Positions 1 through 64,000 are shown, counted from the first letter of the stretch. The stretch: DNA of 64,000 bases from a virus (IMGVR_UViG_3300009682_000003:8724-72723), one strand, 5' to 3'. The notes: a model not told the origin generated them from the letters alone. Made by a program: numbers and translations.

Positions 1-299
1 TGCTCCCAAGCGGCCTGGATCGCCTGGGCCTTGACCACGTCGTCGGGCGAGCCGTACGAAGAGAAGTCGCAGCCCTGCGTGTCCACCTCTTGCGTGCAGA
101 TCCCGTGCACGTAGTCAAACACGCGCTGGTTGAGCTGGCATGCAACGTCTGGGTCGTCTGGGTTGCGGCAGACGCCGCAGTGGCAGATCAGTCCAGGGTT
201 GCATCGGTCGTGACTGAAGCAGAACGCGCACTCGGAGCCTGGTGCGATCTGCTCGTACGGCACGCGGTCGGGAGCGGTGCAGGGGGATTGCCAGGTCAT
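1..299 (-). CDS. Cys-rich hypothetical protein, runs off the left edge (partial)
   Basis: Manual translation MTWQSPCTAPDRVPYEQIAPGSECAFCFSHDRCNPGLICHCGVCRNP...; open to position 1; TACACT-N6-ATG upstream. Confidence 0.7.
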   Translation of the reverse strand, partial: MTWQSPCTAPDRVPYEQIAPGSECAFCFSHDRCNPGLICHCGVCRNPDDPDVACQLNQRVFDYVHGICTQEVDTQGCDFSSYGSPDDVVKAQAIQAAWE

Positions 300-473
300 G
301 CCGGCAGTGTACGCCGGATAGGCCAGCCCGCGCGCCCAAATGCGCGAGGGCTGGTGCCGCCCGCGCGGAGCGCCGGGGGGGCGAGCGCACCGGCTAGCAG
401 CGCGTATAGGCTACGGCGCGCCGTTCGGCGCGGTCAAGGCACTGTGTGGCACTGGGGGGGGGGAAAAGGCGAA

Positions 474-827
474 CTACTCGTTTTCGGGCTCGTCGTCGTC
501 GCCCTCGTAGTCGGGCGCGTGCTTTTCGGCCTCCTCGCCGTAAGCGTCCACGTCCTCGATGCCGCAGCCGATTCCGAGGAAATGGTCGTCGGCTTCCGCG
601 AGCGACCAGCGCCCGCCGCGAGCGACCAGCGAGGCCGGGATCAGGCCTGCCGCCCCGTCACGCAGCAGCGCAATGGCTGCGACGGGCTGGTAGTCGGCCT
701 CTCCTTCCTCCGTCCAGAACGCGGCCTGGAAGCCCTCTTGGAGCGGCAGCACGCGCTCCATGGTGAGCTTGCCGAGCCCGGTTCCCGCGTCCTTCGTCCC
801 CTTGGTTGCCCTTCTCGGTGTCGTCAT
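474..827 (-). CDS. Hypothetical protein with acidic C-terminus
   Basis: ATG at 827 with GGGAGGA Shine-Dalgarno (SD); MTTPRRATKG... Confidence 0.75.
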   Translation of the reverse strand: MTTPRRATKGTKDAGTGLGKLTMERVLPLQEGFQAAFWTEEGEADYQPVAAIALLRDGAAGLIPASLVARGGRWSLAEADDHFLGIGCGIEDVDAYGEEAEKHAPDYEGDDDEPENE

Positions 828-1039
828 GGTCCGGTTCCTCCCTTGTGCATCATCGCCGCGCACGGGCGGCACAGTGTCAGCGTGAGGCCCGATTCGGGCC
901 ACTCGACGGTCGTGAAGTCGTCGCCCGCCAGCGCGCGAGCGTCCTCGGGCGTCTGCGCCATCGGGCCTCGCTGCCGGCACCCAGGCGCCTGGCACGTCAC
1001 CGCGCAGGCCTGGACGGTTTCGACGTTGTGCTCAGCCAC
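824..1039 (-). CDS. Small Zn-finger-like protein
   Basis: CxxxxC and CxxC motifs; AAGGAG SD; overlaps the next start. Confidence 0.7.
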   Translation of the reverse strand: MAEHNVETVQACAVTCQAPGCRQRGPMAQTPEDARALAGDDFTTVEWPESGLTLTLCRPCAAMMHKGGTGP

Positions 1040-1268
1040 CGTTCTGCTCCTTCTTTGCGGCGCGCCGCACCCTGCGCGACACGTCGGCGTACACGTTCGC
1101 CGTCACGAGCGCCAGGGCCATGTGCTCTGGCGCCACAGCGTCTGCGCCCTCGCGCGTTGCCGCGCGCTCCGCTGCGGTGCGCAGGGCTTGCGTAGCCAGG
1201 TCGAGCCAGTGCTCGGCCACGGGCGTCCAGTTCCTACGATTGCGTTTCGTCTGGTTCTTCTTCGGCAT
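1032..1268 (-). CDS. Small basic hypothetical protein
   Basis: ATG at 1268 with AAGGGG SD; MPKKNQTKRNRR... Confidence 0.7.
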   Translation of the reverse strand: MPKKNQTKRNRRNWTPVAEHWLDLATQALRTAAERAATREGADAVAPEHMALALVTANVYADVSRRVRRAAKKEQNGG

Positions 1269-1300
1269 GTGTTTCCCCTTCTGGGCGCCATGGGCGCCCG

Positions 1301-1564
1301 CTATCGAACACCAGGCAGCGCACCTTGCGTCTTGCGGTGCCACCTGTAGACCGCCACGACGGCGCGCATGGGCACCCAGCGCGGCTGGGCCTCCTCGCCG
1401 TGGTGGGGCATCACTCGCACAGCGGCAGCCTTGCCGCCGCGCCTCCCTCCGCAGTACCTCCAGCGGTGGCCGTCCTGAAAATAGTGCACAACGTCGCCCT
1501 CCTCGGGCAGGTCGTGCACCAGGACGAAGACTCGGCCACGCGCCTTGATCTGCTCAGCGACCAC
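1301..1564 (-). CDS. Hypothetical protein
   Basis: Fills the operon gap; GAAAGGTGAG SD upstream. Confidence 0.6.
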   Translation of the reverse strand: MVAEQIKARGRVFVLVHDLPEEGDVVHYFQDGHRWRYCGGRRGGKAAAVRVMPHHGEEAQPRWVPMRAVVAVYRWHRKTQGALPGVR

Positions 1565-1567
1565 GTC

Positions 1568-2731
1568 TCACCTTTCGTCCTCGCTCTCGCCCCCGTAGGC
1601 CAAGGGCTCGGTGAGCACCGTCGCGCGCATATCGATCCCGAGCTGCCGGTGCCTGACCGTCACACGCACCGCCCCGCGCCACACCGATTTGCCGGTTGGC
1701 GCGATGTCAGCGCGTCCGCACTCGCTCACCTCGATCTCGCCGCCGTCGTCCGCCAGAGCCGCCGCACGCATGGACGCTTGCCCCTCGACGAGCGCGTCGC
1801 GCACCGCGTATGCGTCGTCGCTCGGCACGCGCTCGGGCACCTCGAAATCGTAGGTGTCCACGTACGTCGCCCATTCGGGGCGCCAGTTCGGCAGCGCCTC
1901 CCGTGCGAGTCTCTGCGCCTCCTTGCCGAGCGCCTGGGTGAGGTAATCCGCCACCTCGTCGAGCGCACCGCTGCGCCCCTCCGCGGCAGCCCGCCGCATC
2001 CTCGCGGGCAGATCTGCCTGCTCGACGATCCACGCAAGCGCGTTGTCGATCCTGGCCTGCTCCTTTGCCTGCTCTATCTCGCGGCGCGCGTCCTGCTTGC
2101 GCTTCGCCTTCTCGATCCGACGCGCAAGCGCTTCCTTGAAGGCCTGCGTGTCCTTTGCGCTTCCCAACACGTCGCGCCCACCGACAGACCAGACCTGGCG
2201 GGCGTTGGTGTTGAACCGCGCCATGTCCCCCGCGTCGTGGTCGTGCGGCACACTGGTTGCGACTCCGTCGATCGTGACGACGGCGTCGTCGGGCGCCGCG
2301 AGCCACGCTGCGAGCCACGACGCCTCCCGCTTCGTCTGCTCGTCGATGAGCCGTTGCCGCTCGTTCTCCTCCTGCTCGATCCGCTGCGCGGCCAGCGCGA
2401 GCTGCTCGTCCACACGCACCGCCTTGGCCGCGGGAGCGATCGACAGTACCGCGCGGAGCTGTTGATTGACCTCCTTGTCTGCCTGATAGCTGGTCTTCGC
2501 GACCGTGCCGTCCGGGTTGATCACGCAGCGGGCTTGCGCCCACGCCTTGAGCGTGGCCACAGCATCGACGGCGATCGTCCTCTGAGCGATCGGCCCGTAC
2601 TCCTCGATCCACTGCGCTCGCTCGACCATGTCCGCCGGCACCACACTGTCGGCTTCCACCAAGTACTCGACCTGCGCCAGCCGTTCCTGCGCCTCGTCCT
2701 TCTCGTCCCTGCACTCGATCTGCTCGTCCAT
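1568..2731 (-). CDS. Hypothetical coiled-coil protein (387 aa)
   Basis: GGGAGG SD; E/R/A/Q-rich helical stretches. Confidence 0.8.
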   Translation of the reverse strand: MDEQIECRDEKDEAQERLAQVEYLVEADSVVPADMVERAQWIEEYGPIAQRTIAVDAVATLKAWAQARCVINPDGTVAKTSYQADKEVNQQLRAVLSIAPAAKAVRVDEQLALAAQRIEQEENERQRLIDEQTKREASWLAAWLAAPDDAVVTIDGVATSVPHDHDAGDMARFNTNARQVWSVGGRDVLGSAKDTQAFKEALARRIEKAKRKQDARREIEQAKEQARIDNALAWIVEQADLPARMRRAAAEGRSGALDEVADYLTQALGKEAQRLAREALPNWRPEWATYVDTYDFEVPERVPSDDAYAVRDALVEGQASMRAAALADDGGEIEVSECGRADIAPTGKSVWRGAVRVTVRHRQLGIDMRATVLTEPLAYGGESEDER

Positions 2732-2850
2732 CTGTGCCTCCCGCCCGTCTCGGGCTGGTCGAGCCGGTCACCGTGACCGGCCCCGCGCTGCGAGCGCGGC
2801 TACTGCCCCCCCACGCGGGCGTCGAGGGGCAGACGTCGCGCGCGCAGCGG

Positions 2851-3147
2851 CTACGCCCACCAGGGGTTCCGCGCCCACTCGACGAACGCTGCGCGGTTCT
2901 GCGCGTCCCAGGTGGCCATCGCCTGGTCGACGTCGAAGTAGCCGCAGCGGCGGCGCTTGGCCGCTCGCGGGTTGTAGACCATGAGGACGAACTGCGCGGC
3001 GCACACCGCGCCGTCCGAGGCCGCAGCACTGCGCGCCCAGCGCGCGAGCTTGTCCGCGTTGAACGGCAGCACGCCGTCCGCCGCTTCGAGTACGTGGAAC
3101 GACAGCGCAAGCGCCGTCAGCTTGGGGTAGTGGTTGATCTGGTTCAT
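2851..3147 (-). CDS. Phage hypothetical protein
   Basis: GGGAGG SD before MNQINHYPK; ends FDVDQAMATWDAQNRAAFVEWARNPWWA. Confidence 0.8.
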   Translation of the reverse strand: MNQINHYPKLTALALSFHVLEAADGVLPFNADKLARWARSAAASDGAVCAAQFVLMVYNPRAAKRRRCGYFDVDQAMATWDAQNRAAFVEWARNPWWA

Positions 3148-3935
3148 GCTCGCTTGACCTCCCAACGTTCAGCGCCGAACGGCAACGAGCCGCCGGCCTT
3201 CCGCCTCAGTGCCTCTCGGGCGAGCGCGACGACGTGCTCGCGCTCCGCGTCCTCGCTCGCCCTCACCTGCACCGCCCCCTCGTAGGTGCCGATGCTGTAT
3301 CGTACGATCCAGGTCGCGACCTCCTCGACCGGCAGCCGGGCCGGGGGCGCCTGCGCCGGCAGCTCGACAGACCAGCGCTCGTGCGCGTTCCAGACCGGCG
3401 GTGTCTGCCCCTCGGCCTCGAACGCTCGGATGAGGGCGCGGCGCGCGATGCGCTGCACCTCGTCGGGCGCAGCGTCCGCAGGGGCCTGCACCTCGACCGT
3501 GCCCGAGCTGGTGGCGCCGTCCCGGGAGCACGACGTGCACTCGTAGTGGGCGCGCCAGGTGACCGCAGGACGGCGCCGTGGGCGGGGGGGCGCAACCTCG
3601 CCCACGACGCGCCTTGCGTCGCGCCAGGCGGCGCTCTCGGCCCAGCCCTGGGCCTCCAGGTATCGCGCCAGGTGGCGCACGACCTGGGGCTTGGTCGAGC
3701 CCTGCGCGCGGTGCTCGCGGGCCATGAGCCGGGCTGCCCCGATCGCCTCTTCGCGGCGCTCAACCTCCCGATCGGACTCGGCGCCGTGGTCGCTGACCAC
3801 GACCTGAAGCGAGGCCGTGACGGTGCTCGCGATCCAGGCCTCGACGGTAGAGCGGGGCGCCCTGCTCTTGCCGTACAGTCCCCCGATGGCCCTGAGCTGC
3901 TCGTCGTCCAGCTCGAACGTCATGCGGACCTTCAC
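3144..3935 (-). CDS. Hypothetical multi-domain protein
   Basis: GTG start coupled to the upstream stop (GTGA); internal HYECTSC motif. Confidence 0.7.
   Translation of the reverse strand: MKVRMTFELDDEQLRAIGGLYGKSRAPRSTVEAWIASTVTASLQVVVSDHGAESDREVERREEAIGAARLMAREHRAQGSTKPQVVRHLARYLEAQGWAESAAWRDARRVVGEVAPPRPRRRPAVTWRAHYECTSCSRDGATSSGTVEVQAPADAAPDEVQRIARRALIRAFEAEGQTPPVWNAHERWSVELPAQAPPARLPVEEVATWIVRYSIGTYEGAVQVRASEDAEREHVVALAREALRRKAGGSLPFGAERWEVKRA
3296..3311 (+). repeat. 16-bp near-palindrome copy A (TGTATCGTACGATCCA)
   Basis: Read directly; one of six copies. Confidence 0.85.
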
Positions 3936-4639
3936 GGCTCGCCCCCTTCCCCGTCGCCCTCGCCGTCGTCCTCGCTGACCATGTGCTCCTCGCAGTCGCC
4001 GCACATGAGTCGCGCGTCAGGCTTGGCCCAGGCGTTGGCCTGGCAGCCCGGGCAGGTGTACTTCACCTTGCTCTTGCGCCTCGCGCCGCTCCCGCCGCTG
4101 AGCGCCCCCTCGACGCAGGTGAACGGCAGCAGCCAGTCAGCCGGCATGGCCGCGTAGGCCTTTGCGAACGGGCCGTCCTCGATCACGTAGTGGGTCATGC
4201 GCTGACCGACGCGCGCACCGCCGGGCTCGCCCGTCGCGCTTGGCATGAGGCCGATCTGCTCCATCTTGTTCGCCCACTCGGCGTTGTGGTAGCCCGATCG
4301 GCTCGGCTTGCCGAAGTCCTGCTGCCACTGGTGCGCCATCTCGTGAACGATCGTGCTCGCGACGTCGCGCGGATCTCGCGCCGCGAGCGTCGCGGGGTTC
4401 AGGCTGATCTCGTGCAGCCTGGTCTTGCCCTTGCCGCCCTCGCCGGTCTGCGGCGTCCAGCGATCGGGGGCGAAGAAGCCGAGCACGCGGGGGCTCTTGC
4501 CGCGCGAGAAGTTGAGCATGACCGGCTGGAGCTTGCCGGCGAAGATCTGCTCGTTGAAGTAGTGCCAGATCCGCTGGAAGGCCTCGGCCTGGGTTAGCGT
4601 GGGCGCCTCGGCGGCGCGCTTGGCTTGCTGCTTGGTCAT
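3932..4639 (-). CDS. SprT-like zinc metalloprotease
   Basis: HEISLNP...IVHEMAHQWQ (HEXXH)...GYHNAEWANKM, C-terminal CxxC...CxxC; typical phage SprT layout. Confidence 0.9.
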   Translation of the reverse strand: MTKQQAKRAAEAPTLTQAEAFQRIWHYFNEQIFAGKLQPVMLNFSRGKSPRVLGFFAPDRWTPQTGEGGKGKTRLHEISLNPATLAARDPRDVASTIVHEMAHQWQQDFGKPSRSGYHNAEWANKMEQIGLMPSATGEPGGARVGQRMTHYVIEDGPFAKAYAAMPADWLLPFTCVEGALSGGSGARRKSKVKYTCPGCQANAWAKPDARLMCGDCEEHMVSEDDGEGDGEGGEP

Positions 4640-4863
4640 CGGTCCCCTCCCTCGGTTCGGAACCAGCCGCCGTTGCGGTACTCGACGAGGCCCAGCCGCT
4701 CCAACGCGCGGAGCTGCTGGCGCACGCTGGCCGGCTGCTCGTCGCCGGCCTTGCCCTCCACCAGGCGCGCGAGCGCGGCCTCGCGCCTGCGCCGAGCTGC
4801 GGCTTGCTTGTTGGCCTTGGCCTGGCGGTTCACCGCCGCGCCGATCTGCATCACGTCCTTCAT
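4636..4863 (-). CDS. Small protein with winged-helix-like C-terminus
   Basis: QQLRALERLGLVEYRNGGW pattern; coupled to neighbours. Confidence 0.65.
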   Translation of the reverse strand: MKDVMQIGAAVNRQAKANKQAAARRRREAALARLVEGKAGDEQPASVRQQLRALERLGLVEYRNGGWFRTEGGDR

Positions 4864-5243
4864 GACCGTCCCCTTTCGTCTTCGTCGAACGCCGGCTCCA
4901 GGTCGTATCCCATCGCGTCGTTGTAGGCCGCGACGCCCAGGCCCATGCCGGCCTGCATCGCGTGCTCGCGCAGGCCTTCGTCGTCGTCGTCGGGCGTCCG
5001 CGTCCAGTCGGGGTTCCGACGCAGCCGGCGGTCACCGCCCGTGCCTTCGAGCACGACCCACTCGCACGGGATCGGCTTGCCGTCTGCCCACCGAGGGGGC
5101 GACGCGAACACGGCCTCGGCCTCCGCGAGCGTGGCGTACTCGTCGCCCGTGATGCAGTCGTCGTTGCCCTCGTCCGGGTGGCTCTGGAAGTAGAGCACCG
5201 CGTACGGCTTGTCCTGCCACACTTCGATCTTGACTTTGGCCAT
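4860..5243 (-). CDS. Hypothetical acidic protein
   Basis: GAGGTG SD; TGATG overlap with the upstream gene. Confidence 0.75.
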   Translation of the reverse strand: MAKVKIEVWQDKPYAVLYFQSHPDEGNDDCITGDEYATLAEAEAVFASPPRWADGKPIPCEWVVLEGTGGDRRLRRNPDWTRTPDDDDEGLREHAMQAGMGLGVAAYNDAMGYDLEPAFDEDERGRS

Positions 5244-5502
5244 CACTTCACCTCTTCAAAGATTTCTAGGAACCGACTGGGGCTCGTGTATTGCTCGTTG
5301 ACGCGCGGGGCGACCTCGAAGCGCCCGCGCCCGAGGTAGGTGCCGCGCTTGAACAGCGGCTCGGTGTAGCGGTAGACGACGATCGGAGCGCCGCCGATCG
5401 TGTGATCGATCCGCAGTACGAGGCAGAACCGCTGCACGCCTTGCACGAGGCGGCGACGCTTCCACCGCGTGCCGGGCTCGATCCTGGCCATCACTTCACC
5501 TC
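5237..5502. repeat. 18-bp direct repeat pair (5237-5254, 5485-5502) bracketing one gene
   Basis: TGGCCATCACTTCACCTC twice; on the minus strand GAGGTGAAGTGATGGCCA = SD + stop + start. Confidence 0.85.
5243..5491 (-). CDS. Hypothetical basic protein
   Basis: MARIEPGTRWKRRR...; flanked by the 18-bp repeats. Confidence 0.7.
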   Translation of the reverse strand: MARIEPGTRWKRRRLVQGVQRFCLVLRIDHTIGGAPIVVYRYTEPLFKRGTYLGRGRFEVAPRVNEQYTSPSRFLEIFEEVK

Positions 5503-5730
5503 CTTCGCGTCCTTGGCGGTGATGCGGTCGAGGTTGAGCTGCCAGGCCGTCACGCGGCCCATGCCGGCAGGGAGCGTGATGCGCAACACGTCGCTCGCGC
5601 GAAGCAACCGCGCCAGCGCCTGCTACTCGTCGGCGGCAGGGATCTCGATCTCGACGCGCAGGTGTGCGCAGTCGTGTCGGTGACCGGGTCGTTCGGTGAT
5701 GTTTCCGAGGGTGAACTTGTATGTGGGCAT
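5491..5730 (-). pseudogene. 79-codon gene interrupted by one in-frame TAG (5623-5625)
   Basis: AGGAGG SD, ATG 5730, MPTYKFTLGN...IPAADE*QALARLLRASD...AKEVK, TGA overlapping the next ATG. Confidence 0.6.
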
Positions 5731-5824
5731 GCTGTCCTCCTGCGCTGGTGCGCGTCACACGGGCCTGACGTGGCCCGGCTGCTGCCCCCCACCGCTCGGG
5801 TCGAGGGGCAGCCGCCGAGCGGCG

Positions 5825-6748
5825 TCACAGCCCCGTGGCCTCGCGCACGGCGCGAACAACCCCGGCTGCGACCGGCGGGCACACCGCGTTGCCGATGCCC
5901 AGCACGGCGTCAGCACGGCTGCTGCGCGGCCACTGGTAGCTGTCGTCAAAGCCCATGGCCCGCGCGTACTCGCGGATCGTCAGCGGGCGGTACTTCGAGC
6001 CCCGCACGACGGCCCACTGGTCCTTGGTCGTGATGGTGCGGATCGGCTCGTGCACCGGGACGCCGGGGTGACCCGTGACGTGCTGCACCAGGCAGTCGCG
6101 GCCCGAGCGAGCCTGAGCGGACCTGATGCGAGCCTGCGCCCCGGGCGACGCCGCCGTGATGGGGCGCCAGCCGGGCGCCTTGGGGTCGAGGTGCGGCCAG
6201 AACGCCGGCTCGGGCACCTCGGGGTCCGCGAGGCGCAAGCGGCCAGCAGCGCTCCCCCTGAGCCCAACAATGAACAGGCGCGTTCGGCGCTGCGGCACGC
6301 CCCAGCGGCTCGCGGTCAGCAGGTGTTCCGTCAGCGTGTAGCCGAGGGCTGCGAGGGCCTGGCACCACACGTTGAACAGGCGCCACTGCTTGAACGAGGG
6401 GACGTTCTCCACCACGAGGGCGGCGGGCTCGGTCGCGTCGGCGCAGTCCACCACGGCCCAGGCCGTGGAGCGTAGCTCGTCGTGGTAGCGCCTGCGCGCC
6501 GGCTGGCTCGCCGTCGAGTGTCCCTGGCAGGCCGGCGACGCCAGCAGCACGTCGAACTCGGGCAGCGAGCCCCAGTCGGCCTGGCGCACGTCCTGGCAGG
6601 CGTGCATCGTGTTCGGGTGGTTGGAGGCGTGGGCCTCGACAGCCAGCGGCCAGTGGTTCGCGGCCCAGAGCACCTGGGCTCCAGCGGCGAGCGCCCCCGA
6701 GGTGAACCCACCCCAGCCGGCGAACAAGTCGATACAACGAACGGTCAT
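5825..6748 (-). CDS. dcm: DNA cytosine-5 methyltransferase
   Basis: Motif I DLFAGWGG, catalytic SPACQGHS, ENV, QRRTRLF, C-terminal GNAVCP. Confidence 0.95.
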   Translation of the reverse strand: MTVRCIDLFAGWGGFTSGALAAGAQVLWAANHWPLAVEAHASNHPNTMHACQDVRQADWGSLPEFDVLLASPACQGHSTASQPARRRYHDELRSTAWAVVDCADATEPAALVVENVPSFKQWRLFNVWCQALAALGYTLTEHLLTASRWGVPQRRTRLFIVGLRGSAAGRLRLADPEVPEPAFWPHLDPKAPGWRPITAASPGAQARIRSAQARSGRDCLVQHVTGHPGVPVHEPIRTITTKDQWAVVRGSKYRPLTIREYARAMGFDDSYQWPRSSRADAVLGIGNAVCPPVAAGVVRAVREATGL

Positions 6749-7052
6749 TCAGGCCTCCCGGCTCCACCGGAGCCAAGCTCGCCCCCCTCCGTGGGGGCGG
6801 TGTCCCGGGCCAACCGACCCGGCCCGGCCCACCGAGGGCCGGTCCCTTGTATGTACCAGGGTTCAGACACCAAGGCCAGAAAAATGCTTGACAGGCCATA
6901 AACCTACGTTTTCGCCTGGTTTTTTTTTCGTTGGAGCTTGGAAGGTGGGGCCGGGAACCGCGCCCCAAGGGGATCAAGCCGATCCCGTTGGGATCGCCGG
7001 CTGGGGACGGGACCGGGAGGCCGGGAGGGAGGGGACCAAGCCCCCCGGCCCG

Positions 7053-7661
7053 TCACCGTGCGTCGTACGATACACGGAGCAGGTGCGGGTCGAGCTGTTC
7101 GTCGGTCCACCCGCCCACGGTCGCCCAGCGGTCCCCGAGAGCCACCCGAGCAGCCGAGGCGCGCAGGCCCCGCCAGCAGGCGCCCCCTGCGTACGCTGCA
7201 AGACGGTGCAGGTGCGGGTTAGACCTGCACTGGCCGTACGAGCTGCGAAGCACCGTCAGGCCCACCGCGGCGCACTTGCGTGGGTCGTCCAGCAGCTCTG
7301 GCCCGGTCCACCCGCGGGTGTAGGTGTTCGCGGTCCCTCGCTTCCCGAGGTTGATCTGCATGTAGCACCAGCTCCGTCCGCCGTCGTTCCACCCCACTTT
7401 GGCTAGGCGCGCGCGCTCGGCCCCCGTGGCAAGGACGATCTCGCTCCAGCCCGACTCGTACTTGCTCACGGCGAGCATGAGCGCGGCTGTCCGCTTGCGG
7501 GCGTTCGGCCCCTGGAACACGGGCGCCTCGTCGGGGTTGTACGCTGCCCAGGCGACAGCGCCGGCCCACTGCTCGTACCTGGCTCGGGCGTCGTCGTCCT
7601 GCGGGGGCACCGCGGAGGTCATGAGCCCGAGCAACCATGCTGCGACTGTTGTTAGATCCAT
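7053..7661 (-). CDS. Lysozyme/lytic-transglycosylase-fold protein, putative endolysin
   Basis: KYESG catalytic Glu context, CYMQIN, hydrophobic N-terminus; downstream of holin-like genes. Confidence 0.65.
   Translation of the reverse strand: MDLTTVAAWLLGLMTSAVPPQDDDARARYEQWAGAVAWAAYNPDEAPVFQGPNARKRTAALMLAVSKYESGWSEIVLATGAERARLAKVGWNDGGRSWCYMQINLGKRGTANTYTRGWTGPELLDDPRKCAAVGLTVLRSSYGQCRSNPHLHRLAAYAGGACWRGLRASAARVALGDRWATVGGWTDEQLDPHLLRVSYDAR
7059..7074 (-). repeat. 16-bp near-palindrome copy B (TGCGTCGTACGATACA on +)
   Basis: Read directly; in the last codons of the endolysin gene. Confidence 0.85.
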
Positions 7662-7740
7662 GCGCGGGTCGTACAGCCGGCGCGATCAGGGCGCAACCCG
7701 CGGTGGACGACTCGACGACCCGGAATTTCGATCCCAGGGG

Positions 7741-7899
7741 CTAGGGGTCCGACGAGAAATCTTGCCCCGCCGACGCAACCCCGGTGGGCGCCGCCGCGCA
7801 CCCGTGGGCGACCGCCGCCATGGCGACGCCGAACACCACGGACACGACCGCGAACACTTTGAGCACCCGCAGGCCCGTTCGGCTGATCAACGTTTGCAT
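7741..7899 (-). CDS. 52-aa putative lipoprotein (o-spanin-like)
   Basis: Manual translation MQTLISRTGLRVLKVFAVVSVVFGVAMAAVAHGCAAAPTG...; GAGGTG SD; lipobox is imperfect. Confidence 0.5.
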   Translation of the reverse strand: MQTLISRTGLRVLKVFAVVSVVFGVAMAAVAHGCAAAPTGVASAGQDFSSDP

Positions 7900-8267
7900 G
7901 CTGCACCTCGCTGCGCGCAGAGCGCGGCTACGTTCTGTTCCAAGGCGCTAACGCGGCGCTGGAGCTCCCGCAAGTCCCCGGCCTGGTCGGTCGTGTCCTT
8001 GCTGCATTCCCGCAATCCGGCCTGCGCTTCGTTGACGCCCCGCTCGAGCGACACGGCGTGGACGACGTGGTCGCTCAGGCGCTTGTCGAGCGTTTCGACG
8101 GATTGCGCAACGCTGCGCAGCGAAGCAAGACTGGCACCCGCGCCGAAGATGACCGGGATCAGCCAAAGCACGAACGGGATGTACTTGCTTGCGCCCTTGT
8201 CGGGCTCGGGGGAGTTGTCTCTTCCAGCAGCCACGACGCTGTACCTACCCGGGCTTCTGTCCGCCAT
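7887..8267 (-). CDS. Single-TM coiled-coil protein (i-spanin-like)
   Basis: TM YIPFVLWLIPVIFGAGA followed by a heptad coiled coil and C-terminal Cys; lies in the lysis cassette. Confidence 0.6.
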   Translation of the reverse strand: MADRSPGRYSVVAAGRDNSPEPDKGASKYIPFVLWLIPVIFGAGASLASLRSVAQSVETLDKRLSDHVVHAVSLERGVNEAQAGLRECSKDTTDQAGDLRELQRRVSALEQNVAALCAQRGAACKR

Positions 8268-8508
8268 TCGGAAAGCCTCGCCGCAAGTCCTGGGCGACGG
8301 ACACGCCGCCTACCGCAAGAACGAAGACCATGATCCCGCGACCCGCCCATGCGGGAAGCTGCGCGAGCTGCGCGAGTGACACGAGCGCCGCGACCAGCGC
8401 GACGGCAAGCACGACCCAGGCGCCATCGAGCTTGGGCACCCGGCGGCGCAAGGCGGCGACCGCCGCGATCACGATTGCCACCTGCTCGGGCATAGACAGG
8501 TCGTCCAT
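8245..8508 (-). CDS. Putative holin
   Basis: 87 aa, 2-3 hydrophobic segments, charged C-terminus. Confidence 0.65.
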   Translation of the reverse strand: MDDLSMPEQVAIVIAAVAALRRRVPKLDGAWVVLAVALVAALVSLAQLAQLPAWAGRGIMVFVLAVGGVSVAQDLRRGFPNGGQKPG

Positions 8509-8527
8509 GCCACCAAGTTACCACCGC

Positions 8528-9919
8528 TCAGGGCTCTTCGTCGTGGGAAAGGTTGTCGAATCGGGTGTACTGCTTCTCGAACGCGAGCCGGATCGTGTCG
8601 GTCGGGCCGTTGCGCTGCTTGGCCACAATCACGTCGCAAGTGCCCTTTGTCTCGGCGTCCTTGTCGTAGTAGTCCTCGCGGTAGAGGAACGCGACGACGT
8701 CCGCTTCTTGCTCAAGCTCGCCCGACTCGCGCAGGTCCGAAAGCATAGGTCGCCGCCCGCCGCGCCCTTCTTCCGGCCCCCGGTTGAGCTGGCACAGCGC
8801 CATGATCGGCACGTTGACGGCGCGGGCCGTGCGCTTGAGCGCTCGGGCGATCGAGCCGACCTGCTCTTGCCGGCTGCGCGCGGCGGGGTCTTGGGGGTTC
8901 ATGATCTGGAGGTAGTCGACGACCGCAAGGGCGATGTGGTAGCCCAGCCGCGAAGCCATCGCGACGGATCGCTGGAGCTTCGCGCGCAGGTCGAGCGGCC
9001 CGAGGCCCACCGTGTCGTCCAAGTACATGGGCAGCTTGTAAAGCTCGTTGCGCACGTACTGCATGCGCCCAAGCTCCTCGTTGGTGACCATGCCCAGCCT
9101 CGCTCGGTTCAGGTCGATCCGTGCGCCCTGGCACACCAGCCGCATTGCAAGCTGGTCGCGCGGCATCTCCAGGCTGAACACCACGGCTATGTTGCCGTTG
9201 GGCGTTGCCGGCTCCCCGAACACCGCGCCCTTGTACTCGGCAACGGTCTTCGCCGCCTGCATCGCGAAGCTCGTCTTCCCCATGCCAGGGCGCGCGGCGA
9301 CGAGGATCAAGTCGGTGGCCATCCACCCACCCGTAACCTGATCGAGCCGCTTGAACCCGGTGGGGGCGCCCAGGCGCATGCCATCGGAACGCGCGGCGAC
9401 CTCCATCCGGTCGCTCGACTCCTTGATCGCCACGCTCAGCGGCACCAGCTCCTTGTCGACCTGGCCGCGGGCGACGCCAGCGATCTTCGCCTCGGCGTCG
9501 TCGAGGAAGCTCTGCGCCTCGCCTGGGTGCGCGTAGGCCTCGGCGGCAATCACCTGGCTGGCACGGATAAGCTCGCGCAGCCGCCACTTGTCCTTGACCC
9601 TGTCGCAGTAGGCCTTGACGTTCGAGACGACCGGGACCGCGTCAAGCACCTCCGCAAGGTACACGGCGCCGCCCACCCGCTGGAGCATTTCGCGATCGGC
9701 CAGCCACGACCGCACGGTAAGAATGTCGATCGGAACGCCACGCCCGTGCAGGTCGATCATGGCGTGGAAGATCTTGGCGTTGGCGTCCGAGTAGAAGTGC
9801 TCGGGGTGGAGCGAAGCAATAACCTCGGCGCCGTAGCGCTCGGGGTCGAGAAGGACGGTGGAAAGAACCGCCGCCTCTGCGGTTAAGTCGTTGGGCGGTA
9901 CGATGCGTTCGGTTGTCAT
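8528..9919 (-). CDS. dnaB: Replicative DNA helicase
   Basis: AEAAVLSTVLL N-domain, Walker A AARPGMGKT, FSLEM, VVDYLQ, QLNR, SDLRESGELEQEAD, KQRNGPT. Confidence 0.97.
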   Translation of the reverse strand: MTTERIVPPNDLTAEAAVLSTVLLDPERYGAEVIASLHPEHFYSDANAKIFHAMIDLHGRGVPIDILTVRSWLADREMLQRVGGAVYLAEVLDAVPVVSNVKAYCDRVKDKWRLRELIRASQVIAAEAYAHPGEAQSFLDDAEAKIAGVARGQVDKELVPLSVAIKESSDRMEVAARSDGMRLGAPTGFKRLDQVTGGWMATDLILVAARPGMGKTSFAMQAAKTVAEYKGAVFGEPATPNGNIAVVFSLEMPRDQLAMRLVCQGARIDLNRARLGMVTNEELGRMQYVRNELYKLPMYLDDTVGLGPLDLRAKLQRSVAMASRLGYHIALAVVDYLQIMNPQDPAARSRQEQVGSIARALKRTARAVNVPIMALCQLNRGPEEGRGGRRPMLSDLRESGELEQEADVVAFLYREDYYDKDAETKGTCDVIVAKQRNGPTDTIRLAFEKQYTRFDNLSHDEEP

Positions 9920-9926
9920 TGTGCGC

Positions 9927-9955
9927 AGGCTAGCGTCGCCTGGTGTCCAATGCAA
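9927..9955 (-). promoter_or_regulatory. Sigma70-type promoter giving a leaderless dnaB mRNA
   Basis: TTGCAT-N17-TAGCCT-N7-ATG; no SD. Confidence 0.7.
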
Positions 9956-9975
9956 CCTGTTGCGTTGGGGGCAGT

Positions 9976-12720
9976 CTACTTGGTCTGAATGATCGTGATG
10001 TCTGCCAGGACCGGGCCGGGGGCGCCCGCGACCGAGCCGCCCACGGTGAAGCCGAACGGGTTGACGCCGGCAGGGAACTCGACGGCGCCGAGAGCTGTGT
10101 AGACCATGGCGCTCGCCGTCAGCCCCCCGTTCACGTACGGAATCCACGGGCCGGCGTAGGCCGCGCCAGGGGAGGCGGCGACCGAAACGTTTTGCAGCCA
10201 CCAGACGTCGCGATCGATCGCGCCGCTGTTTGGCGCGCTGGTCTGCCCTTGCTGGAGGTGGCACTGGTTTGCGTCGATGTACGCGCCGTCCGCGATGAGT
10301 TGGTTGAAGTCGCAGTCGCGGAAAACGCCCACCGGGTAGGCCTCGGTCCCGATGCCGGCGATCCTGGTGAGCAGCCCCGAGTGGCAGTTGTAGCCTTCGC
10401 AGATCGTCGGGGGAATGACGAAGGCGAACGCCCCGCCGAGGTCCAGCTCGTTCCACACGCAATGGTAGAGCCTGACGTGACCGGCCCGCAGCTCGGGCAC
10501 GTCCGTGTCGCTCAGGTCGTTCGAGAAAATCGACTGGACGTCAACGTAGTAGGCACGGACGTGCGCCTCGTTGTGAGGCTCGATCCTGTCGACCTCGCAA
10601 TGGTGGAGATCGACCGCGCCCTCCGCTCCGCTCGGGTGTGCGACGCCCGACAAGTAGTAGACCTCGAGCGTGCCCTCGTGGTTCACCTCTTGGTAGCCGA
10701 CGTAGTCGAACTGCGAGATCGTCTGTTGACCGAGGATCAGGCTGTCCCGCACGAGGACGTCGCCCGTCGCGATCAGGTGCAGAGCAAGGCGCGTCCTCGC
10801 CCGGGAAATCACCAGGCACCGCCACAGCAGCAGGGGCAACGTGTCGAAGATGGTCAGGTTGGGCACGTTGCTGCCGTCGACTTTGATCGCGTAAGCGGGG
10901 CTGCCCTCCACCGGGTCGACCTGCTCGATCTGAATGTCCGTGATGTACATGCCCTGGAGGTTGTGCGTGCCCGAGTACTCGATCACGGGCACGCTCCCGT
11001 CCGCTCCCACGATCGTTGCTCCCCACTTGCTGGTCAGCGTGATGTTGTCCACGCTGGGCCAGGTAATGTTCTCGGTGTACACGCCGGGTCCGACGAACAC
11101 CACGTCGCCCGCCAGCGCCGCGTTGAGCGCAGCTTGAACGGTGAGGAACTTGTTGGTCAAGCTGTTGCGCACGCCCGTTCCGTCGTTGCCGTCCTTGCCG
11201 ACGAAGACGAAGTTGGCCCACGTTACCGCGCCGCCGCCGCCGGCTGCGTCCACGCGCAGCGTTTCGTTGCCGCCGACGTTCTGCGGAGTCAGCGTCACGT
11301 TCGATCCAGCGACGAGCTTGGTCGCGAGGAACCCTTCGGTGTTGTCGGTGAGGCTGACGCGCGCCCTGCCACCCACGCCGCCCTGCTGGTCCTGGCGGGG
11401 CTCGTTGGTCACGTCGGGCACGTAGCCGTTGTCCATGCGGTAGTCGTTCGAGCTGTTGTCGAACGCCATGCACGCGCGCAGCGTGCCCTTGCAACCTGGC
11501 TCGAAGCGAAAGCCGTCAACGTTGTTGTACGCGCTGCAACACTCGAAGACGCCGTAGCTGTCGTTGTCGAGGTCGAAGCCCTCCTCCGCGCAATTGTAAG
11601 CAGTGCAGCCGTAGACGTGCGCCGCGACGTAGTCGTCGATGTCGAACCCTTGCGCGACGTCGTGCGCGATGCACCTACGAATGATGCCGGTACTCCACGC
11701 GCCGTAGGTCGACTGCCACGCGCCAAGCTGGTCCAGCTTGAAGGCCTCCCCTCCGTTGCCCGCCGCCACATTGAACGCGAGGCAGTCTTCGATCAGGCTG
11801 TTGAAGCAGTTTTGTAGCTGAACTTGGCGAGTGGTCTGATTGCCGCCGTCGAACGTGCACCTCGTGATGAACGTCTGATCGAACCCGCGTACGTTCAAGG
11901 CCGCGCCCTCGATCTCCCAGTCGGCGGCGTTCACGAAATTGCAGTCGATGAACGCCAGCTTGCTCGACATTTCAGTCGCCGGGTTCGGCGGCGTCGCGTA
12001 CAGGTTCCAGAAGTACGAGAGCATGACGCCGGGGGCGATGCCGACGACGTCGTGCACGTACAGGTCCGCGAAGATGATGCGCTCCACGAGCGAGAACTCC
12101 GCGGCGAAGGAAATGAACGCGCCCCGCGAGTTGGCGACCGGGCTGGTTGCGCTGAAAAGCTCGAAGCCGCTGAACGTCACGTCCTGCGCCCCGTTGGCGA
12201 GCTTCACGCATTCCTGCCCGGTGATCTTCGGCGTGTACCCGTCCCCCGCCTTCACGACGTAACCGCCGGCCACCGCCGGAAGCGTGATCGGGTCGTAGGT
12301 AGCGTCGGTTCGTACCTCCAGCACCTGTCCGCTTGCCAGCGAGTCGATCGCCGTTTGAAGCGCTCCGCTTGCCGTGTCCGTGAGCACGACGTCCGGCACA
12401 AGCGACGGCAACGCTTCGACTCGGGCCTCCGCGATCGTGCTCCACCCGCTCTCGCTGTTGCACCCTCCCCCTTCGCCGCCGCCCGTGGCGTCGATCTGCA
12501 TCTGCTCGTTGCCCCCGGGGTTCAGCAACGTGAGCGTGACGTTCGCGCCGGAAACCAGCTTGCCGGCGAGGTAGCCCGCGGTCGTATCGGACGCCTGCAC
12601 CTTGACAAGCTGGTCGATCCCGCCTGCTGCGAACGCAGCCTCGATGCGGCGGTTCAGCTCGTGCCAAACGTCTTCAAGGTGCTTGTCGCGGAACGTCGTA
12701 AAGAGCCTGCGAAATGCCAT
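9976..12720 (-). CDS. Receptor-binding spike / depolymerase with parallel beta-helix domains (914 aa)
   Basis: Beta-helix-like repeats (RRCIAHDVAQGFDID, YGCTAYNCAEEGFDLD), GKDGNDGTG...KFLTVQAAL motif, shared N-terminal module. Confidence 0.75.
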   Translation of the reverse strand: MAFRRLFTTFRDKHLEDVWHELNRRIEAAFAAGGIDQLVKVQASDTTAGYLAGKLVSGANVTLTLLNPGGNEQMQIDATGGGEGGGCNSESGWSTIAEARVEALPSLVPDVVLTDTASGALQTAIDSLASGQVLEVRTDATYDPITLPAVAGGYVVKAGDGYTPKITGQECVKLANGAQDVTFSGFELFSATSPVANSRGAFISFAAEFSLVERIIFADLYVHDVVGIAPGVMLSYFWNLYATPPNPATEMSSKLAFIDCNFVNAADWEIEGAALNVRGFDQTFITRCTFDGGNQTTRQVQLQNCFNSLIEDCLAFNVAAGNGGEAFKLDQLGAWQSTYGAWSTGIIRRCIAHDVAQGFDIDDYVAAHVYGCTAYNCAEEGFDLDNDSYGVFECCSAYNNVDGFRFEPGCKGTLRACMAFDNSSNDYRMDNGYVPDVTNEPRQDQQGGVGGRARVSLTDNTEGFLATKLVAGSNVTLTPQNVGGNETLRVDAAGGGGAVTWANFVFVGKDGNDGTGVRNSLTNKFLTVQAALNAALAGDVVFVGPGVYTENITWPSVDNITLTSKWGATIVGADGSVPVIEYSGTHNLQGMYITDIQIEQVDPVEGSPAYAIKVDGSNVPNLTIFDTLPLLLWRCLVISRARTRLALHLIATGDVLVRDSLILGQQTISQFDYVGYQEVNHEGTLEVYYLSGVAHPSGAEGAVDLHHCEVDRIEPHNEAHVRAYYVDVQSIFSNDLSDTDVPELRAGHVRLYHCVWNELDLGGAFAFVIPPTICEGYNCHSGLLTRIAGIGTEAYPVGVFRDCDFNQLIADGAYIDANQCHLQQGQTSAPNSGAIDRDVWWLQNVSVAASPGAAYAGPWIPYVNGGLTASAMVYTALGAVEFPAGVNPFGFTVGGSVAGAPGPVLADITIIQTK

Positions 12721-12729
12721 GATAGAACC

Positions 12730-13626
12730 TCACGCAATGGGACCGATCGCCGCAGCGATCCGATCAAAGGCCTCTTGGACCGTCGAGGGCGGGGAGCCAG
12801 ACCAGTCAGCGGGAACCGCTGGGGAGTAGACGACGCGAGGGCTCCTCGAAAGGTTGCCGTCGTCGGGTCCGAAGACCACGGAGCCGAGGAAGCTGGGCAG
12901 CGCCGGGGGGGGCTCGGGAAAGCTGGGGCCGAGCGCGTTGTAGACAAGCGTTGCGCCGGCTTCGCCCGAAAGCCAGTTCTGCGACCATACGCCGAAGTTG
13001 TCGACGCATGCCACGATGGCGCCGTCCGCTGCGTTGACGATCGGCTGCGAGCAAACGCCACCCTGGGGACCGACGAACCCGCTGAACGTGCCGGCGACGA
13101 CGAAGAACTCTCCCGAGGCGACCTCGATCGCAGGGACTGAGCCCTGATTGTCGATCAGCGCGCCTCGATAGGCGGCGAAGACCTGGGGCACGCCTGCTTG
13201 GTCGGGGTAGGTGAAACAAGGCGCGGCGCTCGGGTGAACCCGGAGCTCCAGGCCGTCTGTGATCCCCTTCAGGTTCTGGAGCACCGCACCGTCCTGCACG
13301 TCGAGCACGACGATACCTGTTGGGAGCAACACGGAACCGAGCTGTGCGAACCGCAGGTTGTAGACGCCGGGCGGGACCGGAGCTGGAGTGCCGATCGGTG
13401 TCTGGCGCGAGGTGTCGACGTACACCGTAGCGCCCTCGACCTGGCCGAGGAACTCCATGACCTCTTCCCAGGTGGCGACGGCGTTGCCGGACGAAGGCGC
13501 GCCGGGCCTGTACACGATCGTGTCGGAGCTTCCGCGGATCGCGACGTCGATGCGCCGGTTCAGCTCGTGCCAGAGTTGCTCCAGGTACTTGTCCTTGAAC
13601 GTCGCGAATAGCCGCTTGAACGCCAT
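12730..13626 (-). CDS. Spike/fibre protein 2
   Basis: Shared N-terminal module; C-terminal YSPAVPADW...TVQEAFDRIAA fibre-type motif. Confidence 0.7.
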   Translation of the reverse strand: MAFKRLFATFKDKYLEQLWHELNRRIDVAIRGSSDTIVYRPGAPSSGNAVATWEEVMEFLGQVEGATVYVDTSRQTPIGTPAPVPPGVYNLRFAQLGSVLLPTGIVVLDVQDGAVLQNLKGITDGLELRVHPSAAPCFTYPDQAGVPQVFAAYRGALIDNQGSVPAIEVASGEFFVVAGTFSGFVGPQGGVCSQPIVNAADGAIVACVDNFGVWSQNWLSGEAGATLVYNALGPSFPEPPPALPSFLGSVVFGPDDGNLSRSPRVVYSPAVPADWSGSPPSTVQEAFDRIAAAIGPIA

Positions 13627-13635
13627 GGCTTGCTC

Positions 13636-14637
13636 CTACTTGGCAACCCAGCCGGTGTTGCCGACGCCGCTTTCCTTCACCCAGAGCGTGAGATCCTTGC
13701 CGCCGTTGGTGTCGAGGTACAGGACGCCCGGCGGGGCAGTCACCACGCCCTCGGGGCTGCCGGCGCCCCACCGCAGCCGAAAAGCTAGCGCGTCGATCGC
13801 CCCCTGCGTTTCGGTCGCTCCGAGGTGCGGAGAGGCCGAGCCCTGGAACGCAACACGCGACGCCTGCTCCGCGAGAATGATCGTCGCTCCCGCCTGGGGC
13901 AGCGCGGTGGCGCCAGCGTTCACCACCACGACTTCCGCGACGGTGTTCGGGAGGCCTTGCACGGTGTTGTCCTGCGCCGTCGCTGCATCGAGCAGGAACA
14001 CGACGAGGCCGCTTTGCCGCGACTGGGCCTGGAGCACGCTCGTGCCCGTGGACTCGACCAGCTCGCTGTCGTCTGCGAGCCACCAGTGGCTCGATCCTCC
14101 GACGAGACGGTCGCCAGAGTCGACGGTGAAGAACGGTGCGCCGCCCGTGCACTCGATCGAGCTACCTTCCGCCAGAACGTACGTCGGGTTGCCCCCGGTG
14201 TTCGAGGCCTGCACGTCCTCGGAGGTGACCACGGGCTGCGTGCTCGCGCTTGTGATGCGCAGCGCCCTGAACTCGAAGACGCCAATCAGCCTGGCACCGT
14301 CTACACACGACAGCGGGCACTTGCCGCCCGCAGCGCCGCGCTGCCTACCGCGCATGATCGTGTACCCGCCGAGGTTCCACAAACCGGCGCCGACGATCGG
14401 CGCTCCCAGCGAGTCGTCAACGAACACAGTCTTGACGCCCGGGATTGCGGCTGCCGCGGCCACCGTCTCTGGCCACGTCCCATACACGCCGCCTCCCGTC
14501 TGCGCTCCCTGTCGGTACACGATGCTCGCAGCGCCCGAGGTCGAGTCGATGGCCGCTTGGATGCGACGGTTCAGCTCGTGCCAAACGGCTTCGAGGTGCT
14601 TGTCGTTGAACGTGGTGAACAGCTTTCGGAATGCCAT
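13636..14637 (-). CDS. Spike/fibre protein 3
   Basis: Shared N-terminal module; C-terminal GSPEGVVTAPPGVLY...KESGVGNTGWVAK motif typical of phage fibre tips. Confidence 0.75.
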   Translation of the reverse strand: MAFRKLFTTFNDKHLEAVWHELNRRIQAAIDSTSGAASIVYRQGAQTGGGVYGTWPETVAAAAAIPGVKTVFVDDSLGAPIVGAGLWNLGGYTIMRGRQRGAAGGKCPLSCVDGARLIGVFEFRALRITSASTQPVVTSEDVQASNTGGNPTYVLAEGSSIECTGGAPFFTVDSGDRLVGGSSHWWLADDSELVESTGTSVLQAQSRQSGLVVFLLDAATAQDNTVQGLPNTVAEVVVVNAGATALPQAGATIILAEQASRVAFQGSASPHLGATETQGAIDALAFRLRWGAGSPEGVVTAPPGVLYLDTNGGKDLTLWVKESGVGNTGWVAK

Positions 14638-14640
14638 GTC

Positions 14641-15147
14641 TCACCCCTTGCGTGCCTCTCGCTCCATCTTGTCGAGCCGCTTGTAGTAGTCGGGGATCTC
14701 GGTGAGGTGCGCGAGCGCGATCATGCCGACAGCGGGCATGATCATCGACGGGTCTTTGAACAGCGGGGCGAGCGCACCGATGTGCTCTTGCTCGACCTCC
14801 AGGCCGCGCCTGAACTCTTGCACGTTGAACACGTCCCAGCGCACGCCGAGCCGGTCACCGATTGCCCTGGCGCGCTCGAGCGTGACGGGCTCGAAAGGCG
14901 CTGGGTTCGGCAACGTTTTCCACTCCGCAGGCTCGCCCCAGCTTGCGTTGTCGTCGGGGTCGAGGCCAAGCCTCTTGAGCCCGGTGCGTGCGTACACCCT
15001 TGCGGCGCCAAGGTGGGGCCACCGCGATCGGCCATCGTTGATCTGCTTGGCGAGGTCCGCGGCGTCCTCTCGGTACTCGTTGCCGCCGACGATCTTGCCG
15101 GCGTACACGACCCAGTACCTGTAAGCCTTCATGTTGATCCGCCGCAT
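14641..15147 (-). CDS. Protein with DUF5661-like C-terminal domain
   Basis: EFRRGLEVEQEH...IALAHLTEIPDYYKRLDKME motif. Confidence 0.7.
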   Translation of the reverse strand: MRRINMKAYRYWVVYAGKIVGGNEYREDAADLAKQINDGRSRWPHLGAARVYARTGLKRLGLDPDDNASWGEPAEWKTLPNPAPFEPVTLERARAIGDRLGVRWDVFNVQEFRRGLEVEQEHIGALAPLFKDPSMIMPAVGMIALAHLTEIPDYYKRLDKMEREARKG

Positions 15148-15159
15148 GGCCCGCCCCTC

Positions 15160-15540
15160 TCAGATCCACTCGTATTGCAGCGTGTACATGATCGACGAGG
15201 CGAGGTTGCCCGCGGCCTCGTTGCCCTGGTTCCACTGCGCCACGAGCGACTCGATGAACTTGTACAGATCCGGCACCGTGCGGATCTCAAACGCGGTCTT
15301 CCACGCATACAGCCGATCGGGTCCGCTTTTCACTCCGCGACCCACCGCGCGAGCCGCCGCCTGCGCGGCGACGATTTCGTCCTCCTCCACCAGCGTCATC
15401 CAGTACGCCGGGGGCGAGGGCGACACGAGCAGGGCGCCTTCCTCGTCCTTTGCGTCACGCAAGTGCAGGTCGAAGTCTGAGAGCGTGGGCATCGTTCCGT
15501 ACGACATGCTCTCCCACTCTGCCATCCGAAGATTGCGCAT
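15160..15540 (-). CDS. Hypothetical protein
   Basis: GAGGA SD before ATG 15540. Confidence 0.7.
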   Translation of the reverse strand: MRNLRMAEWESMSYGTMPTLSDFDLHLRDAKDEEGALLVSPSPPAYWMTLVEEDEIVAAQAAARAVGRGVKSGPDRLYAWKTAFEIRTVPDLYKFIESLVAQWNQGNEAAGNLASSIMYTLQYEWI

Positions 15541-15547
15541 GATTTCC

Positions 15548-15814
15548 TCACTGATCGTCCGTGATGCCCCACTGGGCAAGCTCCTCCATCGCCCTGGCCA
15601 CTTGCGTGGTGTTCAGGCCGATGGCCAACAGGTGCTCCCGCCACTGCTCCTCGGAAAGGCTGTCGACGTTCACGCCCGCCTTGTCGAGCTCCAGTGCCGT
15701 TTCCCGCACGCGAACCATCGCCTCGTCCTCGAGATCCTCTCCGTCAACCTGGTTCTCAAGCACGAGGTACTTGCCCACGATCTGCTGCGCCTTGCGCGGG
15801 TCGTCTCGGTTCAC
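15548..15814 (-). CDS. Acidic hypothetical protein
   Basis: GAGGAG SD, GTG start, within the operon. Confidence 0.7.
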   Translation of the reverse strand: MNRDDPRKAQQIVGKYLVLENQVDGEDLEDEAMVRVRETALELDKAGVNVDSLSEEQWREHLLAIGLNTTQVARAMEELAQWGITDDQ

Positions 15815-15815
15815 G

Positions 15816-17045
15816 TCAATGCTCCTCGTAGGCGACCGTCAGGTCGGGCCGCGTCCAGCACGCTCGGCAGCCGTGTCCGACCGGCGAGCGTTCATCGTTC
15901 ATGTTCCCGAAAGCGAAGCCGGGACCGCGGGCTCCAGAGCAGCAGCCGCCGACCCACTTGCCCGGCTGGCCCGCCTTGGGCTTGGCCGCGCCCCCCTCGT
16001 GGGGCGGCTTGTAGGCTGGGTACACCCACGTCGCGAGCTGCGGCGCAAGCTCTGGGGGCGCCGAGGCGGCGCTCGACGAGTACCCGGCGTAGCCGAGGCT
16101 CGGCCCCATCTCGCGAAAGTGCATGGCGCTCGGCCTCACCACGAGGTTCGGGGGGATGCACCGCACGTCTTCGCTCGTCGGGCACGCCCCCCCTCCCCGC
16201 GGCACCCAGGTGCGCGTGGGCGCCCAGATCACCATGGGCGGCACCTCAACGGTGCGCGTGGCGACCGGCCCCGTGGTGCGCGTGACGATCGCCGGCTGGC
16301 TCAGGTTGCGCCCGATCTGGCACCACTCCTCGAAGTAGCGGCGGTTCAGGAAGTCCCCGCAGTCATGCAGCCGAAAGAAGTACGGGTCTTCGGTGAGCTG
16401 CACGTCGGTCAGCTTGCCCTGCTCGGTGAGCTTGGCGATGCGGCGGACGCTGTGCGCCTGCCGGTTGCGGATCGCCTCGGTGAACACCTCGGCCATGGCG
16501 CCTGGCTTCAGGCGCAGCATGTACCTGACGAACTGCCTGCGCACCTCCAGCGTGAGCGCGACGGTCGTGGTTGCGTACTGCCCTTTGATGCCGTAGCAGC
16601 CGCTGCACACGTAGGTGGCGGGCTTGACTCCGATTGCGTGGGCCGCTGGCGAAAGCGGCATCGCGCGCCGCTCGTCCTCGCTCAGCATGGGGAAGCCGGG
16701 CACGCTCCCGTAGCACGAGCCGCCGAGCTTGGGAGGCCCCGCCGGCAGGTTGAACCCCCAGCACACCATCTTGCCTGCGCTGCCGAGCAGCTCGACGCTT
16801 GCCATGAAAACCTGCGGGTCGCCGGAAGCGTAGGACGACCTGGCGGGTGAGCCGATCGCCTCCCACAGCCCGTACACGTCGCCTCGCGTGATGGGCCTCG
16901 CAAGCGGGATTTCTGGCACTCCGTTGACGATCTGCATCCTGGGCTTGCTCGGCAAGCAGGACTCGACGAGCTTGCGCATGTGCGGCCTGATCGCGATTGC
17001 GTGCGGCTGGATCGTCTGCGCCGCGTTTTCGATGCGCGCCCCCAT
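15816..17045 (-). CDS. Gp88-like (radical-SAM-related) Cys-rich protein
   Basis: CSGCYGIKGQY, FFRLHDCGDF, IWAPTR, terminal CRACW...VAYEEH as in the mycobacteriophage gp88 family. Confidence 0.75.
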   Translation of the reverse strand: MGARIENAAQTIQPHAIAIRPHMRKLVESCLPSKPRMQIVNGVPEIPLARPITRGDVYGLWEAIGSPARSSYASGDPQVFMASVELLGSAGKMVCWGFNLPAGPPKLGGSCYGSVPGFPMLSEDERRAMPLSPAAHAIGVKPATYVCSGCYGIKGQYATTTVALTLEVRRQFVRYMLRLKPGAMAEVFTEAIRNRQAHSVRRIAKLTEQGKLTDVQLTEDPYFFRLHDCGDFLNRRYFEEWCQIGRNLSQPAIVTRTTGPVATRTVEVPPMVIWAPTRTWVPRGGGACPTSEDVRCIPPNLVVRPSAMHFREMGPSLGYAGYSSSAASAPPELAPQLATWVYPAYKPPHEGGAAKPKAGQPGKWVGGCCSGARGPGFAFGNMNDERSPVGHGCRACWTRPDLTVAYEEH

Positions 17046-17047
17046 GG

Positions 17048-17659
17048 TCACACTCCCGAGCCAATAACGCGATCCTCTTGGGAACCGCGGTGAAGGATAC
17101 CCGCAAGGGCGAGAAGGAAGCCACCGAACACGCTGATCGCGATCATCCAGTTGGCGACGTTCACTCCCTGCGCTGCTGGCTTTGCATCGTACGATACATG
17201 GCGCGGTTCGGGCACCCCCGGCAGCACGCCGCTTTGAGCTCCCTGGTCGAGAGCGGCCCGCTGCGCGTTGTAAATTGGGTCGTAGTAGACGAACGAGGGG
17301 CAGCAGTCGCCTGCCCTGTCCGCGCCGGGCTCGCACGGCCTGGTGGGGTCGCCGTCCTGCCAAGGCAGAGTGCCCTTCGACAACCACCTCACTGCGTTTG
17401 CCCGGTTCGAGTCGTTCGACCTGGCGTACCACCAGGCGAAGCACGCCAGCTCGCGCCAGTCGATCGAGTCGCACGCGCCGCCTTGCATGGTCGCGGCGGC
17501 TCCGGGGAACCAGCCGGCAGCTCGGCACACGTCGAGCAGCCGCTGCGCCTCGATCTCCCAGGCGACCACGCCAGCGCGGCGAAGCTCGCGCGCAAGCACG
17601 CGGTCCACTGCGGTCCACAGCGGCGCGTCGAACGTGATCGCCTGGCAGGGGAAGGGCAT
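17048..17659 (-). CDS. C-terminally membrane-anchored Cys/Trp-rich protein
   Basis: C-terminal WMIAISVFGGFLLALAGIL TM. Confidence 0.75.
   Translation of the reverse strand: MPFPCQAITFDAPLWTAVDRVLARELRRAGVVAWEIEAQRLLDVCRAAGWFPGAAATMQGGACDSIDWRELACFAWWYARSNDSNRANAVRWLSKGTLPWQDGDPTRPCEPGADRAGDCCPSFVYYDPIYNAQRAALDQGAQSGVLPGVPEPRHVSYDAKPAAQGVNVANWMIAISVFGGFLLALAGILHRGSQEDRVIGSGV
17183..17198 (-). repeat. 16-bp near-palindrome copy C (TGCATCGTACGATACA on +)
   Basis: Read directly. Confidence 0.9.
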
Positions 17660-17662
17660 GTG

Positions 17663-19306
17663 CTACCTCGCGGCCACCAGCACGACGCCGCCGACGACCA
17701 CGACGGCCCCAGCGCCAATCGCGGCCATGCCCCACCCGGTCTTGTACCAGGGGGGCTTCTCGGCCTCGGCAGGCGGCGGCTCGGTGCCAGGCTGGTTGCC
17801 GCTGCGGTACAGCGCCGCGACGTACTGTGGCACGCACGTCGGCCACGGCTGGCACGGGTAGTTGACTCCCTGCGGCCAGTTGGCCGGGTCCGCCAGGCAC
17901 TGCGGGAAGGGCGTGCAACCCCAGTTCACGCCCGTGGGAGGCGGCGGGGTGGTGCCGGGGGCGGGCGGCGTGTCGCTCGGGCACGGGATGGCTGGGAAGC
18001 TCTGGTGCATCCAGTCACACACGCATCCGGGGAACGGCTCGCAGACGTGGGGCACTCCTTGCGGCCAGTTGTTGGCGTCCAGAAGGCACCCGGGGAACGG
18101 GTTGCATGCCCAGTTGGGCAAGCCGCCAGGAAGCTGCGGAGGCGGCGTTCCTGGCGGGCCAGGCGTCACCGAAGGCTGCCACTTGGGGCCGGCGTTCGGG
18201 TCGTAAGGGTTCCAGCTCGCAGCCACGAGGGCGGCGCGCGAGGCGTACGCCAGGTCGCCGCTGACCGCAGCGGGGCACGAGCTAAGTGCCGAGCTGTAGA
18301 GCGAGCTGTAGCTAGTGGCGAGCTGGAGGCACCCGAGCCCGCCGGCTTGGATGATGCCGATCACCTTCTGGCGTTCGTCCGCGGGGAGCTTGGCGAACTC
18401 GTGGCCGAAGCACGCGATGAGGCGCCAGTCGACGACGCCCCCCGCTCCGGTGGCCTTGTCGAAGAGCCTACCCTTCGCGCCGCAGCCGTCCGCCTCGATG
18501 GCAGCGGCCATCTGAGCGGCCTGGGCGGCGTTCACCGCGTCAGTCGCCGCGGTGGTGGCCGTAACGCTGGGGCCACGAAAGCGCGTCATCTCGCGCATGC
18601 ACACCTTCTCCACAAGGTCGATGTCCGTCTGCTCGACGGGGGGCGTGGTCCCGGGTGGCGTCGTCCCAGGCGTGGTCTTCTGGTCGGAGCCGTCGCCGCA
18701 CGAGGGGATCGTGATCGTGGTCGGCGCACCAGGCCCGAGAATGTTGCCCGGCGTGATGTAGCCGGTGGTGCACGTCTTGCCGAGGAACGACTTGACCTGA
18801 TCGGTGGTGATCATGGGTCCGCCGATTTCCTTCATGAGCGCGGACTGGCAGCAGCCGTCCCAAATGCCATCCTGGCGCAACTTGGTGTAGCCCCGCTTGT
18901 ACAGCTCGGCCTGAAGCGCCTTGTGGAAGTCGACGCCCGCGCAAGCGATGCCTTCGTTCTGGCCGACGTTGCCGGCGCCGCGCAGCACGCCCGAGGTGCA
19001 CGGCCCGGTGCTCTGACCGTAGCCGAAACACGCGAGCCCCACGCCCGACCGAGCCGGCTTCGTCCACGAGATCATGCGGTCGCTCACCCACCGCAGCAGC
19101 GGCACGGGCGGGTCGCGCATCCAGCGCTGCACCTGGCCCGCGGTGAGCCACGGCGTCTCGATCGCGAACTCTTGCACGACCTGCGCAGGCCCTCGGGGCC
19201 AGCGGCGCGAGATCTGGTCGATGTAGTAAGCGCGGGCAGCGGCGATGTCTGCCGGCGCGTGTTGCCTGCGGGCGATCCTGTCCGCCCAAACGCTGATGGT
19301 GTCCAT
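17663..19306 (-). CDS. Membrane-anchored protein with peptidoglycan-binding-like domain and Cys/Trp/Pro repeats
   Basis: KALQAELYKRGY...QDGIWD PG-binding-like pattern; two NWxCxPFPxC modules; C-terminal TM. Confidence 0.75.
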   Translation of the reverse strand: MDTISVWADRIARRQHAPADIAAARAYYIDQISRRWPRGPAQVVQEFAIETPWLTAGQVQRWMRDPPVPLLRWVSDRMISWTKPARSGVGLACFGYGQSTGPCTSGVLRGAGNVGQNEGIACAGVDFHKALQAELYKRGYTKLRQDGIWDGCCQSALMKEIGGPMITTDQVKSFLGKTCTTGYITPGNILGPGAPTTITIPSCGDGSDQKTTPGTTPPGTTPPVEQTDIDLVEKVCMREMTRFRGPSVTATTAATDAVNAAQAAQMAAAIEADGCGAKGRLFDKATGAGGVVDWRLIACFGHEFAKLPADERQKVIGIIQAGGLGCLQLATSYSSLYSSALSSCPAAVSGDLAYASRAALVAASWNPYDPNAGPKWQPSVTPGPPGTPPPQLPGGLPNWACNPFPGCLLDANNWPQGVPHVCEPFPGCVCDWMHQSFPAIPCPSDTPPAPGTTPPPPTGVNWGCTPFPQCLADPANWPQGVNYPCQPWPTCVPQYVAALYRSGNQPGTEPPPAEAEKPPWYKTGWGMAAIGAGAVVVVGGVVLVAAR

Positions 19307-19336
19307 TGCCGATCCCCTGGTCTGAAGGGGTCCGGC

Positions 19337-19693
19337 CTAGTCCTCGGGCGGCGTCTGCGCAGGCTTCAACCGCTCGCACGGCTCGTTGGCCGGTCCCACG
19401 TTCGGCAGCTCCTTACGGTGGCTGCCAACGGTCACGAGCACGACGCAGGCCGCAGAGGCGACCAGCGACGTGCCGAAAGCGAAAAGCACGATCTGCACCG
19501 CCTGGCCGACGAAGGCTGGCAGGTGCGGGTAAGCAAGCCACAGGGCAGCGACGATCGCCCCCACCCAGAACCCGCTGCACATGGGGCAGCAAAGCAGGGG
19601 GGGGTAGATCGATCGCAAGCGCCTCGCGATCACACCCTGCGTGACCACGTAGGTCGCGCCGGCAGCCCCAAGGATCGCGAGCCATGCAGGCAC
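19337..19693 (-). CDS. DUF1360-like membrane protein
   Basis: Three hydrophobic segments, LLCCPMCSGFW motif. Confidence 0.7.
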   Translation of the reverse strand: MPAWLAILGAAGATYVVTQGVIARRLRSIYPPLLCCPMCSGFWVGAIVAALWLAYPHLPAFVGQAVQIVLFAFGTSLVASAACVVLVTVGSHRKELPNVGPANEPCERLKPAQTPPED

Positions 19694-19696
19694 GGG

Positions 19697-19903
19697 TCAC
19701 TCCTTGTCCTTCGCCCCTTCGCCTGGGCACCCGAGGTAGCCGCGGGTCGCGGCTTCGCTCATGAGCATGCCCAGCGCGAAGGGGGACAGCCGAACTGATT
19801 GCCCGTGTTCGGAAAGCACAACGGAGCCGTCGTCCTCGAAGGATGCGTCCGGGCAAGAGGCACAGCCCCCGCCGCACAGTGTCACTTTGTTCGCCTTGCT
19901 CAT
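19697..19903 (-). CDS. Small Cys-containing protein
   Basis: LCGGGCASCP motif; in operon. Confidence 0.65.
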   Translation of the reverse strand: MSKANKVTLCGGGCASCPDASFEDDGSVVLSEHGQSVRLSPFALGMLMSEAATRGYLGCPGEGAKDKE

Positions 19904-19920
19904 GCACGCATCCTAACAGA

Positions 19921-20412
19921 TCAGACAGCCGAATTGGGCTCGACCGGCATGTTGATCACGGCCAGAACGTACAGGTTCGGCGGCGAGAACGTGGAGTACA
20001 TGCTCGCGTCCTTGACGAATCCGACGAACCGCTTGCCGCCGCTGCCAAACGGGCTGACGTCGAAGGCTGGGTTGCCCGAGTCGAGCCAGACCGGGTTTCC
20101 GTTCACGGGCGACAGGCCGCTTTGGCACCACACGAGGTGCTCTCCGTTGGAGCTGACGGGGCACAGCGCCCCCACGTCGCAGCCGCCCTTGCGGTCGCAC
20201 ACGCCGATCGCACCCTGCTTCGAGTCGGTGTTGGCGACCATTCCGGCGGTCGTGATCTGCACTGCCTGGCCGTACATGAGGCCGAACGGCCCCCCGTTGT
20301 ACAGCCCGCCCGCCCCGGTGGCGGTGCGGATCGCCTGGCTGATCTTGCGCACCAAGATGTTGAGGTACTGCTCCAGGTGCTTGTCGGTGTGGCTAAAATT
20401 CGCGATGTCCAT
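19921..20412 (-). CDS. Short protein with a diverged copy of the spike N-terminal module
   Basis: FSHTDKHLEQYLNILVRKISQAI resembles FxDKHLExxWHELNRRI; GGAGA SD. Confidence 0.7.
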   Translation of the reverse strand: MDIANFSHTDKHLEQYLNILVRKISQAIRTATGAGGLYNGGPFGLMYGQAVQITTAGMVANTDSKQGAIGVCDRKGGCDVGALCPVSSNGEHLVWCQSGLSPVNGNPVWLDSGNPAFDVSPFGSGGKRFVGFVKDASMYSTFSPPNLYVLAVINMPVEPNSAV

Positions 20413-20451
20413 TGCCTATCTCTCCGATGAGGTTGATCTCCAGGCCTACCG

Positions 20452-21348
20452 TCACGCGCGCGCCGGGGCCGTGGGTTGCAGCCGGGACCGCTCCAGCCGT
20501 GCCAGCTCGGTCCTGGTGTCCTTCTTGCGGGTCATCTTCGCGACGACGACGATCCCGAGGATGCCGGCGCCGACGCCGAGAGCCGCCCACAGGTACGGGC
20601 TCTTGTAGATCGGCTCCTTCGCTTCTCCGTTGGTGTAGCCAACCGGCTGCATGCCGGTTCCGGTTCCCGTTCCGGTTCCCGTTCCGGTTCCGGTTCCCGT
20701 GCCGGTCCCAGGCGTCGTGGTGCCGGGTGCCCCGGTCATCTCGATGCGGTCCCACAGCGTGCTGCCCTGCGGCGGGTCAGGCCACGAGGCGGGGATCTTG
20801 AGCTTCGCCCCGTCCCACTGGTTGAACATGCAGGTGACCGTCTCCCCAGCCTTCTGGTAGCTGAAGCCAGCGGGCATGTCGTAGTTCGCGCTCTTGAGCT
20901 CGTTCCACTTGTTCTGGTTGCCGGTCCAAGCAGCGGCGAGCGCGCCGGGGTACATGCTGTTCGAGGCCGTGTATACGTACGGCTTGACGTTGGTGATCGC
21001 GCTCGGCGTGCACGCGGCCCCAACGGACTGGCCAAGCGCCCCGCGCGACCACGACTCCCTCATGCCGGCAACGCGGCCCTCGGTGAAGCGCGGAATGACC
21101 GGCGCAGGCAGCGAGAACCGCGGCTGCTTCGTCCAGCCGAGCGGCAGGAAGATCGTTTGGCCGTACCGGAAGGCGTTGTTCGCGAGCGTGAGCACGCGGC
21201 CCTGCGGACCCATCACCCACGACTTGGGCAGGTGCGGGTTTGCCAGGACGATCAGCGGCCAGTTGTCCGCATTGCCCGTGTAGAGCCACGCAATTTTCCG
21301 CAGCGTGTCGTTCGGGCGCACGATGTACAGGTTGGGAACGAGAGCCAT
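20452..21348 (-). CDS. LysM-like, membrane-anchored protein
   Basis: YIVRPNDTLRKIAW...WPLIVLANP LysM-like; poly-GT linker; C-terminal TM; GGAGG SD. Confidence 0.8.
   Translation of the reverse strand: MALVPNLYIVRPNDTLRKIAWLYTGNADNWPLIVLANPHLPKSWVMGPQGRVLTLANNAFRYGQTIFLPLGWTKQPRFSLPAPVIPRFTEGRVAGMRESWSRGALGQSVGAACTPSAITNVKPYVYTASNSMYPGALAAAWTGNQNKWNELKSANYDMPAGFSYQKAGETVTCMFNQWDGAKLKIPASWPDPPQGSTLWDRIEMTGAPGTTTPGTGTGTGTGTGTGTGTGTGMQPVGYTNGEAKEPIYKSPYLWAALGVGAGILGIVVVAKMTRKKDTRTELARLERSRLQPTAPARA
20654..20708. repeat. Hexamer tandem repeat encoding a (GT)n linker
   Basis: CCGGTT/CCCGTT units; translation GTGTGTGTGTGTGTG. Confidence 0.85.
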
Positions 21349-21360
21349 TGTCTGGGCCTC

Positions 21361-22710
21361 CTACTTGGCCGCGATTGCGACCGCTGCGACGACAGCGACG
21401 GCGACGACGGTGCCGCCGACGATCCACCACACGGTGTTGTCCTTCTCCTCCTCCTTCGGCTGCTCTGCCGAGGGCGGAAGGGGGATGTTGTGGTCCTTCG
21501 CCCACTGCGGGATGCAAGCGGGGAACGGCGTGCACGGCTGCGGGACGTTCGCGGGCCAGTTGCCCGGCTCCGCGAGGCACTGGGGCCACGGCGTGCAGTT
21601 CCAGTTGGGCACGGGCGACGGCGTCGTCCCGGTCCCGGTTCCCGGCTGCGTCTGGTCCGGGGGCAGCTTCGGGGGCGTCTCGATGTTTCGGCAGTAGCAC
21701 GGGTCGACTTGCAGGTCGCACAACGCCTTCTTGAAGAAGTCGACGCCCTTTCCCTCGAAGCAATCGCTGCACGACCAGATCTCGCGAAGACGACCCGGGT
21801 TCGCCGTCGCGCACGCACGCAGCTCCGGGTCTTTGAACACCTCCCAGGCGAACGATCCCCACGGCACCTCGCTCCACGCAATTTCAGAGTACGGAGCCGA
21901 GGTCCAGTCCACGTTCGCGAAGTCGGGTGCGCCCTCGTTGATGAACATTCCGCCGCCAGGGATTGCGACGGGGGAGAACTGAAGCTCGCCCGCTGCGAGC
22001 ACGCCCTGGCTTACCGCCTGCCGCGGCGCGACCTGTGCGCCAGAGTACAGCGGCGGCTTCGGCACCTTCTGCATGAAGGCCCAGAACTGCGCCTGGTCCG
22101 TGGGGAACTGAGCGGCAATCGCGGCCCACGGCACGTAGCGCCAGGGCACGTCGGCCCACGGGATCGACTGCGCGATCTGAGGGACCGAACCCGCGGCGCG
22201 CGTTGCAAGCACAAACTGGGCTGCGCTCGCAACCATTTTCTGCACGTAGTCGCGCTGCTCCGGGGTCAGCGTGGGCGCCGCGCCCGTGGGCAGGATAGGC
22301 GGCAGCGTCGGAAAGCGATCGTACAGGTACGGCCACCACCCAAGCACCACCTCCGCGACGTAGCCCCAGCTCACGTCGGCTGGAAGCTGCACGCCGGGAA
22401 AGAGCGCTTCGAGTTGCTTGGCGAGGTAGGACGAGAGCGTCACGACCCATTCGTCCTCGTTTGCGCCAACGGCCCCGCTCGAGCGAGACTTCGCCCAGCT
22501 TGCGGGAACCAGCAAGCGCTCACCGTGGTTGAGCTCCGCGAAGGTGCGGAAGCGACGCCGCTCGGGGTCGTGCGCCGCAAGGCGCTTGCTGAGCATGTTC
22601 GCGGCGATCAGCTCAGGGTAGCGCCGCGCGTCGCCCGTGAAGCGCTCCGCGATCTTGCCCACGTCATCGCCGGGCAGCACGACGGCCCGCCAGGTTGCGA
22701 CCGCCGGCAT
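21361..22710 (-). CDS. LysM-like, membrane-anchored protein with a Cys/Trp/Pro module
   Basis: VVLPGDDVGKIAERF...YPELIAAN; NWNCTPWPQC module; C-terminal TM; start could also be 22740. Confidence 0.8.
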   Translation of the reverse strand: MPAVATWRAVVLPGDDVGKIAERFTGDARRYPELIAANMLSKRLAAHDPERRRFRTFAELNHGERLLVPASWAKSRSSGAVGANEDEWVVTLSSYLAKQLEALFPGVQLPADVSWGYVAEVVLGWWPYLYDRFPTLPPILPTGAAPTLTPEQRDYVQKMVASAAQFVLATRAAGSVPQIAQSIPWADVPWRYVPWAAIAAQFPTDQAQFWAFMQKVPKPPLYSGAQVAPRQAVSQGVLAAGELQFSPVAIPGGGMFINEGAPDFANVDWTSAPYSEIAWSEVPWGSFAWEVFKDPELRACATANPGRLREIWSCSDCFEGKGVDFFKKALCDLQVDPCYCRNIETPPKLPPDQTQPGTGTGTTPSPVPNWNCTPWPQCLAEPGNWPANVPQPCTPFPACIPQWAKDHNIPLPPSAEQPKEEEKDNTVWWIVGGTVVAVAVVAAVAIAAK

Positions 22711-22743
22711 TGCCCTCGGGATTCCGTCGTTTGCCCACATGGT

Positions 22744-23616
22744 TCACTGCCCTCCGCAGCCGCAGCTTTCGTAGCTGAGCATGCCGTCCTCTTCGCCTTC
22801 CGCGCTGGCCATCGCCGGGCGAGGCTTGCGCCCGCCGAAGTACACGAGCGCGCCGACGCCGAGCACAAGCCCTCCGACCACGAGCGCAGGCACGACGTAC
22901 GAGGTCTTCTTGGCCGGCTCCTCGTAACCCACGGGCTGCGTGCCTGGCGTGCCTGGCGTCGCGCCGCCAGTGCCGGGCACGGTGCCGGGCTGCGTCCCGG
23001 GCACGGGAAGCTCGCTGCGGGGAACCGCGCCAGTGCAACCTGCCGGCGGCGCGAGCGGGACGAAGGCCGAGCCCTGGTCGGTGAGCGGCACGGGGACGAC
23101 GCCCTCGGGCTGCCCCGACGACGGGGCCGTCCACCCGGCGCTGTCGATGCCCGACTGAAAGGCGTTTTGTGCGAGCTGCTGGATCATCGCGCTGTTGGTC
23201 AGCAGGTAGGCGAACAACACGCCGTCGAGGGCCACGACGTTGATGTCGCCCAGGCCCGACTGGATCGCTGCCTGGTAGGCCTGGAGCCCGAACGCCGCGC
23301 TGTTGCAGTCCCAGTTGCCGCTGTACACGTCCGCCGGCACGTAGGGCGCCACGGCCTCGTTGCCCAGGATCGTGGCGATCATGTTGTACAGGCTCTGCTT
23401 GCACAGGTAGACGGCGTTGTCGCGGCTCGTCTCGACCTTTGCCCAGAACACGCAGTCGCCGTACACGAGCGGCTGGCGGAACCAGATCGGGAAGGTCACC
23501 CGCCCCGGCTTGCTGAGATCGACTTGAAACGCCTGGAACAGCGCCTTCTCGCCCTTGCTGGCGCAGAACGGCGTCCCGAGCGGCGTCACCTTGATGTCCA
23601 TGAGGTCAACGGCCAT
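22744..23616 (-). CDS. Membrane-anchored structural protein
   Basis: P/G/T linker then TM YVVPALVVGGLVLGVGALVYF, basic RK, CGCGG tail. Confidence 0.75.
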   Translation of the reverse strand: MAVDLMDIKVTPLGTPFCASKGEKALFQAFQVDLSKPGRVTFPIWFRQPLVYGDCVFWAKVETSRDNAVYLCKQSLYNMIATILGNEAVAPYVPADVYSGNWDCNSAAFGLQAYQAAIQSGLGDINVVALDGVLFAYLLTNSAMIQQLAQNAFQSGIDSAGWTAPSSGQPEGVVPVPLTDQGSAFVPLAPPAGCTGAVPRSELPVPGTQPGTVPGTGGATPGTPGTQPVGYEEPAKKTSYVVPALVVGGLVLGVGALVYFGGRKPRPAMASAEGEEDGMLSYESCGCGGQ

Positions 23617-23619
23617 GGG

Positions 23620-24438
23620 TCACTCCATCACGTCTACCGTCAGCTCGCCCGCGATGCGCCAGTACCTCGCGCTCTGAATGAAGTACACGGCCATTTGCGC
23701 GAACTGATCAATGAGGGTTGTCGCTGGGAACAGGTCGCGCGGTAGCGGCGACGGCCTGCTCTCCGGGTTCGTCTGGGCGACCGACGCCCAGAACGCGATC
23801 GTGCCTGGTCCTTCGAGCACCACGCCCAGCGTGGGCGCAGCGCCCGTGAGCGAGGTCCAGGGGAACCGCAGGTCGTTGAAAGTGCCCCACGGCTGCACGG
23901 CTTCGCCTGGTGGCTTGCCCGCGTTGATCGGGATGTACCCAGGCCCGCCGAGCGAGGCGGGCAGTGCTTCGTACAGGATCGCTGCGTTCAGGTCGTCCGC
24001 TACGCGCGACCATCCGGGGATCTGCCCGGTGCGATCCACGGGCTGCATGCGCGTGCGCGGTTGGAAGGTCAGGTGCCACGACACGTTCGCGTCGGGCAGC
24101 TTGAAGTGCGGCCCGAGCCTGTGCACGTCGAGCTCCACGGGCACGATCGGCGCGGGCGGCTGCTGGTCGGGAGGAAACGGCGCGGCGAGCGTGAGGTACT
24201 GTCGCAGGTTCGAGACGCGGAACCTTCCCTGCGGCACCTCGGTCGCCGCCAGGCGCACGAGGTATCGCTGGTCCTGCGAGGTCGTCGGATCGGGCGGAAG
24301 CACGATGCCTAGCGAGCCGCGGTCCCCCACGGCCCACGAGGTTCCGACGAACGACGCCGCCGGGTCGTTGCACCTCGTCGCGACCACGATCCGTCGAGGC
24401 CCGAGGGGCTGCCGATCGGGGACGCAATGGTCGGCCAT
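23620..24438 (-). CDS. Beta-rich protein, candidate jelly-roll minor capsid/penton
   Basis: ATG 24438 overlaps the upstream TGA; alternating hydrophobic beta pattern; adjacent to two capsid candidates. Confidence 0.5.
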   Translation of the reverse strand: MADHCVPDRQPLGPRRIVVATRCNDPAASFVGTSWAVGDRGSLGIVLPPDPTTSQDQRYLVRLAATEVPQGRFRVSNLRQYLTLAAPFPPDQQPPAPIVPVELDVHRLGPHFKLPDANVSWHLTFQPRTRMQPVDRTGQIPGWSRVADDLNAAILYEALPASLGGPGYIPINAGKPPGEAVQPWGTFNDLRFPWTSLTGAAPTLGVVLEGPGTIAFWASVAQTNPESRPSPLPRDLFPATTLIDQFAQMAVYFIQSARYWRIAGELTVDVME

Positions 24439-25076
24439 CACGCCCCCTGGTTGGTCACGTCTTCTGGTGGCAGATACCCAAGGCTCCGCAGCCTTGCAAC
24501 GGCCTCCAGCAACGTGATCTCCGTTAGGCGGCAGCCCATGAGTTCCTGGCAGTGGAAGGTCATGCGGACGATCAGCGGGATCTCGGTCTGTTCGAGTTGC
24601 CGCGTGAGCGTCCAGCGCATCCACGGGGAGCTGTCGCGCGGAAGCACAATGCCCTTGTCGCTCAGCATGCCGTCAGGCATGGAGTTGCCCGAAGCCGCAA
24701 ACAGGTTCTCGATCGGCTGGGGCGTGTTGGTGAAGTCCCAGGTGTCGACGCCGTCGATCTTGCCGTACACGTCGATGTACGGAGTCTCGCGCATTTGCCG
24801 ATCGAACCAGAACTTCAGCGGGCTTCCGGTTGCGTAGTTCGGGCGCTGGATCGTGTACTGCACGCGCTGCACCCAGGCGTCCGCGTACAGCCTTGATCGG
24901 AAGGCAACCTCGACGAAGTCGTTGACGTTGCCGGTGGTAAACTCGCCTCGCACCTCGTAGCTGTTGGGTCGAAGCGCAGCGCGGTTCGTCACCAGCACGT
25001 AGGCGAGGCGAGGATTGGCGTAGCTGAGCGCGGAGATCTCCGCGGGGGACGCGAGTTGCAGCCTGCTTTCCGTCAT
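24438..25076 (-). CDS. Candidate small single jelly-roll major capsid protein (212 aa)
   Basis: AWVQRVQYTI, PYIDVYGKI, PQPIENLF, IVLPRD, LIVRMTFH beta-strand series. Confidence 0.55.
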   Translation of the reverse strand: MTESRLQLASPAEISALSYANPRLAYVLVTNRAALRPNSYEVRGEFTTGNVNDFVEVAFRSRLYADAWVQRVQYTIQRPNYATGSPLKFWFDRQMRETPYIDVYGKIDGVDTWDFTNTPQPIENLFAASGNSMPDGMLSDKGIVLPRDSSPWMRWTLTRQLEQTEIPLIVRMTFHCQELMGCRLTEITLLEAVARLRSLGYLPPEDVTNQGA

Positions 25077-25095
25077 GTCTCGACCTTTCGATCGG

Positions 25096-25119
25096 CCCGC
25101 CGGGGTCGCCCCCGGCGGG
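25096..25119 (-). terminator. Perfect 10-bp GC hairpin with GCGA tetraloop (stabiliser/attenuator; no U-tract)
   Basis: CCCGCCGGGG-GCGA-CCCCGGCGGG on the minus strand between the two capsid candidates. Confidence 0.55.
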
Positions 25120-25179
25120 GTTCTCCCCCCCCACCTCGCAGGCGCTTACTGATCGCCTGCGGTCACGCGACGGTGTCGA

Positions 25180-26376
25180 TCAGCCGCCGCAGCCGATGCG
25201 GCCCGCGCACAAGGTGTTCAGCACCTCGGTCGTGAGCTTGCCGCTGCCGGCGAGAGCCTGCGCCAGGCTGTTGCACACGTTCGGGCTGACCTTGAAGCCC
25301 TTGAGCCCGATGCCCAAGCGCAACCGACCAGCGGGAATGCGGGTCTTGGTGCCGCGGGCGGTGCCGGCAATCAGGTTCTCGTACGTCGGGTAGTTGGCGC
25401 CGCTGCCGGCGAAGGGCTCCAGCCCGGTCTGCATCACCGCGGTGCGGATCATGCTGGTGATGTAGTCGAGGTTGCCTTCGTCGCTGGTGAACTCGATCTT
25501 GAGCAGCGTGCCGTTGGTGACCGGAAGCGCGCACGGCAGCTTGTACCAGTACGCGATGTTGGGGTTCGCGCGAAGGCGACCGAAGCTCACGGGCTCGGGG
25601 CCGGGGCGCGTCGGGATGAGGTCGCCTTGCTCCTCGGGGCCGAGCGCCGGTCCCTGCATCGCGTTGGTCGCGACGAACCGGCCCACGTCGGGAGCGCCTT
25701 CCGTCTCGTCGTTCGCGGCAGCGATGGCGTCCAGCCGGTCGTTGACCTGGCGCTGAATGCGCGCGATGCCGTGGTTGTTGCGACCGAACCCCTGGTAGTC
25801 GATCAGGGCGCAGCAGTTGCCCAGCTCGCTCACGGGCTCTTCGAGGAGCTGCGCGTTGGCGTTCTCGGGGCAGGAGAGCTTCAGCTTGTAGCCGCGCATG
25901 AAGTCCGCAATCGCGTTCCACACCGGGTTGCCGAAGTTGACCTCGGACATTTCGATGCTCGCGCCCTCGGGCAGACCGAGCTGCGTGGTGTAGATCGCGC
26001 CGTTGCGCACGACCTGCGGGCTCGCGAACAGGCCGTCGACTTCGTCGTGCGGAAAAGCCTGAGCGCCTTCGATGTTCATGCCCATGCCCTCGCCGTAGGC
26101 GTGGACGCAAATCCCGAGCAGAAGGAAGCTGCCCAAGATCTTGAGCGAGTCTTGCGACACCGCGTTGGAGCTTGCGAACTTCTTGTTCGACGCGGTGCTC
26201 GGGTTCGCGACGAAGATGTTGAGCGGCAGCCTGCCGAGCAGGTCCACGTCGCTCTTTCCGAGCGGCAGCTCGAAGTTGATCAGGCGGTACTCGACGGTGG
26301 GCACGCAGTGCAGCGGCGCTGCAAGGCACGCGTCGAGATCGTCGTAGCACCCAGGAACGATAGTCTTGTCAGCCAT
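25180..26376 (-). CDS. Candidate large single jelly-roll major capsid protein (398 aa)
   Basis: SN...SL...FLLLGICVH, YKLKL...LLEEPV, YKLPCALPV...LLKIEF, LRLGIGLKG strand series; CGGAGA SD; hairpin downstream. Confidence 0.6.
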   Translation of the reverse strand: MADKTIVPGCYDDLDACLAAPLHCVPTVEYRLINFELPLGKSDVDLLGRLPLNIFVANPSTASNKKFASSNAVSQDSLKILGSFLLLGICVHAYGEGMGMNIEGAQAFPHDEVDGLFASPQVVRNGAIYTTQLGLPEGASIEMSEVNFGNPVWNAIADFMRGYKLKLSCPENANAQLLEEPVSELGNCCALIDYQGFGRNNHGIARIQRQVNDRLDAIAAANDETEGAPDVGRFVATNAMQGPALGPEEQGDLIPTRPGPEPVSFGRLRANPNIAYWYKLPCALPVTNGTLLKIEFTSDEGNLDYITSMIRTAVMQTGLEPFAGSGANYPTYENLIAGTARGTKTRIPAGRLRLGIGLKGFKVSPNVCNSLAQALAGSGKLTTEVLNTLCAGRIGCGG

Positions 26377-26451
26377 GGTTGTTCTCCGAAAAGGTTGTCG
26401 GTCGTCCTGTCAGAAGCCCGCATCGGGCCGTTTGCCCAGGCTCCTGGGCGC

Positions 26452-28563
26452 CTACTTCACCACCATCGACTCGTTGGTCGCCGGAATGCCTGCCCACATG
26501 CGCTTCATGAGGTTCAGGCGGGACAGTTGCAGCTTGCGCGCGGCGTCGACCATGTCGACGATCTCCGCGACGGGTTGCGCCTCTTCGCCCACGGGTCCGC
26601 CCCCGGAGGGCATGTCGGGCTGCATGGGCTCGGCGTAGCCGGGCTGCGCCGCGCCGTTGCCGACCGGCACCTCGTAGCCGCCATTGCCGGCGGCGCGCTG
26701 GGGCCGACCGCTGCGGCAGTCACGCCCGCACTGGCAGTTCACGGACTCGCAGTTGCAGTTGGGGCAGGTTTCCTTGCCCTTGGTGCCGCACCCGCAGTGC
26801 TCGAACCACCCGGGGGCTCCCACCTGGCCGCTGTCCACGCTGCCCTTGGGAGGCTCGCCCACACCAGTGCGCGCGACCGGCCCGAAGTCCATTCCACGTC
26901 CGCCGAAGCCGGGGACCGGAGGCGGCGGGGCGGGCATCGCCATGGGGCGACCGATCATCCCGGGCCAGCCGGCGGCCTGACCGTTGCCGCCGTACACGAC
27001 CTCCTCGGCGCTGGTCGGCGTCGAGGTGGACGGCGGGAGCGCAGGCACGGAGCCCTGCTGCGTCCAGTCCTGCTTGTCGGCGTACAGCCGGTTCGACCAC
27101 GTCTTCTCCGCGGGTCCGGTCGCCTTCCAGATCGCCGGCATGATGTGGTCCTGCGTGACCTGGAAGAAGAGCTTGAACAGGAAGCCCGCGGCAACGCCGT
27201 ACATGCCGGCTGCGGCGTACTGCGAGTAGCGCGCGGTGAAGTAGCCGCCGCCGCCGAACACGGCAGCGCCCGCCGCTTGCGCGAGCATGCGTCCCGCGGA
27301 GGCCTTCGTGCGGATCGCCAGCGCGGCCTCGGTGCCGTACTGGGGCTCCTTCGCGTCGGGCTTGGCCATCGTCGCGATGGTGCGGTCGACCAACTCTGCG
27401 CCGACGACGCCGAACAGGCAGCCGAGGGCCGCGACGCCCATGGTCGTGGCATCCCACTCCACCACCGGGTTTTCCTTGGGGAACACGCGCTTGATCGAGA
27501 TCACGGCGTTGCTCTGCGGGGCGAAGTACTTGCCGCTCGGGACCATGCCCTTGGGCGAGCGCTTACCGCGCGTCGTGGTCGCCTTGGGCTTGGGAGCGCG
27601 AGGCGGCTTCGGCGCAGCAGCCGCCGCAGGCGCGGCAGCCGGCGTGCCCATTGCCTGCCAGGCCTTCTCCAGGTTCTTCATCGCGATCTCGCGGCGCTGT
27701 TCCTTCGACAGGCCCTTCTTCGCGGGAGCCTTCTTTTCCGCGACCTCGGATGCCTCGCGTCCGCGGCGAGGCTTGGCCTTCGCCTTGCCCCTGCTGCGCG
27801 TGCCTGCCTTGACGCCGCGCGCGCTCCACGCCTTCTGGAGGTTGCGCATTGCAATTGCGCGGCGCTCGGCCTTGGTGAGCTTCTTCTTCGCCATGTTCGT
27901 GACCCTCGTTGGTTGTGGACTCTCGGCGGCGCGACCAAGCACAGCCGCATGCAACGCACTTGGCGCGTGCGCCGTGATTCCAAACCGCGCATACGCCTTC
28001 AGAATGTTCTGCCTGATCTTCTCGTACTCGTTGGGCGTGTAGTACCCACGCGGGAACCAAGTGTTGAGAAGCCCCATCGCCGCGATTGCGTGTTGGGCGT
28101 CGTTGATCGGAAAGCGCCGGTTCTTGGGGTCCGCGAAGGCGCTGTCGGGCAGATCGTCGCGCGCCGCCTTGGTCAGCTTTTCGTCTGCCTCGCGCGGAGC
28201 GATGAGCATGCTGCCTCGCTCGACGACCTCGCCCTTGCGCACCGCCGCGTCTACCACCGCGCGCGCCTCTTCGAGCTCAAAGCCGGAGTCAACGAGCGCG
28301 GCGATGGCGCCCTCGCGGTACATGGCCCCATCCCGAATCGCGCTCATTGCTTCGCCTGCTGGCGCCGTCGCAGCGCCAACGGGCAGCAAGCTGTCCATCG
28401 CGATTGCCCAGTGCTTGCCTTGCACCCCTTGCTGGATCACGCGCTCGTGCATGCTCGACGGCACGTTCGCTCGCGCAAGAAATCTGCGCGCCGACTCGAG
28501 CGTCATCGAGCCTCGCTTGCGGAACTCCGCAACGAGCCGTTTGCGTGCTTCAGCTTCGGTCAT
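26452..28563 (-). CDS. Multi-domain basic membrane protein (DUF6582-like + Lys-rich repeats + TMs)
   Basis: KLTKAARDDLPDSAFADPKNRRFPIND motif; two RxxIAMxNLxKAW repeats; TM segments; Cys cluster; ATGA coupling at 28563. Confidence 0.8.
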   Translation of the reverse strand: MTEAEARKRLVAEFRKRGSMTLESARRFLARANVPSSMHERVIQQGVQGKHWAIAMDSLLPVGAATAPAGEAMSAIRDGAMYREGAIAALVDSGFELEEARAVVDAAVRKGEVVERGSMLIAPREADEKLTKAARDDLPDSAFADPKNRRFPINDAQHAIAAMGLLNTWFPRGYYTPNEYEKIRQNILKAYARFGITAHAPSALHAAVLGRAAESPQPTRVTNMAKKKLTKAERRAIAMRNLQKAWSARGVKAGTRSRGKAKAKPRRGREASEVAEKKAPAKKGLSKEQRREIAMKNLEKAWQAMGTPAAAPAAAAAPKPPRAPKPKATTTRGKRSPKGMVPSGKYFAPQSNAVISIKRVFPKENPVVEWDATTMGVAALGCLFGVVGAELVDRTIATMAKPDAKEPQYGTEAALAIRTKASAGRMLAQAAGAAVFGGGGYFTARYSQYAAAGMYGVAAGFLFKLFFQVTQDHIMPAIWKATGPAEKTWSNRLYADKQDWTQQGSVPALPPSTSTPTSAEEVVYGGNGQAAGWPGMIGRPMAMPAPPPPVPGFGGRGMDFGPVARTGVGEPPKGSVDSGQVGAPGWFEHCGCGTKGKETCPNCNCESVNCQCGRDCRSGRPQRAAGNGGYEVPVGNGAAQPGYAEPMQPDMPSGGGPVGEEAQPVAEIVDMVDAARKLQLSRLNLMKRMWAGIPATNESMVVK

Positions 28564-28997
28564 GGCCAGACGAAGCCGCGTTCGTCGACCACGCACCCAT
28601 CGGGCAACACGAGCATGTAGCCGAGGCCTTGCTCGTGAAAGAAGAACGGACACGGCACACTGAAACGGTGCCTGTACCGCCCCTTCCGTTTGCCTCTTCG
28701 TGCGTAGTAGAGAACCACGGCATCGTCGAAACGCTGCCAGAGTGGCGAAGGGATTTCAACAGTCGCGCGCGTTAGCTGTGCTGACTTTCCGAAGTAATTT
28801 CGCGCAGCTACAAGCTCACCCTTGCTCAGTCTTGCGCACTCTTGTGCCGCTTTGGTGTACGGGAGCACAAGGAATGTGCACCTGTCCACAAGCCGTCCCT
28901 CAGTGTCGTGCACAAGCCCCCAGTCGTCGGGCAGCTCGATCAGGCCCCCGTCCGCCAGTTCAACGCGAACAAGATCTCCCTTGACTACGAGAGCCAA
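28560..28997 (-). CDS. Hypothetical protein
   Basis: TTG start at 28997 with GGAGG SD; YYARRGKRKGRYRHRF motif. Confidence 0.65.
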   Translation of the reverse strand: MALVVKGDLVRVELADGGLIELPDDWGLVHDTEGRLVDRCTFLVLPYTKAAQECARLSKGELVAARNYFGKSAQLTRATVEIPSPLWQRFDDAVVLYYARRGKRKGRYRHRFSVPCPFFFHEQGLGYMLVLPDGCVVDERGFVWP

Positions 28998-29746
28998 CCT
29001 TTGCCTCCAAGGAACCACGGCCTCACGCCAGCGATGAGCAAGCCGCCAGTCGCTACGGCAACGATCGCGAAACCCAAGGCGGCGCCCTTCGCCGCTACTT
29101 CGTCGTCCCACCGCAGCGAGCCGCTCTCCCAGCCTGCAAGAAGCACTGGCTTGATCGTTCCCACGACGCCGCTTGGCTGCTGCCACGAGTAGCCGTGCGC
29201 CACCGCTGTGTTGTACGCCGCCAGGATCTTGTTGACGTAACCGCAGTCGGTCTTGAGCCCCCACTGATCCTCGTCGCAGCACACGATCGTGCCGTCCTTC
29301 TTCTTGCGACAGTACACGCCGCACCGAGGCTTGCCGGCGTTGTAGGCCGCAGCGGAACTCACGAGGTTGCCATTGTACCGCTTCAGGTTCGAGGCGATCA
29401 GCTTCGCTCCGAGGTCGACGTTGACGAACGGTTCCGTCGCTGCGTCCTTGTCGACCGGCGTTCCGGCTGGGATACCGGCGAGGCCGTTGTACGTCTCGGG
29501 CATGAGCTGCATGAGCCCGAGCGCGCCGGCCCAGCTCACTGCGTTCGCGTCGCCCCCCGATTCGACCGCCATGAACGCAGCGATGATCGCCTGCGGCACC
29601 CCCCTGCGCTCGCTCACTTCGTCGATGATCGAGCGCCAGCGATCCACGCCGGTCGGCCACCGTGTCGTCTGCGGGTAGGTGCCGCCGACCGAGATCCTGC
29701 CATCGGGTTCGAGCACCGCGACGGCCTCCGTGCACGGGCTTTTCAT
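28985..29746 (-). CDS. Lytic transglycosylase (SLT) with C-terminal membrane anchor
   Basis: AFMAVESGG, GALGLMQLMPET, NVDLGAKLI, AAYNAG; C-terminal TM. Confidence 0.92.
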   Translation of the reverse strand: MKSPCTEAVAVLEPDGRISVGGTYPQTTRWPTGVDRWRSIIDEVSERRGVPQAIIAAFMAVESGGDANAVSWAGALGLMQLMPETYNGLAGIPAGTPVDKDAATEPFVNVDLGAKLIASNLKRYNGNLVSSAAAYNAGKPRCGVYCRKKKDGTIVCCDEDQWGLKTDCGYVNKILAAYNTAVAHGYSWQQPSGVVGTIKPVLLAGWESGSLRWDDEVAAKGAALGFAIVAVATGGLLIAGVRPWFLGGKGWLS

Positions 29747-30552
29747 CGCTTCCACTTCGACCTCCACGCGAGCGCTGCGAGCCCGGCTGCGACGACCAGG
29801 CCCACGCCAACGATCACGGCGGTTCCACCGGGGCCGCCGCCAGGCTTCGCTTGATCCGTCGCCCACGGTGGCGCTCCCTGCGTCGGAGGGTTCGCCCACC
29901 TTTCGATGATCGGGGCAGCGAGCAGCTTTGCATGCTCACCGTGGCTGATCGTCGTCCCGAAGTCGGCGTACAGGAACGAGCCTCGCGTGCGAACGCTCAG
30001 CGGTTGCGGCAGATCCTTGGGCCAGTAAAGCGCGCCGTCGTCGAGCGGCTCGATGCGCTGGAGCATCCACTTGACGTACTCGTTGCACGACGAGTAGTTC
30101 GCACCTCCGAAGCCGCTCGCGGTCACGACCATCACGCAATCGCCACGCACCGCGCGCTGAGCCGCTGCCAGGTAGCCTTCCTTCGTCGCGCCGTAGTAGC
30201 TGTCGAAGAGCATCACGGCGGACACGCGATCGGCGCTTTGCTTCAGGATCGGGTTGAGCAAGCCGTGGCCTGCGCTGAAGCTCGCAAGCGTGACCTTGCC
30301 GGCGTCGGTGATGCCCGACTTCGCCAGCAGCGCTCCGAGGATGTCGCTACCGAGCGACGAGGCCAGCCTTCCGAACGCCGAACTTCCGATGCACGACACG
30401 GTGTGCTCGGTCGTCCAGCCTGCCATGCTCCCCGCGCAGTCGTACTGGTCGGAGATCCCCTTGTTCACCACGAGCACGACGGTGGGCTGCCGCCACTTGA
30501 CGGAGCGAAGCTCGCCAGAGATCGGGCCTGCCCACACAACGGCGTCACGCAC
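29743..30552 (-). CDS. Alpha/beta-hydrolase-fold protein with C-terminal membrane anchor
   Basis: VTLASFSAGH nucleophile elbow, VMLFDSYY, late His (SHGEH); C-terminal TM. Confidence 0.75.
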   Translation of the reverse strand: MRDAVVWAGPISGELRSVKWRQPTVVLVVNKGISDQYDCAGSMAGWTTEHTVSCIGSSAFGRLASSLGSDILGALLAKSGITDAGKVTLASFSAGHGLLNPILKQSADRVSAVMLFDSYYGATKEGYLAAAQRAVRGDCVMVVTASGFGGANYSSCNEYVKWMLQRIEPLDDGALYWPKDLPQPLSVRTRGSFLYADFGTTISHGEHAKLLAAPIIERWANPPTQGAPPWATDQAKPGGGPGGTAVIVGVGLVVAAGLAALAWRSKWKR

Positions 30553-31705
30553 GAGTCACCGCCTGCGCCACCTTCACCCCGAGGTAGCCGGCGGCTGCTC
30601 CGATTGCGAAGGACAGCGCGGCGCCAGCGGCGCTTGTGCCCTCTTCCTTGGCGCCGGGCACGGTCGGAGGCGTTCCCGCTGGTGGCGTGTTCGTTGCGGG
30701 AGGGGGCGTCGCTCCCGACGCCCAGCGCTTCCAGTTCAAGCTGTAGTCCTGCGTGCCGTTCCAGTCCTGCTTGGGGATCGTCACCCCGCCTGGGTTCACT
30801 TGTTCGCAGTCGCTGGCGGGCGGCTGTCCGACGCCAGCGATCATGCCGGTGATGCACACGCCCTTGTTCGGGTCTTGCTCGTTCCAGCGATCGACAACGA
30901 GCTTCTCGAACACGCGAGGCAGCACGCGCAGCGCCTGGTACTTGTGGTCGCCCACCCCGGTGGGATCGAGGTTGTTGAACCCCATGATCACCATGCCGTT
31001 CTTCTTGATGTAGTACCTGTCGGGGCTGTGCGTGTAGATCGTTTGCGGATAGGACACGCCGCCGGGCAGCTTGCCCGCAGGCGCGACATACGGTGGCACC
31101 TCGTCCACGTCGTAGGTTCCAGGCGGAAGCTCCTCCCAGTCCTCGGGCCAGTCACCGAGAGCATACAAAAGGATCAGCGCCGCGGTGCGCGTGGTGCTCG
31201 CGAACTTGTACGGCGGGTAGAGCTGGTCACCGATCGCGCTGTGCGTGATGATGCAGTGACGCCTGCCGATCGGCGCCTTCGAGTCAGCGGGAAGCCCGTT
31301 CGCGGCGATTGTGGCGAACTCGATCCACGGAGCGAGCGCTGGGATGCTCACGTTAGACCTGTCCTTGTTCGGCTCGCCGTTGAATCCGGCGTGGATGCCG
31401 TCGATCGCGACCGCGGTGTCTACCAGGCCGGCGTCTTGGCTTTTGAGCAGCTCGCGCACGCCCTGGCACGACTCGCTGAAGCCGAGCAGAGCAACGCGCG
31501 CCGGCTGCACCTGGGTGCCCAGCTTGTCGCGCACGAGCTTGCGGATCGGCTGCGGCCCCCAGCTCGCGACTTGCTCGCGGTAGCCTCGGTTGGGAGGCGT
31601 GGGCACGGTGATGAAAACGACGGGGCGCTGGAACTTCGCCTGCACCTCTTTGGGTACGGAGGCGAAGCTCCACGAGATCACGACGTCGCGTTGTTCGGTT
31701 GCCAT
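30545..31705 (-). CDS. Second alpha/beta-hydrolase-fold protein with C-terminal membrane anchor
   Basis: VALLGFSESC, VAIDGIHA, GDHKYQA; P/T linker; C-terminal TM. Confidence 0.72.
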   Translation of the reverse strand: MATEQRDVVISWSFASVPKEVQAKFQRPVVFITVPTPPNRGYREQVASWGPQPIRKLVRDKLGTQVQPARVALLGFSESCQGVRELLKSQDAGLVDTAVAIDGIHAGFNGEPNKDRSNVSIPALAPWIEFATIAANGLPADSKAPIGRRHCIITHSAIGDQLYPPYKFASTTRTAALILLYALGDWPEDWEELPPGTYDVDEVPPYVAPAGKLPGGVSYPQTIYTHSPDRYYIKKNGMVIMGFNNLDPTGVGDHKYQALRVLPRVFEKLVVDRWNEQDPNKGVCITGMIAGVGQPPASDCEQVNPGGVTIPKQDWNGTQDYSLNWKRWASGATPPPATNTPPAGTPPTVPGAKEEGTSAAGAALSFAIGAAAGYLGVKVAQAVTRA

Positions 31706-31713
31706 GGCTCACC

Positions 31714-33219
31714 TCACCCGTACATGGGCAGCATGGGGTACGGGCTCGGATAGCCCATCATGCCGCCGTAGCGGCGGCGCGAAGAGAACGCCGACACCGC
31801 GTACACGAGCGCGGCGGCGGCTCCCAAGCCCACAACGGAGATCCCCACGATCTTCGCGGTTTGGGCGAACTCGGTGAGCGGGTCGTGCTTTTGCGTCTCG
31901 GCCTGTGCGGCTGCTTGCTGCTGTGCGGTTTCGCCCAGCGAGCGCATGAGCCGCTCGACCTCTTGGGGCGTGTAGCGCTTCGACAGCTCGGCCTGGTGCT
32001 CGATGAGATCCTTGCGCCTCCTTCGCTCGATGTAGTCCTTCGCGGTGCTCGCGGCGGCAACCACGGCAATGGCGCCCGCGATCGTCGCGGCGATCACGAT
32101 GATCACGACGCCGGCTCCGATTTGCGGCGCGGCCCCAACGAAGCCCGCTGGGATCACGCTCGCGACCGTCTGGTCGTTCGAGGTCAGGATGATCTCTCCG
32201 TCTCCCTTTACGTAAACGGCTGGCTCGTACGAGTAGGCGACGGGTCCGGTCCTGCCGGTCGCCTGATCCGTCTCGACGCGGCGCTTGCCGTCCGCTGCGT
32301 CCTTCGAGTAGGCCGCGGTGACGGTCGCGATCTTGTCGAGGTTGCGCAAGCGGTCCTCGTGCTCTTGTGTCCACTGTCCCTCGCCGCCAGCGTACACGTA
32401 CTGGTCGACGACGGGCTTGCCCATCGCTTCGCGCGTCGCGCGCATAAGCAGGTAGGAGCGCACGAGGTCGCCCTGCGCCTGCCTGAGCTTGCCGTACACC
32501 GCAGCAAACGCCGCTTGCGTCGCGGCGAGATCCTGCCCCGTCAAGGGCACCAGCTCAGTTGCCATGGTTCCTCCAGTTGCTGGCTGGCCTACGCCAACCG
32601 CGATGCTCGGTGGGCTCCCAACCCCGACGAAGTCTCCGTTCACCCTCGGCTTGAGAGCCGGCGGCGAGGCGTCACAGCGGCCCGCCCGATCGCACAGAAC
32701 TTCCAGCTCGGGGACGCTGACCCAAACCTCTTGCGAGGGAGGCCGGCTCGTGCCGAAAGCGAAGCGCGCGGACGGGTCCGCGTAGTGCCACTGGTGGCCG
32801 TCCCAGGCCGAGGCAAGGACGTGTTCGAGCGCGGTGTCCTCGTAACGGTGCGCGACGACGGCAGCCCTGATCCCGACCGATTCCCACGCCGCCACGAGCG
32901 CGACGACGAGGTCGTCGCAATCCCCTCCGTTCAGCGTGAGGCCTTCGCAGTCTGCCACCACGCAGTCGGCGGCGACGATAAGCTCGGCGTCGACCGGGTC
33001 GGGCACGTAGATTTTTTCGCGCACCAGGCCGTCGTAGATCGCGCGCGCTCGCTCGAGCGTCGAGGTGGGAGAACCGGCCTCCCTGATCTTGTCGATCGCC
33101 CACTTGCGCACCCACACGTTGCGGCGACCGCTCGCGGCCTTCTCTGCTGTCTTCCACACCGATCGCCAGGCCCCCACCTGGCCTCTTGGGTGCGTGCCCA
33201 GCTCGACGCGCGGAGACAT
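31714..33219 (-). CDS. Transglutaminase-like (Cys-His-Asp) protein fused to a membrane domain
   Basis: GGDCDDLVVAL, EHVL, YADPS; two C-terminal TMs; internal GGAGG-ATG at 32565. Confidence 0.85.
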   Translation of the reverse strand: MSPRVELGTHPRGQVGAWRSVWKTAEKAASGRRNVWVRKWAIDKIREAGSPTSTLERARAIYDGLVREKIYVPDPVDAELIVAADCVVADCEGLTLNGGDCDDLVVALVAAWESVGIRAAVVAHRYEDTALEHVLASAWDGHQWHYADPSARFAFGTSRPPSQEVWVSVPELEVLCDRAGRCDASPPALKPRVNGDFVGVGSPPSIAVGVGQPATGGTMATELVPLTGQDLAATQAAFAAVYGKLRQAQGDLVRSYLLMRATREAMGKPVVDQYVYAGGEGQWTQEHEDRLRNLDKIATVTAAYSKDAADGKRRVETDQATGRTGPVAYSYEPAVYVKGDGEIILTSNDQTVASVIPAGFVGAAPQIGAGVVIIVIAATIAGAIAVVAAASTAKDYIERRRRKDLIEHQAELSKRYTPQEVERLMRSLGETAQQQAAAQAETQKHDPLTEFAQTAKIVGISVVGLGAAAALVYAVSAFSSRRRYGGMMGYPSPYPMLPMYG

Positions 33220-33222
33220 GGC

Positions 33223-33606
33223 TCACCCTCCGTAGCGCAGGTTGATCGTGTGCATCGGCGGGTGATAGCTGCCGGTGTGGGGCGTAACCGGAATCCAGCC
33301 GCACCTGCCCTTGACCAGCACTTCCGCCTCGTCGACCACGGCCTGCGTCGACATGCACTTGCCCTGCACGCAGGTCGGCAGCCCTGCCGCAACCATGGCG
33401 CTCGCGAGCATGAGCGACGCCCTTGCGTCGCCCCCTTGGATAGCCTGGACGAACGGGGCGGCTATCGCCTGGGAGGCGTCAAACGGGTCAATGGCCCTCG
33501 CGCGGGACAGCACAAGGTGCACCCACTGCTTGAGCTCTGGCCGCATCGACGCCTGCCAAACGTCGCTGCCCAACGTCCTGAACGAGCATGCGCTGCACGG
33601 GAACAT
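33223..33606 (-). CDS. Degenerate transglutaminase-like paralogue
   Basis: QGGDARASLMLASAMVAAGL parallels NGGDCDDLVVALVAAWESVG but lacks the Cys. Confidence 0.55.
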   Translation of the reverse strand: MFPCSACSFRTLGSDVWQASMRPELKQWVHLVLSRARAIDPFDASQAIAAPFVQAIQGGDARASLMLASAMVAAGLPTCVQGKCMSTQAVVDEAEVLVKGRCGWIPVTPHTGSYHPPMHTINLRYGG

Positions 33607-33633
33607 GCCATGACGTTACACCAGCGCTGGCCG

Positions 33634-35595
33634 TCAGCCAATGTTGCCGAGGAGTGACGCGAGCGAGCCCACCATTTGCTGCGCTGCCGCTTGCTGCTGC
33701 GCGGTGGGTTGCTGCGGTGGCGGTTGCTGGGGGGGGGGTTGCTGAAACTGCGGAGCCGGGGGCCTCTGCTGCTGCGGGGGGACGACTCCAGAGGTGTTCA
33801 CTTGCGGGATCGCGCGAAGCAACGGAGCGACGTTGCTCACGTACTGGCGAAGCTCGTTGTACCGCTGGTTTGTCTCTTGGAGCTGCGCGACGAGCTGGCG
33901 CGTCTGCTCGCCCTCCGCAGCCTCGGCTTGCTTCTTCATGAACTCGGCGTAGCCCTTCAGCGCGCCGAAGATATTGTCCATGTTCAGGCCGAGCTGGTCG
34001 ACCAGCCCCATGGGCTTCTTGGTGACCGGGTCTATCGCGGTGCGCCACCCGTTGCGCTCGATGATGGCCGACTCGTCGCCCTCTTTCGCCGCCGAGGCGT
34101 TCTGCTGCTGCTGCGGCTCGATCTCGCGCATCATGTTGCGCAGGTTCATGACGAGCGACAGCGCCTGCTGCGCCGCCTCGACCGGGCCTGGCGGCGGCTG
34201 CGCCGGCTGCTGAGCTTGCTGCTGCGGCTGCGCCGGCTGCGCCGGCTGTTGCGGCTGCGGTGGCTGTTGCGACCACTGCTGCTGAACCCACTGTTGCTGC
34301 TGCCACGGGGGGAGCTGGAAAACCCAAGGCGGGATCTGTTGCACCCACGGTGGGAGCTGCATGGTCTGCTGCTGTGGGAACGGCTGCCCGATCTGCCCTT
34401 GCTGCCAGGGGGGCTGGCCCCACTGCCCTTGCTGTTGCTGCCAGGGGGGCTGGCCCCACTGCCCTTGCTGTTGCTGCCACGACTGCTGGGGCGCGCCGAA
34501 CCCTGGCTGCGGCTGCTGGGCCGCTGCCCTAGCTTGCGCTTGCGCGGACTCCAACACCGAGGAGATCCGGTCCTCCAAGTCGTCGAGCTTCGCGCGCAGC
34601 ATTTCGGCCTCTGGGTTGGGCGGCGGCGGCGGCGGCGGCGCTTGTGCAACCCCAGCCGCAGTAGGCTGCGCCGGGTGTTCGGAGGCCTGGGAGCTGCGCT
34701 TCGCGACGTCCGCCACCTGCTGTGCGAGCTGCCACATTTGCCACTGAAGCAACGTCCACTGCTCTCGCTCTTGCGCAGACTGTTGGGCAGGCGGCTGTCC
34801 CCACCCGCCTTGCCCCCACTGCTGCGGAAACTGCTGCGGCGGGAACTGCTGCGGCGGGAACTGCTGGGCCTGCGGCTGGCTCGGCGTCGGGACCGGCGGC
34901 TGAGCAGGCGCCGGGGCCGGGGGTGGTGGCTCGGGAGCTGCTGGCGCGGGCGCCGCAATATCCCGCGCGTAGCTCGCCAGCTTCTGTGTATCGTACGATG
35001 CAGGCCAGGGCTGGTGCATCCACGGGGGCATTCCGTTTCCGCCTTGTGCCCAGGGTGGCGGCTGCATCCAGGGCGGCATCTGTGCCCACCACGGTGGCTG
35101 CTGCTGCTGCTGCTGCGGCTGTTCCTGCCTCGTCGGTTCCTGTCGGGGAGGTTCGCCCATCATTCGCTCCTTCCAGCGGCGCTGCGCCTCGGGGTTCGCG
35201 GCCTTGACGATCTGGTCCTGCGCTCGAACGATGATGGGGCCGTCGTGGATCTTCCACTCGAAACTTGCTTCCTCGCCGTTCCAGTACCGCTCTTCGATAT
35301 GCCGCGTTAGGTCGTCGTACTGGGGCACCGCCGCGAGCGGCAGGCTGAAGCAATGCGCCTCGATCGGCCTCACCTGCGTGACAACTACCTTGAGCGCGCC
35401 GCCGTAGGCGCGCATCACTGGGTTGTATCGCATCGCTCCGCGGTTCTTCCACGACACGCGCGGCTTGCCGGCTTGCTTCTGAGCGATCACCGACGCGGCG
35501 ATCTCGCTCTCGCGCTTGGAGTCTTCGTCGAAGTACTCGGGCGTGTCCTGCTCGTCCTGCACCTCGTCGTCTTCGTCGTCGTCACGCTTCGCCAT
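33634..35595 (-). CDS. Gln/Pro/Trp-rich low-complexity protein (653 aa)
   Basis: GAGGTT SD; globular N-terminus, Q/P/G/W repeats, helical C-terminus. Confidence 0.85.
   Translation of the reverse strand: MAKRDDDEDDEVQDEQDTPEYFDEDSKRESEIAASVIAQKQAGKPRVSWKNRGAMRYNPVMRAYGGALKVVVTQVRPIEAHCFSLPLAAVPQYDDLTRHIEERYWNGEEASFEWKIHDGPIIVRAQDQIVKAANPEAQRRWKERMMGEPPRQEPTRQEQPQQQQQQPPWWAQMPPWMQPPPWAQGGNGMPPWMHQPWPASYDTQKLASYARDIAAPAPAAPEPPPPAPAPAQPPVPTPSQPQAQQFPPQQFPPQQFPQQWGQGGWGQPPAQQSAQEREQWTLLQWQMWQLAQQVADVAKRSSQASEHPAQPTAAGVAQAPPPPPPPNPEAEMLRAKLDDLEDRISSVLESAQAQARAAAQQPQPGFGAPQQSWQQQQGQWGQPPWQQQQGQWGQPPWQQGQIGQPFPQQQTMQLPPWVQQIPPWVFQLPPWQQQQWVQQQWSQQPPQPQQPAQPAQPQQQAQQPAQPPPGPVEAAQQALSLVMNLRNMMREIEPQQQQNASAAKEGDESAIIERNGWRTAIDPVTKKPMGLVDQLGLNMDNIFGALKGYAEFMKKQAEAAEGEQTRQLVAQLQETNQRYNELRQYVSNVAPLLRAIPQVNTSGVVPPQQQRPPAPQFQQPPPQQPPPQQPTAQQQAAAQQMVGSLASLLGNIG
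34399..34470. repeat. 36-bp tandem repeat x2 encoding QQGQWGQPPWQQ
   Basis: TTGCTGCCAGGGGGGCTGGCCCCACTGCCCTTGCTG twice. Confidence 0.85.
34987..35002 (+). repeat. 16-bp near-palindrome copy D (TGTATCGTACGATGCA)
   Basis: Read directly; exact reverse complement of copies C and F. Confidence 0.9.
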
Positions 35596-35607
35596 GCGAA
35601 CCTCTTG

Positions 35608-35961
35608 TCATGGGGGTGTGGGGCAAGGATCTTGATCCCGAATGATCTCGACCTCCTTGCAGGTCGCCGCGGAACCAACCGCGATGCTCCCGGTGAACGT
35701 GTCGCGCAGCACGGCCTCTTGCTGGCTTTCGAGCGGGTAGTACGCGAAGAACTCGGGCAGCAGCTCGACGCACAGGGTGCGGACAACAAGCCTCGGAGGC
35801 CCTGCCTCGGTCTGCGTCGCATCGGTGTGCGTGATGATCCCTGTCAGCTCCGCGGCCTGCACCGCCTTGCCCAGGTCCACGTTCTGCACGCGCTGAAGGG
35901 CCTGCGCGTCCGTCGCGTACTCGATCTCGAACTTGTGGTGGATGCGTGCGAACTCAGCCAT
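35608..35961 (-). CDS. Hypothetical protein
   Basis: GAGGAGGAG SD; in operon. Confidence 0.75.
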   Translation of the reverse strand: MAEFARIHHKFEIEYATDAQALQRVQNVDLGKAVQAAELTGIITHTDATQTEAGPPRLVVRTLCVELLPEFFAYYPLESQQEAVLRDTFTGSIAVGSAATCKEVEIIRDQDPCPTPP

Positions 35962-36250
35962 GACGTTGTCTCCTCCTCGCGACCTCGCCCAAGACGTGGA
36001 GGCCGAACTCAGCCGCCTTGCCCCAGTCGATGTTCAGGCCGCGTCCAGCTCGTAGCATGGCCGAGATCGCGCTCGCGAGCGATTCCGGCACGACCTCGTT
36101 GTCCTCGGCGTTCGCGACCGGGCTCACCCTTTTCGCTTGGATTTGCACTTCCCAGGCGTCTGTGACGCCGCGCCTAGCAGCGACGACAAGGTACACATCG
36201 TGCCCGGGTAGTGCGCGCTCGATGGCTCGCCAGAATCCTTTGCTCCGCAT
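35954..36250 (-). CDS. Hypothetical protein
   Basis: MRSKGFWRAIER...; overlaps the next gene. Confidence 0.65.
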   Translation of the reverse strand: MRSKGFWRAIERALPGHDVYLVVAARRGVTDAWEVQIQAKRVSPVANAEDNEVVPESLASAISAMLRAGRGLNIDWGKAAEFGLHVLGEVARRRQRHG

Positions 36251-36426
36251 AGCTTCGCTCGCAGTTCCTGTTCTTGGATCGCGAGGCGCATCACCGCCTC
36301 TTCGATGATCGCACCCAGCGACGCCCCCCCGCGGCACGACTGGAGCTCCACCAGCACCTCCTTGCAGCGGTCGCTGATCGTGATGCTGGTGTGGTTCCTG
36401 CGGGGCTTGCCACCCGCAGGCTTCAC
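36124..36426 (-). CDS. Ribbon-helix-helix-like DNA-binding protein
   Basis: HTSITISDRCKEVLVEL...SLGAIIEEAV strand-helix-helix pattern; GTGA coupling. Confidence 0.6.
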   Translation of the reverse strand: MKPAGGKPRRNHTSITISDRCKEVLVELQSCRGGASLGAIIEEAVMRLAIQEQELRAKLCGAKDSGEPSSAHYPGTMCTLSSLLGAASQTPGKCKSKRKG

Positions 36427-36851
36427 GGCTCGGCCTGCTGCGCCTGGGCGGGCTGCTCTGGCTCGTCCTGTTGCTCGGGCTGAGCCTCGGGTTCCTGCGG
36501 CTTCAGGTCGGGCTGGTCGTCCTCGGGCTCCGTCGAACCGAGCTTGAGGATCTCGCGGGCGATCTCGTTCTCGTTGACGAAGCTGTCCTCGCGCACGACG
36601 TGGTCGCGCTGGATCTCCGTCACGATGTTCACGCCCGAGGCCGCGTAGGGAGATCCAGGCATGCCCTTGCTGATGACCCAGTAGACCTCGTCGCCCTGCT
36701 CACGGACGAACGAGGTGATCGCCGTGATGAAAACAGGCTCTTGCGGGTCTTTGTCGGTCGCGGTGGGAAGGGGCTGCTGCACGCGGTACAGCTTGCCCTC
36801 GCGTGTGGTGATTTGTGCGATCTGGCGCCCTAGCTCGATCTGCTCGCTCAT
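36423..36851 (-). CDS. Hypothetical protein with E/Q/P-rich tail, first gene of the structural block
   Basis: TTGACA at 36882-36887 upstream; acidic low-complexity C-terminus. Confidence 0.75.
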   Translation of the reverse strand: MSEQIELGRQIAQITTREGKLYRVQQPLPTATDKDPQEPVFITAITSFVREQGDEVYWVISKGMPGSPYAASGVNIVTEIQRDHVVREDSFVNENEIAREILKLGSTEPEDDQPDLKPQEPEAQPEQQDEPEQPAQAQQAEP

Positions 36852-36930
36852 GAGGGCATGAGACACCAACGGCACATTCGGTGTCAAGCATGTGGAAACG
36901 TGTGCCGGATTAGGCAACGTTTTCCGCCGC

Positions 36931-38019
36931 TTACTCCCCGATGGCGCTCGCTCCCGACCACATTGCGGCCAGGTCTTCCGGGCTGGCGAACTGTTCTTGC
37001 CTCTCGCGGGGCTTGCGACGCTGGACGCGGAACGGAGTGCCTAGCTCGGTGAGCGTCGTGTTGGCGGTCCACAGGCACCAGCCGGTCTGGGCGACGAATC
37101 CCTCGCGCTTCGCCAGCTTGCGCAACCAGAAGTCGATCACCTTCGACCTCACCTCGTCCTGAGCACTCTCCCCAAGCGACTTTTCCTGCACCTCGACCCG
37201 AGCAAGGTCGTCGGCTCGCAGCCACAGGGTGAGCGCGGCCTGGAGGTCGCGCTGCGTGTGGACGTAGTGCTTGCCGTGCACCTCGATGAAGATCTCGTCG
37301 TACTTGGCAAGCACGCTCTCGACCATCTCCCTTTCCAGAGCCTGGAAAGAGGGAGTGCGCGGAGCGCGATCCTTCATCTCTTCATTGGATCTCTTCCTTA
37401 AAGAGGTGGCCAGTGCAGGAATTTTCACCTCCCTCCTGAAGTCTGGATCAGGTGGGGTGGTTTTTGACCCACGGTCAACCGAGGGGGTAACTTGCCGTTT
37501 TTTGTTGGTGTTTCGCTTGCCGCGACCCTCTTGCAGGTGGCACCTGAAGTCTGCTTCAGGTGGTTGCGCGTTCAGGTGCTTGCGGGTTTTAGCAACGAAT
37601 CCGGTCGGTTCGGTCCCCGTTGGCTCGAGCGGAACCTCGGTCGGGCCGCTGCCGGCGCCGTCCAGGTTGGCGTCGCCTGGCTCGCTCGGGAGCGGCCCGC
37701 TGTGCATCCACTCGTGCTCCAAGAAGTAGTACAGGCTCGACCTGCCCTCGGCCTTGCGGTCCACCACCTCGATGAGCCCAGCCTCGCGCAGCTTGCGGAT
37801 CGACGCGAAGATGGTGCGCTCGCTCACGGCTAGGTCGTCGGCCAGACGAGCCACCGAAGGGTAGGCGTAGCCGTGCCGACCGGCGTACTGGCAGAGCCTG
37901 GCGTACAGGATCTTCTCGTTTGGTGTAAGCTCTGGCTTTGACAGCAGCCAATTTGGGAGGAACGCTCCCGTCCAGAGCCGATACGGATTGATTGCCCCGC
38001 GGGGCGCTTGCCTCGACAT
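36931..38019 (-). CDS. Replication initiator with N-terminal winged HTH
   Basis: LTPNEKILYARL...AYPSVARLADDLAVSERTI...LREAGLI; GAAGGGG SD. Confidence 0.85.
   Translation of the reverse strand: MSRQAPRGAINPYRLWTGAFLPNWLLSKPELTPNEKILYARLCQYAGRHGYAYPSVARLADDLAVSERTIFASIRKLREAGLIEVVDRKAEGRSSLYYFLEHEWMHSGPLPSEPGDANLDGAGSGPTEVPLEPTGTEPTGFVAKTRKHLNAQPPEADFRCHLQEGRGKRNTNKKRQVTPSVDRGSKTTPPDPDFRREVKIPALATSLRKRSNEEMKDRAPRTPSFQALEREMVESVLAKYDEIFIEVHGKHYVHTQRDLQAALTLWLRADDLARVEVQEKSLGESAQDEVRSKVIDFWLRKLAKREGFVAQTGWCLWTANTTLTELGTPFRVQRRKPRERQEQFASPEDLAAMWSGASAIGE
37435..37563. promoter_or_regulatory. Candidate replication origin inside rep
   Basis: CCTGAAGTCTGGATCAGGTGG (37435) and CCTGAAGTCTGCTTCAGGTGG (37543) flank a T-rich stretch. 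Confidence 0.6.
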
Positions 38020-38085
38020 GATCGGTTCCCCTTCGACGCCCCGCCGAGCCACGACGGGGCGCCGCTCTTTCAGCCCCGGGCTGCG

Positions 38086-38544
38086 CTACAACTCCCCCGC
38101 CTCCGCGAAGCTGAAGTATCCCTCCTCGGTCACGATGACGTGATCGACTACGGGAATGTCTAGCAGGTCACCGGCAGCGACGATCGACCGGGTCACAGCT
38201 CGGTCAGCGCTCGACGGCCTGAGTGATCCCGCCGGGTGGTTGTGTGCCACGATCACCTTGGCGGCTCCGAGAACAATCGCCGCCCTGAAGATCTCGCGCG
38301 GGTAGATCGGTGTGGAGTTGACCGCGCCTCTCGCGACTTCCTCCACCCCGCGCGCCCTCATTCTGGCGTCCAACGCGAACACGTAGAACGATTCCTGATC
38401 GTTCTCCGCAGCGCGCAGTCGCAGCGTCTCCCATACCTCACGCGGCCCGATGATCGGGCCGTCCGACGTGGCAGCTCGCAAGGCCGACACGTCTCGGCAA
38501 ACCTTCACCCATCCGTTGGCCGACGTGGTGCAGTGCTTACTCAC
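38086..38544 (-). CDS. radC: RadC-like JAB/MPN domain protein
   Basis: QESFYVFALD, VAHNHPAG...PSSAD, VVDHVIV. Confidence 0.92.
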   Translation of the reverse strand: MSKHCTTSANGWVKVCRDVSALRAATSDGPIIGPREVWETLRLRAAENDQESFYVFALDARMRARGVEEVARGAVNSTPIYPREIFRAAIVLGAAKVIVAHNHPAGSLRPSSADRAVTRSIVAAGDLLDIPVVDHVIVTEEGYFSFAEAGEL

Positions 38545-39142
38545 GGTATGACCTCGCGAACTTCCAGATCAGGTCTGCCCACTGCTTGTATCCCGATGCG
38601 GTCATGTGGATGCCGTCCGACGCCTTGGGCACTTGCAGCGTCGAGCTGTCCATGATGATCACGCGAGCTTCGGCAACGGCCTGGCTCGCGCGAATCATTG
38701 CGCGCACCTCGTTGACGTGCGGGAGCGGCGCGTTCGGGGGCTCGACCCACAGCACGCGCGTGGCTGCCGCCAGCCGGCGGACGAGCCGGTCGAGTTGGTC
38801 GCGTTCGGACGTCGGATCTTCCATCGCGGCGTCGTTGGTCCCGAGCACGACGATCACGAGCTGGAGGCCTTCGTTGTCGATGGGCGCGTTGGCGATGATT
38901 GAGGACCACTGGGCGATGCGCGTGCCCCCCCTCGCGTCGGAGTACAAGGAAAATCCGTCGCGCGCCGCTAGTTCGGTCAGCGGCTTTGTAAGCCCCACGG
39001 CGAGCGAGTCGCCAATGAGCCCGACGCGCCCCGGAGGGGTGAGGATCGGCTTGCGGTTGCGGTGCCTGACGAGCGCCCATGCAGCGACACCGAGGGCGAC
39101 GCCGGCCCCGAGGATCGCTGCGATTCGACCCTTGCTTTCCAC
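38537..39142 (-). CDS. SGNH/GDSL hydrolase with N-terminal TM
   Basis: IGDSLA, ARGG, LGTND, DGIH blocks. Confidence 0.88.
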   Translation of the reverse strand: MESKGRIAAILGAGVALGVAAWALVRHRNRKPILTPPGRVGLIGDSLAVGLTKPLTELAARDGFSLYSDARGGTRIAQWSSIIANAPIDNEGLQLVIVVLGTNDAAMEDPTSERDQLDRLVRRLAAATRVLWVEPPNAPLPHVNEVRAMIRASQAVAEARVIIMDSSTLQVPKASDGIHMTASGYKQWADLIWKFARSYRE

Positions 39143-39151
39143 GCGCCGATC

Positions 39152-39406
39152 CTACCCCTCGCTGGGTGCGTTACTCAAGGGCACATAGGCGTCTCGCACC
39201 CTGGACGGCCAACGCTCGGACACGTCCGCGGACAGGCCGAGCCTGCGAACGGCCCTAAGCAGCGTGGTCTTGTGGACGCCCAGGCGCTGGGCGGCTGCGC
39301 TCGTGTTGCCTTGGCACTCTTCGTAGGCCCGCAGGATCTCCCGTCGCGCCTCGTCGTCGTCGCGCCCCCTCGACAGCGTGTTGTAGCCCGACCGCTTGGC
39401 TGCCAT
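39152..39406 (-). CDS. Fis-type HTH regulator
   Basis: CQGNTSAAAQRLGVHKTTLLR. Confidence 0.8.
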   Translation of the reverse strand: MAAKRSGYNTLSRGRDDDEARREILRAYEECQGNTSAAAQRLGVHKTTLLRAVRRLGLSADVSERWPSRVRDAYVPLSNAPSEG

Positions 39407-39747
39407 CACTCCTCCATGCCGATGTCGTGCAGCGCGCCCTTTGCGTTCGCCGCAAGCTCGTCGATCTGCACGCCGAGCAGGCTGAAGGCGTCCACCGCAG
39501 ACCGCAGCTCGCTGCTGATTTCTTCCGAAGGGCGCAAACGTCCCCGCGCGATCTCCAGCGCGTTTGATAGCCCCAACGCAATGGCGTAGCTCTTCGTCCA
39601 CCCGAACACGCCGCCCAGGCGCTCCAGCTCGCGCGCCATCGCGCCGCACTGGGCAGGGGCGCCGCGCTGGGATGCGTCTCGGAACCGCTCCAGCGCTTCG
39701 ACCTTGTCCTGCCCCAGTTGCTCGACCAAACGATCCCTCAGTGCCAT
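39406..39747 (-). CDS. Hypothetical protein
   Basis: AAGGGAGA SD; TGATG coupling. Confidence 0.7.
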   Translation of the reverse strand: MALRDRLVEQLGQDKVEALERFRDASQRGAPAQCGAMARELERLGGVFGWTKSYAIALGLSNALEIARGRLRPSEEISSELRSAVDAFSLLGVQIDELAANAKGALHDIGMEE

Positions 39748-39764
39748 GCTGTGCTCTCCCTTCG

Positions 39765-39792
39765 TTGACAGACGCAATGCAACGGGTAGCAT
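39765..39792 (+). promoter_or_regulatory. Sigma70-type promoter upstream of the recombinase
   Basis: TTGACA-N16-TAGCAT. Confidence 0.6.
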
Positions 39793-39933
39793 TACTTGCG
39801 CCCGTCGTCCACGGGCGAGCGAAGGATCAAGGCCCTCGGTTGTTCGACCTTGTCGAAAACCGGGTGTAGTACGCGCAGACAGCGCGCACACAACGCGCAC
39901 ACAACACGGGAACTACGGGGAAGGTCTGGGGTA

Positions 39934-40890
39934 ATGTCAGCAGAAATGTTGCCGGTTTGCGGGGACGGCTCGCGCGCTCTGCTTGAGCTGGCTCGCGCGC
40001 TCGCAAGCGAGGCCCGCGCTCCCAACACGCGGCGCTCCTACGACTCGGCGCTCCGCTGCTTCGCCTTGTTCTGCGAACAGCACTCGTTGGTGCAAGAGCC
40101 GCAGCCGGCGCAGGTCTGCGCGTTCGTTGCTTGGCTTGCGGAACAAGGGCGATCGGTCGCGACAGTTGAGCGGGCGATGGCGGCGCTCGCGCACGCAGCA
40201 ACGCAACAAGGCCTTGCAGCGCCCGCGAGCCATCCAGCCGTGTCCGAGGTTCTGGAGGGCGTGCGGCGCGTCCTGGGGCGTGCTCAGGACCGCAAGGCGG
40301 CGGTCCTGGTCACGGACCTGCGGGCCATGAGCGAGGCGCTGGGCGAAGGCCTTGCGGCAACCAGGGACCGGGCGGTGCTCGTGCTGGGGTTCGCGGCGGC
40401 GCTGCGTCGCGCCGAGCTGGTCGCGCTCGACGTGGGCGACCTCCAGTTTGTCGAGCAGGGCGTGATCGTCACGCTGCGCCGCTCCAAGACCGACCAGCAC
40501 GCAGAAGGCACGGTCAAGGCCGTCCCCCGGGGCTTGAACGCCCCGACCTGCGCTGTGCGGTGCGTCGAGGCCTGGCTGGGGGCAGCCCGGCTCGACGAAG
40601 GCCCCCTGTTCCGCCGCATCGGCGCGGGAGGCAAGGTGCTACGCCAGCGCATGAGCGACCGGGCCGTGGCTCGCCTGGTCAAGCGCGCCTGCGCGAACGT
40701 CGGGCTCGACCCGAAGCGCTACGCCGGCCACTCCCTGCGTGCCGGCCTGGCGACCGAGGCCGCACGCAGGGGCAAGAGCGACTGGTCAATCATGCGGCAG
40801 ACCGGGCACACCAACCCGGCGACGCTCGCGAAGTACGTGAGGGAGGCAAGGCTGTGGGAGGACAACGCGGCAGACGACCTGGGCCTGTGA
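39934..40890 (+). CDS. Tyrosine recombinase, Cre-like
   Basis: RDRAVLVLGFAAALRRAEL, SKTDQ, GHSLRAG, TGH, Y; SAM-like N-domain; start could be 39796. Confidence 0.92.
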   Translation: MSAEMLPVCGDGSRALLELARALASEARAPNTRRSYDSALRCFALFCEQHSLVQEPQPAQVCAFVAWLAEQGRSVATVERAMAALAHAATQQGLAAPASHPAVSEVLEGVRRVLGRAQDRKAAVLVTDLRAMSEALGEGLAATRDRAVLVLGFAAALRRAELVALDVGDLQFVEQGVIVTLRRSKTDQHAEGTVKAVPRGLNAPTCAVRCVEAWLGAARLDEGPLFRRIGAGGKVLRQRMSDRAVARLVKRACANVGLDPKRYAGHSLRAGLATEAARRGKSDWSIMRQTGHTNPATLAKYVREARLWEDNAADDLGL

Positions 40891-41093
40891 CGCCGATCGT
40901 GGGCGACGACCTGCTGCTCGGAACGAGGGTGGAGGCCTGGGCCGACCAGCAAGCCGTGGACATGGTGCTCATGCAGCGCGCGCTGCGGTTGTTCCCGAGG
41001 GCGCAGGTGCCAGGGTTCATGCTGGCCTGGTGCCATGCGATAGGCCACGATCCGGTGGCGCAGGGAGGTGATCATGGGGCGAAAAGGGGATGA
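40887..41093 (+). CDS. Hypothetical protein
   Basis: GTGA coupling to the recombinase stop. Confidence 0.55.
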   Translation: MTPIVGDDLLLGTRVEAWADQQAVDMVLMQRALRLFPRAQVPGFMLAWCHAIGHDPVAQGGDHGAKRG

Positions 41094-41775
41094 GTACCGC
41101 GTGGACCTCGTCGGGTTCGACGTCGAGACGACCGGGCTCAGGCCGGGCGATCGAGTCGTGCAGATCGGCGTTGTGGGATACAAGCTCGACGGCACGGCGC
41201 GATGGAGGTGGGAACGGCTGCTGAACCCTGGGACGATCGACTGGGGCGACCCGGGCACCGCGGAAGCGTGCCGGGTCAACGGCGTGACGCCTGCCTGCCT
41301 CGTCGGCGCCCCCTCGTTCTGCGAGGTCGCAGGCGAGGTCGTCAGCCTGCTTGCGTGCGCTCCGCGCGTTTGCTCGCACAACCTCACGTTCGATCTGTAC
41401 TGCCTGGTGGGCGAGCTGTGCCGGGGCGGCGCGCAGGTCGAGCTCCCTTTCAACTCGGCCTGGTGCACGATGATCCTCGACTACGGCAGGGCGCTGGAGC
41501 GGTGGGGCGAAGCGGCAGACAGCCTGAGCTACTCGCTGGCTGCCTGCTGCGCGCGGCGCTCGATCCCGATCAGGCCCGTGCTCGCCGTGGGGTTGCATGA
41601 CGGGTTGCACACCGCGGCGTTCGACGCGGACTGCGCAGCGAAGCTGTGGCTCGATATTGCGTCGGAGCGCGAACCAACGCGCGAGGAGCTGCTGCGCGCG
41701 TCCGTCGCGTGGCGCCAGCGGCTCGAGCGAAAGCGTGCCGAAAGGAAGCGCCAACAGACAGTCGCAACAACCTAG
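41074..41775 (+). CDS. DEDDh 3'-5' exonuclease (DnaQ-like)
   Basis: FDVETTG, HNLTFD, HTAAFD motifs; GGAGG SD. Confidence 0.9.
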   Translation: MGRKGDEYRVDLVGFDVETTGLRPGDRVVQIGVVGYKLDGTARWRWERLLNPGTIDWGDPGTAEACRVNGVTPACLVGAPSFCEVAGEVVSLLACAPRVCSHNLTFDLYCLVGELCRGGAQVELPFNSAWCTMILDYGRALERWGEAADSLSYSLAACCARRSIPIRPVLAVGLHDGLHTAAFDADCAAKLWLDIASEREPTREELLRASVAWRQRLERKRAERKRQQTVATT

Positions 41776-41797
41776 CGAGCCGTGGTAGCCTCGGGGC

Positions 41798-42367
41798 ATG
41801 CAGAACGTCGAACAACGGTGGGATGGTTCGGTGGGCGCCTGCCCGCCGCGAATGGCGTGGGCTACTTGCTACCGATGCGGGCGACCGGGATGCCCCGGCG
41901 ACTGCCCGGCGGACTCGCTCAGCGGCGTTGCCGGGTGCGGGAGCTGCGGCCTCGGGGCCGTGGGCCTCGGGCCGATGCCGATCGGGCTCGGAATGGTGGG
42001 TCAGGCGACAACCGGCACGGGCGAGGGCATCCCTGCGATGACCGAGCAGCAGCGCGCGATCGTGTGCGAGCAAGCGAAACGCTTTGGCCGCGGGTACGCG
42101 GTCGAGGGCAAGTACGCGGACGCGGAAGGCGCGTGGAACTCCATGTTCGACCTGGCCGCGCAGAGCCTGCCCGCCGACATGCTGCCCCGCCTCGAAGCCC
42201 TCAAGAACCACCCCGAGGTCGCCAAGATCAAGGCGTGCTTCGTCGCTGGGTTCGACGAGCAGAAGGGCTCGTTCTACAGCCAGCCAGCCGGCAAGAAGGG
42301 CCTCATGTGGGGCGCGATCGGCGGCTTGGTCGTCGGCGGCGTGGTGACGTGGCTGATCGTTCGGTAG
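41798..42367 (+). CDS. Gly/Cys-rich, C-terminally membrane-anchored protein
   Basis: TM WGAIGGLVVGGVVTWLIVR; TAGCCT-N6-ATG upstream. Confidence 0.75.
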   Translation: MQNVEQRWDGSVGACPPRMAWATCYRCGRPGCPGDCPADSLSGVAGCGSCGLGAVGLGPMPIGLGMVGQATTGTGEGIPAMTEQQRAIVCEQAKRFGRGYAVEGKYADAEGAWNSMFDLAAQSLPADMLPRLEALKNHPEVAKIKACFVAGFDEQKGSFYSQPAGKKGLMWGAIGGLVVGGVVTWLIVR

Positions 42368-42393
42368 CCCGCGGTTGGTTGCCCCTCCAGCTT

Positions 42394-42681
42394 GTGCTCG
42401 CGGTCGAGCCGGCGGCAGAGCTGCTGGGCGTGTCCGCCGTCGCCCGCGGCGATGGGTTCGTCCGCGTGTACGAGCGAGCAGGCAAGCCCCGCAACGTGCC
42501 CGAGGCCTGGAAGCGCAAGCGCTTCGGTTTCGTCTCACGTCACATGGCGCAGGCGCTTGCGCGCGCCGAGCCGTTCTGGGTCAACGGGCACCCGACGCGC
42601 CGGCACCTCGCGCTCGTCATGTGGGCGTACAGCCCGACGCCGGGACGGTTGCGGGCCTGGGCGAAAACGGTGACCGCGTAG
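42394..42681 (+). CDS. Small basic viral protein
   Basis: WKRKRFGFVSRH...PTRRHLALVMWAYSP; start uncertain. Confidence 0.65.
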   Translation: MLAVEPAAELLGVSAVARGDGFVRVYERAGKPRNVPEAWKRKRFGFVSRHMAQALARAEPFWVNGHPTRRHLALVMWAYSPTPGRLRAWAKTVTA

Positions 42682-42697
42682 CTTGGGGAGATCAGGC

Positions 42698-42853
42698 GTG
42701 ACGACCAAGAAGAGCAAGGACACCTCCAAGGACCAGCGCGGTTACCTGGGCACCTACGATCCGAACAAGCCGCTTCGCATCGGGTTCAAGGGCTGGCGCG
42801 TGATACAGCCGCCGCCCCAACCGAGAGCAGAGCAGGATCGCGTCAGCTCTTGA
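42698..42853 (+). CDS. Small basic protein (51 aa)
   Basis: GGGGAG SD, GTG start; manual translation. Confidence 0.5.
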   Translation: MTTKKSKDTSKDQRGYLGTYDPNKPLRIGFKGWRVIQPPPQPRAEQDRVSS

Positions 42854-43088
42854 CAAGGCGCAGGTGCGTTCGGTGCGCCGCGTGCCACCTGGCGACTTGC
42901 CTCTGCGCCTGGGGCAACGCCTCGGCTCCCCCGCATCCGGCGAAGATCACCTCGCTGTCGGACGAGGGGTAGTGCGGGGCGATCGGTTCCCCCTCGCTGA
43001 GCGTCACGATCTTGGCGCTCTTCGTCCTGTTGTCCCAGAACGCGAAGACGTGCCCGTCGCATAGCGCGTGCGTGCCGGCGTAAGCCAT
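42843..43088 (-). CDS. Hypothetical protein
   Basis: ATG immediately after the CHAP gene stop. Confidence 0.6.
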   Translation of the reverse strand: MAYAGTHALCDGHVFAFWDNRTKSAKIVTLSEGEPIAPHYPSSDSEVIFAGCGGAEALPQAQRQVARWHAAHRTHLRLVKS

Positions 43089-43778
43089 TCAGCCCTCCAG
43101 CGACCAGATCGAGTCTCGGATGATCCCGTCGAGCGTGACGCCCACCAGCGCAAGGATGCGTTCTCGCTCTTGCGGGCTCGGCGCGTAGGCGACGACCTCG
43201 CCTATTGCTTCCCGCAAGCGATGTCTGGAGGGCTCGCACGGGTACTCGATGAACCCGAGCAGCCTTGTGCTGTCGAAGCGGTGCGCCGACTCGTTCACCC
43301 GGTCGCCCTCGTTGCCGCCGATCGCGGTGTACCCGCTGGGCGTGATCCCGCTCACGCGATTGACGTGCCGCCACCAGGAAGTCTCGGGCTTGCCGGCCTG
43401 GGACCGATCGTAGATCGCAAGGTCGCCCAGCTCGGGGAGCCACTCGCCGGAACGAACCAGCGCCGCGGGTCGCCAACGGCCCGTCCACGGTCCCGCCGGA
43501 TCGACGGCGTCCGCGACGGCCTCGACGACGCCCGCGCGATAGCCGTGCGCGGGCAGCTCACCGTCGAGCATCGCTTGGTGCATGCACCACGACGCAAATG
43601 CCATGCACCAGTTGGAGGCCTTGAGCCCGAGGAGCTGCTCGGTCCCATGCCGCCGGCACGGCGCAAGGTACTCCAGCACGCGCGGCCCGGTGTTCGATCC
43701 GAACGGGTGCTCGCGCACGCCGGCCAGCAGTTCTGCCCGGGCGACGGCAAGCGCTCGCTCGCCCAGGGTGCCGGTCAC
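43089..43778 (-). CDS. CHAP-family peptidoglycan amidase/endopeptidase
   Basis: SNTGPRV, NWCMAFASWC, GDLAIY, RHVNRV, IGGNEG. Confidence 0.85.
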   Translation of the reverse strand: MTGTLGERALAVARAELLAGVREHPFGSNTGPRVLEYLAPCRRHGTEQLLGLKASNWCMAFASWCMHQAMLDGELPAHGYRAGVVEAVADAVDPAGPWTGRWRPAALVRSGEWLPELGDLAIYDRSQAGKPETSWWRHVNRVSGITPSGYTAIGGNEGDRVNESAHRFDSTRLLGFIEYPCEPSRHRLREAIGEVVAYAPSPQERERILALVGVTLDGIIRDSIWSLEG

Positions 43779-44125
43779 AACGCCTCGCTCACGTCGATCC
43801 CGGCGCGGAGCTGTCCCGTTTCGACGAGCCAGCGCGACACCCAGCCGACTAGCACCGCGGCCTCGGGGAGCTGATAGCCGCCTGACACCACGTCGAGGCG
43901 CTTGGGGTCGATGTGCACGGACCTGGCACTCGCGAAGTTGAAGTTGCCGCGCCCTCCGTTGTCGATGTCGTAGTAGATCGACTGGGGCTTGAACCAAAGC
44001 CGCAAGCGGCGGCTCGGGTCGGTGGCGTGCGGGATCTTCAGCCCGCGTTTCACCTCCCAGCCCATCTTGTCGAGGCCTTCGAGCACCGCGGCTTGAATCT
44101 GCGCGTAGGTTCGTTGCTTGGGCAT
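43775..44125 (-). CDS. Hypothetical protein
   Basis: GAGG SD; GTGA coupling. Confidence 0.7.
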   Translation of the reverse strand: MPKQRTYAQIQAAVLEGLDKMGWEVKRGLKIPHATDPSRRLRLWFKPQSIYYDIDNGGRGNFNFASARSVHIDPKRLDVVSGGYQLPEAAVLVGWVSRWLVETGQLRAGIDVSEAL

Positions 44126-44132
44126 GCTCGCC

Positions 44133-44699
44133 TCAGAACGGATTAGACCAGTTGTGGTACTGCTGCGCGGTGATGAGCCCGTCCTTCTGGAGCGCGTCGG
44201 TGTAGTTGTTCCACGCCTCGGCCCGCGCAACGCGATCGATCCTACCCCAGCGCTCGTACTGCGCCTGGACGTGCGGCAGCACGTACTCGCGGAACTGGGC
44301 GAGCGCCTCGGCTTTGGTCATGCGACCGCGGCGACCTTCCTCCGCGAAGCGTCCCTTCTGGCCTGGCGAGCGGCGCACGAGGTAGCGCCCCTGGTCGTCC
44401 ATCGCAACGCTGGTTGCCTCCTCGATCGCGTCTGCCGTCTCGGGGTCGGGCGCCCATTCGGGCGTGTCGTCGCCGCGGTTGTGCGTCGTGTAGTAGCTGC
44501 CGAACCCCACCGCAGAGCTTGCGGCGGCGTCGTAGGCGTCGGGGCTGTCCGCCGCCTTGTATCCCCCGGGCACACCGAGGTCGGAGAAGTGCCACACCTT
44601 GCCGTGCGCGCTGATCGTTCCCTTGTACTGGTCGTGCGTGCCTCGCGTGCCGTAGTACTCGATGTCCACGACCGCGTCCCCGATGTACCTGCGTGCCAT
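44133..44699 (-). CDS. Hypothetical multi-domain protein
   Basis: GGAGG SD; codon-consistent ORF. Confidence 0.75.
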   Translation of the reverse strand: MARRYIGDAVVDIEYYGTRGTHDQYKGTISAHGKVWHFSDLGVPGGYKAADSPDAYDAAASSAVGFGSYYTTHNRGDDTPEWAPDPETADAIEEATSVAMDDQGRYLVRRSPGQKGRFAEEGRRGRMTKAEALAQFREYVLPHVQAQYERWGRIDRVARAEAWNNYTDALQKDGLITAQQYHNWSNPF

Positions 44700-44711
44700 G
44701 CTGGCCTCCTA

Positions 44712-45266
44712 CTACCACATGACGCCAGAGCGCGGCAGCGCCCCGGTGTCGAGGAAGTACTGAATGTCGTGCCGAGCGTCCGCTGCGAAGTCTGCCCAGC
44801 GGGCGTGGCCATGAGTGCCGACGATGCTCATGAAGTAGGAGCGGTTCGGCGTTCGCTTGACCACGAGTGTCTTGCCGTGTGCGCTGTACTGCACCTGCTG
44901 CCCTTGCTTGCGCGGCAGACGCAATCCCTCGCCAGCAAAGTAAGGCTCGATCGTCTCGCGCAGCGCGATCTCCTCGAACCGGATCGCGTCGCCCGCGTCC
45001 ACTGCATGCCAAGCCTTCACGATCTTCCGGTCCCCAGGCCTGCCGTGCCAGACCTCTTCGGTGAGCTCGACGAACCAGCCGTGCGGGTCATGATGGGAAA
45101 GCTCGTAGCGCCTTCTCCTGCCCGGCGGTCCAAACGCGGCGAACACCGCTTGCCCGACGGTGCGTCGGTCGAGCGACTGGCCCTCGTGGATCAGGCCCTC
45201 CTTCTGCGCAACGTAGGTTGCGGCCCCACCCGCTACCCCGCCCAACAAGAACCACAGGAAACTCAT
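44712..45266 (-). CDS. N-terminally membrane-anchored protein
   Basis: MSFLWFLLGGVAGGAATY; AGGAG SD. Confidence 0.7.
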   Translation of the reverse strand: MSFLWFLLGGVAGGAATYVAQKEGLIHEGQSLDRRTVGQAVFAAFGPPGRRRRYELSHHDPHGWFVELTEEVWHGRPGDRKIVKAWHAVDAGDAIRFEEIALRETIEPYFAGEGLRLPRKQGQQVQYSAHGKTLVVKRTPNRSYFMSIVGTHGHARWADFAADARHDIQYFLDTGALPRSGVMW

Positions 45267-45277
45267 GGCATCGACTC

Positions 45278-45763
45278 CTACGTGTACTCAATGAGGCCTG
45301 CGCGTTCCAACCGACGCAGCACGAGCGTCGTGTCGAAGCAGCTAAGCCCGGTTCGCTGGGCGATTGCGCCTTTCGAGGTCGCTCCCGCCCTGATCGCGTC
45401 GAGCACGGCCTCGTTCTCGTGGCGCGTGACCGCCATTTGCTGCCAGTGCGGCATCTTCGACCGCTCGGCCTGGGTAGGCCACTTGCGATCCTCGCGCAGC
45501 TCCCACACCTCCTCGACGTCCTCGAAGTAGCCGGGGTCTTCGGCTCTCGCTCCGAACTGAAACGTGAGCGGCACCATGCGTCCGCGATGGGGCCACGCTT
45601 GCCCGGGGTACCACGCGCCGACCGTGCCATCGGCGGTGTCGTACCATACGACGACGAGCGCCTCAGAGCTTGGGTGCTCCCAGTATTTGCGCCCGCCGAC
45701 AGCGCCGAGGTCGGCGCGCGATCGCGACTCGAAGTCGAGTAGCACCGGGGCGACGTGCGTCAT
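45278..45763 (-). CDS. Chimeric ORF: phage PolA exonuclease N-terminal fragment fused to a wHTH tail
   Basis: LLDFESRSRADLGAVGGRKYWEHPS resembles the start of phage family-A polymerases; only about 60 aa of it is present. Confidence 0.6.
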   Translation of the reverse strand: MTHVAPVLLDFESRSRADLGAVGGRKYWEHPSSEALVVVWYDTADGTVGAWYPGQAWPHRGRMVPLTFQFGARAEDPGYFEDVEEVWELREDRKWPTQAERSKMPHWQQMAVTRHENEAVLDAIRAGATSKGAIAQRTGLSCFDTTLVLRRLERAGLIEYT

Positions 45764-46942
45764 GGCTGCGCCTCGGCAATGCGCGCACGCGCGATCGCTA
45801 CGTACTCGGGGTTGAGCTCGGCGCCGATGAAATCGCGCCCCTGTTGCAGCGCGGCAAGCGCGGTAGTGCCTGCGCCGGTGAACGGGTCGAGCACCACGCC
45901 GCCGGATTTGCATCCGGCGCGCACGCACAGCGACGCGAGCGTGATCGGCATCATCGCGAAGTGGGCGCATCTGGATGGGCGCGGGTTGAAGTGCCAAACG
46001 GAGCGGAGATTGGCGCCCGCGTCGGGGTCAGACTTGAAACCAACGCCGACCACGTGCAGCGACCCGTCGTTGCGCCCGCTGCTACGCGAATAGTCTTGCG
46101 CGCGCCCCTCGTTTTTTGCTGTATCGTATGCACGCGCTTGCGCGGGATGCAAACGCGCTTCCCGCACCGCATCCACGTCGTACCAGTACCGCGGCGATTT
46201 CGTCATTAGGAACACGTATTCATGCGCCTTCGTCGGGCGATCGCGCACGCTCTCAGGCATGCACGATCCGGCGCGCGTATCGCCGCTAAAGCCCTTTGCC
46301 CAAATGATATCCGCCCGCAGGTACCACCCAGCGGATTGGAGCGCGAACGCCACGCGCCATGGGATGCCTACGAGGTCTTTGGGTTTGAGATCGCCGAAGT
46401 CCTTGAACGCGGATAGCACTGTTCGACTCGCGGAAGGGTGCAGCGATCGCGGCCCAAGCACGCCTCTTCGGCCGTCCCTACTTTGCTGCGGTCCGCTTAC
46501 TTTCAGCCCGCTAGTTGATGCGTAGCTATCCCCCAGATTCAGCCAAAGCGTGCCGTCGTCGGCGAGCACGCGATGCACTTCGGAGAATACCGCTACGAGC
46601 CGCGCAACGTACTCGTCCGGCGTAGTCTCGATCCCGATTTGCCCCGCGACGCCGTAGTCGCGTAGGCCCCAATAGGGTGGTGACGTGACGCAGCATGCGA
46701 TCGATTCGTCCGGCAGCGCGCGCAGCACGTCGAGTGCATCGCCCTGCACGATCAACGCTTCGGCTGTCATAGCGCACCCCCGCGCAGCGCGCCCGCTAAC
46801 AGTCTCGCGCACACGACCGCTAGCGCCATCACGCGCGCTCCGTCGTGAGCGAGTATTGCCCGACGGCGGGCCCCCTTAGCGGCATCACGGTCGCGATCAT
46901 GTCCGGCGCGCTCGAGCTAGTAACGATCGCGGGGTCTTCGGC
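45532..46942. mobile_element. Methyltransferase-carrying insertion bounded by a 13-bp direct repeat
   Basis: CGGGGTCTTCGGC at 45532-45544 and 46930-46942, both encoding in-frame AEDP. Confidence 0.55.
45760..46770 (-). CDS. DNA amino-methyltransferase (N4-C/N6-A, beta class)
   Basis: TSPPYWG, WLNLGDSY, IIWAK, HEYVFL, HFAM, VLDPFTGAGTT; visibly more AT-rich codons. Confidence 0.95.
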   Translation of the reverse strand: MTAEALIVQGDALDVLRALPDESIACCVTSPPYWGLRDYGVAGQIGIETTPDEYVARLVAVFSEVHRVLADDGTLWLNLGDSYASTSGLKVSGPQQSRDGRRGVLGPRSLHPSASRTVLSAFKDFGDLKPKDLVGIPWRVAFALQSAGWYLRADIIWAKGFSGDTRAGSCMPESVRDRPTKAHEYVFLMTKSPRYWYDVDAVREARLHPAQARAYDTAKNEGRAQDYSRSSGRNDGSLHVVGVGFKSDPDAGANLRSVWHFNPRPSRCAHFAMMPITLASLCVRAGCKSGGVVLDPFTGAGTTALAALQQGRDFIGAELNPEYVAIARARIAEAQP

Positions 46943-47161
46943 GTCGATCCCGATGTTCAGGTCGAGCCAGTCGCGCGCCGCCGTGATCTCCGCTCCGTGC
47001 CCCTTGCCGTAGTTGCGCTTGCTGAACCGCCCGCTCCAACCGAACGTGCGGGCGATCGAGGGGAAGTCGTGGTCCTGTTGAACCAGGAAACTTCGACCGT
47101 CCTCGTTGCGCACGACGTACGATCCGTAGGGTCCGTCTTCGAGCGTGATCGTGTCGCCCAT
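46829..47161 (-). CDS. Hypothetical protein, probably the 5' half of the split gene
   Basis: ...DWLDLNIGIDAEDP then a foreign-looking tail AIVTSSSAPDMIATVMPLRG. Confidence 0.65.
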   Translation of the reverse strand: MGDTITLEDGPYGSYVVRNEDGRSFLVQQDHDFPSIARTFGWSGRFSKRNYGKGHGAEITAARDWLDLNIGIDAEDPAIVTSSSAPDMIATVMPLRGPAVGQYSLTTERA

Positions 47162-47220
47162 GGCGCAGATTGTGCCCGCGTGTCGCCCCGGAAGGCAAGC
47201 GTCGTGGTACATTCGGCGCC

Positions 47221-47466
47221 ATGCGTGGAGAGCACGAGGCCAGGGCGCGCGAAGCAGGCCCTGTTTGTGGCGAAGACGGGTGCATGGTCGCGCAGTGCAT
47301 CCTCGCGATCCGCAACCTGGCGGACGAGGTCGCCAGGCTAAACCAAATCGTCGCGAGGCTTCAGCCGAGCCGCCTGAACGCGATCCGCGAGGCGAGCTGG
47401 GCCACCGCTGGCGCCATGGTGACGCTTGCCGCCGCGACGTGGTGGTATCTCCAGGTCGTGCGCTAG
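47221..47466 (+). CDS. Small coiled-coil protein with C-terminal TM
   Basis: LAIRNLADEVARLNQIV; hydrophobic tail. Confidence 0.55.
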   Translation: MRGEHEARAREAGPVCGEDGCMVAQCILAIRNLADEVARLNQIVARLQPSRLNAIREASWATAGAMVTLAAATWWYLQVVR

Positions 47467-48425
47467 CCCGACACGCAGCCGTCTTGGATCGCCTCGTCGT
47501 CGAACAGGTCGCAGAATGCGGGAGCGTCCGACTCTTCGAGGAACCCGGCGTACTTGCTCCCTTTGCCAGCGGCGTCAGCCTTGCGCACGCGCTTGATCCA
47601 CTCGCTCATGCTCCCAGGCCTGCACCGCGTAGGCTTGCGCCAGAGGCCGTCAATGCTGCGTGTCTTCGCCGGGTCGGCGTTGCGCTCCATGGCCACGATG
47701 CGGTCGGCCAGGTCGGGGTAGTTGCGAACCAGCCAGGTGATCTCGTGGGGCTTGGAGGCGGGGCAGTAGAAGCAGGCGCTCTTGACGGGGACGCGCAAGC
47801 CGCTGCTCGCGATCTCGGCCTTGCACTGCTCGCGGTCCCAGCCCCACTCGCGAAGCGGATACCAGTACACGTACCGATCGTCGTCTGCGATCTTGCTTCG
47901 CCTTGCGTCCGCCGGCCCCGCGTCGTATCCGATCACTTTGATGCACCTACCGCCGGCATCCCAGGTTTCGAGCGCAGGCCTCCATCCGGCGACGTAGTCG
48001 TTCTGCGGGTCGCGCTTCCACTTGAGCGAGCACCCCTTGCGACCGTAAGCCAGGCTCGGCAGGTCGCGCTGCGCCAGGCACTGGCCTTCCAGCGACGTGT
48101 AGGGCCGGTTGGCGAACTGCCCACGGCCAGGCCCGGGGTAGCAAACGGTCGTGGGCAGGGGAAAGCCTACCGCCTTGCAGAACCTGCCGATCTCGTTCGC
48201 GTAGGCGTAGGTGTCAGGCTTTTCGTCGCCCGTGTCCGCAAACAGGATCATGTCGGGCCGGATGCCCATGCGCGCGAACTCGACGAGCACCGCCGTGCTG
48301 TCCACGCCCATGCCGTACGCCACGATGAGGGGGACCGGGAAGTAGTGCTCCTTGAGCGCGACTTCGCTCGGGTACGGGGGCTTGCACGAGATCACTCGTG
48401 CGTCTCGCTGGGCTCGCGTTGCCAT
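47463..48425 (-). CDS. PP-loop / PAPS-reductase-like protein
   Basis: AYGMGVDST, FADTG, CSLKWK, IGYDA, YPLREWGWDR, KSACFYCP. Confidence 0.85.
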   Translation of the reverse strand: MATRAQRDARVISCKPPYPSEVALKEHYFPVPLIVAYGMGVDSTAVLVEFARMGIRPDMILFADTGDEKPDTYAYANEIGRFCKAVGFPLPTTVCYPGPGRGQFANRPYTSLEGQCLAQRDLPSLAYGRKGCSLKWKRDPQNDYVAGWRPALETWDAGGRCIKVIGYDAGPADARRSKIADDDRYVYWYPLREWGWDREQCKAEIASSGLRVPVKSACFYCPASKPHEITWLVRNYPDLADRIVAMERNADPAKTRSIDGLWRKPTRCRPGSMSEWIKRVRKADAAGKGSKYAGFLEESDAPAFCDLFDDEAIQDGCVSG

Positions 48426-48427
48426 GC

Positions 48428-48760
48428 TCAGGGCAGCTTGTAGACCTTGACGCACCCGGCAAGGCCTTCGCGACCGGCCTTGCGAGCGCCGGCAGCGACG
48501 CCCTCGTCGTATGCTTCCCAGACGGCGTCGGGATCGCGCGAGCGGTTGAAGTCAGCCGCCGTGAACTCGAACGGCGAGAACTGCCTGAAGTGCTCGCTTT
48601 CGACGCTGCCGACCTCGCCCACGAACCAGTCGAGGAACTCGCCCTCGCTGCCGACCTGGACGTCGCCCTCGTACTCGTTGAACAGGTCGACAAAGTTTTC
48701 CTGGCCGATCGCGTGCCCTGTGTCTTGGCCCATGTCGCGGGCCTCTCGCTTGCTCGCCAT
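48428..48760 (-). CDS. Acidic hypothetical protein
   Basis: TACGCT-N6-ATG leaderless start. Confidence 0.7.
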   Translation of the reverse strand: MASKREARDMGQDTGHAIGQENFVDLFNEYEGDVQVGSEGEFLDWFVGEVGSVESEHFRQFSPFEFTAADFNRSRDPDAVWEAYDEGVAAGARKAGREGLAGCVKVYKLP

Positions 48761-48837
48761 GCCGGAAGCGTACACCCCTCACGCCGGGCTTGGCTAGCAG
48801 CTCGACGCCCCGCCCGCCGCCGCGGTAGGCTCGGACA

Positions 48838-49206
48838 ATGACGAGCGAACGAGACGCGCTCCAAGGACTGGTCGACCACCTCGCGGAGGAGATCTCCACG
48901 CCGGCTCACCGCGACCCTTGGACCGAGGTGCAAACCTGGGTCACCCTGCTGCTGCCTGCCCTCACGGACGCGGGCCTGCTCTGGGAGTACACGGGCGCGT
49001 CCAGCGAGGGCGTCATGCTCGACGACGGCGAGACGCTGGGCGGGTTCTGGTTGCTCGATCCCGCAAGCGGGCTCTTCGTCGGGCTCGAGGACGCCGACGA
49101 GGTGCAGGGGCCGTGGATCGCGAAGCTGCGCGAGCAGATCAACGGAGCATCGCGAGCCCAGCTCCGCTTGTACGCTGCCTGGGCTCACGCGGCGATGCAC
49201 CGCTGA
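48838..49206 (+). CDS. Hypothetical protein
   Basis: Codon-consistent ORF. Confidence 0.65.
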   Translation: MTSERDALQGLVDHLAEEISTPAHRDPWTEVQTWVTLLLPALTDAGLLWEYTGASSEGVMLDDGETLGGFWLLDPASGLFVGLEDADEVQGPWIAKLREQINGASRAQLRLYAAWAHAAMHR

Positions 49207-49222
49207 CGGCAGAGCCCGGGGC

Positions 49223-49981
49223 GTGTACCATCGCGCCATTGCCGGGTTCGCGTTCTTGCTCACCGTCAACACCCCGGCGTGGCTCGGCACCGCGCGCGTG
49301 CCCCTTTTCATATCGCACAACCGCCTTGTTGCGATCCGCAGCCTCCCTCGCGCCGCCGCGCCCTGGGCGCTGGACAGCGGCGCCTACACCCAGGTGACCA
49401 GCTACGGCGGGTTTTCCACGAGCGCCCGGGGCTATGCCCGGTGCACCAGGCGCTACCGCGACGAGGTGGGGCGCATGGTCTGGGCGTCATGCCAGGACTG
49501 GATGACCGAGCCCGAGGCGCTGCGCGCCACCGGGATGACGATCGAGCGTCACCAGCAGCTCACGGTAGCGAGCTTCTTGGAGCTTTCCTCGATTGCCCCT
49601 GACCTCCCCTGGCTCCCCGTGCTCCAGGGGCAGACCATCGCGGACTACGAACGGTGCCTGCGGCTGTTCGAGGGCGCGGGCGTCGACCTGCGCCGTTTCC
49701 CCTCGGTGGGGCTCGGCTCCGTATGCCGGCGGCAGGGCACGATCGAGGTCGAGCGCATCGTGCGCGAGCTGGCGGGCTACGGGCTGCGCCTGCACGCCTT
49801 CGGCGCCAAGAAGACCGGGCTGCGGCGGTACGTGGACGCGGTCGTGAGCAGCGACTCGAACGCCTGGAGCGCTCGCGCCAGGTGGGCTGCCGCGGACGGC
49901 ACCGCCTTGCCGAGCGACCGCAACAGCCTCGCCTACGCACTGCGGTGGCGCGAGGAGCTGCTCGTGGAGCTTGGGCTGTGA
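49223..49981 (+). CDS. TGT-like (DpdA-type) base-exchange transglycosylase
   Basis: PLFISHNRL, WALDSGAY, CQDWMTEP, WLPVLQG, GLGSVCRRQ, LHAFGAK, SSDSNAWS. Confidence 0.75.
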   Translation: MYHRAIAGFAFLLTVNTPAWLGTARVPLFISHNRLVAIRSLPRAAAPWALDSGAYTQVTSYGGFSTSARGYARCTRRYRDEVGRMVWASCQDWMTEPEALRATGMTIERHQQLTVASFLELSSIAPDLPWLPVLQGQTIADYERCLRLFEGAGVDLRRFPSVGLGSVCRRQGTIEVERIVRELAGYGLRLHAFGAKKTGLRRYVDAVVSSDSNAWSARARWAAADGTALPSDRNSLAYALRWREELLVELGL

Positions 49982-50232
49982 GCCCGAGGCCGAACGTCCG
50001 GGTGCGCAACGTCGAGGGCGCTTGGAGCTGGGCCTCGGGGGCGACGCCCGCCGTAGCCGTCTCGATCGATTGCATCCCCGACGTGCGTGCCGTGCTCGAC
50101 AGGAACCAGCTCTGGTTCCGCGGCAACCGCGTGCTGCCAGCACGTATGATCACGCTTGCAGACGTGCCCGATGGCCAGTATGCGTTTGTGCATGCCGCGG
50201 GGAAGGTCTGGGAACTTGTGTTCGTCGGGTAG
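49978..50232 (+). CDS. Hypothetical protein
   Basis: GTGA coupling. Confidence 0.6.
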   Translation: MSPRPNVRVRNVEGAWSWASGATPAVAVSIDCIPDVRAVLDRNQLWFRGNRVLPARMITLADVPDGQYAFVHAAGKVWELVFVG

Positions 50233-50406
50233 CACGTACGGGACGGCTGGCGTGTGGGCTGACCACGTCGTCGTCGGCTCGAGCGAGGCGCGCTGTTCTT
50301 GCGGAGCTTCGGCAACGATCCCGAACGGAGCTCCAAGCGACCCGAAGCGCCTGAACGCGATCTGGGACTTCCTCGTCGAGCACCGGACCTGCAAGCCGAG
50401 GCCCAG

Positions 50407-50634
50407 GTGAACTGGCGCGACGACGCAGTGGACGGCTGCAAGGCCGTGCTCATGGGCGTGCTCCGCTCGTCGCCAGCTCTTCTGCGCAGCGAGGTCGACG
50501 GCCTGCGCCCAGCGGTGCGGCACCTCAAGCGGCTTGCCCACTCCCCGAGCGTGGGCCTGGCGCTCTACCACGCCGGTCACGTCCTTGCCTACGGCGAGCA
50601 GGTCGCGCCACGCTGCGACGCGAGCGTGCGCTAG
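50407..50634 (+). CDS. Hypothetical protein
   Basis: GTGA coupling with a small upstream ORF. Confidence 0.5.
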   Translation: MNWRDDAVDGCKAVLMGVLRSSPALLRSEVDGLRPAVRHLKRLAHSPSVGLALYHAGHVLAYGEQVAPRCDASVR

Positions 50635-50680
50635 TCGTGCAACAACCTCCGAGGCGTGATGGCTCGCGCGCCGGCCCCCG

Positions 50681-50709
50681 TTGACGAGGAACAAACCGGC
50701 GCGTAGCAT
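50681..50709 (+). promoter_or_regulatory. Sigma70-type promoter, leaderless
   Basis: TTGACG-N17-TAGCAT-N6-ATG(50716). Confidence 0.8.
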
Positions 50710-50715
50710 CGGCGC

Positions 50716-51057
50716 ATGGGCGACTACTACTTTTTGACGAGCTGCGTCGGCTGGTCAGGCCGCGGTTGCGGGCCGGAACGAGACGCGGGGCGCGACATTC
50801 AGCGCATGGTCGATGGCGCGAGGGACGTGTCCCGATCGACGTTCCTGAAGCACGTTGACAGGGGCAACCTGCGCGAGGTCGAGGCGATGCTCGGGTACGC
50901 CGAGCACCCCTCGCAAGGCCTCACCATGGCGGGCGACTGGCACGTCAGCTACCACCGCGGACGGTTCTGCGGGATGCCCGTGTACTACTTCGTCTGGTCC
51001 GCGATCGAACACATTTTCATGCGACCCGAGGACATGCGGCGCGCTGGCGTGGCGTAG
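50716..51057 (+). CDS. Phage hypothetical protein
   Basis: DWHVSYHRG...YYFVWSAIEHIF; promoter directly upstream. Confidence 0.8.
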   Translation: MGDYYFLTSCVGWSGRGCGPERDAGRDIQRMVDGARDVSRSTFLKHVDRGNLREVEAMLGYAEHPSQGLTMAGDWHVSYHRGRFCGMPVYYFVWSAIEHIFMRPEDMRRAGVA

Positions 51058-51063
51058 CGTAGC

Positions 51064-51453
51064 TCACCCCAGGTAGGGAAGGAGCCTGCGCAGGATCGTG
51101 CGCTCGCTGTAATCCACGCCGCGAGGGCCGAGCACTTCCTCCACCTGCCCCTCTTGGAAGAACGCCTCGGCCACGGGCTTCCACACCCAGATCGCCTGCC
51201 CGGCCTCCGAATCGTCCGTCTGCTCGGCTTCGCGCGTCAGGTCGAACTCGGCCAGCCCCACGTACGGCAGCCGGCGGTTGATCGTCAGCACGTACGCGCG
51301 CGGCCCCTGCATGTAGGCGTAGTCGTAGTCGTCGGAGCCGGAACCGTGCTCCAGCTCGTAGCTCCGACCGCGGTACTTGATCACCGCGTTGTGGTGGTAG
51401 TTGTAGTGGCCGCGTGTGTAGCGGCGGCGGTACTTGATCTCGACCTGGCGCAT
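51064..51453 (-). CDS. Tyr-rich hypothetical protein
   Basis: TACTCT-N6-ATG leaderless start. Confidence 0.7.
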   Translation of the reverse strand: MRQVEIKYRRRYTRGHYNYHHNAVIKYRGRSYELEHGSGSDDYDYAYMQGPRAYVLTINRRLPYVGLAEFDLTREAEQTDDSEAGQAIWVWKPVAEAFFQEGQVEEVLGPRGVDYSERTILRRLLPYLG

Positions 51454-51476
51454 GCGCCGAGAGTACCACCGCTCGG

Positions 51477-51824
51477 TCAGGGCTTGGCAACCGTCGCGGG
51501 CAAAGGCGGGATCGGCATCCACCACTGAGGCTCGTGCTCGGGGTCCACGATGTACCCGTCCAGGTCGTCGCCCCATCCGAGGCCCTGCTGGTAGCTCATG
51601 ACCTCGACGTTGCCTTGCGTCGCGGCGAGCACGGGCCGCGCGTTCGGCGGCACCCAGATCTTTGCGTCGAGCCAGCCGGCTTCCGAGCACATGATCGGCG
51701 CCGAGCTTGACGGTGTTTCGACGCCCGGCGCCAGCACGGCAACGACGCCTGGGTTCTCGGGCCTGTCGGGGCAGTCTCGACCGTGATGCTCGGTCGAGCC
51801 GCAGTGCGCGCACTTCCAGCTCAT
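51477..51824 (-). CDS. Zn-knuckle + DUF551-like protein
   Basis: CAHCGSTEHHGRDC; WWMPIPPLP tail. Confidence 0.7.
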   Translation of the reverse strand: MSWKCAHCGSTEHHGRDCPDRPENPGVVAVLAPGVETPSSSAPIMCSEAGWLDAKIWVPPNARPVLAATQGNVEVMSYQQGLGWGDDLDGYIVDPEHEPQWWMPIPPLPATVAKP

Positions 51825-52396
51825 GGCTTGCTCCCTTCCGGTTCCCCAACGTACACGAGCCCGAGCGTGAACAGGGCCGTTCGGTCGTCGCCCTCGGGCA
51901 CCGCAACGACCGGCGGTACGAGCACCAGCTTGCCGCGGTCCTCGCGAAGGTACTGGTCGGTCAGGTCGAGCTGCACGCAATTCTGCTCGTGGTTGCCCAC
52001 TGCGGCGTGCACGACGCGAGCGGCCCGCACCCACACCTCGACGTCCAGTTTCGGGTCGCCCTCGACCAGGGCGATCTTGACCTTGCACGTCGGGTCGTCG
52101 CGCGCGTCGAAGGCTGCCGCGAGCACGCGCATGGGGACGCACTTCGACCCGAGCACGAGGTGCAGAGCCCGGGACCGCATCGTGAACGCCGGCACCTTGC
52201 TCGTGCGCCAGGTCGAGCGGGCGGCGACCCACGCGAACCCAACGCCGAGAGCTACCCAGAATGCTTCGCTTCCTCGCACGTAGGCGAGCACCGCGGACCA
52301 GGCGATGAATGGCAGTGGGATCAGCCACACAAGCCGCCCGAACCAGTATCCCACCTTCGACGAGGCGGGCAGCAGACTGTACACTTCCTGGCGCAT
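51821..52396 (-). CDS. Membrane protein (2 TM)
   Basis: Two hydrophobic segments; GAGGGTG SD. Confidence 0.65.
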   Translation of the reverse strand: MRQEVYSLLPASSKVGYWFGRLVWLIPLPFIAWSAVLAYVRGSEAFWVALGVGFAWVAARSTWRTSKVPAFTMRSRALHLVLGSKCVPMRVLAAAFDARDDPTCKVKIALVEGDPKLDVEVWVRAARVVHAAVGNHEQNCVQLDLTDQYLREDRGKLVLVPPVVAVPEGDDRTALFTLGLVYVGEPEGSKP

Positions 52397-52418
52397 TGAC
52401 ACCCTCGCTGAATGGCAA

Positions 52419-52619
52419 TCACTCTGCGACGTAGTAGTTCGCCTCACCGAGGGGGCAATTCTCGCGCAGCAGGGCGCAACACCTACGCACGGAAGCCTCT
52501 CCGGTTCCAAATGACTCCTCCGAATGACCGCAACGACTGCACGTCACAATCACGCCGTCAACGTCGTAGCCGTCGTCGTTCTCCAACGTAGTCTCGTCCA
52601 CCTCGCAAACGACCTTCAT
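52419..52619 (-). CDS. Small Cys-rich protein
   Basis: CSRCGH...CC...C; AAGGAGGGA SD. Confidence 0.75.
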   Translation of the reverse strand: MKVVCEVDETTLENDDGYDVDGVIVTCSRCGHSEESFGTGEASVRRCCALLRENCPLGEANYYVAE

Positions 52620-52623
52620 GGTC

Positions 52624-52809
52624 CTATCCCTCCTTCGAGCACTCTCGGCACAGAGCCCTTCCCTTCGCGTGGAAGTCGCCCCTGTAGATGCGAGCGTGGC
52701 CGCAGTCGAGGTGCACGGTGTGCACTGGGATCTGCCACCACACGTTCGGACCGACGTGCTGCTCCATCGCCGTGTCGACCTTCACGACCTTCCTGAACTG
52801 CCGCTTCAC
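52624..52809 (-). CDS. Small Zn-binding protein
   Basis: LDCGH...CREC. Confidence 0.65.
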   Translation of the reverse strand: MKRQFRKVVKVDTAMEQHVGPNVWWQIPVHTVHLDCGHARIYRGDFHAKGRALCRECSKEG

Positions 52810-53009
52810 TCGCCCCCCTTTCCGACCCTCACGACCGATGCTTCGATTTGGTAGCCGTAGTCGTCCTCAACAACGTTCAGGCTCACGACCGTGCCGTTGT
52901 CGAGAACGAACCCGGTGACGTTGCCGACCCACATGCCCAGGTGCGTGTTCCACACGCGCTCTTGGAGCACGCGCACGACTCGTTTGCCGACAACGTCTCG
53001 GGCACGCAT
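52806..53009 (-). CDS. Hypothetical protein
   Basis: GGAGGTG SD. Confidence 0.65.
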   Translation of the reverse strand: MRARDVVGKRVVRVLQERVWNTHLGMWVGNVTGFVLDNGTVVSLNVVEDDYGYQIEASVVRVGKGGE

Positions 53010-53011
53010 GA

Positions 53012-53317
53012 TCACACCTCCGCTGCGCGTTTCAGCGCGTCAATGAAAGCGTCCTCGTTGGCCGCGGAGCCGGCGGCGAACATGCCGCCGTTCATGGTCA
53101 CGATCCCTGCCGGCCAGCCGTTGAACTCGACGTACATGGTGAAGGGCTCGACGACGGGGCCGTGCGAGCACTTGAGCTTTTCGTCGTGCGGGTTGATCGC
53201 GATCCACCACTGCTCGTCGATCTCCTTTTCGTAGCAGCCCTCGGCCTCGCGAATGTTCTTGACGCCTTCCTTCTCGGTCAGCTTCAGCAGGCACTCCCAG
53301 ATCACGGGTAGGCTCAT
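53012..53317 (-). CDS. Phage hypothetical protein
   Basis: VEFNGWPAGIV...GGMFAAG motif; GAAGG SD. Confidence 0.75.
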   Translation of the reverse strand: MSLPVIWECLLKLTEKEGVKNIREAEGCYEKEIDEQWWIAINPHDEKLKCSHGPVVEPFTMYVEFNGWPAGIVTMNGGMFAAGSAANEDAFIDALKRAAEV

Positions 53318-53922
53318 GCTCCACCTTCCTTCTCTTCGTCGTTGCGCATTGTAGCCTCGGCAATCGAAGTGATCGCGCACTGTACCAACGACGCCGCAAT
53401 GGCTCTGTCGCGAACGTTGGCAAGCTCCCTGGCTTCGGACTCGTAGCGCTCACGCCAAGCGGCGAACTTGCGGAGCAACGCGAGCGCGGCTTGGAGCTGT
53501 GCGGTGCGGGCAAGCTCCTCAAGCTCGATGCACCCATCGTCGTGACGCCCCTTGCGCCACCTGCCAAAGGGCTGATCGGTCATTTGGTGGCAGTCCCCTG
53601 GGCTCCACAAAACGAGCCTTCCGGTCCACGCCTGGAGCACTCCGTCCCAGTCCATGATCGGCATGAAATACGGTGCCTCTCCCGAGCCAAAGTGTTCGTC
53701 GAACGTCACGCCGTCAGGCAGTGGGAAACATGGCCCCCACCATGCGTCGTCGGAGGACTCCCAACCCGGTGGGATTTCTGGACACGTCGCGGGTCCGTAC
53801 CCCCCGCGTGTGACCCACCAAGAGCAACGAGCCCCGCAGGCAGGGCAAGGCCCACGCGGTGCAGACTTCTCGTATTCAGCAAGTATCTTGGCCTCGTAAA
53901 TCTCTTCCTCGCTTCGGTTCAC
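53314..53922 (-). CDS. Hypothetical protein with Zn ribbon
   Basis: CPACGARC; coupled to neighbours. Confidence 0.65.
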   Translation of the reverse strand: MNRSEEEIYEAKILAEYEKSAPRGPCPACGARCSWWVTRGGYGPATCPEIPPGWESSDDAWWGPCFPLPDGVTFDEHFGSGEAPYFMPIMDWDGVLQAWTGRLVLWSPGDCHQMTDQPFGRWRKGRHDDGCIELEELARTAQLQAALALLRKFAAWRERYESEARELANVRDRAIAASLVQCAITSIAEATMRNDEEKEGGA

Positions 53923-54248
53923 CTTTCACCTCCGTCTGCGTTCGGCTCGAACCTCGGATCGCCTCCCTCGGGCCATGCGTAGTCGAAAAGCGCAAGCTGC
54001 GCCTGGTCGAGCGTGTCGAAGGCCTGGTGCCCACCGCGCCAGCGCGGGAGCATCGACACGGGCATGCACTCGGGCCTGGGCGGTCGCAGCCATGCGTAGT
54101 ACAGCCCGTCGCGCAGCTCGACGCCGAACCGGGCGTACCAGACCTTGATCGACAGCACGGTGCGACCGTCGAACTCGTACCACTCCCACTTGCGCAGAAC
54201 CCACCTCGTGCGCCACTTCTCGCGGCGCTTGGCCTGGTCGGCTCCCAT
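53919..54248 (-). CDS. Trp-rich hypothetical protein
   Basis: AAGGAG SD; TGATG coupling. Confidence 0.6.
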   Translation of the reverse strand: MGADQAKRREKWRTRWVLRKWEWYEFDGRTVLSIKVWYARFGVELRDGLYYAWLRPPRPECMPVSMLPRWRGGHQAFDTLDQAQLALFDYAWPEGGDPRFEPNADGGER

Positions 54249-54832
54249 CACTCCTTCTCCGCTTCCAGGCGCTCCCAGCGCCCGCCACGGCCCGGCCCGA
54301 ACAGGAACCAGGCGTAGTCGCAGGCATCGGTGGCCTTCTTGCCGCGCTTGGCTGGGCAAATGAACGAGGGCCTGTTCGCGAACAGGAACAGGTCGGCCTT
54401 GTGCTCTGCCCAGAAGGCGCGTCGCTTCTTGGTCGCCCCGAACCCGATGCGGGCGAGGAACGCGACCGTGCCCCCCTCGTCCACCTCGATGAGCGCCCGC
54501 CTCGCCACTTGCTCGACCAGGCCGAACGGCGGGTTGGTGATGATGAGCCCGGCCTTCGGCCACGGCACGCGAAGGGCGTTGCCGTGCACGCAATCGAAGC
54601 CCCGCGCTCGGCACGCCTCGGCGCGCCTCTTCTGAATCTCGATCCCGAGCAGGTCGCTGGCCTGCCACGGGAACACGCCGCGCAGCTCGTGCAGGATGTT
54701 GCCCTTGCCGGCGCACGGGTCGAGCACGACGTCGTGGCACGGCAGCTCGTGGAGGATGGCGCGAACGCACCACCCCGCGGTGTCGTAGGCGTCGAAGCGG
54801 CGCCTCTTGGTTCCCCTGCCCGTGGCGCTCAT
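54248..54832 (-). CDS. Small DNA N6-adenine methyltransferase
   Basis: VLDPCAGKG, GIEI, IITNPPF. Confidence 0.85.
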   Translation of the reverse strand: MSATGRGTKRRRFDAYDTAGWCVRAILHELPCHDVVLDPCAGKGNILHELRGVFPWQASDLLGIEIQKRRAEACRARGFDCVHGNALRVPWPKAGLIITNPPFGLVEQVARRALIEVDEGGTVAFLARIGFGATKKRRAFWAEHKADLFLFANRPSFICPAKRGKKATDACDYAWFLFGPGRGGRWERLEAEKE

Positions 54833-54946
54833 TGTGCACCTCGCCGCGGGCGTGCTATGGTCTGGACTCGTCTGGTTCGCATGCTGCTTTCACCTCCGTG
54901 TGCGACTGAGGCCCCGGCACTTCCCCTTTGCCGGGGCTTCGGCTTT

Positions 54947-55624
54947 TCAGAGCCTGTCTTTGTTGGCTCGGAACGTTTGCAAGGCAACGGCAAGCGCCTC
55001 GACGGCGCTTTCCGGCACCCTCCCTTCCGCGATCATGGTTCGGACCTCTGCCTCGTGCAGGTAGGCTTTCACGAGCTTGCCGCGCCTCCCTCCCCGGCCC
55101 GTCAAGCGATACTGCTTGCCCGTCTCGCCGTCCCCCACGGGCTCGTCCTCGATGAGCCATCCAAGGCGCTTGAGCTCCAGCAAGCGTGCGCTGTACCTCA
55201 CGCCCGCCACCGCGTTCAGCTCGTGGAACGAATGCCACTGCTCGTCGCCCAGTAGGCGAAGCAACGCCTCGCGGGCGTTGCCCGCCTCCTCGGGCTCTGG
55301 AACCGCCACCGGGGCCGGCGTTGGTGCGTGCTGGCTGGCGAACAGCCCGAGCTGCTCGGATGTGGGCTCGGGCTTGGCCTGGGCGTGCAAGGGGCACAGG
55401 TCGTAGGTGTCCCGGTCAATCGAGCGAACGGCTGGCGGCTGCACAGCGCACCGCTCGCACAACGGAGCGCTACACGTCTTGCCCCTCTTGCCCATTGGGT
55501 AGTCGCACCAGCGCGTGGCCCAGCGCTTTCCGCACGCCGAGCACCGCTCTGGCTTCTGCTTCCGGCCTCGGAAGCAGACGGTTGCCACGGTGCCATCCGG
55601 CATGCGGAAGCGCTCGCAGGTCAT
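54947..55624 (-). CDS. Zn-finger + HTH protein
   Basis: CSACG...CD...CSAPLCERC; later ELNAVAGVRYSARLLELKRLGWLI. Confidence 0.7.
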   Translation of the reverse strand: MTCERFRMPDGTVATVCFRGRKQKPERCSACGKRWATRWCDYPMGKRGKTCSAPLCERCAVQPPAVRSIDRDTYDLCPLHAQAKPEPTSEQLGLFASQHAPTPAPVAVPEPEEAGNAREALLRLLGDEQWHSFHELNAVAGVRYSARLLELKRLGWLIEDEPVGDGETGKQYRLTGRGGRRGKLVKAYLHEAEVRTMIAEGRVPESAVEALAVALQTFRANKDRL

Positions 55625-56097
55625 TGCCGCCTCGCCCAGATCGGCGGGTAGCCTCGCACCCGCAGGTGGCCACGGTAAACGGCCTGCTGGTGGGCCTTGC
55701 AGGCGAAGAACCGTTCGTCGAACGGCTCGCGCGAGCACCGCGAGCAGGTGCACTCCAGCGCGCAAGGCTCGCTGCACTCCAAGGCTCGGCCTTGATCGTC
55801 GCACACCGAGCACTTGGGAGCGTGCGGGTCAGGCTCGACCTCGCGCGCCGTGTAGGACGGCACCGACTCGCCGCTCAGGCGGAACCTGAGCACCGTCCCC
55901 TCCTCGTCCTTCACGCACACGGTGACGTCGGTTCCGCCGACGATCCTGTACTCCGCGCTCTGGTAGTCGTCGCGCTCTGCCCAGGTTTCAGCGGCAGTCT
56001 CGGCGTCGTAGGCCTCGATGGTGCGCGCGTCGTTCTCCGTCTCCTCGTCGTCGAGACACCACACGACGTAGCGCTTCGCAGGCGCGCCGAGCTTCAC
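55621..56097 (-). CDS. Cys-rich hypothetical protein
   Basis: Several CxxC motifs; coupled. Confidence 0.65.
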   Translation of the reverse strand: MKLGAPAKRYVVWCLDDEETENDARTIEAYDAETAAETWAERDDYQSAEYRIVGGTDVTVCVKDEEGTVLRFRLSGESVPSYTAREVEPDPHAPKCSVCDDQGRALECSEPCALECTCSRCSREPFDERFFACKAHQQAVYRGHLRVRGYPPIWARRQ

Positions 56098-56381
56098 CCC
56101 GCACCCCCGCAGCCCCCTGGAGGCAAGGGCACGACGTTGTCGTTGGGCTCGTCGTGAAACAGCTCTGGGTAGCGAAACGACATTTGGTGGAGCATTTCGT
56201 CTGCCACGAGGGCGGCAGCGTGGACGGCCTCCACTGTCCAGGCCTTCAGCTTGATCTCCGCGACTTGGTCGGGTGGGTCGGAGCGGTCGCGTTCGTACTG
56301 CACCACCAAGCCGTGCATGGCAGCCGCCGCGAAGCTCGCCCACATGGCCGCGTCCATCTCGGTAGAGAATTGCTCGCTCAT
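56094..56381 (-). CDS. Hypothetical protein
   Basis: FAAAAMHGLV...ADEML motif common in phage small proteins. Confidence 0.7.
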   Translation of the reverse strand: MSEQFSTEMDAAMWASFAAAAMHGLVVQYERDRSDPPDQVAEIKLKAWTVEAVHAAALVADEMLHQMSFRYPELFHDEPNDNVVPLPPGGCGGAG

Positions 56382-56806
56382 TGCCCCACCCTTTCCTTCA
56401 TTGCGGTGACGAACGTGTCCATCGCCTCGTCCACCTTGTCGTCCGTTACCTCCAGCAGATCGCGCGCCCAGCCCTTTGTCGCCCAGGCTTCCTTGCGCGC
56501 GAACGCCAGGTCGCGATGCGCCGCCAAGTACATGCCGAAGGCCTCGCACCAGTCCTCGGTTGCCCGGCCAAGCGCCATGAGCCGGTCGTCGAGGTTGCGC
56601 TCGGCCATGACTTCGAGCCCCGCGACGATTGCGTCGCCCAGGCGCACGGTTTCGCGCTCCCCTCGCTCGAGCTCCCTGTCGCTGACGTTGCCGGATTCGG
56701 CGCGAAGCAAGCGCCGAAGCTCGACCATGGCGCGGAACCCGCGCTGCATGGTCTGCATGAGTACGATGGCCCCGAGGGCCGCTGCGCCGACGTTCTCCAT
56801 GTTCAT
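56378..56806 (-). CDS. Hypothetical helical protein, first gene of the leftward operon
   Basis: AAGGGG SD. Confidence 0.65.
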   Translation of the reverse strand: MNMENVGAAALGAIVLMQTMQRGFRAMVELRRLLRAESGNVSDRELERGERETVRLGDAIVAGLEVMAERNLDDRLMALGRATEDWCEAFGMYLAAHRDLAFARKEAWATKGWARDLLEVTDDKVDEAMDTFVTAMKERVGQ

Positions 56807-56990
56807 CCCCTTGGTGACAAGCGCGACTGTCGCGCGTCGTGTTGGGCTACCACGGGCTGCACAGCAGCGCAATACAGACCAGTGGTCCTGACGTCGGGTG
56901 CAAACCGTTGGCCATTGTCGCGGGGTGGTGTCTGTGTGGCACCCCGTCGTCGCAACCTTGCGGCACGCAACGCGACACGACGCGGCGGAT

Positions 56991-57006
56991 TGTAGCGTAC
57001 GAAACA
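56991..57006 (+). repeat. 16-bp near-palindrome copy E (TGTAGCGTACGAAACA), intergenic
   Basis: Two mismatches to TGTATCGTACGATACA; followed by CGG like copies B and F. Confidence 0.7.
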
Positions 57007-57029
57007 CGGCTGCCGTCCGCGACGTAGCT

Positions 57030-57055
57030 TGTCCGATCAGTTACGTTATCGGACA
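57030..57055. promoter_or_regulatory. Operator-like inverted repeat
   Basis: TGTCCGAT-N10-ATCGGACA in the divergent intergenic region. Confidence 0.55.
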
Positions 57056-57077
57056 CGCTGACAATGTAGCTTGCCGG

Positions 57078-57106
57078 TTGTCACGAGCCTGCCGGCGTGT
57101 TACGCC
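57078..57106 (+). promoter_or_regulatory. Candidate rightward promoter
   Basis: TTGTCA-N17-TACGCC-N7-ATG(57114); the -10 is imperfect. Confidence 0.45.
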
Positions 57107-57113
57107 AGGCTGC

Positions 57114-57395
57114 ATGGTGGAGCAACGAGACGACTGCGGCATGCTGGCGGGGGACAAGGTCGTTTGGTCGCATGTGCCGCGTGGCGGGTACGGCTACGTG
57201 GTGCCGGTGATGGCAACGTTCGTCCGGCGCACGTCAATCGAACGCGCAACAATCCGCGTGAGCAAGCGGGACGGCACTGTCGTGTGTCGCTCGGTGTTGC
57301 TGAGCAACCTGCACAAGCCGAAGCGCAAGGGTGGCGGCGTGCTTGGTTACGAGTGGGCAGAACTGGGCATCACGCGCGACGGGCGCATTGCCTGA
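57114..57395 (+). CDS. Hypothetical protein
   Basis: GDKVVWSHVPRGGYGY motif. Confidence 0.6.
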   Translation: MVEQRDDCGMLAGDKVVWSHVPRGGYGYVVPVMATFVRRTSIERATIRVSKRDGTVVCRSVLLSNLHKPKRKGGGVLGYEWAELGITRDGRIA

Positions 57396-57416
57396 GCGCT
57401 AACAAGCGGAGGGAGC

Positions 57417-57617
57417 ATGGGACGCACACGCAAGGTCGACGCGCACACCGAACGGCTGATCGCTGTGAAGGCGTGCGTGGACCCAAGGACCGTCAGGCGA
57501 TTCCTGGCCGGCAAGACCATGCGGTCGACGACCGCCGCCGTCGTCCGAACCGCGCTGGTCGACCTGGGCATGGCCCACCTTCTGATCCACGCCGAGCAAG
57601 GGGGGGGCGATGGCTGA
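57417..57617 (+). CDS. Small HTH regulator (Cro/LacI-like)
   Basis: LIAVKACVDPRTVRRFLAG; GGAGGGAG SD. Confidence 0.75.
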   Translation: MGRTRKVDAHTERLIAVKACVDPRTVRRFLAGKTMRSTTAAVVRTALVDLGMAHLLIHAEQGGGDG

Positions 57618-58116
57618 CAAGGACTACAGGCCGATCATTCGGGCGCTTCGCGCGCAGGGCTGGGGCTTGACGCAGAACGCGAACGGGCACTTTCGAGCCG
57701 TGCCCCCGGGGGGCGACGCGCAGATCGTGCACTTCTCGACGTCCTCCAACGACCACAGGGCTCTGCGCAACACGGTGCGCGACCTACGCGCAAACGGCTT
57801 CGTCTGGCCTCAGAAGGGGCGCCAGGACGAGGCAGAGGCTGAGCCCGAGGCCGTGAGCCCCGAGGCCGGCGAGCTGCCCGACAAGTCGCCTTGCGGCGAG
57901 GACCAGGCCGGCGACCTCGACGCCTTGTTCGCGTGCCTGAAGGCCGCGAAGGACGAGCACGCCTTGGCCGCGCTCGACGTCGAGGAAGCGCGCGAGCAGC
58001 TCGAAGAGGCCAAGCGGCGACTCAGCGAGGCCGAGGGCACGCACAAGCGAACCGCCCAGGCGTTGCAAGAGGCCAAGCGGCGATTCGACGCCGCCTTCGC
58101 GGTGGAGGCGGCGTGA
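57610..58116 (+). CDS. HicA-like (dsRBD-fold) N-domain plus coiled coil
   Basis: IRALRAQGW...NGHFRAV...STSSNDHRALRNTVRDLRANG. Confidence 0.65.
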   Translation: MADKDYRPIIRALRAQGWGLTQNANGHFRAVPPGGDAQIVHFSTSSNDHRALRNTVRDLRANGFVWPQKGRQDEAEAEPEAVSPEAGELPDKSPCGEDQAGDLDALFACLKAAKDEHALAALDVEEAREQLEEAKRRLSEAEGTHKRTAQALQEAKRRFDAAFAVEAA

Positions 58117-58418
58117 AGGGAACCGAACTGTGCGTCGTGTGCGCGGTCAGGCCGCGGGCCGGTCTGCTGCTTTGCGGCCCTTGCGGTCGGAGCTACGACC
58201 GCGCCCGCGACAAGGACGTCACCGTTGCGGCGGCTATCGTGTGGGCGGCGAAACGGTCGCGGCGCTTCGCCGTCGTCCGCAGGACGTGCGGAACCTGCGG
58301 GTACTGGGTGGACGCATCGCTTGCCGCGGAGCCCGGCGCCGGCTGGTGTGACAAGGCGGAAATGTGGACCGACCGAACCGAGGGTTGCCTCGAATGGACG
58401 AAGGGAGACGAGCCGTGA
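58113..58418 (+). CDS. Cys-rich small protein
   Basis: Three CxxC pairs. Confidence 0.6.
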   Translation: MKGTELCVVCAVRPRAGLLLCGPCGRSYDRARDKDVTVAAAIVWAAKRSRRFAVVRRTCGTCGYWVDASLAAEPGAGWCDKAEMWTDRTEGCLEWTKGDEP

Positions 58419-58723
58419 AAGCAAAGATCATGATCCTGGTGGCGGTGTTGCTTGCTTTGGTCGGGTGCGACCCGGACGACGTTGTGCTCGGGCCGCAGGA
58501 CCACTGCGAGGTCGGAGCCATGCGTTGCAACGGCAACGTGGTCGAGGCCTGCGGCAGCGACCAGCGGTGGGTCACCAGCATGGACTGCGACGAGGTTGCG
58601 GCCATGAGCGGCGGCGTCTGGTCGTGCGTTCCTGACGAAGACGCCGGGCCGTACTGCGCGCCCGAGTGCGACGAAGACGCTGGCGTGTACTGCGCAGAAC
58701 CGGAGGACGCGGGCAATGGTTAG
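58415..58723 (+). CDS. Cys-rich acidic lipoprotein
   Basis: Lipobox LVGC; CEVGAMRCNGNVVEACG...W...C repeat. Confidence 0.8.
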   Translation: MKAKIMILVAVLLALVGCDPDDVVLGPQDHCEVGAMRCNGNVVEACGSDQRWVTSMDCDEVAAMSGGVWSCVPDEDAGPYCAPECDEDAGVYCAEPEDAGNG

Positions 58724-59300
58724 CCTCACCAGGGAACAGGTCGTCGGGCTTTACGCCCACATGATGCAGGCCTTCCGAGCCGCGCTGATCAACAAGCGCA
58801 GCGCCGCAGAAATGGCGCTCGTCTCGGTCCTGCTCGGTCGGTTGGGCATCGTTGACCGCCAGGCCTTCATGCAGCGCTTCGCCACCACGGTGGGCCGGCG
58901 CATCTACGTGCCGTTCACCCCTGGCGTTGCGACCGCGGACTGGTCGCTGAACTCCCAGGCCGTCGTATGCGTCCACGAGTGCCACCACGTTCACCAGTGG
59001 GACCGCCTCGGGCCGGCTATGTTCACGTACCAGTACGTTGCCTCCAAGGCGCGGCGCACGTTGCTGGAGGTCGAGGCGTACCGCACCAGCATGGAGGTGC
59101 GCTGGAGGCTGGACGGTGTCATGCCCGACCCGGCACGGCTCGCCTCGTCGCTTCGCTCCTACGGCGTGAGCGAAGCAGACGTGATGGTGGCTGAGCGCAT
59201 GCTGCGAGCCTCGGTCCCGACCGTTCGCGCGGGCGGCATCACGAGCCCGGCGACGAAGGCCGCGGTGGACTGGCTCAAGTCGAAAGGGGTGCTCTCGTGA
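58716..59300 (+). CDS. Zincin-like metalloprotease
   Basis: VCVHECHHVHQW (HEXXH) and LEVEAY. Confidence 0.75.
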   Translation: MVSLTREQVVGLYAHMMQAFRAALINKRSAAEMALVSVLLGRLGIVDRQAFMQRFATTVGRRIYVPFTPGVATADWSLNSQAVVCVHECHHVHQWDRLGPAMFTYQYVASKARRTLLEVEAYRTSMEVRWRLDGVMPDPARLASSLRSYGVSEADVMVAERMLRASVPTVRAGGITSPATKAAVDWLKSKGVLS

Positions 59301-59716
59301 TCGGCATCGGCATCCCAGTGAAGCCGATCGAGGCGACCGTGACCGCCGCCAGCGCAGGCGAAGCGGTGCGGATCGTCGCTCGGGGCGTCAAGGACGAACC
59401 GCAAGGCGAGGCGACCTTGTACGTGGTGTTCGTCGGTGCGCAGCCTGTCGCGTGCATGATGCAGTCCTGGCAGGTCGTCCCGATCGGATCGATGCGCAAG
59501 GCCAGCGCAACGATCCTTGCGCAAAGCCCGAACGAGGCGATCCGCCGCTTCGCTGCCGACGTTCGGCTGGAAGACGCGGGGGAGGCTGAAGGGCGGCTGT
59601 TCAGCGTCGTGCTCGCGGCCCACCGCATCCCCTCGGAGCGGGAAATCGAGCAAGCCGGCGGCAGCTTCGAGAAGGCGATGAAGCAGATCATTGAAGAGGT
59701 GGGGAGGGGATCATGA
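59297..59716 (+). CDS. Hypothetical protein
   Basis: Coupled ORF. Confidence 0.65.
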   Translation: MIGIGIPVKPIEATVTAASAGEAVRIVARGVKDEPQGEATLYVVFVGAQPVACMMQSWQVVPIGSMRKASATILAQSPNEAIRRFAADVRLEDAGEAEGRLFSVVLAAHRIPSEREIEQAGGSFEKAMKQIIEEVGRGS

Positions 59717-60231
59717 CCGAGCACCAGTGGGGGTACGAGAAGTCGATTGCCGACGAGGTCGAAGCGCAGGATGGCGCCCACGCTGTCATGAGCGTTGCGC
59801 TTCGCCGGCACGCAGAGTTGTCCCACGAGGGCCTGGCGCACGCTGGACGCTATCAGGTTCGAGTGACCGTTCGGTGGATGAAAGAGCAGCACGAGGACGA
59901 GAGCGTGGGCGTCAAGCCCTTGCTCGATGCCTCGTGGTTCGAGCGGGTGGAGGCGGCGCTGCGCGCCGTCGTCGAGGCCTTCGAGGAGCAAACGCACCAG
60001 ACGCCGACCGAGCTGCTGTTGCACCCCGAGGTCTGCGCATTCGTCCGCCAGCGACTGGACACGGTTGAAGGCGTGCCGATCGAGCAGCGCGAGCGGTGGC
60101 TCTTTCACCCCGAGGCTGTCGTGGTCAACAGGTCGTGGGACGAAGGCAAGAGCGATCGGCTCATGGTGTACGAAGTTGACGCGCTCGCAGAGCTGGTCCG
60201 CGCCATGTGGCCGCAGGGGTACTCGCTGTGA
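59713..60231 (+). CDS. Hypothetical protein
   Basis: GGAGGGG SD. Confidence 0.7.
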   Translation: MTEHQWGYEKSIADEVEAQDGAHAVMSVALRRHAELSHEGLAHAGRYQVRVTVRWMKEQHEDESVGVKPLLDASWFERVEAALRAVVEAFEEQTHQTPTELLLHPEVCAFVRQRLDTVEGVPIEQRERWLFHPEAVVVNRSWDEGKSDRLMVYEVDALAELVRAMWPQGYSL

Positions 60232-60434
60232 GCACCGAGCGAGAGCGTGAGCTTGAGGCCGCGCTGCGCGACCTGGAGGAGCGCTTGGAGCGGGCGAGCC
60301 TCGCCTGGCTTGCGTTCGAGGGAGGACGGGACGCAAACGGCATGAGGCTGCTCCACGACGCTGTGTTCGTCGCACCGCCGACCGACTTCGTCGAGGTGCT
60401 CTGGAACCGGAGGGAACATGGCAAGTCAGCTTGA
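60228..60434 (+). CDS. Small hypothetical protein
   Basis: GTGA coupling. Confidence 0.6.
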   Translation: MSTERERELEAALRDLEERLERASLAWLAFEGGRDANGMRLLHDAVFVAPPTDFVEVLWNRREHGKSA

Positions 60435-60870
60435 TCTGTTTGGCGTCGCGGAGGCGAAGCCCGACCCGCCAGCGCATCGCGTGCAGCTCCCAGCCTGGGC
60501 GGCGCAGCGTGTGCTGTGCGGTGAGCCGCGCGAAAGCGTCGAGCGCGAGGTGCTCGCGCAGCTCAGCGAGTACAGGCGCAAGGCGCTCACGCACTACTTC
60601 GTCAACGTGAGCGACGGGCCGCTGCACTTCGACGTGCCCAACGCTCCGTACCAGTGCAACGCGGTGAGGCACGGGCACATTTGGCTCAGGCCCGAGCAGT
60701 GGGCCTCGCTCGACCAGCGCGTGCGCGAGGTGCTCGTGCCGTGCACCGAGGCGCGGCGCATGCTTCGCGTCGGAGATCTTCCGGCGACACGCATGCTCGT
60801 GGGATCGCTCGTATCGTCTGGCGTGCTCAGTAGCGACGAAGCCTCGATGCTTCGGGTGGAGGATCGATGA
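60418..60870 (+). CDS. Hypothetical protein
   Basis: GGAGGGA SD; MASQLDLFG. Confidence 0.7.
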   Translation: MASQLDLFGVAEAKPDPPAHRVQLPAWAAQRVLCGEPRESVEREVLAQLSEYRRKALTHYFVNVSDGPLHFDVPNAPYQCNAVRHGHIWLRPEQWASLDQRVREVLVPCTEARRMLRVGDLPATRMLVGSLVSSGVLSSDEASMLRVEDR

Positions 60871-61397
60871 TCAGGTTCAAGGTTGAGTTGTCGGAGCAGC
60901 GGTTCGCGCTCGCGGACCAGCACGCGCGATTGCGATGGCCCGGTGAAAGGCTGCCCATGCACCGGCTGATCGCGGAAGCGCTTGGGCGGCTCGTCGAGCC
61001 GCTGGGGCTCGACCCGAGCGCTATGTCGCTGTCGGTCACAACAGCGTCGCGTGTGCACGCTCGCGGCGAGCCTGTCGTTCTGGACGTGAAGCTGCGACTC
61101 GACGGCGACAACGAGCCGATCCTGCGTGGGTTGTTCAAGCGCGGCGTGCTGCCGGGCGTGTGCAAGGAAGCGGTGGAGCTTTTCTTCGACTTGGCCTTTC
61201 AAGAGGAAGGCGTGCAGCTCGTGCACTTCCGGGCCTACGTGCCGAACGAGGTGATCAGGGAGGCATCGAGCATCGGGCAGAGCGTGCGCCCGCCCTTCGA
61301 GGACGCGGTCGTCCGCACGCTGTGGACCGCAGCGCAGATCGGGCTCCCTCACATGGCGCCGCCGCCGGCAAGCGCCGACAAGAGGGAGCTGAACTGA
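60867..61397 (+). CDS. Hypothetical protein
   Basis: GGAGG SD; coupled. Confidence 0.7.
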   Translation: MIRFKVELSEQRFALADQHARLRWPGERLPMHRLIAEALGRLVEPLGLDPSAMSLSVTTASRVHARGEPVVLDVKLRLDGDNEPILRGLFKRGVLPGVCKEAVELFFDLAFQEEGVQLVHFRAYVPNEVIREASSIGQSVRPPFEDAVVRTLWTAAQIGLPHMAPPPASADKRELN

Positions 61398-61714
61398 TGG
61401 GTCTTGAACTCGAACAGGGGGAGGCAGTCATGGACGAAATCAAAGTGAGCGACGAGGTCAGCTTGCAACCGATTGGCCCGCCACTGCGGGCGCCGTGGTG
61501 GCTCAGGGCGGCTGTGGGCGAAGAGGTCGTCCCCGTCGTGGCGCTGCACCTTGCTGAAAGGTGCGAGGTCAACGAGGGAGGCAAGAAGTGCCGCATGGGC
61601 GTCGCGATGACGGGCTGGATCGTCTGGCAGGGCGAGATCGTCCTCGCGCACGACGTCGAGGGGTTCAAGGGGTTCGGCTACGCGCAAGGCGACGAGAAGG
61701 GAAGGGAGCCGTGA
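61397..61714 (+). CDS. Hypothetical protein
   Basis: TGATG coupling. Confidence 0.6.
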   Translation: MGLELEQGEAVMDEIKVSDEVSLQPIGPPLRAPWWLRAAVGEEVVPVVALHLAERCEVNEGGKKCRMGVAMTGWIVWQGEIVLAHDVEGFKGFGYAQGDEKGREP

Positions 61715-62280
61715 TGACGCGCGAGGGATGGGAGCGCGACGCGCTCGACGAGCCCGAGCCCGTCTGGGAGCACATGCTCCGCACCGCGGGCGGTGCCTAC
61801 GTGAACCCGCTGGAGCTCCAGCCGCAGGACGTAGCGATCGAGGACGTGGCGCGGGCGTTGAGTCACTTGTGCAGGTTCGGGGGGCACGTCCCGGTGTTCT
61901 ATTCGGTGGCTCAGCACAGCGTGATCGTGAGCTGCAACGTTGGGCCAGACAACGCACTGTGGGGCCTGCTGCATGACGGGGGCGAGGCGTACATGCTCGA
62001 CATGCCGCGCCCGATCAAGGTTCAGCCGGCGATGCGCGAGTACAGGGCCGCGGAGGCGCGGGCAATGCGCGCCGTGGCCCACGCTTTCGGCCTGGTCTTG
62101 CCGCAACCGCTGGAGGTCACGATCGCTGACCAGCGCGCGCTTGCGACTGAGGATCGAGACGTGCGCCGCTTGGCGCGGGTCGAGTGTACGGTCGCGCCCT
62201 TCGACGAGGTGATCAAGCCCATGCCTCCAGACGAGGCGATGAGGGTTTTTCTGCAACGGTTCGACGAACTGACGAGGTGA
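61714..62280 (+). CDS. HD-domain phosphohydrolase (5'-deoxynucleotidase-like)
   Basis: IEDVARALSHLCRFGGH, YSVAQHS, LLHDGGEAYMLDMPRPIK. Confidence 0.9.
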   Translation: MTREGWERDALDEPEPVWEHMLRTAGGAYVNPLELQPQDVAIEDVARALSHLCRFGGHVPVFYSVAQHSVIVSCNVGPDNALWGLLHDGGEAYMLDMPRPIKVQPAMREYRAAEARAMRAVAHAFGLVLPQPLEVTIADQRALATEDRDVRRLARVECTVAPFDEVIKPMPPDEAMRVFLQRFDELTR

Positions 62281-62283
62281 GGC

Positions 62284-62523
62284 ATGAGCAACGCGAGCAA
62301 CAACGTGAGCCTTCGCCTGGAGCCCGATGTGATCCAGGCGGTGGACGAAATGGTGGAAGCGCTGAGCCGCAAGTGGGGCTACGGCGCAAACGTCACGCGA
62401 GCAGGCGTGATCCGCATGGCGGTCGTGCGCGGCTTGCCCGAAATGAAACGGACCCTTCTCGGTGACGCCGCCGCGGCGCACAATGCAGAAGCCGCGCAGG
62501 CGGCGACGGAGGACCAGCCATGA
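62284..62523 (+). CDS. Ribbon-helix-helix (CopG/Arc-like) regulator
   Basis: VSLRLEPDVIQAVD...TRAGVIRMAV. Confidence 0.75.
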   Translation: MSNASNNVSLRLEPDVIQAVDEMVEALSRKWGYGANVTRAGVIRMAVVRGLPEMKRTLLGDAAAAHNAEAAQAATEDQP

Positions 62524-62795
62524 TGGGTATGGGCGACTTCGAGGTGGCGATCCGCAGCCTTGAAATGATCATCGAGGAGATCAACGCGGCGCCGCCGGGA
62601 ACGGCCCAGGCTGTCGTCGTCCAGCAGCTCTTGGCGAGCGGTCGCATGAGCAACGCGCTCGGTCTGCTCGCGGAAGCCGTGCGCAAAAGCCCGCTTCCCG
62701 CCGAGGCCGAAATGAAGATCCAGCGCGTGCTCGACGAGACGCGCCGTGCCGAGCAGCTCACAGCCGATCTTCCCCCCTACAAGGTCAACGGCTAG
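62520..62795 (+). CDS. Hypothetical protein
   Basis: GGAGG SD; coupled. Confidence 0.65.
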   Translation: MMGMGDFEVAIRSLEMIIEEINAAPPGTAQAVVVQQLLASGRMSNALGLLAEAVRKSPLPAEAEMKIQRVLDETRRAEQLTADLPPYKVNG

Positions 62796-62998
62796 ACGCC
62801 GAGAGTCGGTGTAACGCGGTCGAGCGCCGCCGCAGCGCTGGCCCACCGGGAGGCCACGCGCGAGTCGCCGGCCTGGTCGAGCACGAACTCACCCTTGGCG
62901 CTCGCGATTGCGGCGAGGGCCTCGGTGACGCCCCGCAAATCGTACTTGTCCACGAGCCCTTCGAGAGCCGCGTAGTCCTCTGCGTCGAGGCGGACCAT
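62792..62998 (-). CDS. Small helical protein
   Basis: AAGGAG SD; converges on the rightward operon. Confidence 0.65.
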   Translation of the reverse strand: MVRLDAEDYAALEGLVDKYDLRGVTEALAAIASAKGEFVLDQAGDSRVASRWASAAAALDRVTPTLGV

Positions 62999-63267
62999 TA
63001 GACTTGCTCCTTCGGCGGCTTTTCCCGCGTGAGGTAGTGCACGACGACGCCGGCAATGATCACGGGCGTTGCTCCCAGCAGCACCGCCCATACGATGTCG
63101 CCAGCGCTTCGCTCCTCTTTCGGGGCCGGCTGCTGTCCTACCGACACGCCGACGCTGACTGGAGGGACAAACTGCTGCCAGCAGTCGGGCCAGGGCTGGC
63201 ACGGCGGCGGAAGCTCGGGAAGCTGCCCCACCCCGCACGACCAGTCGCTTGCTGCGGCGCGAATCAT
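62998..63267 (-). CDS. Small membrane-anchored protein with a CxPWPxC half-module
   Basis: PCQPWPDCWQQ; TM IVWAVLLGATPVIIAGVVV. Confidence 0.7.
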   Translation of the reverse strand: MIRAAASDWSCGVGQLPELPPPCQPWPDCWQQFVPPVSVGVSVGQQPAPKEERSAGDIVWAVLLGATPVIIAGVVVHYLTREKPPKEQV

Positions 63268-63341
63268 GAGGACAGCGTATCGCCCGGTCGCGCCTTTCCG
63301 CAAGCGTTGTGCTCGAGCCAGCGACGGTGCACGATCGCTGC

Positions 63342-63782
63342 ATGGCCGAACAGCAAAGCAAGCTAGGCTACGTCGCCATCGCCACGGCCCTGATCACGTC
63401 GGTGCCGGCCCTGGTCACGTCGATCGCCGCATTCCGCAGGCCGGCGGACACGGCCCCCGCCAAGGCCGTGTACGAGCAGCTCGCAAAGGACGTGCGGGAG
63501 CTTAGCGACCAGAACCGACGCAACCACGAGGATCTCGTGGCGATGCGAAACTACCTCGACGGCTACCTGCGCGGGACGCGCAAGCCTCGCGTCAGGCCAG
63601 ACAAGGACGGCGACGGAATCCCCGAGGCCGACGCGGGCGCGCCCACTCCCAAGGCGACGGGGAAGGGTTCCGGTGGTGGGAACACGGACGCGGTCGAGCT
63701 GTCGCCGCCGGCCCCTCCGCCGCCGAGGCTCAGCCCAGCGCCGGCTCCGGTCGCGCCTCCCGGCGTCGAAGACCTGTTCTGA
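63342..63782 (+). CDS. N-terminal TM + coiled-coil + Pro-rich protein
   Basis: TTGTGC-N17-CACGAT-N6-ATG; TM then heptads. Confidence 0.7.
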   Translation: MAEQQSKLGYVAIATALITSVPALVTSIAAFRRPADTAPAKAVYEQLAKDVRELSDQNRRNHEDLVAMRNYLDGYLRGTRKPRVRPDKDGDGIPEADAGAPTPKATGKGSGGGNTDAVELSPPAPPPPRLSPAPAPVAPPGVEDLF

Positions 63783-63784
63783 TC

Positions 63785-63800
63785 TGCATCGTACGATACA
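63785..63800 (-). repeat. 16-bp near-palindrome copy F (TGCATCGTACGATACA on +)
   Basis: Read directly; 2 nt after a stop codon at a convergence point. Confidence 0.9.
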
Positions 63801-64000
63801 CGGTCCCCCCCGGTCCTCCGAAGCTGTGCAACAGGGTTTCGGGGCAGCACCGAGGCACTTCCTGTTTTTGCCGCAAGATTGAGCAAGGATTGCGCCGGGT
63901 TGGCGTTGGGATTCGGGGCGTGCTCCGTTTTCCTCCGAACCTGTTCTCAGGTGGTTCGGGGCCAGAACCGCCAGGCGAGGTAGCCGCCGCCGAGCACCGC

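Follow-up and report, generated by a model that had tools for sequence, protein, structure and literature searches.

The viral contig analyzed here is 72,723 bp long and estimated by CheckV to be 96% complete. The stretch under study (the window) comprises its positions 8724-72723, i.e., 64,000 nucleotides. A search for a terminal repeat as a sign of circularity found none, and the frame spanning the contig ends joins without sense. A tRNA scan retrieved no tRNA, and searches of the early genes against PHROGs and Pfam mostly gave no match. The virus has C5 and N4/N6 methyltransferase genes, PAPS-reductase-like genes and a gene for a SprT-like zinc metalloprotease. Dispersed along the contig are copies of a 16-base palindrome (Table 1). 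No deposited phage matched the virus by sequence similarity, and a single-protein scan for close relatives retrieved none. Two distant relatives (72 kb and 33 kb) carry neither the SprT-like gene nor the word. The best syntenic relative (L267, 37-55% identity) lacks the word in the 21 kb of its 52-kb record that were compared, and homologues in relatives at 37-55% identity have not kept the sites.

Table 1. Motif copies and associated features of the viral contig (window coordinates unless marked as contig).
Feature	Position	Strand	Context
Motif copy TGCGTCGTACGAAACA	contig 4060		Beyond the window; read as FRTTQ
Motif copy TGTATCGTACGATCCA	3296..3311		In 263-aa gene 3144-3935 (-), next after the SprT-like gene; WIVRYS; rare codons GTA 3%, CGA 9%
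SprT-like zinc metalloprotease gene	3932-4639	-	235 aa; HEMAH motif; C-terminal CxxC...CxxC zinc ribbon
C5 methyltransferase gene	5825-6748
Motif copy TGCGTCGTACGATACA	7059..7074		Last codons (VSYDAR-stop) of SLT-like gene 7053-7622 (-)
Motif copy TGCATCGTACGATACA	17183..17198		In gene 17048-17659 (-), linker ahead of C-terminal membrane anchor; VSYDAK
Motif copy TGTATCGTACGATGCA	34987..35002		Pro/Gln-rich linker of gene 33634-35595 (-); ASYDTQ
HTH_8/HTH_30 protein gene	39152-39406
Methyltransferase gene	45760-46419
Motif copy TGTAGCGTACGAAACA (weakest)	56991..57006		Divergent intergenic, between 56378-56806 (-) and 57114-57395 (+)
Inverted repeat AGCTTGTCCGAT / ATCGGACACGCT	57026-57059		Divergent control region; separate and different from the motif
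Motif copy TGCATCGTACGATACA	63785..63800		2 nt past the stop of gene 63309-63782 (+)

The palindrome has the frame TG-N4-G-NN-C-N4-CA and takes the form TGYATCG-TA-CGATRCA in this virus. All six copies listed by the first-pass annotation of the window were found where it had placed them, and the three it called identical are indeed one word once strand is allowed for (exact TGYATCGTACGATRCA at 17183, 34987 and 63785). The copies at 3296 and 7059 differ from this word by one mismatch each and the copy at 56991 by two. A scan of the whole contig, as that annotation had proposed, added the seventh copy. Shuffling produced no exact match to TGYATCGTACGATRCA, and six matches at up to three mismatches were reached in 0 of 100 shuffles. 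The chance expectation under a third-order Markov model is 3e-5 exact copies and 0.003 copies at up to two mismatches. The contig has seven TCGTACGA cores, of which six fall within motif copies.

One copy occupies the divergent early control region, two lie at boundaries of gene runs and four lie within genes. As had been claimed, the control-region copy sits between divergent genes (in a gap of 307 nt) and another directly follows a stop codon, where it opens the contig's final 200 nt, which bear repeats. Beyond the copy at 7059, a 305-nt gap is followed by a leftward run of genes headed by the C5 methyltransferase and including the SprT-like gene. Copies in genes are located in unconserved linkers or tails and use rare codons (GTA 3%, CGT 5%, ACA 5%); the linker holding the copy at 17183 does not align to its homologue in L267. 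The earlier statement that copies are read in different frames holds in that all three frames are used, although three copies share one frame. The trailing C(G/A)G ascribed to several copies follows three of them, and only those three, on a background of 67% GC. Asymmetric variants of the site occur in both orientations relative to local genes. Enrichment over chance and the rare codons in genes back the earlier claim of selection at the DNA level. The 16-base palindrome is real and under selection as DNA.

The SprT-like gene did not appear on the list of binder candidates drawn up in the first pass. Its product scores over the Pfam cut-off for PF10263 (45 bits, E 4e-13) and retains the SprT active site (HExxH) with invariant H99, E100 and H103. 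The AlphaFold model has a pLDDT of 82, and among PDB folds it fits human SPRTN best (6MDW/6MDX). The zinc ribbon (KxKYxCPxCxxNxWxKP...CxxC) aligns with that of 22 homologues and is conserved and K-rich. The gene overlaps the preceding gene, and no site was found at a distance of up to ~100 nt, or one small ORF, on its upstream side. The nearest copies are those at 7059 upstream (2.4 kb off) and at 3296 downstream, in the next gene. With no copy immediately ahead of the SprT-like gene, this virus lacks the usual autoregulatory layout.

Outside this virus, the word and the gene are found together. We chose 184 other loci by the exact 16-mer alone (64 viral and 120 genome loci) and searched them by tblastn with all 116 predicted proteins of the virus. 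The SprT-like protein was the sole recurrent match, with E-values of 1e-26 to 1e-57 in 66 of the 184 loci (30 of 64 viral and 36 of 120 genome loci). Hosts of the word and gene include Pseudomonadota, Acidobacteriota, Planctomycetota, Nitrospirota, Bacteroidota, Spirochaetota, Campylobacterota and Thermodesulfobacteriota. The motif centre lies -22 to +28 nt from the start-equivalent of the SprT-like gene in about 37 loci, and a TTGACA-like -35 element was found 17 nt before the TACGAT of the motif in several loci. The word usually covers -10/+1 directly before the gene in elements other than this virus. In the reverse direction, 38 of 80 loci picked by SprT-like homology alone have the word (at up to two mismatches) within -800 to +60. 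About half of the sampled homologues have no recognizable site within 800 nt, and many of these are in longer operons. Other SprT-bearing proviruses contain two copies ~25 kb apart. The gene with a nearby palindrome is seen on IncN, IncU and Pseudomonas MOBF plasmids as well as in many proviruses. Sequence comparison ties the 16-mer across phyla to SprT-like (Mpr) genes with a conserved C-terminal zinc ribbon. Over a protein divergence of more than one substitution per site, the 16-mer beside the gene stays identical from Campylobacterota to Acidobacteriota. In the SprT-like protein tree, TATCG half-sites occur throughout and variants are sporadic, with TATTG arising at least twice. Such a pattern is compatible with co-evolution of protein and half-site without being proof of it.

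The association extends to plasmids of clinical relevance. SprT-like homologues are encoded on 2,618 of 72,556 PLSDB plasmids, 84% of these conjugative, and backbones with a homologue include IncN, IncU, IncC and IncX, carrying clinical resistance genes. Palindromes ~30 nt ahead of the plasmid homologues are symmetric variants in the same frame as the virus site. The IncN variant is TGTATTG-CA/CG-CAATACA, shared by pKJ006. RA3 and Xanthomonas pIXO-704 have TGGATTG-NN-CAATCCA, which in RA3 reads TGGATTG-TG-CAATCCA. Plasmids whose hosts overlap (Enterobacterales and Pseudomonas) bear different variants, an argument against a host factor as the reader. A host regulator of the LexA, CRP or GntR type, considered on account of the TGT-N10-ACA frame, was rejected on the grounds that the word is found across phyla and differs among plasmids that share hosts. 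A copy lies inside a stbA-like gene of Pseudomonas plasmids, and StbA was rejected as reader since it is absent from phage and MAG loci. A fragment of an N4/N6 methyltransferase common to other loci represents an ordinary methylase motif and provides no candidate reader. Literature searches for the 16-mer and its variants returned unrelated primers and RA3 parS primers only, and searches by sequence gave no report of the IncN/RA3 palindromes or of their binder. We found no paper on a SprT-like gene in a plasmid leading region, none pairing the 16-mer with a SprT-like gene and none describing such a gene-plus-site module of mobile elements.

We suggest that the seven copies are binding sites belonging to a widespread gene-plus-site module whose reader is most probably the SprT-like protein, an explanation in which we place roughly even confidence. 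The same word precedes SprT-like genes across phyla and so most likely marks a predicted docking place of the SprT-like protein. A symmetric dimer would recognize the site in double-stranded form, and this reader would most probably be the element's own SprT-like (Mpr-type) protein, which would use its basic, conserved zinc-ribbon tail. Most elements have one copy over -10/+1 before the SprT-like gene, in the position expected of an autoregulatory operator. In the virus, copies are scattered, giving the protein a predicted landing place about once every 10 kb. Distal copies might serve as a local repressor site or roadblock, or might bring a DNA-dependent protease to the viral DNA. We infer both the reader and the roles of the distal copies, the reader by association alone. 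We know of no precedent for sequence-specific recognition of a 16-bp palindrome by a zinc ribbon. Such a site system would account for the rare codons and odd peptides (VSYDA) in virus structural genes, and would be set apart from the virus's own early-switch operator. The first-pass interpretation persists in part: a protein-binding site with a probably element-encoded binder is retained, but neither the centromere nor the stoperator, and none of the findings indicates packaging or condensation.

A more specific and speculative extension, which we consider unlikely, is that the SprT-like protein acts as a SPRTN-type protease docked on DNA at a specific sequence, cleaving from 16-mer stations the proteins that sit on element DNA or move along it. 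Substrates could include restriction or defence enzymes as they translocate, along with silencers or covalent adducts, and the promoter copies would provide feedback control of the protease itself. If true, this would constitute a new genome-guarding or anti-defence class across thousands of plasmids and many phages.

The main competitor to the SprT-like protein as reader is another regulator, either an undetected small repressor or a plasmid type such as ArdK, for which the 16-mer would be the operator and the SprT-like gene merely the most constant target. We regard this as a minority possibility. In its favour, sequence-specific DNA binding by the SprT-like protease is suggested by association and not directly, and one provirus group has variable small ORFs between the site and the SprT-like gene, but these ORFs are mutually unrelated. 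The IncN mpr gene adjoins ardK, and ArdK binds CUP sites (PMC6289460). Yet ArdK, Kor and Stb were not among the families shared near the site in a general clustering of phage and MAG loci. No other gene family within 2.5 kb on either side was common to more than 3 of 36 diverse loci, in a clustering of ORFs of at least 40 aa at E 1e-3 through which a small, fast-evolving regulator could slip.

A reading of the site as a single-strand hairpin, either in an RNA 5'-UTR or in entering ssDNA (with roles in translation control, priming or as an ssDNA promoter), appears improbable. Start codons follow the site at 3-30 nt in many loci, conjugative plasmids, which enter as single strands, are frequent among the carriers, and symmetric variants preserve pairing. 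However, the stem would be only 6 bp, conservation covers all 16 positions, the putative loop among them, and the central dinucleotide of variants is non-symmetric (CA, TG). Virus copies also occur inside genes and point either way with respect to transcription. Pairing is broken in one-sided variants (TGCATCG..CGATACA, ..CGAAACA and ..CGATTCA), which are common and which two half-site readers on duplex DNA fit better than an obligatory hairpin.

Stoperator-like sites of an immunity repressor of the virus, as first proposed, now seem quite improbable. The dispersal of the copies, the copy in the divergent control region and the encoded HTH_8/HTH_30 protein are in line with this proposal. The exact word is nevertheless found on unrelated plasmids and phages without homologues of the virus HTH, RHH or Fis-like proteins. 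The candidate binders named earlier (HTH at 57417, RHH at 36124 and 62284, Fis-like at 39152 and Rep at 36931) have 0 homologues among the 184 other word-bearing loci. The control-region copy is furthermore the weakest, the region has its own inverted repeat, and the virus site is palindromic whereas Cluster A stoperators are asymmetric.

Centromere or silencing sites of ParB/KorB type (parS or OB-like) are very improbable. The word resembles parS and KorB OB sites in size, palindromic form and dispersal, stbB-stbC is flanked by two copies in Pseudomonas plasmids, and the RA3 parS TTTCGTACGTACGAAA (a KorB site) lies ~130 nt upstream of mpr with a CGTACG core in common. The symmetry centre of the RA3 parS differs, however, and RA3 also has separate mpr-proximal palindromes. 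The first pass had recognized no ParB, and profile searches of the 96%-complete contig concur: ParB_N (PF02195) gave no match at E<=1 in searches that matched control genomes, and ParA-type ATPase profiles (AAA_31 and CbiA/ParA; PF13614, PF01656) gave no match. Across elements, the word tracks the SprT-like gene and not ParB. Least probable of all is that the word is targeted by a restriction-modification or DNA-modification system, or avoided because of one: the virus has methyltransferase genes and the word contains GTAC and CGTACG, but CGTACG is not enriched (28 seen against 37 expected), selection spans all 16 positions and the promoter-proximal word of other elements is unlinked to methyltransferases.

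The putative gene-plus-site module shares features with several known systems. SPRTN is a DNA-activated protease that binds DNA by structure and not by sequence. Cluster A stoperators, read by the HTH immunity repressor (L5 gp71), are asymmetric 13-mers oriented with transcription, at 20-30 per genome. Like the virus sites, these are short words scattered over a genome, some of them within genes or at gene ends, and a single phage protein is the presumed binder in both cases. The phages concerned are temperate. The virus word differs as a palindrome in seven copies, linked to a protease-like gene and also present on unrelated plasmids. KorB OB sites (IncP/IncU) and parS are 13-16 bp palindromes scattered on mobile elements, some far from promoters or inside genes as in the virus. 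These sites need a ParB-family CTPase, which the virus contig does not encode, and the RA3 parS is a separate site adjoining the mpr palindromes. Human SPRTN (Spartan) and yeast Wss1 are DNA-dependent metalloproteases repairing DNA-protein crosslinks (PDB 6MDW/6MDX), and share with the virus protein the SprT fold, the HExxH site and a zinc-binding domain, which contacts DNA in SPRTN and Wss1. SPRTN is the best match of the virus protein by fold and sequence, at weak similarity (E 0.006-0.013). The virus protein differs by a zinc ribbon at its C-terminal end and by co-occurrence of its gene with a specific 16-bp word. A further close parallel is the zinc metalloproteinase gene mpr of IncN pKM101/R46 and IncU RA3, annotated as "of unassigned function" (PMC7414963, PMC7783346), for whose product the 16-mer predicts a DNA target. 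These proteins belong to the same family as the virus protein (31-38% identity), and their palindrome has the same frame, there ~30 nt before the gene. Half-sites are TATTG or GATTG on the IncN and RA3 plasmids as opposed to TATCG in the virus, and one or two promoter copies contrast with seven dispersed copies on the viral genome.

The 16-bp near-palindrome (the word) occurs seven times in the source contig (72,723 bp, linear class, CheckV completeness 96%; the window covers bases 8724-72723), at intervals of 4-22 kb. A pattern search of the window recovered the six copies reported by the first-pass annotation, three of them identical when strand is allowed for, and the motif scan of the full contig proposed there added one more. 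Their number is well above chance, as first claimed. Under a third-order Markov model of the contig, the expectation is 3e-5 for exact copies and 0.003 for copies with at most two mismatches. Dinucleotide-preserving shuffles produced no exact match and never six matches at three or fewer mismatches. Of the seven TCGTACGA cores in the contig, six fall within motif copies. The near-palindromic character also holds, since none of the seven copies is perfect; five retain one perfect half, TGTATCGT, and in the other two (contig 4060, window 56991) both halves deviate. The virus carrying these copies is GC-rich and reportedly tailless.

Coordinates of the word copies and associated features (window positions unless marked otherwise)
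Feature	Position	Strand	Remark
Word, exact match to TGYATCGTACGATRCA	17183, 34987, 63785		
Word, one mismatch	3296, 7059		
Word, two mismatches	56991		weakest copy
Word, seventh copy	contig 4060		outside the window
SprT-like gene	3932-4639	-	
310-aa protein gene	47463-48395	-	
Homologue of the 310-aa protein	L185:11006-12097		Pseudomonas MOBF resistance plasmid
Early inverted repeat AGCTTGTCCGAT / ATCGGACACGCT	57026-57059		10-nt gap
Early control region with direct repeats GTAGCTTG	57024-57073		two repeats, 42 nt apart
Repeat-bearing region	63772-63962		in last 200 nt
32-nt direct repeats	63814-63845, 63931-63962		75% alike
NlpC/P60-type peptidase gene	contig 1-367 (L290)	-	outside the window
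Palindromes at RA3 mpr	L283 (NC_010919) 1560-1640	-	
Second word copy, provirus G003	L040 1326		
MY(R/S)TIQ start, Sporomusa plasmid pSSP59	L284 574		

Selection acts on the word copies at the DNA level. In a gene list derived from codon log-odds (116 genes, 93% of the contig covered), four copies lie within genes and one in a gene's final six codons. The remaining two bear out the placements noted earlier, one in a divergent control region (the weakest copy, within a 307-nt gap) and one starting 2 nt past a stop codon. Three of the seven are thus non-genic or at an extreme gene end, compared with only 7% of the contig being non-coding. The claim of selection on DNA is sustained by the coding copies, which use all three reading frames (FRTTQ, WIVRYS and, three times, xSYDx) and codons otherwise avoided by the virus, namely GTA (3% of Val, three times), CGT (5% of Arg, twice), ACA (5%), at 9% each CAT and CCT, and at 11% each GAT and GCA. 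For the suggested check of synonymous conservation, homologues from the syntenic relative L267 (capsid protein 55% identical) were compared. Those of the two structural genes with a copy align only outside the word-bearing stretch, and neither the word nor its 8-mer core occurs in the 21 kb of L267 covered. The copies were therefore written into tolerant linkers and tails in the lineage of the virus.

Near the right end of the contig, the paired direct repeats are accompanied by a repeated GGGWTTCGGGGC; candidate roles are iterons, an attachment site or a structure of the DNA end. No terminal repeat is present on the contig, and joining its two ends does not keep a reading frame. At the left end the record is truncated, since the peptidase gene continues beyond it.

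The word very probably belongs to a module with the SprT-like gene. The exact pattern was found in 64 IMG/VR loci, close to the number roughly expected by chance in so large a collection, and in at least 120 loci across 185,579 species genomes. When every predicted virus protein was compared by tblastn with all 184 loci listed, the sole recurrent protein was the SprT-like one, with a homologue adjoining the word in 30 of the 64 viral loci and, among the matches listed, 36 of the 120 genome loci (E from 1e-26 to 1e-57). Clustering of all ORFs of at least 40 aa within 2.5 kb of the word recovered the SprT-like family in each of 36 diverse loci and no other family in more than three; the larger remaining clusters were shadow frames of the SprT-like gene. 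The association also appears in reverse. Among 80 IMG/VR loci chosen by SprT-like homology alone (profile of 23 sequences), 38 carry the word with at most two mismatches between -800 and +60 of the gene. Several others have a variant in the same frame (TG-N4-G-NN-C-N4-CA), such as TGTTTCG-TA-CGAAACA, TCGTTCG-TA-CGAACGA or TGTAAAG-TA-CCTTACA, and in others the gene lies within a longer operon with no obvious site. Both the SprT-like gene and the word are absent from two of the virus's distant relatives (72 kb and 33 kb; capsid proteins 33-35% identical). Other complete SprT-bearing proviruses (41 kb; G003, G004, G005) carry two copies about 25 kb apart, and in G003 the second copy sits at the integrase end, where the integrase gene converges with a leftward operon, just past a terminator-like hairpin.

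Among the carriers are Pseudomonas MOBF/MPF_T conjugative plasmids and MAG or isolate contigs of Acidobacteriota, Planctomycetota, Nitrospirota, Bacteroidota, Spirochaetota, Campylobacterota, Thermodesulfobacteriota and several classes of Pseudomonadota, with word-bearing loci ranging from 31% to 68% GC. In about 37 loci the word centre lies at -22 to +28 nt relative to the first-residue equivalent of the SprT-like protein, and T and A flanks lengthen the word to 18 bp. In about 27 of the 64 IMG/VR loci (58% GC) the word overlaps or adjoins a sigma-70-type promoter and lies 20-25 nt 5' of a start codon. Several independent loci show a TTGACA-like hexamer 17 nt 5' of the internal TACGAT, so the word spans the -10 and the start site. 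Elsewhere it lies between a separate promoter and ribosome-binding site, flanks the promoter on both sides (locus L024) or, on Pseudomonas plasmids, occurs both before mpr, the SprT-like homologue, and inside stbA. SprT-like proteins beginning MY(R/S)TIQ (annotated in L284; called here in L027, L046, L079, L132, L142 and L153) probably have their start placed too early. The TG of the start ATG opens the 16-mer, so these residues would be the operator read as protein. One provirus group (L005, L007, L032, L047, L056 and about 20 other IMG/VR loci; GC 0.58) has a CRP-like site, TGTGCTCGCCGTCACA, 5' of the word and centred 29 nt before TACGAT, which is the class II activator position. The word unit in this group drives differing small ORFs preceding the SprT-like gene, and in L047 it maps between the terminase and a large gene, possibly the portal.

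The viral SprT-like protein (235 aa) matches PF10263 (45 bits, Pfam search of the contig) and has a zincin HEMAH motif. Its C-terminal tail, K-x-K-Y-x-C-P-x-C-x-x-N-x-W-x-K-P ... C-x-x-C, is near-invariant among homologues just 35-45% identical. The AlphaFold model (pLDDT 82) most resembles the protease core of human SPRTN (6MDW/6MDX; Foldseek probability 0.97, E 0.013), and a profile search of PDB sequences also ranked SPRTN top (E 0.006) and matched the tail to zinc ribbons. SPRTN is a protease activated by DNA binding. The 310-aa protein of the virus matches PAPS reductase weakly. Over 247 residues it shares 43% identity with a hypothetical protein of the plasmid in L185, where a C5 methyltransferase gene lies close 3'. 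The SprT-like gene is also on this plasmid, which therefore has at least two genes in common with the virus.

We suggest that the word is the cognate site of the SprT-like module, read on duplex DNA by a dimer. The most probable reader would be the SprT-like protein itself, at about even odds. At the gene's own promoter, the word would serve as an autoregulatory operator. Through its seven viral copies, the word would bring the protein to the early control region, to two gene-run boundaries and into four genes, where it might repress, block transcription or position the protease. The promoter copy usual elsewhere is missing in the virus. The SprT-like gene belongs to a long run of leftward genes opened by the C5 methyltransferase gene; the copy at 7059, the nearest one upstream, sits at the boundary preceding that methyltransferase gene.

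The main rival to the SprT-like protein as reader is another regulator that escaped detection. A hairpin element is a weakened explanation because the whole sequence is conserved, variants that break pairing exist and orientation is mixed in the virus. A host factor is unlikely to read the word because the word crosses phyla and its variants differ between plasmids with common hosts. Against the first-pass proposal of a centromere-like site, searches of the whole virus contig, flank included, for ParB_N, AAA_31 and CbiA were empty, in agreement with the earlier remark that no ParB is recognisable. The true parS of the IncU plasmid RA3, TTTCGTACGTACGAAA (primers in PMC8124265), has CGTACG in common with the word but another symmetry centre, and it lies about 130 nt farther upstream of mpr. 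A stoperator of the immunity repressor is also unlikely, as the early control region, where only the weakest word copy lies, contains a separate inverted repeat bracketed by direct repeats. That inverted repeat is probably the real operator of the early/lysogeny switch, distinct from the 16-mer. The binders first put forward (HTH, RHH, Fis-like and Rep proteins) recur in none of the 184 word-bearing loci listed. A restriction or methylation target is at odds with CGTACG being unenriched in the contig.

The closest known systems are plasmids in which the gene homologous to the viral SprT-like gene is named mpr. Papers on RA3 describe the product as a putative zinc metallopeptidase with no assigned function (PMC7414963, PMC7783346). 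Our literature search found no paper giving the word or its IncN or RA3 variants, none tying a SprT-like gene to a DNA site, and no mention of the two TGGATTGTGCAATCCA-type palindromes in the promoter region of RA3 mpr (about -77 and -35 relative to the start). IncN plasmids carry TGTATTG-CA/CG-CAATACA about 32 nt 5' of the mpr start, identical in Burkholderia pKJ006, and RA3 and Xanthomonas pIXO-704 have TGGATTG-NN-CAATCCA, which RA3 carries twice. The changes among these plasmid variants are symmetric across both halves, and one-sided variants are common too, a pattern more compatible with a pair of half-site readers on duplex DNA than with a hairpin.
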